Shown: positions 1 to 26,319 of the stretch, piece by piece
How the letters are laid out: every line of letters begins with the position of its first letter
Position numbering within the stretch: position 1 is the first letter of the stretch
Source of the DNA: a virus
Lineage: Duplodnaviria; Caudoviricetes
Virus record (IMG/VR): IMGVR_UViG_3300011402_000062
Location: 1 to 26,319 of that record
Length of the DNA: 26,319 bases
Strand: one strand, 5' to 3'
Notes under the pieces: generated by a model
What the model saw: the letters and a program-made list of their open reading frames with translations, nothing else
The model's database searches: none
What the model was told of the DNA's origin: nothing
Position numbers and translations under genes: made by a program

Positions 1-12
1 TCGGGAGCTGAG

Positions 13-70
13 AAAAAGGCACAAAAACAACGCAAAAACAGCACAAAGACTACATAAAAACGGCATAAAG
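13..70 (+). repeat. Imperfect 11-bp tandem repeat with phased A-tracts
   Basis: A-tracts start at 13, 23, 34, 45, 56 and 67 (spacing 10-11 bp). Units resemble GGCACAAAAAC, AGCACAAAGAC, TACATAAAAAC and GGCATAAAGAT. Confidence 0.6.
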
Positions 71-120
71 ATTTAGTGGTCTGCCGTTAAAAGTAGTTGA
101 ATTGAAGAATTAGTAATTGT

Positions 121-166
121 TTTCGACTCTCATTAATAGTGAGAATCGAAATGAGTTACTAACTCA
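121..166 (+). promoter_or_regulatory. Double hairpin immediately upstream of the first gene's RBS
   Basis: TTTCGACTCTCA-TTAATAG-TGAGAATCGAAA (one mismatch), then TGAGTTA-C-TAACTCA, followed by AAAGGAG and ATG at 181. Confidence 0.55.
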
Positions 167-180
167 GAAAGGAGTAAAGC

Positions 181-465
181 ATGATAAAGAAAGGCGCGTT
201 CGTTGAATTCACTGATTTGTGGTATCAAAGTTATCCTCCTGCTAACACGGCCGTAATCAAATACGGCATTTGCATGGAAGATACCGAACGTGAACTTAAT
301 CGGCCCGTGAAAGTAATGCGTGGAGATAAGAGTATTGAATATGCTCATTTCATTCACGCTCATTCATGGGCAGGATGGTGTCCGCCAGAACTAGAAAAAC
401 TCTACGAAGAAGAATTCGCAGAGAATGACTACGATGATTGTGAAGAGTATCCCTCTTCATTCTAG
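181..465 (+). CDS. Hypothetical early phage protein with acidic C-terminus
   Basis: 94-aa ORF with a strong AAGGAG RBS. Confidence 0.8.
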   Translation: MIKKGAFVEFTDLWYQSYPPANTAVIKYGICMEDTERELNRPVKVMRGDKSIEYAHFIHAHSWAGWCPPELEKLYEEEFAENDYDDCEEYPSSF

Positions 466-496
466 TTAGTTAGTTTCTAAAGAAAGGAGGTTTAGA

Positions 497-1081
497 ATGG
501 TTAAGAAGCGAGTCGCTAAGATATTCAAGCTGAAAGATGAGTATGGATACATTAGTCCGTATCAACTCGAAAAGAGAGCCAAGTCTAAACTTCCTACCTT
601 TAGATTCAGGAATCGATTGCATGAATTGAGAGCAATCGAAGGAGTGTATGAGAATACACGATATCCTGATTACCCAATTCATATTTCGTGTCGCTATAAC
701 GATATTCTTCGTGCTAGTGACACTCATCATTTCTATTCATGCTTTCACGCTGATAGAAGTGAGAATATCCAGCCCTTTCTACGGTGTGTTCATCCGGATT
801 GGGCTGTAATCTTTGTTACCGACAAGTCTGGTAAATTCATGGGTAGAACTTGGTTAAGGTTCAATCGAAGAAGTCACGTTGATTGGACTAGTAAGACTGA
901 GGAAGCCTTTGAAATCTTCAAGATGTATGGTAACAAATTGGAGGAACGTGATGTTAAGACTCTACTTGAGTATTTAATTAAGTCACGCCTCAACGCAAAC
1001 ATAGTTGAGGATAAAGAATCCGGCCGTCAAATTCGGATAAAAGGAGGATTATCCGACGACTACTTATCATTCCTTGACTGA
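497..1081 (+). CDS. Hypothetical early phage protein
   Basis: 194-aa ORF with AAGGAGG RBS. Contains conserved-looking YSCF and MGRTWL segments, but no family could be assigned. Confidence 0.8.
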   Translation: MVKKRVAKIFKLKDEYGYISPYQLEKRAKSKLPTFRFRNRLHELRAIEGVYENTRYPDYPIHISCRYNDILRASDTHHFYSCFHADRSENIQPFLRCVHPDWAVIFVTDKSGKFMGRTWLRFNRRSHVDWTSKTEEAFEIFKMYGNKLEERDVKTLLEYLIKSRLNANIVEDKESGRQIRIKGGLSDDYLSFLD

Positions 1082-1409
1082 AGTTATGTGTCATGTTTAG
1101 AGCGATTGCTCTAATGAATAACTGAGGAACGAGGAAGAAATAAGTAAACCAAGTACTTCTAACACCCTTTAGTGTAGTAGGGGTTCATAAGGAGTCGAGG
1201 CCAAATTATTAATATTATTATAAAAAACTACACAGTTTGTATCGCAATCCTAGAGACCGATACAGACCATCTAATCTACGGGTTTTAAGAAAGGCCTGAG
1301 AATCTTTCTTACTATCTTTAGATTAGAGTAATGTTGAAGTAACGGGTGAAAATACCCAATCTACCTTCAACATCCACATTCTTATTAGTAAGCAAGAAGG
1401 GAGGATTAC

Positions 1410-1574
1410 ATGGTCATTTCAACAGTTTGTTCAGCGGACGATTTGGAATCAACAATCGCCACTGAAAAGAGACTTGGAAAGAAGATTCTAGCAGTTGCAC
1501 CGGCACAGCTGAAAAAGCTTTCCACTCGCTCACTTGAGTTCACAGTGACTCATTACGTAGTAGTCACTCAGTAG
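1410..1574 (+). CDS. Hypothetical microprotein (54 aa, MVISTVCSADDLE...VVVTQ), not in ORF track
   Basis: GGGAGG RBS upstream of ATG 1410, open to TAG 1574. Confidence 0.7.
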   Translation: MVISTVCSADDLESTIATEKRLGKKILAVAPAQLKKLSTRSLEFTVTHYVVVTQ

Positions 1575-1590
1575 ACTACGGTAGGTTTCT

Positions 1591-1622
1591 GATAGCTTTG
1601 TCCATAAAAGCTATCCTTCTTC
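1591..1622 (+). terminator. Possible intrinsic terminator or processing hairpin
   Basis: GATAGCTTT-GTCCATA-AAAGCTATC followed by CTTCTTC. The U-tract is weak. Confidence 0.4.
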
Positions 1623-1648
1623 TCAAGCTTTCATTAGTGAGAGCTTGA
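1623..1648 (+). promoter_or_regulatory. Hairpin upstream of RBS, related to the 121-151 hairpin
   Basis: TCAAGCTTTCA-TTAG-TGAGAGCTTGA, then AGGAG and ATG 1661. Shares the TCA-TTA..G-TGAGA core with 121-151. Confidence 0.5.
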
Positions 1649-1660
1649 ATAGGAGAGAAC

Positions 1661-1768
1661 ATGAATCTTTCACAGCAGGACTTCATCGAAGATGAAATCG
1701 ATGAAATCGATGAAGAGATTACTGACGATGAATCTGATGAAGATGAAGAGGATGAAGATGAGGAATAA
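1661..1768 (+). CDS. Hyper-acidic microprotein (35 aa), possible DNA mimic
   Basis: AGGAG RBS. MNLSQQDFIEDEIDEIDEEITDDESDEDEEDEDEE has 22/35 D/E and no K/R. Confidence 0.7.
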   Translation: MNLSQQDFIEDEIDEIDEEITDDESDEDEEDEDEE

Positions 1769-1853
1769 ATACGTAGACGGAATAATCACCGTCGGATTCC
1801 TCGTCATCTGCTGCATCTGTCTCTTTGTAATTGCAGCTCTTTCAGTAGAGTAA
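1758..1853 (+). CDS. Small membrane peptide (31 aa)
   Basis: MRNKYVDGIITVGFLVICCICLFVIAALSVE has a single hydrophobic span and overlaps the previous gene. Confidence 0.55.
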   Translation: MRNKYVDGIITVGFLVICCICLFVIAALSVE

Positions 1854-1857
1854 TGAT

Positions 1858-1890
1858 ATTACTGAGTAGGTTGTCAACTTACTCAGTAAT
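1858..1890 (+). promoter_or_regulatory. Long near-perfect hairpin between early microgenes
   Basis: ATTACTGAGTAGGTTG-T-CAACTTACTCAGTAAT. Confidence 0.5.
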
Positions 1891-1912
1891 TACTTATTTG
1901 AAGGAGTATTCA

Positions 1913-2020
1913 ATGAGAGAAGAGGAAGCACCTCCAGAGTTCACTGAGATTGTTATGTCTTTTCTAATAATCTCTATCATTCTATTTGGAGTATTCTCAG
2001 GATTGTTTGGGAAGGGATAA
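1913..2020 (+). CDS. Small membrane peptide (35 aa)
   Basis: AAGGAG RBS. Sequence MREEEAPPEFTEIVMSFLIISIILFGVFSGLFGKG. Confidence 0.65.
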   Translation: MREEEAPPEFTEIVMSFLIISIILFGVFSGLFGKG

Positions 2021-2022
2021 AT

Positions 2023-2151
2023 ATGTGTGACATTTGTAACGGACTCCGTTGCACTAGACCAACATACATTCACGGTTCATTCTTTGGAATGTTTTGTTTA
2101 GATTGTCATCATTGGTTTGTCAACATTATCTTTCCAATGAAAGAGAGTTAA
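2023..2151 (+). CDS. Small zinc-finger protein (42 aa)
   Basis: MCDICNGLRC...FCLDCHHW contains CxxC...CxxC. GAAGGGA RBS. Confidence 0.6.
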   Translation: MCDICNGLRCTRPTYIHGSFFGMFCLDCHHWFVNIIFPMKES

Positions 2152-2152
2152 T

Positions 2153-2257
2153 ATGCTTGGAAAGATAGTTAAGAGTCTTGCTTCGATACGGCCGCCGAAA
2201 GGCGCGGTTATTGTAGTAATCAATAAGCAAGGCACTCACGTAACCAAAGTGAAATGA
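2153..2257 (+). CDS. Small basic hypothetical protein (34 aa)
   Basis: MLGKIVKSLASIRPPKGAVIVVINKQGTHVTKVK. ATGA overlap with the next gene. Confidence 0.55.
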   Translation: MLGKIVKSLASIRPPKGAVIVVINKQGTHVTKVK

Positions 2258-2460
2258 GAATAAGAGTGTTCACAATCACTATCTACGATAGTCGCTCTAA
2301 AAAGGACATCGTTCTATTCACTCTCAACAGAGCAAAGGTTGAGGAAGTCTGCAATATGCTCGTTCCTAAGATTGACGATGATGTAGTAATCAAATCACCG
2401 GGTTCTGAAGGGAAGAGTAGACTTCTAATCGAACAATTCATTGAGGAAATCAAGAAATGA
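2254..2460 (+). CDS. Hypothetical protein
   Basis: 68 aa, with ATGA translational coupling at both ends. Confidence 0.75.
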   Translation: MRIRVFTITIYDSRSKKDIVLFTLNRAKVEEVCNMLVPKIDDDVVIKSPGSEGKSRLLIEQFIEEIKK

Positions 2461-2762
2461 CCTTAGAAGAATTCCTCTCTCATTTAGAAAAAACACCAAG
2501 AGATTGGTGTTATTCTAATATCATTGGAAGTGATACACTTCGTCGTTATCCTGAGCCAGATAGGTCTTGCTGTCCAATTACAGCAGTAGCAGAAATGCTA
2601 TCAGGAAAAGAATACAACGTAAGTGACTTTCCTCAAGCTGCTAAGTATCTTGGACTTCACAAAATCTATATTGAGGATATACTCGCCGCGGCCGATTTAG
2701 AAACTAAACAATCATCAACAATGAGAATCCTTCTCATTAGAGCCTGTGGACTTTCATTATGA
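2457..2762 (+). CDS. Hypothetical phage protein
   Basis: 101 aa, GAGG RBS, ATGA coupling. Confidence 0.8.
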   Translation: MTLEEFLSHLEKTPRDWCYSNIIGSDTLRRYPEPDRSCCPITAVAEMLSGKEYNVSDFPQAAKYLGLHKIYIEDILAAADLETKQSSTMRILLIRACGLSL

Positions 2763-2917
2763 AACTAAGAGCATCGCAAGTTCACGAAGTCTATCTTGCA
2801 TCTAGCAAGAGTAACTATATTGCTAGAACTGAATACAAGAAAGGGTTCCGAAAGGGACTCTTTCTTGGATTTCTCTATTCCATTCTCATTGCAATCGTTA
2901 TCATCGCACTCCAATGA
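2759..2917 (+). CDS. Small protein with C-terminal transmembrane helix (52 aa), not in ORF track
   Basis: MKLRASQ...GLFLGFLYSILIAIVIIALQ. ATGA overlaps at both ends fill the gap exactly. Confidence 0.7.
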   Translation: MKLRASQVHEVYLASSKSNYIARTEYKKGFRKGLFLGFLYSILIAIVIIALQ

Positions 2918-3120
2918 TTAAAGAATTAAGGCACTTCGAGGTCGTTTGTCAGTCTTGTAATACACACTATTACATTGATTTCAGGCTACCTCGTGGCGTC
3001 TATAATTTAAATCTCCAGAAGTATGGAAATAAGATAATCATGCGATTTGGTTCGTCTGATTGTCCATTCTGTATTTTCGATGAGGACTTTGCCAAAGAAA
3101 TGGAGGAAAAAGATAAATGA
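2914..3120 (+). CDS. Zinc-ribbon-like hypothetical protein
   Basis: CQSC...CPFC. Translationally coupled to its neighbours. Confidence 0.7.
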   Translation: MIKELRHFEVVCQSCNTHYYIDFRLPRGVYNLNLQKYGNKIIMRFGSSDCPFCIFDEDFAKEMEEKDK

Positions 3121-3320
3121 GTTCAGATATGATTAAGAAGTTCTGGCTCTATCCGAATCTTAGACAACAGATTCCTAACATGATTGATAATGCTAGGAAA
3201 AAGTTCTTTAAGTTGCAAGATGCTGCTTACAGAGCTGAGAATGACTGGCATGATATGGAAAGAGAATACAGTCATCTCTTAGCAGTAGAAGCAAGAGAAG
3301 CTCGTGAACGGAAAATGTAA
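3117..3320 (+). CDS. Hypothetical helical protein
   Basis: 67 aa, GGAGG RBS. Confidence 0.75.
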   Translation: MSSDMIKKFWLYPNLRQQIPNMIDNARKKFFKLQDAAYRAENDWHDMEREYSHLLAVEAREARERKM

Positions 3321-3903
3321 ATTCTGCAATGCAGAAACGGAAGATATTTACTACATCTTCTGTGATATGCAATGTCAGGAATATCATTTCGTAGGAGTGG
3401 AGAGAAAAATGAAAAGTGAGAGGATAAATCTTCCAGAAGAACTTTATAAGAGTTGGCTGGAAGATGAAACAAACAGAGTTGATGCTCTGTCTACTGAACA
3501 AGTAGGAGAACGTATCATGGATTTGGAGAAACTAATCTTCGAATCTAAGACTCGTCTTTCTATAGCGTACCAAAGAAAGATTAAACTCCAAGGTGCTGAT
3601 TGGGCTGAGAATAGTAAGTCAATCTCCTCTCCAGACTTTAGAGTTAATTACGAGAAAGATCAAAGAAATAGGGAACCAAGAGTCAAACAGACTAAGGAAG
3701 AGAAAGCAGCGAAGCAAACAGAAGCAGCAGGAATTGACCCACAGAAGCTGAAAGAGCTAATTAAGCAGAAGATGCTTGAAAGAGCTAAGAAGCCAATGGT
3801 TGCTCCTGTAGTAGAAAAGAAAGAAGAAGTAGTAGAAGATAAACCTAAGTCCGCGACAGCGGTCATTCCCATTCTAATGAGTGATGATGACGATTTTGAC
3901 TAA
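3304..3903 (+). CDS. Hypothetical charged coiled-coil protein (possible second start at 3409)
   Basis: The GTG start gives an N-terminal CxxC..CxxxC. Internal ATG 3409 has its own GGAG RBS. Acidic C-terminal tail DDDDFD. Confidence 0.75.
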   Translation: MNGKCKFCNAETEDIYYIFCDMQCQEYHFVGVERKMKSERINLPEELYKSWLEDETNRVDALSTEQVGERIMDLEKLIFESKTRLSIAYQRKIKLQGADWAENSKSISSPDFRVNYEKDQRNREPRVKQTKEEKAAKQTEAAGIDPQKLKELIKQKMLERAKKPMVAPVVEKKEEVVEDKPKSATAVIPILMSDDDDFD

Positions 3904-3917
3904 AGAAAGGAGGAAAG

Positions 3918-5663
3918 ATGATTTGTCCGAAGTGTAATCAAGAAGTAACAATCAAGAGTCAGGTATTGAGTATTGTAACTCTTAGTTGCAATCACTCAGT
4001 TCCCAAGAGTAAACTTCCTGTAGATAGACAGGAGTATCTTGATGAAGTTGACAATCTAGTAGAAGTAATTGAGAGGAATAGAGGACTAGAGATAGTTGAT
4101 TTCGCTCCTGAGATTCCTAAAGTAGTGATTCCTGAAGTAGTAGAGGAAAAACTAGGAGCGGGAGAAGTATCTCAAATTGAATTCAAGTCTATGGACGGCC
4201 GCGTTCCATACGAATTTCAGAGAGATGGAATTAAGTTCATTCGTGATTCAGGATTTAGATGCCTGATTGCTGATGAAATGGGACTTGGAAAGACTATTCA
4301 AGCTCTCGGTTCATTGAAATACAATAGAGAAGAAACTCTACCAGCGTTGCTAGTAGTTAAGTCTTCTCTAAAGCTCCAGTGGTTTAGTGAAGCAGTAAGA
4401 TGGTTGGGAGTTAAAGGGTTTCTCTGTCAAGTTATTACTGATGGCAAGACAGAACCAGTTCCCGGTATCTTTCAACTATACATCGTGTCCTACGATGTAT
4501 TGAGACGGTTTACTAAGAAGAGTAAGGTAAAGACTACAACTAAGTATGGAATGGAGAAGGAAGAAGATAAGTTCGAGAATCCTTTCTATACTTTCCCGTT
4601 CAAGACTATTATTCTTGACGAAGCTCAGTCGATTAAGAACATCAAATCTACTAGAACAGGTGAGATTTTCAGGATTTGCGAGACTGTTCCTAACATTATC
4701 GCACTCTCTGGAACTCCTTTCAAGAATAACATCTTGGAATACTATCCAATCCTCCATCTACTCAGACCAGATATCTTCTACTCAGAAGAGTCATTTGAGA
4801 AGCAGCATGTTAAGTATGGTTGGATTGGTTCCTCTTATAAACCAGTTGGATTAAGAGACCCTAAGTATTTCAAAGAACTTACTGAGTCTTTCATCATCAG
4901 AAGGGAAAGGAAAGAAGTTCTTCCTCAACTTCCTGAGATTAATCGAGTGTTTCATCATGTAGACTTCGAGACTGAGAAGATGAAACGCGATTACTACTCA
5001 GCAGAAGATGAATTGATTAGGAAGTATGAGGAGAATGCAAAATCTAAATCTCCTCAAGAAATCCTTGGAATCATGGCAGTCTGTAGACATATCGTTGGAC
5101 TAACAAAGGTTAAGCCAACGGTAGAGAAGATTACAGAATTTCTATTAGAGACAGATAGAAAACTAGTAGTCTTTGCTCATCATCAAGATGTAATGGAACT
5201 AATACATCTTCTGACTACAAACTGGTGTTTGGATGGCGGTCTAGAACTACCGCTGAAGTTTCACAGCGGACTAGGAGCTGAAGAAAGAAACGACATGATT
5301 ACGAAGTTTCGAGAAGGTAATTCTCGAATCATGATTGCTTCTACTCTAGCCGCCGGCGAGGGACTTAATCTACAGTTCTGTAGTGACTGTATCATTGTTG
5401 AGAGACAATGGAATCCAGCTAATGAAGAACAGGCAGAAGGAAGATTCATTAGAATAGGTCAGGAACGCAATCAGGTAAACGCTATTTACATGATTGTTTC
5501 AGGGACTATCGATGAGTGGTTCACTGAGATTGTAGAAGAAAAACGAAGAGCTTTCAAATCTACAATGCTAGGCAAGGAAGTTACTGAAACAGGAAGTCTC
5601 TTGCAGGAACTGATGAATGTTCTACTTAGCAAGGGCCGAAACAGAACGATTCGAGGATTCTAA
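3918..5663 (+). CDS. SNF2-family (HARP/SMARCAL1-like) helicase/ATPase
   Basis: Motifs LIADEMGLGKT (Walker A), ILDEAQ (Walker B), LSGTP, GEGLNL and QAEGRFIRIGQ (motif VI). AAGGAGG RBS. Confidence 0.93.
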   Translation: MICPKCNQEVTIKSQVLSIVTLSCNHSVPKSKLPVDRQEYLDEVDNLVEVIERNRGLEIVDFAPEIPKVVIPEVVEEKLGAGEVSQIEFKSMDGRVPYEFQRDGIKFIRDSGFRCLIADEMGLGKTIQALGSLKYNREETLPALLVVKSSLKLQWFSEAVRWLGVKGFLCQVITDGKTEPVPGIFQLYIVSYDVLRRFTKKSKVKTTTKYGMEKEEDKFENPFYTFPFKTIILDEAQSIKNIKSTRTGEIFRICETVPNIIALSGTPFKNNILEYYPILHLLRPDIFYSEESFEKQHVKYGWIGSSYKPVGLRDPKYFKELTESFIIRRERKEVLPQLPEINRVFHHVDFETEKMKRDYYSAEDELIRKYEENAKSKSPQEILGIMAVCRHIVGLTKVKPTVEKITEFLLETDRKLVVFAHHQDVMELIHLLTTNWCLDGGLELPLKFHSGLGAEERNDMITKFREGNSRIMIASTLAAGEGLNLQFCSDCIIVERQWNPANEEQAEGRFIRIGQERNQVNAIYMIVSGTIDEWFTEIVEEKRRAFKSTMLGKEVTETGSLLQELMNVLLSKGRNRTIRGF

Positions 5664-5767
5664 TGAGTGAATATCAATTCCACTGGCTATTAGCTGCATT
5701 AGGAGCAATCGTTGGTGGACAGATAGTAACTAACTATCATCTTCATCAGTTAAGGAGAAAGAAATGA
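5663..5767 (+). CDS. Small membrane peptide (34 aa)
   Basis: TAATG coupling. Sequence MSEYQFHWLLAALGAIVGGQIVTNYHLHQLRRKK. Confidence 0.55.
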   Translation: MSEYQFHWLLAALGAIVGGQIVTNYHLHQLRRKK

Positions 5768-5892
5768 GAAAAGCAAAACTCCGTAAGCAAGAGCGTAAGA
5801 AGAACCATTTGAAGAACGTAAAGATTAATCAGGCTAAGAAGGCTGCAAGAAAGGCAGAAAGAGAGAGGATTAAGTATGGTCCGCAAGATTAA
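5764..5892 (+). CDS. Highly basic microprotein (42 aa)
   Basis: AAGGAG RBS. Sequence MRKAKLRKQERKKNHLKNVKINQAKKAARKAERERIKYGPQD. Confidence 0.65.
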   Translation: MRKAKLRKQERKKNHLKNVKINQAKKAARKAERERIKYGPQD

Positions 5893-6082
5893 GTGGAAAG
5901 GGGAGGATTTCCTCCTCGTTTCTCTTAGTAAGAATACTCTAGAAGGTGCTATCACTACTAGAGAATTATATAACAATTTCGATGAGAGTATTGCTCATCT
6001 TTATGAGGATGGAGAGATTTGTCAGCACGGCCGCGTCATAGGCAACATTAAAGAAATAGAGTTCCTAGGAGAAGAAGAATGA
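5876..6082 (+). CDS. Hypothetical protein
   Basis: 68 aa, GAGG RBS. Confidence 0.75.
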   Translation: MVRKIKWKGEDFLLVSLSKNTLEGAITTRELYNNFDESIAHLYEDGEICQHGRVIGNIKEIEFLGEEE

Positions 6083-6273
6083 ATCATGAACTAGCAGAGA
6101 AGAAAGCAAGTGAACTACAGTCTCTAATGGGAGTAATTAACAATCGTTTTCTGTTACTCTCCAGTGAAGATTTCAAGATGCTATCTATTGACCCAGTTCT
6201 CTGGGCAATAGTGTCTGGGCAGTTACAGGACGCTTCTAAGATAGCTAGAGAAATCTCTAAACTCTGTACGTAA
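6079..6273 (+). CDS. Hypothetical protein
   Basis: 64 aa, AGGAG RBS, ATGA coupling. Confidence 0.75.
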   Translation: MNHELAEKKASELQSLMGVINNRFLLLSSEDFKMLSIDPVLWAIVSGQLQDASKIAREISKLCT

Positions 6274-6295
6274 AAGAGAGAAAGGGCCGAAGGCA

Positions 6296-6604
6296 GTGAC
6301 TAAGAAAAAGATTACTCGAATAGTCGAGATACACCTACATCGTTCAAAGAAGCAACCCAGTCTTTGTCACGTAGTAGCTGTACTTTTTCCGTGTACTCAT
6401 CACAAGTATTTAGGAATTACCAAAACTCCTGAAGGAATGGAGGGTGATTTCCGTCGAGCTGATACAGTTAAGATTTGGAATCCCACATACTATTCGGTCA
6501 GCGACCGAGAAGGATGTTTCTCTTGTCCAAGTAACGAAGGAATGTGGCTTCATGACCTTCCTCGTTTGGATGAATTAAAAGAGATAGAAGAGGAGGTTGA
6601 TTGA
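6296..6604 (+). CDS. Hypothetical protein
   Basis: 102 aa, GTG start, fills the gap between neighbours. Confidence 0.65.
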   Translation: MTKKKITRIVEIHLHRSKKQPSLCHVVAVLFPCTHHKYLGITKTPEGMEGDFRRADTVKIWNPTYYSVSDREGCFSCPSNEGMWLHDLPRLDELKEIEEEVD

Positions 6605-7005
6605 AAACCATCTTCGTTAGACATAAGAAAAAGAAAATACTCATCAAGAAAGATAGAACAGTCAAAGAGATTGCTTGGTTAGCAGGGATTCTAGAAGGAG
6701 AGGGTTGTTTTGATTTCGCAAACGGCCATCCCAGAATCAAAGTAAAAATGACTGACGAAGATATCGTTACTAGAGTCGCTAAACTATTTAACCGTGTTCA
6801 TAACGGTGGTGCCTACAATACTAAGAGCTGGCACAAAATAGTTTACGAAACATCTTGTCGTGGCCCGTGGGCTATAGGTTGGATGCAAACCATTTACCCT
6901 TTTATGGGTAATAGAAGAAGGGAGAAGATAAGGAGTATCATATACAGATACTCAAACAGAGACATCGCCCCTGTCCTCGATTTAGGTCAGTCGAGCTTTA
7001 GTTGA
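6601..7005 (+). CDS. Single-motif LAGLIDADG homing endonuclease (free-standing)
   Basis: IAWLAGILEGEGCF is a LAGLIDADG helix, followed by KMTDEDIV and a typical C-terminal PFM..RR..I. GGAGG RBS before TTG. Confidence 0.85.
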   Translation: MKTIFVRHKKKKILIKKDRTVKEIAWLAGILEGEGCFDFANGHPRIKVKMTDEDIVTRVAKLFNRVHNGGAYNTKSWHKIVYETSCRGPWAIGWMQTIYPFMGNRRREKIRSIIYRYSNRDIAPVLDLGQSSFS

Positions 7006-7030
7006 CAAGTGGTGACGGTTGTGATACAAT
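7002..7030 (+). promoter_or_regulatory. Sigma70-type promoter
   Basis: TTGACA-17 nt-TACAAT. Shares TGTGATACAATG with the promoter at 9995. Confidence 0.85.
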
Positions 7031-7100
7031 GGTCTTAGTAGGGCGGGGTGTTCCCGTCCACTAATTCGGTGAAATGAGAAAAAGGTAAAAGGAAAAAGAA

Positions 7101-7562
7101 ATGTCTATTGAACTCGTACAGATGTCGAAGAATACCCGTGGTAAGGATTCGCGCACTATTACTTTCATGGGTATCGGACGCCCAGTTGAACGTACTATTG
7201 CTCGCGAAACAGATGAAGAGGGAAAGCCTCTCGGTAAAGACGCTGCTGGTAATCAGATTACCCGCGATGAAGTAGTTACAGAGATGACTCATGTTGGAGT
7301 AGTTACTTCACTTGAAGATGCTCTGGAACTCGTTGGTGGAGATACACAGCGTTTTCTGGATGATTTTGCATTCGGATTCAATCGTGAAGCTTATCAGAAC
7401 GAAGCTGATAAGGATGAATTGGACCCGTATGTTGAAGGTCTGGACCCGAAGGCTGCAAAAGCACGAAAGACTGTCATTCGTGGACTTGCAAAGACTCTCA
7501 ACATGGGAGTTTTGGATGCAGCAGAGATTGTCAAGGCTGCTGCTGTCGAAGCTGCTGCGTAA
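7101..7562 (+). CDS. Hypothetical protein, probably highly expressed
   Basis: 153 aa, with its own consensus promoter, purine-rich leader, CGT/GGT/GCT-biased codons and terminator. Confidence 0.85.
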   Translation: MSIELVQMSKNTRGKDSRTITFMGIGRPVERTIARETDEEGKPLGKDAAGNQITRDEVVTEMTHVGVVTSLEDALELVGGDTQRFLDDFAFGFNREAYQNEADKDELDPYVEGLDPKAAKARKTVIRGLAKTLNMGVLDAAEIVKAAAVEAAA

Positions 7563-7571
7563 TAGAGCTAA

Positions 7572-7615
7572 AGATTGGGAGGGACAGAATATCGTCCCTC
7601 TCAATATCTTTTTTT
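7572..7615 (+). terminator. Rho-independent terminator
   Basis: ATTGGGAGGGAC-loop-GTCCCTCTCAAT followed by ATCTTTTTTT. Confidence 0.85.
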
Positions 7616-7667
7616 GTTTTAGTTATAGTTAAAGTTCACGCTAATTGAAACAAACAAGGAGCGAACA

Positions 7668-7985
7668 GTGACTCAGAAACGTGCAGATACCTATGAAGAG
7701 TTCTTCAAAGGTTGTAACGATAACCAGCGAGCTTTAGTAGAAAGAATGTTAGGCGATGCTGGTGTTCTCGGTATTCCTGCTGAAGAAGTCAAGAAGTTAG
7801 TTGTCGAAGCAGTTAAGATTGAAGTGAAAGAAGAAGTCGGTGAAAAGCATCGCGAAGAAAAGCGTGAAGATGAACGTCGTGATGCAAGACGCGATGGTGA
7901 ACGTGGAGAAAAGCCTACGAATGATTTACCGGGTTCGGTGAATCGTCCAAGTCAGGGTATTCCACCTGCACAGCCAAAGAAGTAA
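7668..7985 (+). CDS. Hypothetical charged protein with low-complexity C-terminus
   Basis: 105 aa, AAGGAG RBS, GTG start. Confidence 0.8.
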   Translation: MTQKRADTYEEFFKGCNDNQRALVERMLGDAGVLGIPAEEVKKLVVEAVKIEVKEEVGEKHREEKREDERRDARRDGERGEKPTNDLPGSVNRPSQGIPPAQPKK

Positions 7986-7998
7986 GTAGTTAAAGTTT

Positions 7999-8042
7999 GA
8001 TATTGAGAGAGACTGCAACTAGTTTCTCTCAATATCTTTTTC
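7999..8042 (+). terminator. Rho-independent terminator
   Basis: GATATTGAGAGAGACT-GCAACT-AGTTTCTCTCAATATC-TTTTTT. The 3' arm CTCTCAATATCTTTTTT is identical to that of the previous terminator. Confidence 0.85.
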
Positions 8043-8053
8043 TAAAGACATAG

Positions 8054-8146
8054 AACCGTTGTCAACGCTTCTCGTACCCGGAATGAGTAATTGTACCAGA
8101 ACCTTATACTGTCTTTACCACGGTCGATTAAAACCGTTGCAACGCT
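8054..8146. repeat. Two copies of palindromic AACCGTTG(T)CAACGCT, possible operator sites
   Basis: 8054-8069 AACCGTTGTCAACGCT and 8132-8146 AACCGTTGCAACGCT, in an intergenic region. Confidence 0.55.
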
Positions 8147-8183
8147 ATCCTAGAGGGTAGTCTAAAGAGGACAGAGGGAGTCA

Positions 8184-8357
8184 GTGACAAGACGAAATAA
8201 AGGTAGAAGAAATTTCGGTACTATAAACTGCAAAGAGTGCAAGACAGAAATAGAGAAGAGGAGAAAGAATCAAGAATTCTGTAGTGACAAGTGCAGAGTT
8301 AAGTACTGGATGAAAGAACATCCAAGAGTTGTGATTACTCTACATAAGGAGAAGTGA
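8184..8357 (+). CDS. Small zinc-finger protein (57 aa), not in ORF track
   Basis: GAGGGAG RBS, GTG start. CKEC...FCSDKC is a treble-clef-like pattern. Confidence 0.75.
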   Translation: MTRRNKGRRNFGTINCKECKTEIEKRRKNQEFCSDKCRVKYWMKEHPRVVITLHKEK

Positions 8358-8367
8358 AGGAGTTAAA

Positions 8368-8553
8368 GTGAGAATCCAAAAGCCAGTTCGTGGCGGCCGG
8401 AAAAGAGTCTCTGCTGGAGTTGTTAAGCAAATAGAACAACGAGTAGAGCGGGATGCTATCAGATATAACTGTAGCAAATCCTTTGTTGTCAACACTATCC
8501 TAGCACGTTTCTATCATGTAGTTATAGAGGAGCATTACGATGAAAATAAGTAA
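8368..8553 (+). CDS. Ribbon-helix-helix DNA-binding protein
   Basis: RKRVSAGV (beta strand), helix, then YNCSKSFVVNTIL (second helix). AAGGAG RBS. Confidence 0.7.
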   Translation: MRIQKPVRGGRKRVSAGVVKQIEQRVERDAIRYNCSKSFVVNTILARFYHVVIEEHYDENK

Positions 8554-8803
8554 CGATTCCTATGCAACAACTCTTGCTTATCTTGGAGCAAGAACCAGAA
8601 TGAAAGAGCTTCAAAAGGAAAAGAAAGTTATCGTTGACCAGATTGCTTGGTTGAAAGACTTTCTCAAACCAAAGAAGAAACAGTATGTTACTAAAGTGGA
8701 AAAGAAGTTCAAAAAGAGGAAGATTTCTGAGGCAGCTCTCAAATCTATGCGAGCGAATGCAGCAAAAGCAAGAGCAGCTAAGGCGGCAAAGAATGGTCAT
8801 TAA
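8540..8803 (+). CDS. Basic histone-like/nucleoid-associated-like protein
   Basis: N-terminal coiled coil LAYLGARTRMKEL and C-terminal RKISEAALKSMRANAAKARAAK. GAGGAG RBS. Confidence 0.6.
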   Translation: MKISNDSYATTLAYLGARTRMKELQKEKKVIVDQIAWLKDFLKPKKKQYVTKVEKKFKKRKISEAALKSMRANAAKARAAKAAKNGH

Positions 8804-9014
8804 CGATAAGAAAGAAATCAAAGGTGACGATACGGTATTGCTTGATATCTCTGATATTAAGAGAGCTTTCAGGCGATACTTAACAGCCACAGGACTCGGA
8901 AAGAAACATCACGCTACTGAATGGTATCGTTTCTGGTACGAGTTAAAAGAGAAAGTTACTGTAGTTCCGAAGATTAGTAACGAGGATGAGCCAGCTATTA
9001 AGGCAGGAGACTAA
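8793..9014 (+). CDS. Hypothetical protein (start moved from 8685 to 8793)
   Basis: In-frame ATG 8793 overlaps the end of the previous gene. The upstream extension is a shadow of that gene. Confidence 0.7.
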   Translation: MVINDKKEIKGDDTVLLDISDIKRAFRRYLTATGLGKKHHATEWYRFWYELKEKVTVVPKISNEDEPAIKAGD

Positions 9015-9202
9015 TGAAATTCGTAAAGGAAGAAGGTAATCCTCCAATCTACAATATCATTGATAACATGAATGGTAATGTAGCAATAGGATATATTCGC
9101 CGGACTCTGAAAGGAGTCTGGCAATTATATCTTTTTGATGATTGTTCTATTGATATCGAGGAACTTGAAGAAATCCTCAAAAAGATGAAGGACTTACAAT
9201 AA
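9014..9202 (+). CDS. Small beta-rich hypothetical protein (paralog family member 1)
   Basis: AGGAG RBS, TAATG coupling. Confidence 0.8.
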   Translation: MKFVKEEGNPPIYNIIDNMNGNVAIGYIRRTLKGVWQLYLFDDCSIDIEELEEILKKMKDLQ

Positions 9203-9450
9203 TGGACAAAAAGGTAGTTAGTGTTACGAAGTTTCTAACATTCAATTATGTACTTAATCCTCCTTCTTCAACTATGGCTGGAGAGCATAACTACTTCATT
9301 GAGAATAAAAAAGGAGAGATTCTCGGCTATGTCAACTTCTATAAGCCGTGGAATAAGTACGTCTTTACTCCCAATATAACAATCACGACCATCTTCGATA
9401 TTCAGTGTCTCCAAGCAATAACCTCTTTCATGAGAGACTTGAAAAAATGA
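9202..9450 (+). CDS. Small beta-rich hypothetical protein (paralog family member 2)
   Basis: TAATG coupling. Pattern Y.I....ILG.V....W.KYVF......FD...L..I..FM. Confidence 0.8.
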   Translation: MDKKVVSVTKFLTFNYVLNPPSSTMAGEHNYFIENKKGEILGYVNFYKPWNKYVFTPNITITTIFDIQCLQAITSFMRDLKK

Positions 9451-9728
9451 ACATCGAAAGAGTCAAGGCCGAAACAGAAAATATTAACTATCAGACAGCA
9501 GCTATGCTGACTCTAGTTAAAATCACTGATAATCTCATGAATAGTCTATGTCCTGCAGTAGTCATGTATCTTATTCATGAGATTGCAGTTCTCAAGATTA
9601 TCAAAACCGTCCCTGATGAATGGGAAGATAGAAAAGAGATTCAAGACTTTCTACTTGCAAGACTTCGTAAAGAGATTCAACAGATAGAGGATGAGATTCT
9701 TCAGAAGAGGATGAATGATGATGTTTAA
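9447..9728 (+). CDS. Hypothetical helical protein (start moved to 9447)
   Basis: ATGA coupling with the previous stop. Confidence 0.75.
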   Translation: MNIERVKAETENINYQTAAMLTLVKITDNLMNSLCPAVVMYLIHEIAVLKIIKTVPDEWEDRKEIQDFLLARLRKEIQQIEDEILQKRMNDDV

Positions 9729-9945
9729 GATTTATTTCAAGAACTTCAATGGCGGAGAAAGTGAGAGACATTTCGAGTTATTGGAAGAATGTTGCGTAGC
9801 TTTCTTTCGTAATCTCGGCCCCTCAGTCCAGAGAATCGAACTACATGAAAAGACTGGAGAAGATTCTGAGAGATTAATCATCCAAGCATATCGAATGGCT
9901 GAGAATGAGCACTTTAAGATATCAAGAGTTTTCAACATCTTCTAA
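9715..9945 (+). CDS. Hypothetical protein
   Basis: About 75 aa, GAGG RBS. The start may be 9718 or 9721. Confidence 0.7.
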   Translation: MMMFKIYFKNFNGGESERHFELLEECCVAFFRNLGPSVQRIELHEKTGEDSERLIIQAYRMAENEHFKISRVFNIF

Positions 9946-9994
9946 TGATGAGTGTCACCTAAACACTACAAAATCGAGATTTAAGGAGTGGCCC

Positions 9995-10023
9995 TTGACA
10001 GAAACAAGAAAGTGTGATACAAT
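9995..10023 (+). promoter_or_regulatory. Sigma70-type promoter for the recombination/replication operon
   Basis: TTGACA-17 nt-TACAAT. Confidence 0.85.
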
Positions 10024-10079
10024 GTCTAGGTTGAGGTCTACCCTTAAATCTCTTTATCTTGTATAAAAAGTAGAGCTAT

Positions 10080-10943
10080 ATGCCAACCGAAAAACGAGTC
10101 TTAGTAATAGACTCAACTATCCTCAATGCCCTACAGAAATGTCCTTACTATACATTTCTTTCGTTCCATAAGAATCTTCGTACCCAAATCATCGCGGAGC
10201 CTCTAGAAAGAGGTGATTTAACTCACCATATTCTAGAACACTACTATCGTTCCATTAAGGATGGTGCGAAAGTAAATGATGCGCGAGACTTTGCGGCTGA
10301 TAAAGGAAGAATCAAATATCCCACTCTTCATATGGAAGTGGCAGCTTGTGAATGGATTATCCAGTCATTCTTTCTCTACGTAGAGCGTTGGAGACAGGAT
10401 GGAATGAAAGTGCTTGAAGTCGAAAAGCCTTTCATGATGAAAGTCTATGAAGATTCAGAGCTAATCGTTTACTACGCTGGTAAGATTGATTTAGTGTGCG
10501 AATTGCCTATTATCGGCCGCACAGCAATGGACCATAAATCAAGAACAAGAAAGAACGACGAAACAGAACTTAACAACCAGTTCATTGGTTACGCTATCAA
10601 TACAGACTCGAACGTAATCTACGTTAATGAATTCGGTTTGCAAACGTCTAAATCTCCAGAAGAAAAGTTTCGTCGGATGCCTCTCTCTTATACTGACGGA
10701 ATGAAAGCTCATTGGATGAATAACATCCTGAGATATTGGATTCGTCAGTTAGACTATCATCTTCAAGAGAATGTTTGGCCCGAAGTCTGGAATCCGTGGC
10801 ACTGTAAGAATTGTGTATTTGCTCCTGTTTGTAAGAGTTCTACAGAAGAAGAACGTGAACGTAAATTAAGAATGAACTATATAATCGGTGAACCGTGGGA
10901 CGTTAGCGGTGCCTTAGAAGGTGAAACGAATGGTGAAAATTAA
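10080..10943 (+). CDS. PD-(D/E)XK exonuclease, Cas4/RecB/AddB-like
   Basis: N-terminal CP, GxxxH, EVE, GKIDLV, DHKS, Q..GY and C-terminal CxxC.F...C (four-Cys Fe-S staple). Confidence 0.88.
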   Translation: MPTEKRVLVIDSTILNALQKCPYYTFLSFHKNLRTQIIAEPLERGDLTHHILEHYYRSIKDGAKVNDARDFAADKGRIKYPTLHMEVAACEWIIQSFFLYVERWRQDGMKVLEVEKPFMMKVYEDSELIVYYAGKIDLVCELPIIGRTAMDHKSRTRKNDETELNNQFIGYAINTDSNVIYVNEFGLQTSKSPEEKFRRMPLSYTDGMKAHWMNNILRYWIRQLDYHLQENVWPEVWNPWHCKNCVFAPVCKSSTEEERERKLRMNYIIGEPWDVSGALEGETNGEN

Positions 10944-11235
10944 GGAGAAAACATGTCCTCCTCATAAATACAGAAGGAGGAATCTTAGTAAGGATAAAGA
11001 GAATCCATATCTAGTATTTAAGTGCATGGATTGTCCGCATTACATTAAGACGGAAATGGCAGTAGGATTAGAAGCTCGATGTTTCAAGTGTAATGGTAAG
11101 TTCTTTATAACTGCGAAGCAAGCGAGTGTAATAGCTAAACCGACTTGTCCAAACTGTGTAAGTAAGAGTGATAAAGGTAAGGCTCTTGAGGAGCAGGTAG
11201 ATAACATTCTAGATACAATCTTGAAAGGTATCTAA
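10921..11235 (+). CDS. Multi-Cys zinc-finger protein (start possibly 10930)
   Basis: CPPH, CMDC, CFKC and CPNC motifs. Confidence 0.75.
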   Translation: MKRMVKIKEKTCPPHKYRRRNLSKDKENPYLVFKCMDCPHYIKTEMAVGLEARCFKCNGKFFITAKQASVIAKPTCPNCVSKSDKGKALEEQVDNILDTILKGI

Positions 11236-11429
11236 TGCTTGAGTTTCGCAAAGAGAAGAATGGGGTTTATACTATTCACGATGGAAGTATGTATATTGGA
11301 GCTATTTCTAGGAACGGCCGCCAGTATACGTTCTTAGCAGTTCCATTCTTTCCGTTTGATAAAGACAAGTTAGAACAAGTCCTAAATAGGATAAAGGAAT
11401 TAGAATACGATGCCCATAACCTTGGATAA
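11235..11429 (+). CDS. Small beta-rich hypothetical protein (paralog family member 3)
   Basis: TAATG coupling. Pattern similar to the 9014 and 9202 ORFs. Confidence 0.75.
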   Translation: MLEFRKEKNGVYTIHDGSMYIGAISRNGRQYTFLAVPFFPFDKDKLEQVLNRIKELEYDAHNLG

Positions 11430-12165
11430 AGTGCCGATTGATAAGAACTTTCGCGCACTACTAATCGGCCCGACTGGTAGAGGAAAGACTATTGCCGCTG
11501 CTAGTTGGCCGGGAAAAACTCTTGTCATTGACTTCGACCATAGACATAAGCCAATTATTGATTGGTTTCCTGATAGACTCGGAGAGATTTCAGTAGAGGT
11601 TATCTACCCAAGTAATTATTGGGATGTATTCAAATCTCTCGTAGATAGTCTCGAATCAGGTAAGTTGAAGTTCGATAACGTAGTAGTCGATGGAATTACT
11701 ACACTCTCTAACACAACCGTAGTCATGCAAATGATTGCGAAAGGTCAAGGACCAGAAAAGGGAAAGATTACTAAAGGTGGAGTAGCAGTTCCGTCTTGGG
11801 ACGAATTCAATGGAGAGGCTATGTTAATCACACAGCTTCTTGAAACATTGAAGTCCATTAGATGTAACTTGTTCGTTACAGCTCACCCAGTCTCTAAAAC
11901 TCGAATCGAAGGTACTAAATCAATCAAAGAAACCTCAATCATTTCATTCGGGACAAAACTCGGCCCGATGATTCCGGCTTACTTTGACGAAGTTTATGCC
12001 TTCGATTACGAGTTCGATATCAACGCTGGTAAACCAGTCAAGAGATTAGTCTTTACTTCACCCACTTCAGACTATCCTGATGTAAAGACTGCGTTAAAGG
12101 GACTTCCTCCAAAGCTGGACATTACCGGAAAGAATCTTTACGACGTAATGAAGGAGTATTTGTGA
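11410..12165 (+). CDS. AAA_24 / Sak4-like P-loop ATPase (single-strand annealing recombinase-like)
   Basis: GPTGRGKT (Walker A), VIDFD, VVVDGIT (Walker B), TAH and YFDEV. Located near the exonuclease and SSB genes. Confidence 0.85.
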   Translation: MPITLDKVPIDKNFRALLIGPTGRGKTIAAASWPGKTLVIDFDHRHKPIIDWFPDRLGEISVEVIYPSNYWDVFKSLVDSLESGKLKFDNVVVDGITTLSNTTVVMQMIAKGQGPEKGKITKGGVAVPSWDEFNGEAMLITQLLETLKSIRCNLFVTAHPVSKTRIEGTKSIKETSIISFGTKLGPMIPAYFDEVYAFDYEFDINAGKPVKRLVFTSPTSDYPDVKTALKGLPPKLDITGKNLYDVMKEYL

Positions 12166-12293
12166 GATACTTCTGTTGGTTCTGTAAGAAGTCAGTTACT
12201 TCGGAATTACCAGATGATTCTGTTATTCGTGCAATTCTGGTCTGTCCAGAATGTATAGAACAGAAGAAAATCACAATCCCTGAGGAGGGATAA
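12162..12293 (+). CDS. Stand-alone ClpX C4-type-like zinc-finger microprotein (43 aa), not in ORF track
   Basis: AAGGAG RBS, GTGA and TAATG coupling. Sequence MRYFCWFCKKS...ILVCPECIEQ. Confidence 0.7.
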   Translation: MRYFCWFCKKSVTSELPDDSVIRAILVCPECIEQKKITIPEEG

Positions 12294-12481
12294 TGTTCAC
12301 TACATTTATCGGTGTGATTCTCGCGTTGGCTTTAGTTGGGCTAGTTATCTATCTAATCGAAACCTACATTCCCGGAGCTGCTGAGTTTAAGGTAGTAATC
12401 CGGGTGGTAGTGATTGTCATGTTAATCATTTGGATTGTTTACTACTTCGGTCCAAAGATTGACTCGATGCTTACGAGGTAA
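12293..12481 (+). CDS. Two-TM membrane protein, Thivi_2564-family-like
   Basis: LVGLVIYLIETYIP...K.VIRVVVIV...IW pattern. GAGGAGG RBS. Confidence 0.75.
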   Translation: MFTTFIGVILALALVGLVIYLIETYIPGAAEFKVVIRVVVIVMLIIWIVYYFGPKIDSMLTR

Positions 12482-12483
12482 AG

Positions 12484-12768
12484 ATGAACCTTGAAGAACA
12501 GGGAATTGTATCCACGATTGAGGAAGCTAATAGGAGATTTAACGAGCTTCTATTATTGGACCCAGAGACAGGTATGCCTCCAAAGCAAATTTGTTATGGG
12601 ATTCATTTTCCTCAAGATACTAATAAGCAATTAATCCAGACTATTTGTGATACTTTTAAGCATAGTTATCAGTTCTACTCAGTAGATGGCTTAACAGTAT
12701 TCGATATGAGGGATAAGGGTGCCACTGTTGGATACATGGTTTACCTGTTTAAGAAAAGTTTACTCTGA
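12484..12768 (+). CDS. Hypothetical protein
   Basis: 94 aa, GAGG RBS. Confidence 0.75.
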   Translation: MNLEEQGIVSTIEEANRRFNELLLLDPETGMPPKQICYGIHFPQDTNKQLIQTICDTFKHSYQFYSVDGLTVFDMRDKGATVGYMVYLFKKSLL

Positions 12769-12810
12769 TTGCTTAACCAGTTAGTCCCTGTCTGGGTAAT
12801 TAGAGTGAAA

Positions 12811-12875
12811 ATGGATTCCTACGAATACACTCGGAATAAGTAGGTCGTGACAAGCACGAGGCCCGTCCATCGAGT
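12811..12875 (+). ncRNA. Unassigned structured RNA motif, copy 1 (three-way junction plus pseudoknot)
   Basis: P1 ATGGAT/GTCCAT, P2 CCTAC/GTAGG, P3 TCGTG/CACGA. Loop ACTCG pairs with 3' CGAGT. A second copy lies at 14316. Confidence 0.7.
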
Positions 12876-12885
12876 TCTTTTTGAG

Positions 12886-13207
12886 ATTTACTCTTAGTAG
12901 GGTTCTAACTGAACAGAGTAAATAGTCAGACGGATACTGACTTAAAACAAAGCAACGTCTTAATTTGTGGTGACTCGACGTTAAATAGTAACCATCGTGA
13001 CTCATAATGTTGGATACGACAAGACCAACAGGTTTATCAGATACCCATGAGTGAAATTACTGATACGTGTCTTTGCGGCGTTGGGTTCTCACGTAAAATG
13101 AACTCACCACAATTTGGGTATATTTACCCAACATTAGTAGCTGTGCCGAAAGGGAGCGAACTACTAAACAATAGTTTTCTAGCCGTTTCTATGAATCAAA
13201 AAACGGC
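12886..13207 (+). ncRNA. Array of further structured RNA elements (hairpins and two pseudoknots)
   Basis: Back-to-back stems at 12886-12923, 12924-12942, 12954-12995 (H-type pseudoknot), 13000-13065 (three-way junction plus pseudoknot), 13082-13106, 13114-13131, 13134-13167 and 13182-13207. Confidence 0.55.
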
Positions 13208-13230
13208 CTCTTTAACTTTAGGAGAAGCAA

Positions 13231-13443
13231 ATGATTGACGAGAGCGACCTGAAAAACTGGTTTTCTTATCACGCACCAAACGAAAGTCAACAGACTCGAT
13301 ATGTAGAGATTCGGGCGGCCGCATTGAGTTTAGCTCAGTGTATCTTAGCTAATACTCCTCAAAATGCAGACCAATCAGCTGCAATTCGTAAAGTCCGCGA
13401 AGCTGTAATGACTGCTAATGCAGCAATCGCTTGCGGAGAGTAA
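13231..13443 (+). CDS. Acb2/Tad1-like helical hairpin protein (putative immune-signal sponge)
   Basis: Pattern FSYHAP...Y..IR..A..LA..I....P...D.S.AIRK.REAVM.ANAAIA, recalled as typical of proteins annotated Acb2/Tad1-domain. AGGAG RBS. Confidence 0.65.
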   Translation: MIDESDLKNWFSYHAPNESQQTRYVEIRAAALSLAQCILANTPQNADQSAAIRKVREAVMTANAAIACGE

Positions 13444-13444
13444 G

Positions 13445-13819
13445 ATGAGAGTCTACATAGCCACTTCTTTCCATAACATGGAAGTTAGAGATGTAGCTAA
13501 CTTCTTAGAAGATGCAGGACATTCAATTACTTGTCCGTGGTGGAAATCAAAAGCTCCTACAGTTGAGGAAGCTCAGAAAGACATTCAAGGAATCGAAGAT
13601 TGTGATGTAGTAATTGGCTTGTTCGATAAGCCATACATCTACAAAGGAGCTATTCTTGAGCTTGGAATGGCTTATGCTTGGAATAAGCATATTCTCATCA
13701 TTGGCAACGAACTGGATAGCATGATTTTTATGCTTCTTCCTAGGTTCATCAAAGTGAAGAATCTCAAGCAAGCTCTCAAAGTTATGAAAGACAAGATTAA
13801 GCAGGATGAACCTGTTTAA
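13445..13819 (+). CDS. Nucleoside 2-deoxyribosyltransferase / dNMP N-glycosidase-like protein
   Basis: MRVYIA, DIQGIEDCDVVI and GAILELGMAYAWNKHILIIG (catalytic Tyr/Asp/Glu pattern). Start moved to ATG 13445. Confidence 0.85.
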   Translation: MRVYIATSFHNMEVRDVANFLEDAGHSITCPWWKSKAPTVEEAQKDIQGIEDCDVVIGLFDKPYIYKGAILELGMAYAWNKHILIIGNELDSMIFMLLPRFIKVKNLKQALKVMKDKIKQDEPV

Positions 13820-13859
13820 TAACCGTAGGAAAAGAAAAAGAAAAGAAAAGAGACAAAAG

Positions 13860-14240
13860 ATGAAGTGGAATGTTTCTCCGTCCGATGTGTCGCGTGGCAA
13901 GCTAATCCAGAAACCGGGTTGGTATACTCTGGAGATTGCTGCCTACAACGAAGAGCAGGCCAAGAAGGGTGACTCTACAAATGCTGTGTTTGATTTCCGG
14001 GTAATTAGTGACGAACCGGGAGCCAACGGCATTGAAATCCGGGTGTGGTTCAACGAAAAAGCTCCCGGTGTTGCAGTTCCTTTTATGGTTGCTCTCGGTG
14101 CTGAGGAAAGAGAAGATGGTTCTCTCTCAGTTGAATTCGGGAAGCATCTTGTAGGCAAGCGTGTTCAGGGCTTTATCAAGCGTGGCGAATGGGATGGAAA
14201 GCCCAAGAACGAAATCGCTGAATACGCTCCTCTGAGTTAG
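13860..14240 (+). CDS. DUF669-like single-stranded DNA-binding protein
   Basis: PGWY.LEI...E..KKGDS and LVGKRV...IK..EWDGKPKNEI..Y. Start moved to 13860, after a purine-rich leader. Confidence 0.75.
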   Translation: MKWNVSPSDVSRGKLIQKPGWYTLEIAAYNEEQAKKGDSTNAVFDFRVISDEPGANGIEIRVWFNEKAPGVAVPFMVALGAEEREDGSLSVEFGKHLVGKRVQGFIKRGEWDGKPKNEIAEYAPLS

Positions 14241-14314
14241 TTCGACTGGACTTGGTTGGTCTTGGTAGTCCTCGGCCATTAAATGCTAGAAAGAGGTACT
14301 AGCAGCCAGAACTA
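14238..14314 (+). ncRNA. Putative structured RNA (three-way junction with kissing loops)
   Basis: TAGTT..CTGG/CCAGAACTA encloses TGGTC/GGCCA and TGCTAG/CTAGCA. The loops carry complementary CCTC and GAGG. Confidence 0.4.
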
Positions 14315-14315
14315 A

Positions 14316-14381
14316 ATGGATGCCTACTGAATATACTCGGAATAAGTAGGGGCTTTTAACAGGGCTGGGAAGTCCATCGAG
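14316..14381 (+). ncRNA. Unassigned structured RNA motif, copy 2
   Basis: Same P1, P2, loop GAATAYACTCGGAATAA and 3' CGAG as copy 1. P3 is replaced by GGCTTT/AGGGCT. Confidence 0.7.
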
Positions 14382-14389
14382 CTTTTTAT

Positions 14390-14473
14390 CCGGGGTTGGT
14401 GAAATAGGTAGACACGAGAGACTTAAAATCTCTTTCTCTCAGGAGAGTGTGGGTTCGATTCCCTCACCCCGGA
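14390..14473 (+). tRNA. trnL: tRNA-Leu (anticodon TAA)
   Basis: Acceptor stem CCGGGGT/ACCCCGG, D-arm GTGAAATAGGTAGACAC, anticodon arm AGAGA-CTTAAAA-TCTCT, long variable arm, T-loop TTCGATT, discriminator A. CCA is not encoded. Confidence 0.92.
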
Positions 14474-14536
14474 CTTGGTAGGGAAAGTCGGAAGTAAACT
14501 TGTTAGAAACAACAGGCTGATTAATAGGGAGAAACA

Positions 14537-14710
14537 ATGAGAAACAGTTTTGAGACGCTCGAATATGTCCCGTACATCATGGTAGATGCAGGTGACGAAA
14601 TCGTTGACGATGAAGATGACGACGACGATGACGACACTGAAGATGACGATGATGACGACGATGATGACGATGAAGATTCCGACGAAGAAGAAAAGAAAGA
14701 CGACAAGTAA
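14537..14710 (+). CDS. Hyper-acidic poly-Asp microprotein (57 aa), not in ORF track
   Basis: AGGGAG RBS. MRNSFETLEYVPYIMVDAGDEIVDDEDDDDDDDTEDDDDDDDDDDEDSDEEEKKDDK uses mixed GAT/GAC codons and is followed by a terminator-like hairpin. Confidence 0.75.
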   Translation: MRNSFETLEYVPYIMVDAGDEIVDDEDDDDDDDTEDDDDDDDDDDEDSDEEEKKDDK

Positions 14711-14718
14711 TTAATCCG

Positions 14719-14760
14719 GGGGAGTAGGTAGAAAGTTTATCTATCTACTCCCCATTCCTT
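14719..14760 (+). terminator. Terminator-like hairpin
   Basis: GGGGAGTAGGTAGA-AAGTTTA-TCTATCTACTCCCC followed by ATTCCTT. Confidence 0.6.
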
Positions 14761-14994
14761 ATGGAAAAAATAGAGCATTGGACTAAGGAAGTCTTAGATA
14801 CTGAGGAACTCTGGTATAAGTACGAAAAGCCCTCAGTACGTAAACTTGCTAAGGTTATAGGTAAGTCTAAGTCTTGGGTAGATAAGTCTCTTAGATTAGC
14901 TATAGCCTTACGCATTAATCCTAAATTAAGGGAACATAGAACAAGGCATACAGCCTATCGTTTTGCGTTAAAGAAAAGGAAGTTAAATAAATGA
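14761..14994 (+). CDS. Helix-turn-helix DNA-binding protein (ParB/KorB-HTH-like)
   Basis: SVRKLAKVIGKSKSWVDKSLRLA is an HTH pattern. Confidence 0.75.
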   Translation: MEKIEHWTKEVLDTEELWYKYEKPSVRKLAKVIGKSKSWVDKSLRLAIALRINPKLREHRTRHTAYRFALKKRKLNK

Positions 14995-15419
14995 ACATAT
15001 CAGTTCTTACTAATCCACGAGGCGCTAATTATCGCCAGCTGAACTCGTTGAAAAAGCTCATTTCTGAACTAAAGGATGGAGAAGTTGAGATTGGAACATT
15101 CGCGCATACGGGAGACAAACAGAACCAGTCGATACACTCTGTTGGAAAGGCGGCCGGGTTTAGTATCGTTATTCATCCTACTAAGTCTCCTGATATTTCT
15201 GATGGCCGCGTTCTACCTTCTGTTTCAAATACTGAAAGGAATCGCGCTCTCGTAGACAACGCGGAAGTAGTAATTGCAATTCCAATGGTAGTCTTTGAGT
15301 ATGAGGATAGCCCTCTATTCAAGACGGTGAATTACGCTATCTCTAGAGCTAAAGAAGTATACCTTCTCTCTCCGAGAGGGAATGTATATCAGGTCTGGTC
15401 TACTAAAGATTCTATCTAA
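14991..15419 (+). CDS. Diverged SLOG-superfamily (DprA/YspA-like) protein
   Basis: HTGD, IVIHP, RNRALVDNAEVVIAIP and TVNYA resemble the SLOG pattern. The Gly-rich motifs are degenerate. Confidence 0.6.
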   Translation: MNISVLTNPRGANYRQLNSLKKLISELKDGEVEIGTFAHTGDKQNQSIHSVGKAAGFSIVIHPTKSPDISDGRVLPSVSNTERNRALVDNAEVVIAIPMVVFEYEDSPLFKTVNYAISRAKEVYLLSPRGNVYQVWSTKDSI

Positions 15420-15433
15420 TAGAGTGAATTCAA

Positions 15434-17923
15434 GTGGATTACTGCCCCGGAACAGGGAATCTCCGTTCAAAAATCATGTTGATTGGCGATTGGGCCGGTC
15501 AATCTGAGATTAATCAAAAAGAATCTCTAGTAGGTGCTACTGGAGAGATTCTAGATAGAGTTTTCTCTGAAATAGGACAACCAGATTATCGTACTGAATT
15601 CTATTTCAGTAATGTCTACAAATATCATCCCGGTAATATCTACGGAGCATTAGATAAGAATGTATTAGCAGACTCTACCCGTAAGCTCTGGGCAGAGATA
15701 CAAGAGGTAAATCCAAATGTAATAGTTACGTTAGGAGAACTTCCCCTAAACGTAGTATGCGGTGTAAAAAAGGTAATGACCTATCGTGGTACGGTATTAC
15801 CTAACGATAAATTTGGCTATCTTCCTAAAGTAATTCCTACCATACATCCTTTGCATCTGGCAATGCCTACTAAGGCAAGCGGAGATTACTTCGAGACAAA
15901 GAAGCTATACAATGGAATATGGAGAACTATCCTTCAATTAGATTTAGCTAAAGCACTAGAAGAAGCCAAGACTAGAGAGTTCCATCCACCTGACAGATTA
16001 CTAAGAGTTGCAACTAGTTCGTTAGATGTAATTAGGTTCTTTAGAGAAAACAAAGGAAGGACACCGTATGCTGACGTGGAAACTTATAGGAGTACTCTTT
16101 GTAGCTGTCTTGGCATTAGTTTTGATAAATACGAAGGACTCTCAATCCCCCTCTTCCAAAAAGTAGGAGATATAAAGCTATGCGGAATACCACACTCAGA
16201 CCTCGCAAGAATATGGCAAGAAATACAAGAGCTATTCAATCGAGTAAAGATAGCCGGCCAAAACCTGAAGTTCGACCAAGCAAAATTGGAACTATTAGGT
16301 TTCCGAATGGCAGTACTTTCAGATGTTATGTTGAAGGCACACACAGTCAATTCAGAGCTGCCTGCCTTCAGTCTAAGTTTTTTGTCATCCATCTGGACAA
16401 AGGAACCATACTACAAAGACGAGGGAAAGGAATTCAATCCAGCGAAACACGACATACGGCGATTATTTTTATATAACGCTAAAGACTGCGTTGTAACTGC
16501 CGAGATTGACGAAGCTCTTGAGCTTGAATTGAGGGAGCTTAGTGATGAATACCATACTGATTTAGTAGGGTTCTATTACAACTATGTAGTTCCTCAGCAT
16601 CAGTTCTATTTTGACCTTGAAAAGGTCGGATTCAATATAGATGATGGAATGAGGAATTATCTAGTTATGAAGTATGAGACTTGGAGAGATATTCTTCAAG
16701 TAAAGTTAGACACGGCCGCCCAGCGCAATATAAACATTAATTCTCCTAAGCAAGTAAACGAGTTTCTCTACGGAACCCTTAGATTACCTCCTTCTTACAA
16801 TAAAAAGGGAAAGCTAAAGGGTGATGAGGATGCTATTGCCCAATTACTAAAGAATCGAGTCAAGAATGAGTCAAAAAGAGAAATCCTCAACTCTATCCTC
16901 GAATTTAGAAGAGTTAGTAAAACCCTTTCTACCTACTTGCTTTGTAAAAGAGATTACGACGGAAGGATACGTAGTCAATATCGAATTATTGGTACGGAGA
17001 CAGGACGTTCCAGCACTTCTATCCTTAGTGAACCAGTCAGGCCAGAAGACATTGGTCTTGCGTTTCAAACAATTACAAAACACGGAGACATTGGAAATGA
17101 CGTCCGCTCTTATCTTGTCCCCAGACCCGGATACGATTTAGTTAACGTAGATTTAGGTCAAGCAGAAGCGAGGGTAGTCTGTGTCCTCTGTAAAGATTGG
17201 GTCTTATTGGACGCTTTTGATTCGATTGACATTCATCGCAGGACTGCTTGGCTTGCTTTGGTATCTGGCATTCTTGACTTAAGTAAGGGAAAGCATGAAT
17301 CTGATGCTTTAGGTAAGGATTCAGCAGAGCGATTTATAGGTAAAAAGACTCGTCACGCTGGAAACTATAACATGAAATGGCGAGAGTTTATGTCTAACGT
17401 CATTTCTGATTGTAGAAGGTTCGGAATAGATTTCACAATATCAAGGTTCCTAGCTGAAAAGATATTAGAGCGATTCCATGCAGCTTCACCTAAGATTAGG
17501 GAAGTATTCCATGCTGAAATTAAGGACGCTATTGATACGAGTCGCGCTCTGGTTACTCCGTATGGCCGTCTCAGGAGATTTTACGATAGGGCTTCAGATA
17601 GATTGTATGGAGAAGCATTTGCTGACATACCGCAAGATACTGTTAAGCAAAGACTTACTAGAGCTGGATTTAAGATTAAGCAAGAGGCGCCCTCCGTATT
17701 ATTCTGTGGGGAAGCTCATGATTCTCTTACGATGCAAATACCGCGTGGAGAAGTAGTTGGGATTTGTAGGGAAGTAATAAGGCCCGCTCTAATGGAGCCT
17801 ATTGACTTCAATAACTGCACGTTGAAACGGGACTTCAAGTTAGTTATTCCATGTGATTTTGAGCATGGAGATAACTATAAAGATTTGGTCAAATTGGATG
17901 TCATGGATAAATCTGCTGCATGA
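15434..17923 (+). CDS. polA: Family A DNA polymerase with N-terminal UDG-like domain and 3'-5' exonuclease
   Basis: UDG-like LIGDWAG..E, NVYKYHP and TIHP. Exonuclease DVET, NLKFD and YNAKD. Polymerase TETGR, motif A DLGQAEAR, motif B RFIGKKTRHAGNY, motif C AHDSL. Confidence 0.93.
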   Translation: MDYCPGTGNLRSKIMLIGDWAGQSEINQKESLVGATGEILDRVFSEIGQPDYRTEFYFSNVYKYHPGNIYGALDKNVLADSTRKLWAEIQEVNPNVIVTLGELPLNVVCGVKKVMTYRGTVLPNDKFGYLPKVIPTIHPLHLAMPTKASGDYFETKKLYNGIWRTILQLDLAKALEEAKTREFHPPDRLLRVATSSLDVIRFFRENKGRTPYADVETYRSTLCSCLGISFDKYEGLSIPLFQKVGDIKLCGIPHSDLARIWQEIQELFNRVKIAGQNLKFDQAKLELLGFRMAVLSDVMLKAHTVNSELPAFSLSFLSSIWTKEPYYKDEGKEFNPAKHDIRRLFLYNAKDCVVTAEIDEALELELRELSDEYHTDLVGFYYNYVVPQHQFYFDLEKVGFNIDDGMRNYLVMKYETWRDILQVKLDTAAQRNININSPKQVNEFLYGTLRLPPSYNKKGKLKGDEDAIAQLLKNRVKNESKREILNSILEFRRVSKTLSTYLLCKRDYDGRIRSQYRIIGTETGRSSTSILSEPVRPEDIGLAFQTITKHGDIGNDVRSYLVPRPGYDLVNVDLGQAEARVVCVLCKDWVLLDAFDSIDIHRRTAWLALVSGILDLSKGKHESDALGKDSAERFIGKKTRHAGNYNMKWREFMSNVISDCRRFGIDFTISRFLAEKILERFHAASPKIREVFHAEIKDAIDTSRALVTPYGRLRRFYDRASDRLYGEAFADIPQDTVKQRLTRAGFKIKQEAPSVLFCGEAHDSLTMQIPRGEVVGICREVIRPALMEPIDFNNCTLKRDFKLVIPCDFEHGDNYKDLVKLDVMDKSAA

Positions 17924-19088
17924 AGCAACCTTGGATGCAGAAACACCAAGGTCATTTATTCTATGGAGTGGTATATGTTCAATTTCCGCGGTAGTTAGCC
18001 CAAACGTCTGGTTAAATAAGGCCGGAAAGTATCATTTATCTCCTAATATCTACTGCTTACTAGTAGCTAAAAGTGGATTAGGCAAGAGTTTGCCTATTTC
18101 TATGGCTAAGAAACTAGTAACAATGGTAGGTAATACTCGCGTAATCTCTGGAAGAAGCACTATTCAGAAGATTATCATGGACTTGAGTAAGAGTGAAACC
18201 GATGAAAAAACAGGAATTGCCAGATTCAAAGATGCTAGAGGGTTTATTGTCTCGGGTGAGTTTTCTGTATCAATGCAATCCGACACCGATTTATTCACAA
18301 TCCTCACAGATATTTATGATACTCACGCAAACGCTGACGGTTGGGTTAATTCTACTAAAGCAGGAGGAGCAGAGTACCTCAAAGCCCCTTGCGTCACTTT
18401 ATTTTCAGGAAGTAGTCCCGAACACTTTGAGGAGTTTGTTCCAAAAGTCAATATTGCTGGAGGATTTATCGGACGAACTCTTCTTATATATGAAGAAAAA
18501 CGATGGAGATTGAATCCTCTTGTAGATGAGGATATGGCCGATATTGACTTTGTTAAATTATCTTGTCATCTTAAAAAATTAAAGGATTTATCAGGTGGAT
18601 TTAAGTGGACTCCTACAGCAAAGAAGGTTTATATAGATTGGTATGAAGATTTTAGACCTCGTGACCATGATGATAAAACAGGAACAGCAGAGAGATTTCC
18701 TGACCATATCTTAAAAGTAGCTATGTGCCTGAGTTTAAGTAAGGGAGTAGAGCTAATCTTACGAGAAGAGGACATTTCTGAGGCACTTAAATTATGCATG
18801 AAATTAAGGCACTCTGTTAAGGTATTAACTTCGAGTTCTGGTAAGTCTAATACGGCCGCCCAGACTCGCGCTGCATTAGAATTAATCTTAAAGTCACCTG
18901 AAGGGAAGATTTCTAGGGAATATCTACTACAGAGAGGATTTGGAGACTTCAATTCTACTGAATTAGACCAGATTGTAGAGACTCTAATTCAGTCAGGCTT
19001 TATACAACAGACCGGAACTAAAGTAATTGTCTATGCTATTAGCGAACGTGGTAAACAAATCTGGCAAGAAGCTAAGGAGAAGTCATGA
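17898..19088 (+). CDS. DUF3987-like P-loop helicase with C-terminal winged helix
   Basis: PNIY.LLVAKSGLGKS (Walker A), LTDIYD, GGFIGR and H.LKVAM. Lies directly after polA. Start moved from 17853 to MSWINLL. Confidence 0.75.
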   Translation: MSWINLLHEATLDAETPRSFILWSGICSISAVVSPNVWLNKAGKYHLSPNIYCLLVAKSGLGKSLPISMAKKLVTMVGNTRVISGRSTIQKIIMDLSKSETDEKTGIARFKDARGFIVSGEFSVSMQSDTDLFTILTDIYDTHANADGWVNSTKAGGAEYLKAPCVTLFSGSSPEHFEEFVPKVNIAGGFIGRTLLIYEEKRWRLNPLVDEDMADIDFVKLSCHLKKLKDLSGGFKWTPTAKKVYIDWYEDFRPRDHDDKTGTAERFPDHILKVAMCLSLSKGVELILREEDISEALKLCMKLRHSVKVLTSSSGKSNTAAQTRAALELILKSPEGKISREYLLQRGFGDFNSTELDQIVETLIQSGFIQQTGTKVIVYAISERGKQIWQEAKEKS

Positions 19089-19309
19089 TTGGAATGGTCT
19101 CTAGAATTTTTCCGGGTAAAGGCTATGGATTTATTAAGACCGAAGAAAATGATGAGTTCTTCTTCCATATGAGCGCATTGAGAGGTATAGATTGGGATAA
19201 GCTAGTAGAACTCTGTAACAACAAAGAGGGGCCAATAGTGTACTTCAAAGAAATGAAGCACAATAGAGGCCCCAGAGCTATTAACGTAGAGCTAGTTCCT
19301 AACGGCTAA
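19085..19309 (+). CDS. Cold-shock domain protein
   Basis: KGYGFI (RNP1), FFFHMS (RNP2) and GPRAINV. AAGGAG RBS. Confidence 0.9.
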   Translation: MIGMVSRIFPGKGYGFIKTEENDEFFFHMSALRGIDWDKLVELCNNKEGPIVYFKEMKHNRGPRAINVELVPNG

Positions 19310-22300
19310 ATACTGGTTTTACGAAATCCAGAATATCCTCTCTAAAGGTTTGTTTACGCTTCTTATCGTAACCAGTCAAGCCCATTACATCTTCACCGAA
19401 TGTAGAGCGTTTTCTATCTTTGTTATACACATTCAGTCCGGTAAACGATGGAAGTAAGAAGAGTAACCTCTTGAAATCTGGGTCACTACTACCAAGGTCT
19501 TTCACAGCGTCGATGAAGTTTTCTGCAAACATTGGAAGCATCGAGTTAATAGCTTCAGCAGGAATATTATACGGCTTACCTGTATAAGGATTCTCCTGCC
19601 TTACTAATTTAGCTATGAAAGCTGCCTTTGGACTGGCTTTATTCTCAAAGAAAGAGCCAATCAATTCAGTAGCAGATTGACCAAATTCACTACTATAAAG
19701 GTGATGAGTTTTACCCTTAGTATCTACAACTCTACCTGTAGCTAGTCTATATGCTAAGGTAATTGCAGAACCCATACCTGACGTAGTATCTATGATTTGG
19801 TCTTCAAACTCTACTTTACCAAAGTTTGAGGCGGCTAGGTCATAAGTAGGCTTTCCTCCTAATTGTCTCAATCCTTCCATTAAAGCAACAGAAGATACCA
19901 TCCAAGTAGCTAGACTTCTTGCCCTCTGTTTTTGAGCAAATCTCTTTTCTTTAGCCCATTCTGATGGCATGAATAACTTACCGTAGTTAAACTTCTGAGC
20001 TGTAAGTCTTGGAGACCAAACTCCTAAACGTATGGTTTCTTCAGCCTTAACAAGCCCTTCAGTTAATGAACCATGACCTGCCATTTCATTAACAATAGCA
20101 CCGATACTCTTAGCTACTTTCGGGTCTGCTAGATTATCTCCTCGTTTAATAGCAGCCTTAGCCAAAATCTCTGCATTCCTAAACTTAATGTCATTTAAGA
20201 GCGCAAGAGCACCTCTATGAAATGGAAGAACTAAAGGAGACTTCTCTAATGTAGGATTACCATAGACCTTATTATTCTTCCTTCTTCTACCCGGTCTAAA
20301 TTGGTCTAATCCCAGCAATTCTAAGTCACCAATATGAACACCCATATCTTCAGTGATAATACTCCACCAAGGACTATCATATCTAGCCTTTTGCTGTCTA
20401 TCAAACTCAGCTTGGTCAAACATAGCCTTTAGTGTCTTTAGGCGGGACTTATAGAATGAAGCATGGCCCATAGAACCACGCCCCTGATTAAAGGCAAAGG
20501 ACATATCTCCAGTTGCTTTAGCTATATCCATTGACCTCCAAGTCCACTTAGTTAATTGGGCTAGAGTCTTATTGACAAACCCTTTAATCGGTGGTGCAAG
20601 CTCTGCTCCATACTGTTGAATATGCTCCCAAGGAATACCTGAGTACATATTCATTATCTCTTTTCGATACTGCTCAGGGAACAGATTAGATAGTAGATTC
20701 CTAGGTTCAGGAGCGATATACTTTCCTGCATTTAAGTCTCGAATAGCTATTCCTGCTCTAATAGCTTTATTCTCATCCCGACCCGGACCTGTATTGTAAT
20801 GCTTATCTGCTAAATCAATAAGCTGGTCAATCAGAGTTTGAGACATCTTTAGAGGCTTAAATGTAGGTGGAGCTTCAGCAGCACCTTTCATTATATTCAA
20901 TTTTGCAAGAAGACCAGCTTCTCCAGTAGCCTCTACATTGTGCATTTCAGCTAATTTATCAGCTCTCCATTCTCTTATACGAATCTCTCTAAGAGCTTCA
21001 GCAGACATATTATCTCTAAGTCTCTGCATGAACTGTCCGAGAGGCTGTTTCTTATATTCCTCACTAATTGGAACCTTACTTATTACTTCTCTTTCACCAA
21101 CAACCTTTCCAGCTTCTTTCTCAGCACTGAATCTCTTAGATAAATCGTTGAATATCTCTTTACCCTTGCTACCTAATCTATTAAGAATAGGCTCAAGAGG
21201 TTTAAGGTCGAATTGCTCTGCTACTGGAACTTCTGGCGCTCTTGTAGGAGCAACTCTTTCTGCAGTTTCAACATTAGGAACAACAGTAAACTGTGCATCC
21301 CCACCTCTAAGCTTAGTATAAGCAGCAGCCTTTGCTTCAGCTTCTTCTAAAGTATTCTTTCCTGAGATTGGCACTCCATCATCATCAATTACATGATATG
21401 CTGCCTTCTTCAATTCATCTAAGAGTTTCCTGCCTTTTTCAGACTTAGCAAGTTTCTCATAGAAGTCTTGTAAACCACCGAAACCACTACCTATGGTTGT
21501 TCCCTTCTTTTGGGGACCTTTATAACCATCCTTCTTTCTTATAACTTCTGGTCCGTGTTTACCCTTTTGAACTATAAGCTCTTCACCATAATAGAGTTGT
21601 TTTGCATTTGGAAATTCGTCTCCTACCTTAAAGAATTGCTCAACAGTTGGGAAGTCTCCCCAAGTTAACTCACCTCTTTCCATTCTAAAGTGAGCAGCCC
21701 CACGAGCATGAACCTCATATCCAAAAGTAGGTTCGTGCATAGTATCAGGTACTTCGTGATGTTGGGTCTTCTTGAAATGCACGGTATTTTCTGGGTCAGC
21801 ATATCCGATACCAGAAGGCAGAGTCTTATCTACAACAGACTCCTTAATATCGTACATGTCATCTTCCCATTTTTTATTTAATCTATCTACATGTTCTTGA
21901 GCTGCTGCCTTATCATCAAACTGCCTTGTTACTCTGTTATTCCATCTCTTATCAACTACGTTATAGCTGATTCCTCGATTCTCTTCTGGAATCTTACTTA
22001 TTCTTTTTTCTTCACGAAGTGCTTTTCCAGACCTAGCAGCTTTCTTAATAGCCTCTAGAGTCTTTTCTCCAACTTTTTTACCTACTCTACTACCAGATAC
22101 CTTATCAGCTATCTTTTCATAGAATGGCTGAATACTACCGAAGGCTCCACCTATAGTAGTTCCTCTACCTTCAGCTTTTTGAGCAGCATCCCAAGCTTCT
22201 TTACGAAGCTCCATGAAGATGTCTTGAATCTTTGATTTAGAACCTACAATATTACGTAGGTCTCCTTGAGCATCATTTGCTTTATTCCAAGTATCCCAAG

Positions 22301-25300
22301 CTGCCTCTACTTTACCTTCTTTAGCAAGTTGAATTGCCTTTCTAAAATTGCTAAGAGCACCTTCAACAATTCCTATATTTTCTGCTCGATATTTTGGGTC
22401 ACGACCTTGCTTAAATTCACCTTCTCTTACATGATGCTCTGAGTATGTCTTTGCATCATAATCATGCTCAATTTGCTCTCGTTCATTAGTTATTTTACGA
22501 GAGGCACGTTCCTGAGCGGCCGCCTTAGCAGCATCTTCTCTTTCCTTGAAGTAATCGGCAGGAGTTTTTTCTCTTGTAGCTCCCCATTCTCGACCTAATT
22601 TACCTGTATAGCCAAATCTTTTACCGATATCAGGAATAGAGAGAACGCTCTTAAGATGACGTAATTGCCTTGTTAGATAAATAGCATTTTCATAACTTGC
22701 TTCATACTTAGCTATATCTGCTGCATTTCCTCTATGTCTAGCATCTTTTAAGAGATTATCAAGTTTACTTTCAGCTGCTCCTGCTGCATTGAGTTCAGCA
22801 TCTAATTGAGAGTAATCATAATCTTCAAGAGGTGTTCCTATTCCACTATCCTTCTTATACGCCTCTGTAAAGGTAGGCTTATCAGAAGTAGATTTAAATT
22901 CAACAGGCTTCTCAACAGAAATCTGAGATTCTCGTCCAGATACCTTAGATTCTCTTTCATCAATAGCAGCTAAGAATCTACCCTTCCAAGTCTCTCCTGC
23001 TTTTAATGGGTCATTTCTGAGAATAGGAGGCATAGCTGCTCTAAATTCAGAGTCAGCAGCGCCTTCTAAATCATCTACTATTTCAGCCCATCTTCTAGCA
23101 GTTGCATCCTTTAATTGTGGACCATACTTCTCATAGAGGTCTTGAAGTCCCCCAAGGCCACTACCTAAAGTGGTTCCTCTGCTCTGTTTATGGGCATTTT
23201 CTTGATTTTCAATAAGACGCACAACCCGGCCGCGCCAAGTCTCTCCCGGCTTTAATCCTTCCTTCTTTGCAAAGGAAATAATCCTTCGATAAGCTTCATC
23301 AGGAGAGCCTAATTTATCATGCTTAGCTACCTGTTCAGCTAATGTTCTAGCTGTTGGGTCTTGGAAACTATCAGGAGAAGGAATATGTCCCCTACCCTTA
23401 GGTGGAGGAACATTGGCTTTTCTAGCAACAGTAGGAGGAGCAGGAACAGATGGTCTATCAACCATGCTCCTAGGCTCTACTGGATATTCCTCTGCTAAAG
23501 CAGCCTTCTTCTCATCAGACCTTACTTTCCTATCAGCTAATCTTTCCTTATATCGAGCAGCCCTTTGTTCAGGAGTTAAAAATGGCTCAAGTTGAGGAGC
23601 TACATGAGAAGTGCCTGTCTCATTATCCATTACTTGATAACGAGCAGCTCCAGCACCTAGATTCTCATTGATTCCTCTTGCATATATACGTGCTTCTGCA
23701 AGAGAAGGTCGGCCTGCTATCGGGCGGCCGGTTTCAACGTCGATAATATGGAATCGAGCTTTACTTAACTTATCAGCTAGTTTCTTTCCATATTCAGTCT
23801 CACGAAGCTTCTCATAGAAATCTTGGAGATTGAACATTCCTACATTAGTGCCCTTCTTATTAGCTTCTTCAGCGGCTAATGCAGCGTCAATTCTACCTTG
23901 AGCAGTAGTGGTACTAGCTCTTTCCTTCTTTTTAGCTTCTGCTGCTGCTTTTCTTTCTTCTCTTAATGCAGCGGCTTGAGCGTCTCTCTTTGCCTTATCA
24001 AGAATCCTAACCCTTTCAAGGTCTTTAAGTCCTCGTAATACTCCCTCGTCACCTTCAATATGAGGATATCTTGCAGCAGCTTTGGCTCTATCTACTGCTG
24101 AGATATTCTGAAGAATTGTCTCATTTTCAGCAGCTTCCTTAATGGCTCTTTCAGACCTAGAAACCTCTTCTTCTAGAATCTGCTTATCTAGTCTTTCAAG
24201 AATAGCAGTTCTAGCAGGAGAATCAGGTTGAGCTGCAATCTTATCTCTTAATGCAGCAGCTTCAACTGCGGTTCTTTGTCTTGGTGCTCTTTCTGGAGTT
24301 ACTTCTGGAACACTACCTTCCGGATATCTAACCGGAGTAGGAGCTGCTTCTGGTCTTTCTATAAGTCCTTCTGGTAACGGCCAATTATCACCAACAACAG
24401 TTTTACCAGCTCTCTGACCAGATGCTCTACGGAATACAGGTCTTCCTTCTTTATCAAGAACTGGTCTTGGTGGAACAGTATGTGGAGTTGCAGGTGTAGG
24501 AGTTGGAGGCGCACCTCTATCTGGAGGTAATATTCCTCCGGGTGTTGCCTCAAATACTCCGGGCCTTCTTCCTCTTGGAGTAGAATCAAACGGAGTAGGT
24601 CTCATTTCTCCAGATAAGAAATCTCCGGGACCAAAAGGTAACTCTGGTTGAATTCCGGGTAATTCAGAGAAATTGATAGTCTGAGGAGGCTGCCAATTAC
24701 GCTTTCTAACAGATGCCTCCATCTTGGTATTAAGAATTTCAGCATCAAGACTAGCAACTTTATCCCACTGTCCAGCTCTTGCAGCTTCTGACTTCTGCAT
24801 CTCAAATTCGTGAATTCTAGCTTGAGATTCAGCATCAATTCCTGCGTGTGCCCTAGCCTTCTGTTCTGGAATAGTTCCAGCATCTAGTGGAGTTCCAGTT
24901 CTTGGCTGTGACCAAGGATGTTCTTGGAAAGTTCTTGGAAGTGGAGAAGCTACTTCATCAAAAGGTAGAGGAACATCTGTAGGAGTTCTCGGACCTTCTG
25001 GAAGCATACGAGAAGGATTAGTTTCTACGGCGGCCGGGTCAATTCCCCGAACTCCACGAATTACAGGAGGCGGTTCTGCAAATGGTAATGGAGCTGGTCT
25101 AATTGGGCGTGCTCCAGCTTTACCAATTGCTCCTGCTGTTCTAATAGCTTTAGGAGCCAAAGCCATAGCAGTTGGAACAGTTAAATCTCCAGCTATAGCT
25201 CTAGCTCCACGCCAACTTGGGTCTTTTTGGAATCCCTTAACGTCGTAATCTAATGTATCGTAATCTCCACCCATGAATCCAGTAGCGAATCTACCGACAT

Positions 25301-25889
25301 TCTCTGCTAACCCACTGCTAAACTTAGCAAATTCAGGAATTAATGGTGTCCCTTCTGGAGACATCATTCTATCTGTACGAGCAAGTTCCTTAAATGGCTC
25401 TATTGCTCCTTGACCTATTTCTTGACGAGCTTTTATAATCTCAGGAGTATTACCCTGTGGAAATGCACCAGCAATAAAAATATTCTTAGCAAAATGTCCT
25501 AATCCCTCTAATCCGGGCTGAAGCCTAGAAAAGTATCCAGCATTAGGGTCTTCAACTTTAGGTTCCTCAGGTGGAGGAGCCGGCATTCTAGTTCTTTCTG
25601 ATTTAGGAATATCACTATAGTAAGTTTTTTCCATTTCTGGACCAAAAGTACCATAGCGAGTGCCTTCAGAACGTCTACCTTCTAAAGCTGCAACAGGCCC
25701 ACCAGCCTTAAAAGGCTCTCCTTTTTGAATATCAGAGGGGGTCTCTTTAGTATCTAATGTAGACAGATGAGAGATAATCTTCCTAAAATCCTCATCTGTA
25801 GGTTCAGCTTCATCATTAGTCCAGTCAACCTTGTATTCCTTACCAGTCTTAGGACTCTTGAGCGTATAAGTTCTTTTCTGTGGAGGCAT
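19299..25889 (-). CDS. Giant probable internal virion / DNA-ejection protein (2196 aa) with internal repeats
   Basis: Uninterrupted ORF on the opposite (late) strand. Pro-rich N-terminal part, charged helical middle, and a C-terminal region like phage large ejection proteins. No catalytic motif was recognised. Confidence 0.75.
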   Translation of the reverse strand: MPPQKRTYTLKSPKTGKEYKVDWTNDEAEPTDEDFRKIISHLSTLDTKETPSDIQKGEPFKAGGPVAALEGRRSEGTRYGTFGPEMEKTYYSDIPKSERTRMPAPPPEEPKVEDPNAGYFSRLQPGLEGLGHFAKNIFIAGAFPQGNTPEIIKARQEIGQGAIEPFKELARTDRMMSPEGTPLIPEFAKFSSGLAENVGRFATGFMGGDYDTLDYDVKGFQKDPSWRGARAIAGDLTVPTAMALAPKAIRTAGAIGKAGARPIRPAPLPFAEPPPVIRGVRGIDPAAVETNPSRMLPEGPRTPTDVPLPFDEVASPLPRTFQEHPWSQPRTGTPLDAGTIPEQKARAHAGIDAESQARIHEFEMQKSEAARAGQWDKVASLDAEILNTKMEASVRKRNWQPPQTINFSELPGIQPELPFGPGDFLSGEMRPTPFDSTPRGRRPGVFEATPGGILPPDRGAPPTPTPATPHTVPPRPVLDKEGRPVFRRASGQRAGKTVVGDNWPLPEGLIERPEAAPTPVRYPEGSVPEVTPERAPRQRTAVEAAALRDKIAAQPDSPARTAILERLDKQILEEEVSRSERAIKEAAENETILQNISAVDRAKAAARYPHIEGDEGVLRGLKDLERVRILDKAKRDAQAAALREERKAAAEAKKKERASTTTAQGRIDAALAAEEANKKGTNVGMFNLQDFYEKLRETEYGKKLADKLSKARFHIIDVETGRPIAGRPSLAEARIYARGINENLGAGAARYQVMDNETGTSHVAPQLEPFLTPEQRAARYKERLADRKVRSDEKKAALAEEYPVEPRSMVDRPSVPAPPTVARKANVPPPKGRGHIPSPDSFQDPTARTLAEQVAKHDKLGSPDEAYRRIISFAKKEGLKPGETWRGRVVRLIENQENAHKQSRGTTLGSGLGGLQDLYEKYGPQLKDATARRWAEIVDDLEGAADSEFRAAMPPILRNDPLKAGETWKGRFLAAIDERESKVSGRESQISVEKPVEFKSTSDKPTFTEAYKKDSGIGTPLEDYDYSQLDAELNAAGAAESKLDNLLKDARHRGNAADIAKYEASYENAIYLTRQLRHLKSVLSIPDIGKRFGYTGKLGREWGATREKTPADYFKEREDAAKAAAQERASRKITNEREQIEHDYDAKTYSEHHVREGEFKQGRDPKYRAENIGIVEGALSNFRKAIQLAKEGKVEAAWDTWNKANDAQGDLRNIVGSKSKIQDIFMELRKEAWDAAQKAEGRGTTIGGAFGSIQPFYEKIADKVSGSRVGKKVGEKTLEAIKKAARSGKALREEKRISKIPEENRGISYNVVDKRWNNRVTRQFDDKAAAQEHVDRLNKKWEDDMYDIKESVVDKTLPSGIGYADPENTVHFKKTQHHEVPDTMHEPTFGYEVHARGAAHFRMERGELTWGDFPTVEQFFKVGDEFPNAKQLYYGEELIVQKGKHGPEVIRKKDGYKGPQKKGTTIGSGFGGLQDFYEKLAKSEKGRKLLDELKKAAYHVIDDDGVPISGKNTLEEAEAKAAAYTKLRGGDAQFTVVPNVETAERVAPTRAPEVPVAEQFDLKPLEPILNRLGSKGKEIFNDLSKRFSAEKEAGKVVGEREVISKVPISEEYKKQPLGQFMQRLRDNMSAEALREIRIREWRADKLAEMHNVEATGEAGLLAKLNIMKGAAEAPPTFKPLKMSQTLIDQLIDLADKHYNTGPGRDENKAIRAGIAIRDLNAGKYIAPEPRNLLSNLFPEQYRKEIMNMYSGIPWEHIQQYGAELAPPIKGFVNKTLAQLTKWTWRSMDIAKATGDMSFAFNQGRGSMGHASFYKSRLKTLKAMFDQAEFDRQQKARYDSPWWSIITEDMGVHIGDLELLGLDQFRPGRRRKNNKVYGNPTLEKSPLVLPFHRGALALLNDIKFRNAEILAKAAIKRGDNLADPKVAKSIGAIVNEMAGHGSLTEGLVKAEETIRLGVWSPRLTAQKFNYGKLFMPSEWAKEKRFAQKQRARSLATWMVSSVALMEGLRQLGGKPTYDLAASNFGKVEFEDQIIDTTSGMGSAITLAYRLATGRVVDTKGKTHHLYSSEFGQSATELIGSFFENKASPKAAFIAKLVRQENPYTGKPYNIPAEAINSMLPMFAENFIDAVKDLGSSDPDFKRLLFLLPSFTGLNVYNKDRKRSTFGEDVMGLTGYDKKRKQTFREDILDFVKPVFSR

Positions 25890-25895
25890 TTGAAC

Positions 25896-26318
25896 CTACC
25901 TAACAACCCAATTATCGATAGTTTTACCACCAGCAGCAGAAGGTTTATTACCTTCGTTTCCCATCCCACTCTTATACGTCTCTCCAAGTTTTGCTCTTAG
26001 TTCTTCTTTAGCTTTTCTTACAGCAGGACTGTCTCCTGAGCCAAAATACTTTCCCGGTTCTTTATTAGGTTGAACAATAATACGATTAGTATTCTCATCT
26101 ACATAATAAACCTTATCAGTATCGTTATCGTCAATATCGTTAAGAGTGAGAATGTCAGCTGCATCATTGTAAGCCTTTTGATTTACATCTCCGGGCTTTA
26201 GCTGTCTTGCTGCTGCTGCAAGTTTTCCAGCGGCCGTCTTAGCTCTAACATCAGCCCCATAATTCCTAGATTGGGCACCAATATTAGCAATATCCTTTCT
26301 ATTTGTTCTCTCAGCAGC
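25896..26318 (-). CDS. C-terminal part of a probable virion/ejection protein (runs off the window)
   Basis: Open frame ...AAERTNRKDIANIGAQSRNYGADVRAK...KTIDNWVVR*, with the stop 6 nt before the giant gene's ATG. Confidence 0.75.
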   Translation of the reverse strand, partial: AAERTNRKDIANIGAQSRNYGADVRAKTAAGKLAAAARQLKPGDVNQKAYNDAADILTLNDIDDNDTDKVYYVDENTNRIIVQPNKEPGKYFGSGDSPAVRKAKEELRAKLGETYKSGMGNEGNKPSAAGGKTIDNWVVR

Positions 26319-26319
26319 A

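What the first reader, a model, noticed from the sequence alone, without database searches (positions are those of the whole stretch)
248..26236. Genome-wide planted GC motif CGGCCG(C)(S): 18 copies, one per ~1.5 kb, inside genes of an AT-rich phage
Seen: CGGCCG at 248, 1021, 2189, 2689, 4196, 6028, 8394, 10514, 11315, 13316, 15151, 16713, 18853, 22517, 23227, 23725, 25031 and 26231. Base composition (~40% GC) predicts only about 1-2. Sixteen of 18 extend to CGGCCGC and 14 to CGGCCGC[C/G] on one strand or the other. All lie in CDSs, in all three frames, and use otherwise disfavoured codons (ACG GCC GCC, GGC CGC, CGG CCG), so selection acts on DNA rather than protein. Gaps are 0.5-3.7 kb with no clustering. 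Phages normally lose palindromes, and this one has purged GATC and CCWGG, so gaining one is the opposite behaviour. Recalled knowledge: the Dnd phosphorothioation consensus reported for Streptomyces lividans is cGGCCgccg with a GGCC core. Inference: the phage may keep a minimum density of host modification sites (phosphorothioate or methyl) to be read as self. Alternatives are a Chi/HIP1-like host signal, or binding sites for the phage HTH protein at 14761.
Basis: partly seen in the sequence, partly recalled or inferred. Interest (0 to 1): 0.85.

Follow-up and report, generated by a model that had tools for sequence, protein, structure and literature searches.

The report
Phage family's own Chi-like word dialects
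An uncultured sediment phage carries the six-letter DNA word CGGCCG inside its genes about 20 times more often than chance, and related phages each keep their own GC-rich spelling; the words are likely stop-or-cut signals for the phage's own DNA-end-trimming enzyme, which would make them a virus-encoded counterpart of bacterial Chi recombination signals.

Summary
CGGCCG occurs 18 times against 0.8-0.9 expected, survives codon-preserving shuffles (17 vs 0.84), is evenly spaced in this species (P about 0.003) and is kept about 3 times better than the same rare codons elsewhere, while single sites turn over. The new point: it is one spelling of a family-wide habit. In 26 of 42 related phage records the top hexamer is a GC-rich word at p<1e-5 (CCGGCC, AGCCGC, CCGCCG, CGGCAC, ACCGCC, GCGCGC and others), on both strands, mostly around a GCCG core. 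No methyltransferase and no primase were found. Among ten core genes, the tree of the Cas4/AddB-type Fe-S nuclease (10080-10943) best groups the 11 CGCGC genomes, but a distance test does not single it out. Best guess (0.32): a phage-encoded Chi-like signal; a host reader (0.25) and priming sites (0.17) stay open. The host is unknown. This scan noted dispersed words in other phages before; I found no note on this family.

The parts
248..253 (.). CGGCCG site 1 (no C extension)
   Evidence: in ORF 181-465, ACG GCC GTA; kept in G001
1021..1026 (.). CGGCCG site 2 (no C extension)
   Evidence: ORF 497-1081, TCC GGC CGT; lost in G001
2189..2195 (+). site 3, CGGCCGC; only site read as CGG CCG, in 34-aa ORF 2152-2257
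   Evidence: kept in G001
2688..2694 (-). site 4, CGGCCGC on minus strand
4196..4202 (+). site 5, in SNF2 helicase gene
   Evidence: kept in G001, lost in G003
6028..6034 (+). site 6
8393..8399 (-). site 7; core kept in three relatives although flanks differ
10514..10520 (+). site 8, in the nuclease gene
11315..11321 (+). site 9
13315..13322 (.). site 10, GCGGCCGC, in Acb2/Tad1-family gene; absent from the G001 allele
15150..15156 (-). site 11; kept in G001 and G003
16713..16719 (+). site 12, in DNA polymerase gene; kept in G001 and G004
18853..18859 (+). site 13, in DUF3987 helicase gene
22516..22523 (.). site 14, GCGGCCGC, in 2196-aa gene
23227..23233 (+). site 15, in 2196-aa gene
23724..23730 (-). 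site 16, in 2196-aa gene; kept in G001 inside an 87%-identical block
25030..25036 (-). site 17, in 2196-aa gene
26230..26236 (-). site 18; kept in G001 inside an 87%-identical block
10080..10943 (+). Cas4/AddB/AdnA-type PD-(D/E)XK nuclease with four invariant cysteines (predicted Fe-S cluster); leading candidate reader of the word
   Evidence: Pfam PDDEXK_1 E 1.3e-9; weak Cas4 hits; invariant C21, C242, C245, C251, D137, D151, K153 in 19 members; model pLDDT 90; Foldseek AdnAB 1.4e-8, Cas4-family ACE1 2e-6, AddB 1.5e-5; tree tests
10921..11235 (+). Cys/His-rich small protein next to the nuclease, core gene in 17 of 28 records; function not identified
11410..12165 (+). Sak4-like annealing ATPase
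   Evidence: Pfam AAA_24 E 2.4e-18; PHROG 124
13806..14240 (+). core gene in 16 of 28 records, taken as single-strand binding protein from position and recall; no family hit
3918..5663 (+). SNF2-family helicase
   Evidence: Pfam PF00176, PF00271
15434..17923 (+). family A DNA polymerase with N-terminal UDG-like domain
   Evidence: Pfam PF00476, PF03167, PF01612
17853..19088 (+). DUF3987 (SF6-type) helicase, 411 aa, no primase domain detected
   Evidence: PMC4889955 passages; median length 396 aa in 24 records

Best explanation
CGGCCG is this lineage's spelling of a short GC-rich word that most phages of this family keep scattered through their genes on both strands, and it is likely read by the phage's own Cas4/AddB-type nuclease, which would stop or cut there and hand single-stranded ends to the Sak4 annealing protein to start recombination-driven copying. 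Shown: the excess, its independence of codon use, retention above control with turnover, lack of strand polarity, lineage-specific spellings, the nuclease fold, and the absence of a recognisable primase or methyltransferase. Inferred: that a phage protein reads the word, that it is this nuclease, and what it does there. The palindrome would be favoured because it offers the GCCG core on both strands; as the nuclease drifts in preference, the word would drift with it.
For: Family-wide GC-rich words that follow phage clades: top hexamer has 5-6 G/C in 23 of 28 records, 17 of them at p<1e-5, and in 9 of 14 further records; GCCG is 1.15-fold or more in 24 of 42 records, and 11 of 31 tested use CGCGC instead. 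Graded, one-sided preference, not an all-or-none site: CGGCCG 47/7.7, CGGCCC 42/13.7, CGGCCA 47/25.1, CGGCCT 25/24.6 in G001-G004. Retention 96 of 215 vs 30.4 expected. Tree test on 18 genomes picked by capsid protein: the nuclease was the only one of 12 genes whose free tree already held the six CGCGC genomes together; Sak4, terminase, a tail gene, polymerase and portal rejected that clade (AU<0.05). With 27 genomes the nuclease tree held 10 of 11 and had the smallest likelihood cost (4.5; AU 0.36); helicase, tail gene, Sak4, terminase and polymerase rejected it. Fold matches AdnAB, Cas4-family and AddB nuclease domains. Density 1 per 1.86 kb in the complete relative G001 (26 in 48,372 bp) equals the Chi density of phages LLS and P1 (1 per 1.86 and 1.90 kb; PMC12315714 section 15). 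The phage has its own nuclease-annealase module, and lambdoid phages with such modules mostly lack host Chi (same paper, abstract).
Against: The link to the nuclease was spotted after looking at trees, not predicted. Distance tests do not single it out: partial r 0.30 tied with three other genes in 14 genomes and fell to 0.18 behind a tail gene (0.34), the terminase-adjacent gene (0.29), the helicase (0.24) and the scaffold gene (0.20) in 23 genomes. Four other genes did not reject the CGCGC clade. The 14 added genomes were found with nuclease patterns, and CGCGC genomes tend to be GC-richer, which can pull trees. G017, G019, G022, G023 and G025 show no clear word, four of them with the nuclease in the sequence held. 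Two cultured distant relatives show no GC word. In AddAB and RecBCD Chi is read by a helicase-like domain, not by the nuclease domain (recalled), and known Chi sites are polar (20 of 23 in LLS) while these words are not. No binding, cutting or fitness data exist.
Confidence: 0.32

Rival explanations
1. A conserved host protein reads the word: a Chi-like signal of the host's AddAB/AdnAB/RecBCD, a HIP1-like host palindrome, or the site of a core host methyltransferase. Spellings would follow host groups.
For: Chi-rich phages exist at the same density. A tail gene gave the highest partial correlation with spelling (0.34), as expected if spelling tracks the host. A core host reader fits one word shared by phages that avoid different restriction sites. 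A weak hint points to Acidobacteriota hosts.
Against: No polarity by strand or genome end. The phage carries its own recombination module. The same tail gene rejects a CGCGC clade (AU 0.010 and 0.031). At least ten spellings among 42 records is fast drift for a core host protein. Host genomes could not be examined.
Confidence: 0.25
2. The words are priming sites: the 5'-to-3' DUF3987 helicase recruits a primase (host DnaG, or an activity hidden in a phage protein) that starts short G/C-rich primers at an S-C-G template trinucleotide on either strand.
For: Nearly all spellings contain CCG or GCG on one strand with G/C on the 5' side; spacing of 1.5-2 kb suits lagging-strand fragments (recalled); DUF3987 helicases usually come with a primase (PMC4889955 passages) and one is a 5'-to-3' helicase (PMC11724360 passages); helicase partial r 0.24.
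Against: No primase domain or gene was found among core genes. The helicase tree rejects the CGCGC clade (AU 0.008). Evenness per strand is weak.
Confidence: 0.17
3. One reading: the phage keeps preferred Dnd phosphorothioation sites so that a host DndFGH-type system reads it as self.
For: CGGCCG is the preferred S. lividans site (PMC6435447 passage); free flanks favour C at +1 (22 vs 7.5 of 36) and C at +2 (43 vs 19.1 of 119), like cGGCCgcc; PT density was proposed as a self mark, with spacings mostly 1.5-10 kb (PMC8053081 passages); CCGG is also a PT motif and CCCGG is enriched here (24 vs 8.0).
Against: Only GGCC is required in wild-type S. lividans, and the base matching the phage's strongest flank (+1 C) had little effect even in the dndB mutant; no G preference at +3 (8 vs 7.4); GGCC is 1.1-fold in the window; most spellings are not among the PT motifs in the passages read; Dnd systems are patchy between strains (recalled), the word is clade-wide.
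Confidence: 0.1
4. No function: a context-specific repair or polymerase bias (for example methyl-directed very-short-patch repair, or the UDG-like domain) creates and restores the word.
For: Such a ratchet was proposed for HIP1 (PMC5861425 passages); biased repair would also raise retention; even spacing is weak outside this species (pooled P 0.02-0.06).
Against: Single-mismatch neighbours show no depleted T-for-C precursor (CGGTCG/CGACCG 2 vs 2.6); a bias does not give the even spacing seen here (P=0.003); no methyltransferase in the clade; the polymerase tree rejects the CGCGC clade.
Confidence: 0.08
5. Binding sites for a phage DNA-binding protein: the small protein at 14761 or the conserved helix-turn-helix-like protein encoded upstream of the large terminase.
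For: The terminase-adjacent gene is core (23 of 28 records), does not reject the CGCGC clade and has partial r 0.29.
Against: Its putative recognition helix (read by eye) differs widely among CGCGC genomes and is missing in the alignment row of G049, which has one of the strongest words. The 14761 protein is in 9 of 28 records. No longer consensus or hairpin around the sites.
Confidence: 0.06

Closest known systems
Chi sites and Chi-rich phages LLS and P1 (PMC12315714; abstract and sections 9, 15 read)
   Same: Short word written into genes against codon preference, about 1 per 1.9 kb, sites come and go; linked here to a nuclease of the RecB/AddB/AdnA fold.
   Different: Chi is a polar non-palindromic octamer read by a host enzyme and is enriched in phages without a recombination module; this word is non-polar, palindromic in this lineage, changes spelling between phage clades and sits in phages that have their own module.
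HIP1 and alternative HIPs of cyanobacteria (PMC5861425; passages read)
   Same: GC-rich palindrome, 15-fold or more over-represented, in all reading frames, conserved beyond codon controls, variants in different lineages, function unproven.
   Different: HIP1 is a chromosome feature of 8 bp around a GATC methylation site; this is a 6-7 bp phage word in a genome that has purged GATC, and many sister spellings are not palindromes.
Dnd phosphorothioation site of Streptomyces lividans, cGGCCgccg (PMC1888814 abstract and passages; PMC6435447 passages)
   Same: Identical central hexamer and a C-rich right flank.
   Different: Dnd needs only GGCC; GGCC is not enriched here; no modification shown; sister spellings do not fit.
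Cas4 / AddB / AdnA iron-sulfur nucleases (for the candidate reader)
   Same: PD-(D/E)XK core, one N-terminal plus three C-terminal cysteines, structural matches at E 1e-8 to 1e-4 including Cas4 complexes titled as PAM-bound.
   Different: 10-16% identity; far below the NCBIfam Cas4 cut-off (19.7 vs 65 bits); stand-alone, in a phage recombination module, no CRISPR genes.
N4-like replisome (UDG-PolA plus DUF3987 helicase fused to an AEP primase; PMC10201439 and PMC4889955 passages)
   Same: UDG-fused family A polymerase next to a DUF3987 helicase.
   Different: The helicase here is about 400 aa with no primase domain detected.

Membership tests
Chi site | over-represented beyond codon use | tested here: met
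Chi site | polar, oriented to strand or genome end | tested here: not met
   palindromic core; CGGCCGC 10 plus / 8 minus in the window; no pattern along nine records
Chi site | changes the activity of a RecBCD/AddAB-type enzyme | not testable with these tools
   needs biochemistry
Chi-rich phage class (LLS, P1) | phage lacks its own recombination module | tested here: not met
   nuclease and Sak4 present
Dnd PT site (S. lividans type) | GGCC core is the required unit | tested here: not met
   GGCC 1.1-fold; AGGCCT 2/14.7, TGGCCA 3/20.6, GGGCCC 0/4.4 in G001-G004; requirement
Dnd PT site (S. lividans type) | flank gccg | tested here: inconclusive
   +1 C and +2 C enriched, +3 G not
Dnd PT site (S. 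lividans type) | sulfur in the backbone; host has dndABCDE-FGH | not testable with these tools
   only assembled contigs available; host unknown
HIP1-like iterated palindrome | palindrome 15-fold or more over-represented in coding DNA | tested here: met
   17 vs 0.84; 12-fold under the stricter null
HIP1-like iterated palindrome | conserved beyond the same codons elsewhere | tested here: met
   96 of 215 vs 30.4 (pairs not independent)
HIP1-like iterated palindrome | cognate methyltransferase in the same genome | tested here: not met
   no methyltransferase family among 32 window ORFs and 46 ORFs of G001-G004; motif scan hit only G013, G020, G023, G025; host enzymes not examined
Primase recognition site | a primase is encoded | tested here: not met
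   no primase domain in Pfam; PHROG label 'DNA primase' covers the DUF3987 helicase only; none among core clusters; a host primase is not excluded
Primase recognition site | primers start at the word | not testable with these tools
   needs fragment mapping
Cas4/AddB-type Fe-S nuclease (gene 10080-10943) | PD-(D/E)XK fold with four conserved cysteines | tested here: met
CRISPR Cas4 proper | reaches family cut-off and lies with cas1 | tested here: not met
   19.7 vs 65 bits; no cas genes among scanned ORFs

The most novel reading that the evidence does not exclude
A large family of uncultured phages runs its own Chi system: a stand-alone Cas4/AddB-type nuclease reads a short GC word that the phage plants through its genome to set where DNA ends stop being trimmed and recombination-primed copying starts, replacing a primase; nuclease and word co-evolve, giving a natural series of at least ten matched enzyme-word dialects.
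Probability: 0.3. Interest if true: 0.88.

Novelty: new variant of a known kind. Interest (0 to 1): 0.68.

Why it matters
Phages normally lose short palindromes; this family gains GC words and changes their spelling from clade to clade. Whatever reads them, the series of spellings is a ready test set: each genome predicts the preference of its own reader. If it is a host protein, the words give Chi-like or modification motifs of uncultured sediment bacteria and a handle on host assignment.

Tried and rejected
Codon or amino-acid artefact: rejected. GAAC/GTTC (another PT motif) looked enriched in plain shuffles but is only 1.0-1.2-fold once the next base is fixed, in step with GTAC/GATC avoidance. 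Longer consensus or hairpin: none (76 sites, mean folding energy -4.2 vs -3.9 kcal/mol, P=0.30). Plain alignment-level retention at 74% identity was no higher than for other GC-rich hexamers (for example 1 of 9 and 3 of 18 against 0.11-0.20 background); the excess appears only where the amino acids are conserved. Strand-wise evenness: mostly not significant; the empirical rank for G008 rests on one control word. No cultured relative by capsid or nuclease; polymerase matches were 21-26% identical. Sequence searches of solved structures for the helicase, the 2196-aa protein and the nuclease profile gave nothing useful. Contigs of four runs showed no molecule ends and only one informative strain. 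The 34 loci were fetched but only two entered the retention test. PMC11611040 passages held no statement on sequence-dependent pausing of phage exonucleases. No complex prediction was run. Supplements of the papers were not read and may hold further PT motifs.


Full report
1. The observation. CGGCCG occurs at all 18 stated positions of the 26,319-bp window (40.5% GC). Order-1 and order-2 Markov models expect 0.78 and 0.91 and rank it first among all hexamers. Shuffling synonymous codons in 43 ORFs gives 0.84 on average and never more than 5 in 1000 runs, against 17 observed. A stricter shuffle that also fixes the next base gives 13 vs 1.1. 16 of 18 sites extend to CGGCCGC and 14 to CGGCCGC[C/G], 10 on the plus and 8 on the minus strand, two counted on both. 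Gaps run from 498 to 3664 bp; they are more even than random (CV 0.53, P=0.003; smallest gap P=0.0008), but the largest gap is not unusually small (P=0.15). GATC (1 vs 114-130) and CCWGG (0 vs 25-30) are purged as stated. Nine sites read xCG GCC Gxx, eight xxC GGC CGx, and one CGG CCG in a 34-aa ORF. There is no longer consensus and no hairpin.

2. What the window is. It is part of a phage genome: SNF2 helicase, PD-(D/E)XK nuclease, Sak4-like ATPase, Acb2/Tad1-family protein, UDG-fused family A polymerase, DUF3987 helicase, cold-shock protein and a 2196-aa protein on the other strand. All 24 listed runs that hold it are freshwater sediment (20), groundwater (3) or sediment (1) metagenomes. The capsid protein has no match among 50,697 cultured phage records but 534 matches among viral contigs. 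The host is unknown; a lipoprotein of a close relative resembles Acidobacteriota clusters, which is a lead only.

3. Close relatives. The complete records G001 (48,372 bp, 96% identical) and G003 (47,455 bp, about 75%) hold 26 and 14 sites; G002 holds 12 in 30 kb and G004 7 in 15.7 kb; a distant record holds none. Positions mostly differ between the 74-76% relatives, and plain retention is at background. Where the amino acids are conserved and four-fold sites differ by more than 35%, the word is kept in 96 of 215 comparisons against 30.4 expected from the same rare codons elsewhere; in near-identical pairs 76 of 80 against 70.2 (pairs are counted in both directions and are not independent). 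So sites are held, yet replaced over time. Even spacing is strong in G000 and G001 (P 0.002 and 0.0005 linear; 0.006 for G001 as a circle), not significant in G002-G004, and weak when 20 records are pooled (Stouffer P 0.017 against a uniform null, 0.059 against control words). No methyltransferase family was found in 32 window ORFs and 46 ORFs of G001-G004.

4. The family-wide pattern. In 28 records read whole or nearly whole, the most enriched hexamer under the strict shuffle has five or six G/C in 23, and reaches p<1e-5 in 17 of them; in 14 further records this holds for 9. The spellings differ by clade: CGGCCG(C) in G000-G004, GGCCGA in G006 (46/8.7), CCGGCC in G010 and G047, AGCCGG in G012 and G024, ACCGCC in G009 (58/14.4), CCGCGC in G008 (76/19.1), CCGGCGC in G040, CGGCACC in G044, CGGCGGC in G046 (52/4.3), AGCCG in G049 (166/56), AACGGCT in G052, CCCCGG in distant G005, and GCGCGC in 11 genomes. 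G017, G019, G022, G023, G025, G026 and G041 show no clear word. All words are split about evenly between sense and antisense strands and show no switch along the genome. Most contain GCCG, which is 1.15-fold or more in 24 of 42 records; the CGCGC genomes have GCCG near 1.0. CGGCCG is the spelling that shows GCCG on both strands. Preference is graded (CGGCCG 6-fold, CGGCCC 3-fold, CGGCCA 1.9-fold, CGGCCT 1-fold in G001-G004).

5. The phosphorothioate idea. The recalled consensus is in print: a preferred site within CGGCCG (PMC6435447, passage) and cGGCCgccg (PMC1888814, abstract and passages). Free flanking positions do favour C at +1 and +2, and PT density has been proposed as a self mark (PMC8053081, passages). 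Against it: in wild-type S. lividans only GGCC was required, and the base that matches the phage's strongest flank had little effect even in the dndB mutant; GGCC is 1.1-fold in the window and the other GGCC palindromes are avoided; the PT motifs named in the passages I read are GAAC/GTTC, GGCC, GATC, CCA, CAG, CCGG and GAGC/GCTC, which leaves most spellings unexplained; and G000/G001/G004 lack CCWGG while G002/G003 have 36 each, so their hosts differ in restriction systems while the word is shared. I give it 0.10.

6. Which protein reads the word? Core early genes are the SNF2 helicase, nuclease, a small Cys-rich protein, Sak4, a putative single-strand binding protein (label from position and recall), polymerase and helicase; no primase was recognised, although DUF3987 helicases usually come with one (PMC4889955, passages). 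On first trees the six CGCGC genomes formed a clade only in the nuclease tree. This was seen after the fact, so I tested it. With 18 genomes chosen by capsid gene, the nuclease was the only one of 12 genes whose free tree held that clade; five genes rejected it, and the terminase-adjacent gene nearly tied. With 27 genomes (four ambiguous ones, G009, G017, G023 and G041, left out by a stated rule) the nuclease tree held 10 of 11 and had the smallest cost; helicase, a tail gene, Sak4, terminase and polymerase rejected the clade; four genes did not (10 genes run). Distance tests are less kind: the nuclease led in sets found with nuclease patterns (partial r 0.2-0.3 in most, near zero in two), tied with three genes in the capsid-chosen set and came fifth in the largest set. 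Relatedness and GC content confound all these tests. The terminase-adjacent protein has a helix-turn-helix-like stretch by eye, but it varies widely among CGCGC genomes and is missing in the G049 row. The nuclease model (pLDDT 90) matches AdnAB, Cas4-family ACE1, AddB and RecE and keeps four invariant cysteines.

7. Mechanism. Most likely (0.32) the word is a Chi-like signal for the phage's own nuclease: it trims a DNA end, stops or cuts at the word from either direction, and leaves a single strand for Sak4, which would supply 3' ends to the polymerase in place of a primase. That Cas4 proteins read short words rests on recall and on structure titles; that AddAB and RecBCD read Chi with another domain is recalled and counts against. 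Rivals: a core host reader (0.25), priming sites (0.17), phosphorothioate self-marking (0.10), biased repair (0.08), a phage DNA-binding protein (0.06).

8. Comparison and novelty. It works like Chi or HIP1 in its statistics: density equals that of Chi in LLS and P1 (PMC12315714, section 15), and conservation beyond codon controls parallels HIP1 (PMC5861425, passages). It is not a member of either: it is non-polar, the phage has its own recombination module, and no cognate methyltransferase was found. Paper searches for CGGCCG with phage and over-representation, for palindromes in phage genomes with Chi and HIP1, for Cas4-like phage nucleases, for Sak4 modules and for lineage-specific phage motifs showed no report of this family or pattern in their listings; the library lacks most subscription papers. 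Earlier notes of this scan describe dispersed words in other phages and bacteria; none matched this polymerase or these words. Verdict: a real, selected, family-wide signal with dialects and an unproven reader; new variant of a known kind; interest 0.68.

Noticed in passing
window, 32 places (for example 8076, 13996, 14038, 17125, 19111, 24537, 24654): A second word, CCCGG/CCGGG, is enriched (24 vs 8.0 in coding DNA; 61 vs 26.6 in G001) but clumped rather than even; it is the main word of distant G005.
   Followed up: partly
window 13231-13819: Acb2/Tad1-family gene (Pfam E 7.5e-12) directly followed by a nucleoside deoxyribosyltransferase-like gene (E 6.3e-8); both are swapped for divergent alleles in G001. 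Likely counter-defence pair.
   Followed up: no
window 15434-17923: The polymerase reads R-F-I-G-K-K-T-R-H-A-G-N-Y at motif B, with His where family A enzymes usually have Phe, Tyr or Leu (numbering recalled); the UDG-like motif of this clade departs from the family consensus.
   Followed up: no
L170 (Desulfofustis phage LS06-2018-MD01), about ten places such as 248-263, 2250-2265, 15473-15488, 23059-23073, 29969-29984, 41280-41295: A dispersed inverted repeat built on TGTCCCA and TGGGACA arms, mostly at gene boundaries; looks like an operator or promoter family.
   Followed up: no
G046 (L296-L298) and G049 (L307-L309): The strongest dialects in the set: CGGCGGC 52 vs 4.3 and AGCCG 166 vs 56; best material for a biochemical test.
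   Followed up: partly
G011 L111:10890-14220 and matches in G013, G014, G020, G025, G026: A three-gene block among the tail genes, one with a CxxxCxxC pattern typical of radical SAM enzymes (read by eye).
   Followed up: no
G013 L116:14339-15688, G020 L136:7187-8482, G023 L146:4283-5509, G025 L148:2-907: ParB-like proteins with amino-methyltransferase-like motifs just upstream of the polymerase; these genomes have weak or no GC word.
   Followed up: no
G000-G004: Restriction-site avoidance differs within one clade: CCWGG absent in G000, G001, G004 but 36 in G002 and G003; CTCTTC and GAAGAC almost absent in G002-G004 but common in G000 and G001.
   Followed up: partly
window 14537-14710: 57-aa ORF that is largely a run of Asp/Glu, conserved in position in G001 and G004; possible DNA mimic.
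   Followed up: no
window 19299-25889: 2196-aa protein with no family or structure hit; mosaic against G001 (blocks of 87-99% identity with indels) and replaced by 1225- and 1707-aa forms in G002 and G003.
   Followed up: partly

Follow-up and report, generated by a model that had tools for sequence, protein, structure and literature searches.

The 26,319-nucleotide stretch of viral DNA analysed here (the window, 26.3 kb) contains two copies of a compact RNA motif that, to judge by its covariation among relatives, is a real, uncatalogued and well-covarying phage RNA family. We give a probability of about one half to the reading that it is a tertiary-folded 3'-end element, acting as a leaky terminator and/or an exonuclease barrier within a long transcript. 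We regard it as most probably a new structural kind of 3'-end element.

The phage genes in the window encode an SNF2 helicase, a PD-(D/E)XK nuclease, a Sak4-like ATPase, an Acb2/Tad1 protein, a nucleoside deoxyribosyltransferase, UDG-PolA, a primase and a cold-shock protein. A near-identical complete record (48.4 kb, with terminal repeats) bears the same two motif copies and none besides. In the cultured phages searched, the motif was unmatched and the Sak4-like protein had only distant matches (identity <30%). Both copies lie in a single co-oriented gene run, which likely starts at a sigma-70-type promoter (Table). A scan for such promoters found none on the + strand adjoining copy 1 or copy 2. 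Since the scan gave 21 sites in total against 28.6 expected by chance, only the two 11/12 sites stand out. Elsewhere, a 2196-aa ORF on the minus strand (19299-25889) was unmatched in both Pfam and PHROG. The whole window has 18 CGGCCG sites (1.8 expected) and a single GATC (95 expected), a bias that may be a clue to host methylation or restriction systems.

Table. Positions of the motif copies and neighbouring features in the window
Feature	Position	Strand	Remarks
Sigma-70-type promoter match	9995..10023	+	11/12, extended TG
Motif copy 1, type I	12811..12875	+	P1, P2, 15-nt core loop, P3, 5-bp pseudoknot
Copy 1 pairing	P1 12811-12816/12865-12870; P2 12818-12822/12840-12844; P3 12845-12849/12855-12859	+	
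Copy 1 pseudoknot	12829-12833 with 12871-12875	+	loop strand with tail
U-rich tail of copy 1	12876..12883	+	6 U in 8 nt
Hairpin array with two predicted pseudoknots	12887..13207	+	pseudoknots 12955-12995 and 13065-13106; between copy 1 and Acb2/Tad1 gene
Acb2/Tad1 hairpin-domain gene	13231..13443	+	anti-defence sponge family; PF24729, E 7.5e-12
DUF669-like gene	13860..14240	+	putative single-strand DNA-binding protein
Motif copy 2, type I	14316..14382	+	fifth pseudoknot pair A.C
Copy 2 pairing	P1 14316-14321/14372-14377; P2 14323-14327/14346-14350; P3 14351-14356/14361-14366	+	
Copy 2 pseudoknot	14335-14339 with 14378-14382	+	loop strand with tail
U-rich tail of copy 2	14383..14389	+	7 nt; also tRNA leader
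tRNA-Leu(UAA)	14390..14474	+	

An earlier note on this DNA, made from the letters alone, had described two copies of an unknown fold, and re-reading confirmed both of them. They share a 22-nt core block with 21/22 bases in common (95% identity; BLAST E 7e-8). Run across the window, a covariance model with the copies in its training set picked out these two alone, at 62-63 bits, the runner-up scoring 12.9. A search of Rfam 15 with E up to 5 placed no family over copy 1 or copy 2, and the motif was also unmatched in the 10 homolog loci searched, in line with the note's view that it is uncatalogued. When folding energy was compared with that of shuffles, neither copy alone did better (z +0.58 for copy 1, -0.43 for copy 2), and the P1 model energies were -13.1 and -10.9 kcal/mol. 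The case for structure is therefore built on covariation in relatives and not on energy.

A search for relatives gathered 47 distinct versions, every one on a contig of viral or metagenome origin. Homologs beside Sak4 relatives were recovered with a profile built from the two copies, which did not require the core. Scans with sequence patterns over viral, metagenome and genome collections turned up 82 distinct matches, 32 of which passed a P1 plus P2 filter. The type I set of 37 consists of these 32, three loci added by eye (L063, L074 and L083), the pseudoknot variant L288, and L441. Two further types came to light behind genes for single-strand DNA-binding proteins (SSB). Type II (n=7) has a G-rich loop strand and a C-rich tail; its members are the second copy of L017, both copies of L464, L505, L513, L438 and L021. 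Type III (n=3; L419, L443 and L448) has no pseudoknot, a P1 of 10-12 bp and a closed inner hairpin. In GTDB bacterial and archaeal genomes, 27 pattern matches were found, none with the structure.

As a control, the descriptor gave one match, with score 15, in 686 kb of shuffled sequence. The model R2 recovered L513, which was absent from its training set, at E 2.4e-6. It missed L438, L021 and all three type III versions, which rest on the descriptor and inspection and are thus less certain. The invariance of the type I core is partly built in, since most versions were collected with core-requiring patterns; the fair test lies in the synteny-based and relaxed searches, and within type I these brought only the changes in L288 and L441. 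Freeing the pseudoknot in the pattern scan (complete run, 56 loci) yielded one variant, L288, and with the AAUAC and GAAU strands freed, none of 41 loci was convincing as a new member. Type I versions measure 58-86 nt in 35/36. Tandem copies occur between the SSB gene and a tRNA at L017:7705-7877 (types I and II) and at L464:894-1074 on the minus strand (both type II). Each record has 0-2 copies. Among 11 records of at least 90% completeness, a set assembled in part for having the motif, 7 carry it; among 16 complete relatives chosen by SSB only, 1 does.

In the print literature, the motif strings were not found, with only unrelated 9-mer matches, and the topic literature searched holds no description of the fold. 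The motif was unmatched in the one supplementary file of PMC10085705 that was searched. PMC10690425 lists 8,495 unnamed viral RNA candidates; the motif was unmatched in those of its supplements that were searched, but may be among the candidates.

The covariation bears out the earlier suggestion of a conserved RNA fold. In 33 type I versions aligned by sequence only, 90.3% of the cells pair, against 81.0% for shuffles; slid controls gave 27-45%. In this alignment, the third pair of P1 changes from G-C to A-U in 6 sequences, both sides change in all six pairs of P2, and the last pseudoknot pair is G-C in 20, G-U in 7 and A-U in 5, the A.C of copy 2 being found in that copy alone. When types I and II were combined (24 rows), double changes appeared in 14/16 pairs, including 4/5 of the pseudoknot, counted per sequence and not per event. 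RNAalifold, supplied with no structure, chose the pseudoknot helix as the consensus. The pseudoknot had been read as a 4-nt CTCG/CGAG pairing; the pairing is real, and its extent is 5 bp, RCUCG/CGAGY.

As these alignments indicate, the fixed core is P1 (GGA/UCC), P2, the 15-nt AAUA…GAAU loop and the pseudoknot, while P3 is decoration. The stretch from P2 to P1 holds a hairpin next to P2, a hairpin next to P1, two hairpins or none. Because relatives have a different P3 and junction, or lack them, the fold is not a fixed three-way junction, as it had been drawn, and neither P3 nor the 5-nt junction starting with GG, which the note took as conserved, is common to the family. Invariant in the 24 rows are one G-C pair of P1, AAUA, the first G-C pair of the pseudoknot, and the second A and the U of GAAU; the unpaired invariant bases are thus A and U, and none is G or C. 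The pseudoknot strand directly abuts P1 with no linker and is followed by the A/U-rich tail. P1 and the pseudoknot may stack into a single helix of 9-10 bp ending at the tail. In the three type III variants, a P1 of 10-12 bp replaces the pseudoknot, which points to the length of the helix before the tail as the need.

Within the core, the AAUA and GAAU strands may form an A-rich non-canonical, loop E-like module that would dock on the GGA/UCC of P1 and lock the fold. The loop E/sarcin-ricin module has an AGUA/GAA strand register, in which the AAUA and GAA strands of the motif fall, and the one variable base of the motif (L441) falls at the variable position of the module. Unlike the module, the motif has A in place of the bulged G and lacks the GAGA tetraloop. 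Loop E/sarcin-ricin and UAA/GAN modules are in any case building blocks and not families.

Three other readings of the pairing were set aside. In a test for a helix joining the 5' and 3' tails, own pairs did slightly better than crossed ones (p 0.013-0.023, with relatedness uncontrolled), and this helix was not accepted. A CsrA-type AYGGAY loop was ruled out, the GGA being paired and covarying. On the minus strand, the G-U pairs of P1 and P3 become mismatches, and 18/19 top descriptor matches lie on the coding strand.

In relatives, the most frequent upstream neighbour of the motif is the DUF669-like gene, a family that we take to encode SSBs. Pfam DUF669 was found in 9/20 aligned members (best E 4.3e-6), the window protein itself lying below the cut-off at E 0.012; ESM Atlas clusters are named DUF669 at 0.96, and the PDB gave one weak match, PrgE (E 0.4). 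Other upstream genes are HNH or unannotated. The downstream genes vary among acidic ORFs, Acb2, HNH, cold-shock protein, terminase and tRNA. To judge from these neighbours, the motif tracks its upstream and not its downstream gene. The motif starts at most 15 nt from the upstream stop in 19/35 type I versions with an upstream ORF (median 12, by crude ORF calls). As a counterpoint, both window copies lie farther from the stop than most versions, copy 1 being 42 nt downstream of the stop of ORF 12484-12768 and copy 2 being 75 nt downstream of the DUF669 stop.

The first recognisable gene downstream of copy 1 is the Acb2/Tad1 gene. In the hairpin array before it, the first stem of the predicted pseudoknot 12955-12995 shows compensatory changes against L012:5470-5520. 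The second, 13065-13106, is the minimal form of another pseudoknot motif (a stem, an A-rich linker and a GGGUU/AACCC-type pairing) that recurs behind SSB and other genes (L386, L387, L395, L400, L403, L418, L423 and L434); it bears a likeness to the 5' half of pistol and was unmatched in Rfam. Behind the tRNA, positions 14537-14710 encode a 57-aa Asp/Glu-rich ORF. Many relatives have a comparable acidic ORF after the SSB slot; these ORFs are possibly DNA mimics or detached SSB tails.

A role linked to tRNA, which the adjacency of copy 2 had suggested, was rejected. A tRNA stands immediately behind the motif in only 4/36 type I versions, with the motif always on its 5' side, and related tRNA-Leu genes mostly lie behind other genes with no motif present. 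At L011 a tail similar to that of copy 2 precedes the tRNA, but a hairpin stands there instead of the motif. The tRNA link is incidental.

Among 57 distinct slots behind the SSB stop, a contiguous stem of at least 12 bp occurs in 24, as compared to 4/57 in-gene controls and 0.7% of shuffles. A looser count of 8-bp stems separates less (slot 49/57, in-gene 37/57), and a folding-energy comparison did not show the slot to exceed the GC-richer gene body in structure (medians -17.7 and -19.5 kcal/mol, respectively). The tails of 27 stems of at least 11 bp have a mean of 4.0 U in 8 nt and all begin with A or U; those of the motif have a mean of 4.4 U in 8 nt and begin with A or U in 31/36, the first base usually being A. 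A is common also at positions -2 (32/36) and -1 (30/36) of type I. A U-tract of at least 5 is present in 17/36 motif tails, both window copies among them, and in 0/36 of the upstream 12 nt.

A natural swap is seen between L036, which has the motif, and L032, which has a 33-nt hairpin element. The SSB proteins are 97.9% identical, the flanks are near-identical, the breakpoints are the two ends of the motif, and the tail is retained in both. The earlier note had both copies ending in a U-tract; the tails are indeed U-rich, but, on this comparison, the tail belongs to the genomic slot and not to the fold. In a quick SSB tree (22 motif rows of 84, motif-bearing loci being over-sampled), motif presence needs 16 changes, at least 5 of them forced by well-supported branches.

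Other elements occupy the same slot. At least four more complex folds were seen (L410, L450, L453; L384, L425, L445; L393; L397; L447; L461), and a scan of 40 SSB loci against Rfam returned tRNA only. An element of 30-35 nt, GGUUCUU followed by a hairpin with GUUCU/AGAAC and a CC..AAA loop, stands behind the SSB stop at L013:11490, L022:10546, L027:11347, L030:9757, L031:6223 and L037:11319; it could be a tiny pseudoknot with its U-rich strand in a triple helix on the stem. The loops of plain hairpins (GACCU, GGCC etc.) are complementary to a CCA-ending stretch before the ribosome site of the acidic-protein gene (L388, L394, L398, L406, L414, L416, L421, L427, L432, L455 and others), a possible long-range pseudoknot. 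Terminator-like hairpins with the identical loop AGAAUAUC lie behind different genes at 7574-7605 of the window and in L452.

Given that relatives carry a plain hairpin in the slot after the gene, the likely role of the motif is to terminate or protect the message upstream of it, and not to process tRNA. As a portable compact fold just 3' of a stop codon, it would form the 3' end of the upstream message, as the hairpin does in relatives. On the weak U-tail, RNA polymerase would terminate in a fraction of passes, and exonucleases working 3'-to-5' from the tail end would stall at the P1/pseudoknot helix. A downstream cut, for example by RNase P at the tRNA behind copy 2, could offer an alternative entry for exonucleases, with the same stalling. 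The outcome would be more SSB message than downstream message. Of the functions that the earlier note had offered, a nuclease-blocking element fits best, though its place would be where the upstream gene ends. Self-cleavage and ligand binding, also on its list, are less probable and gave no positive sign.

Intrinsic terminators and intercistronic 3' stabiliser hairpins, which occupy the motif's slot in relatives, resemble it in having a helix just after the stop and a U-rich tail, and PMC13714241 describes terminator hairpins as shielding 3' ends from exonucleases. Unlike them, the motif has a conserved tertiary core, and its pre-tail helix is a pseudoknot closed from a distant loop; no GC-rich hairpin stands directly before the tail, which follows P1 and the pseudoknot in types I and II and a continuous stem in type III only. 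Only 17/36 tails have a U-tract that reaches 5, the cut-off in PMC13714241, and most tails open with A, which makes the motif at best a leaky terminator. It is thus not a canonical terminator, though its position and tail suggest that it likely works like one. The shared slot is not proof of a shared job, since some of the slot-mates are complex folds. Moreover, the strict conservation of the core is unexplained, because a plain hairpin would do the same job, and this leaves room for readings as a ribozyme or a switch.

Such an active device, either a new self-cleaving ribozyme class or an aptamer with the final helix as terminator stem, is a possibility that we hold with odds well short of even. 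The note's statement that the motif is not HDV, hammerhead, twister or pistol held in all feature tests, and theta can be added. Twister has a UAA cleavage strand before the helix, a catalytic G right after it and a second pseudoknot from a junction GC. The motif resembles twister type P1 (RF03160 clan) in that a hairpin loop pairs with a strand 3' of the closing helix, in its optional extra hairpin and in its intergenic position in phages, but it has one pseudoknot and not two and was unmatched in Rfam; UAA precedes P1 in 13/36, C and not G follows the helix in 36/36, and the junction GC is found in 0/36. The hammerhead core, CUGANGA and GAAA, is present in 1/36 for each part. Pistol (RF02679) was unmatched over the window copies and over the motif in the 10 homolog loci, in a search that can see ribozymes, because it found a true pistol in L513 (L513:1208-1271, G037; 53 bits), one small gene upstream of the type II copy. 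Theta, or HDV-like, ribozymes are likewise small pseudoknotted phage RNAs able to adjoin tRNA, and PMC10879173 gives HDV-like RNAs a nested double pseudoknot with the catalytic C first in J4/2. In the motif, covariation supports only P1, P2 and one pseudoknot, with no invariant unpaired C; the same source proposes that theta cuts tRNA 3' trailers, whereas the motif lies 5' of tRNA and touches it in 4/36. A new class cutting the polycistronic message between genes is nevertheless conceivable, if unlikely: the size of 58-86 nt, the pseudoknot and the conserved unpaired bases fit the criteria in PMC10085705, ribozyme processing of polycistronic transcripts near phage genes is proposed in PMC6765202, the L513 copy ends the small gene that the pistol precedes, and A is common at -2 and -1. 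Against it, every invariant unpaired base of the 24-row alignment is A or U and none is G or C, whereas small ribozymes of known classes rely mostly on a G base or a C acid for catalysis (PMC6765202), hairpins replace the fold in relatives, the L513 pistol is the sole Rfam ribozyme in the relatives scanned, and ten similar candidates failed to cleave according to PMC10085705. In the aptamer form, which we consider unlikely and slightly less probable than cleavage, a small molecule or protein docked in the AAUA/GAAU-P1 core would lock the pseudoknot and turn on termination or protection, setting ending after the SSB gene against run-on into anti-defence, tRNA and replication genes. Its marginal stability, no better than shuffles, yet strictly kept core would suit such a switch, as would the Acb2/Tad1 gene being the next recognisable gene in 4/36, the cold-shock-domain protein encoded by the phage (the L062 copy precedes such a gene) and an ATG 8-9 nt behind the pseudoknot strand in several versions. 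However, the downstream genes share no theme, the motif holds no leader position before common-theme genes with an expression platform, no promoter adjoins the window copies, no competing anti-terminator helix came to light, a GGAG overlapping the pseudoknot strand occurs in 0/36 (no Shine-Dalgarno overlap), and complete relatives lack the motif (4/11 records at least 90% complete; 15/16 in the SSB-chosen set).

Two further readings place the effect on downstream RNA. A block to 5'-to-3' decay by RNase J, shielding the RNA behind it, is improbable. In the xrRNAs of Tombusviridae and Luteoviridae, as in the motif, the 3' tail pairs with the apical loop of a stem, and PMC8374639 reports that xrRNAs halt RNase J1; tandem copies of the motif exist (L017, L464). 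Unlike these plant-virus RNAs, the motif comes from a bacterial virus, and it encloses 30-58 nt, hairpins counted and judged from sequence and not from a 3D model, against a ring of 15-16 nt in PMC8374639. A ring is impossible in the pseudoknot-free variants, and the motif tracks the upstream gene. The put RNAs are compact folds that act on RNA polymerase. A put-like RNA that binds the polymerase and aids read-through of downstream pauses or terminators would fit a compact fold that is directly followed by U-rich sequence in a long operon, but terminator-like hairpins take the motif's place in relatives, the promoter is far away and many complete relatives lack the motif, leaving this reading very improbable.

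With the 3'-end element as the preferred reading, the motif adds to the uncatalogued RNA folds one for which nature offers unusually clear experiments: subtypes differ outright in the sequence of their pseudoknot, others have a longer stem in its place, and between nearly identical phages a hairpin takes the place of the entire module. Since the same slot holds several other uncatalogued folds, it offers a ready test panel. Cleavage or ligand sensing would make the motif a ribozyme or riboswitch of a new class. If its role is to end or protect messages, terminator hairpins have a tertiary-folded substitute, which terminator finders that look for hairpins would overlook, and the fold may provide compact 3' caps for RNA engineering.
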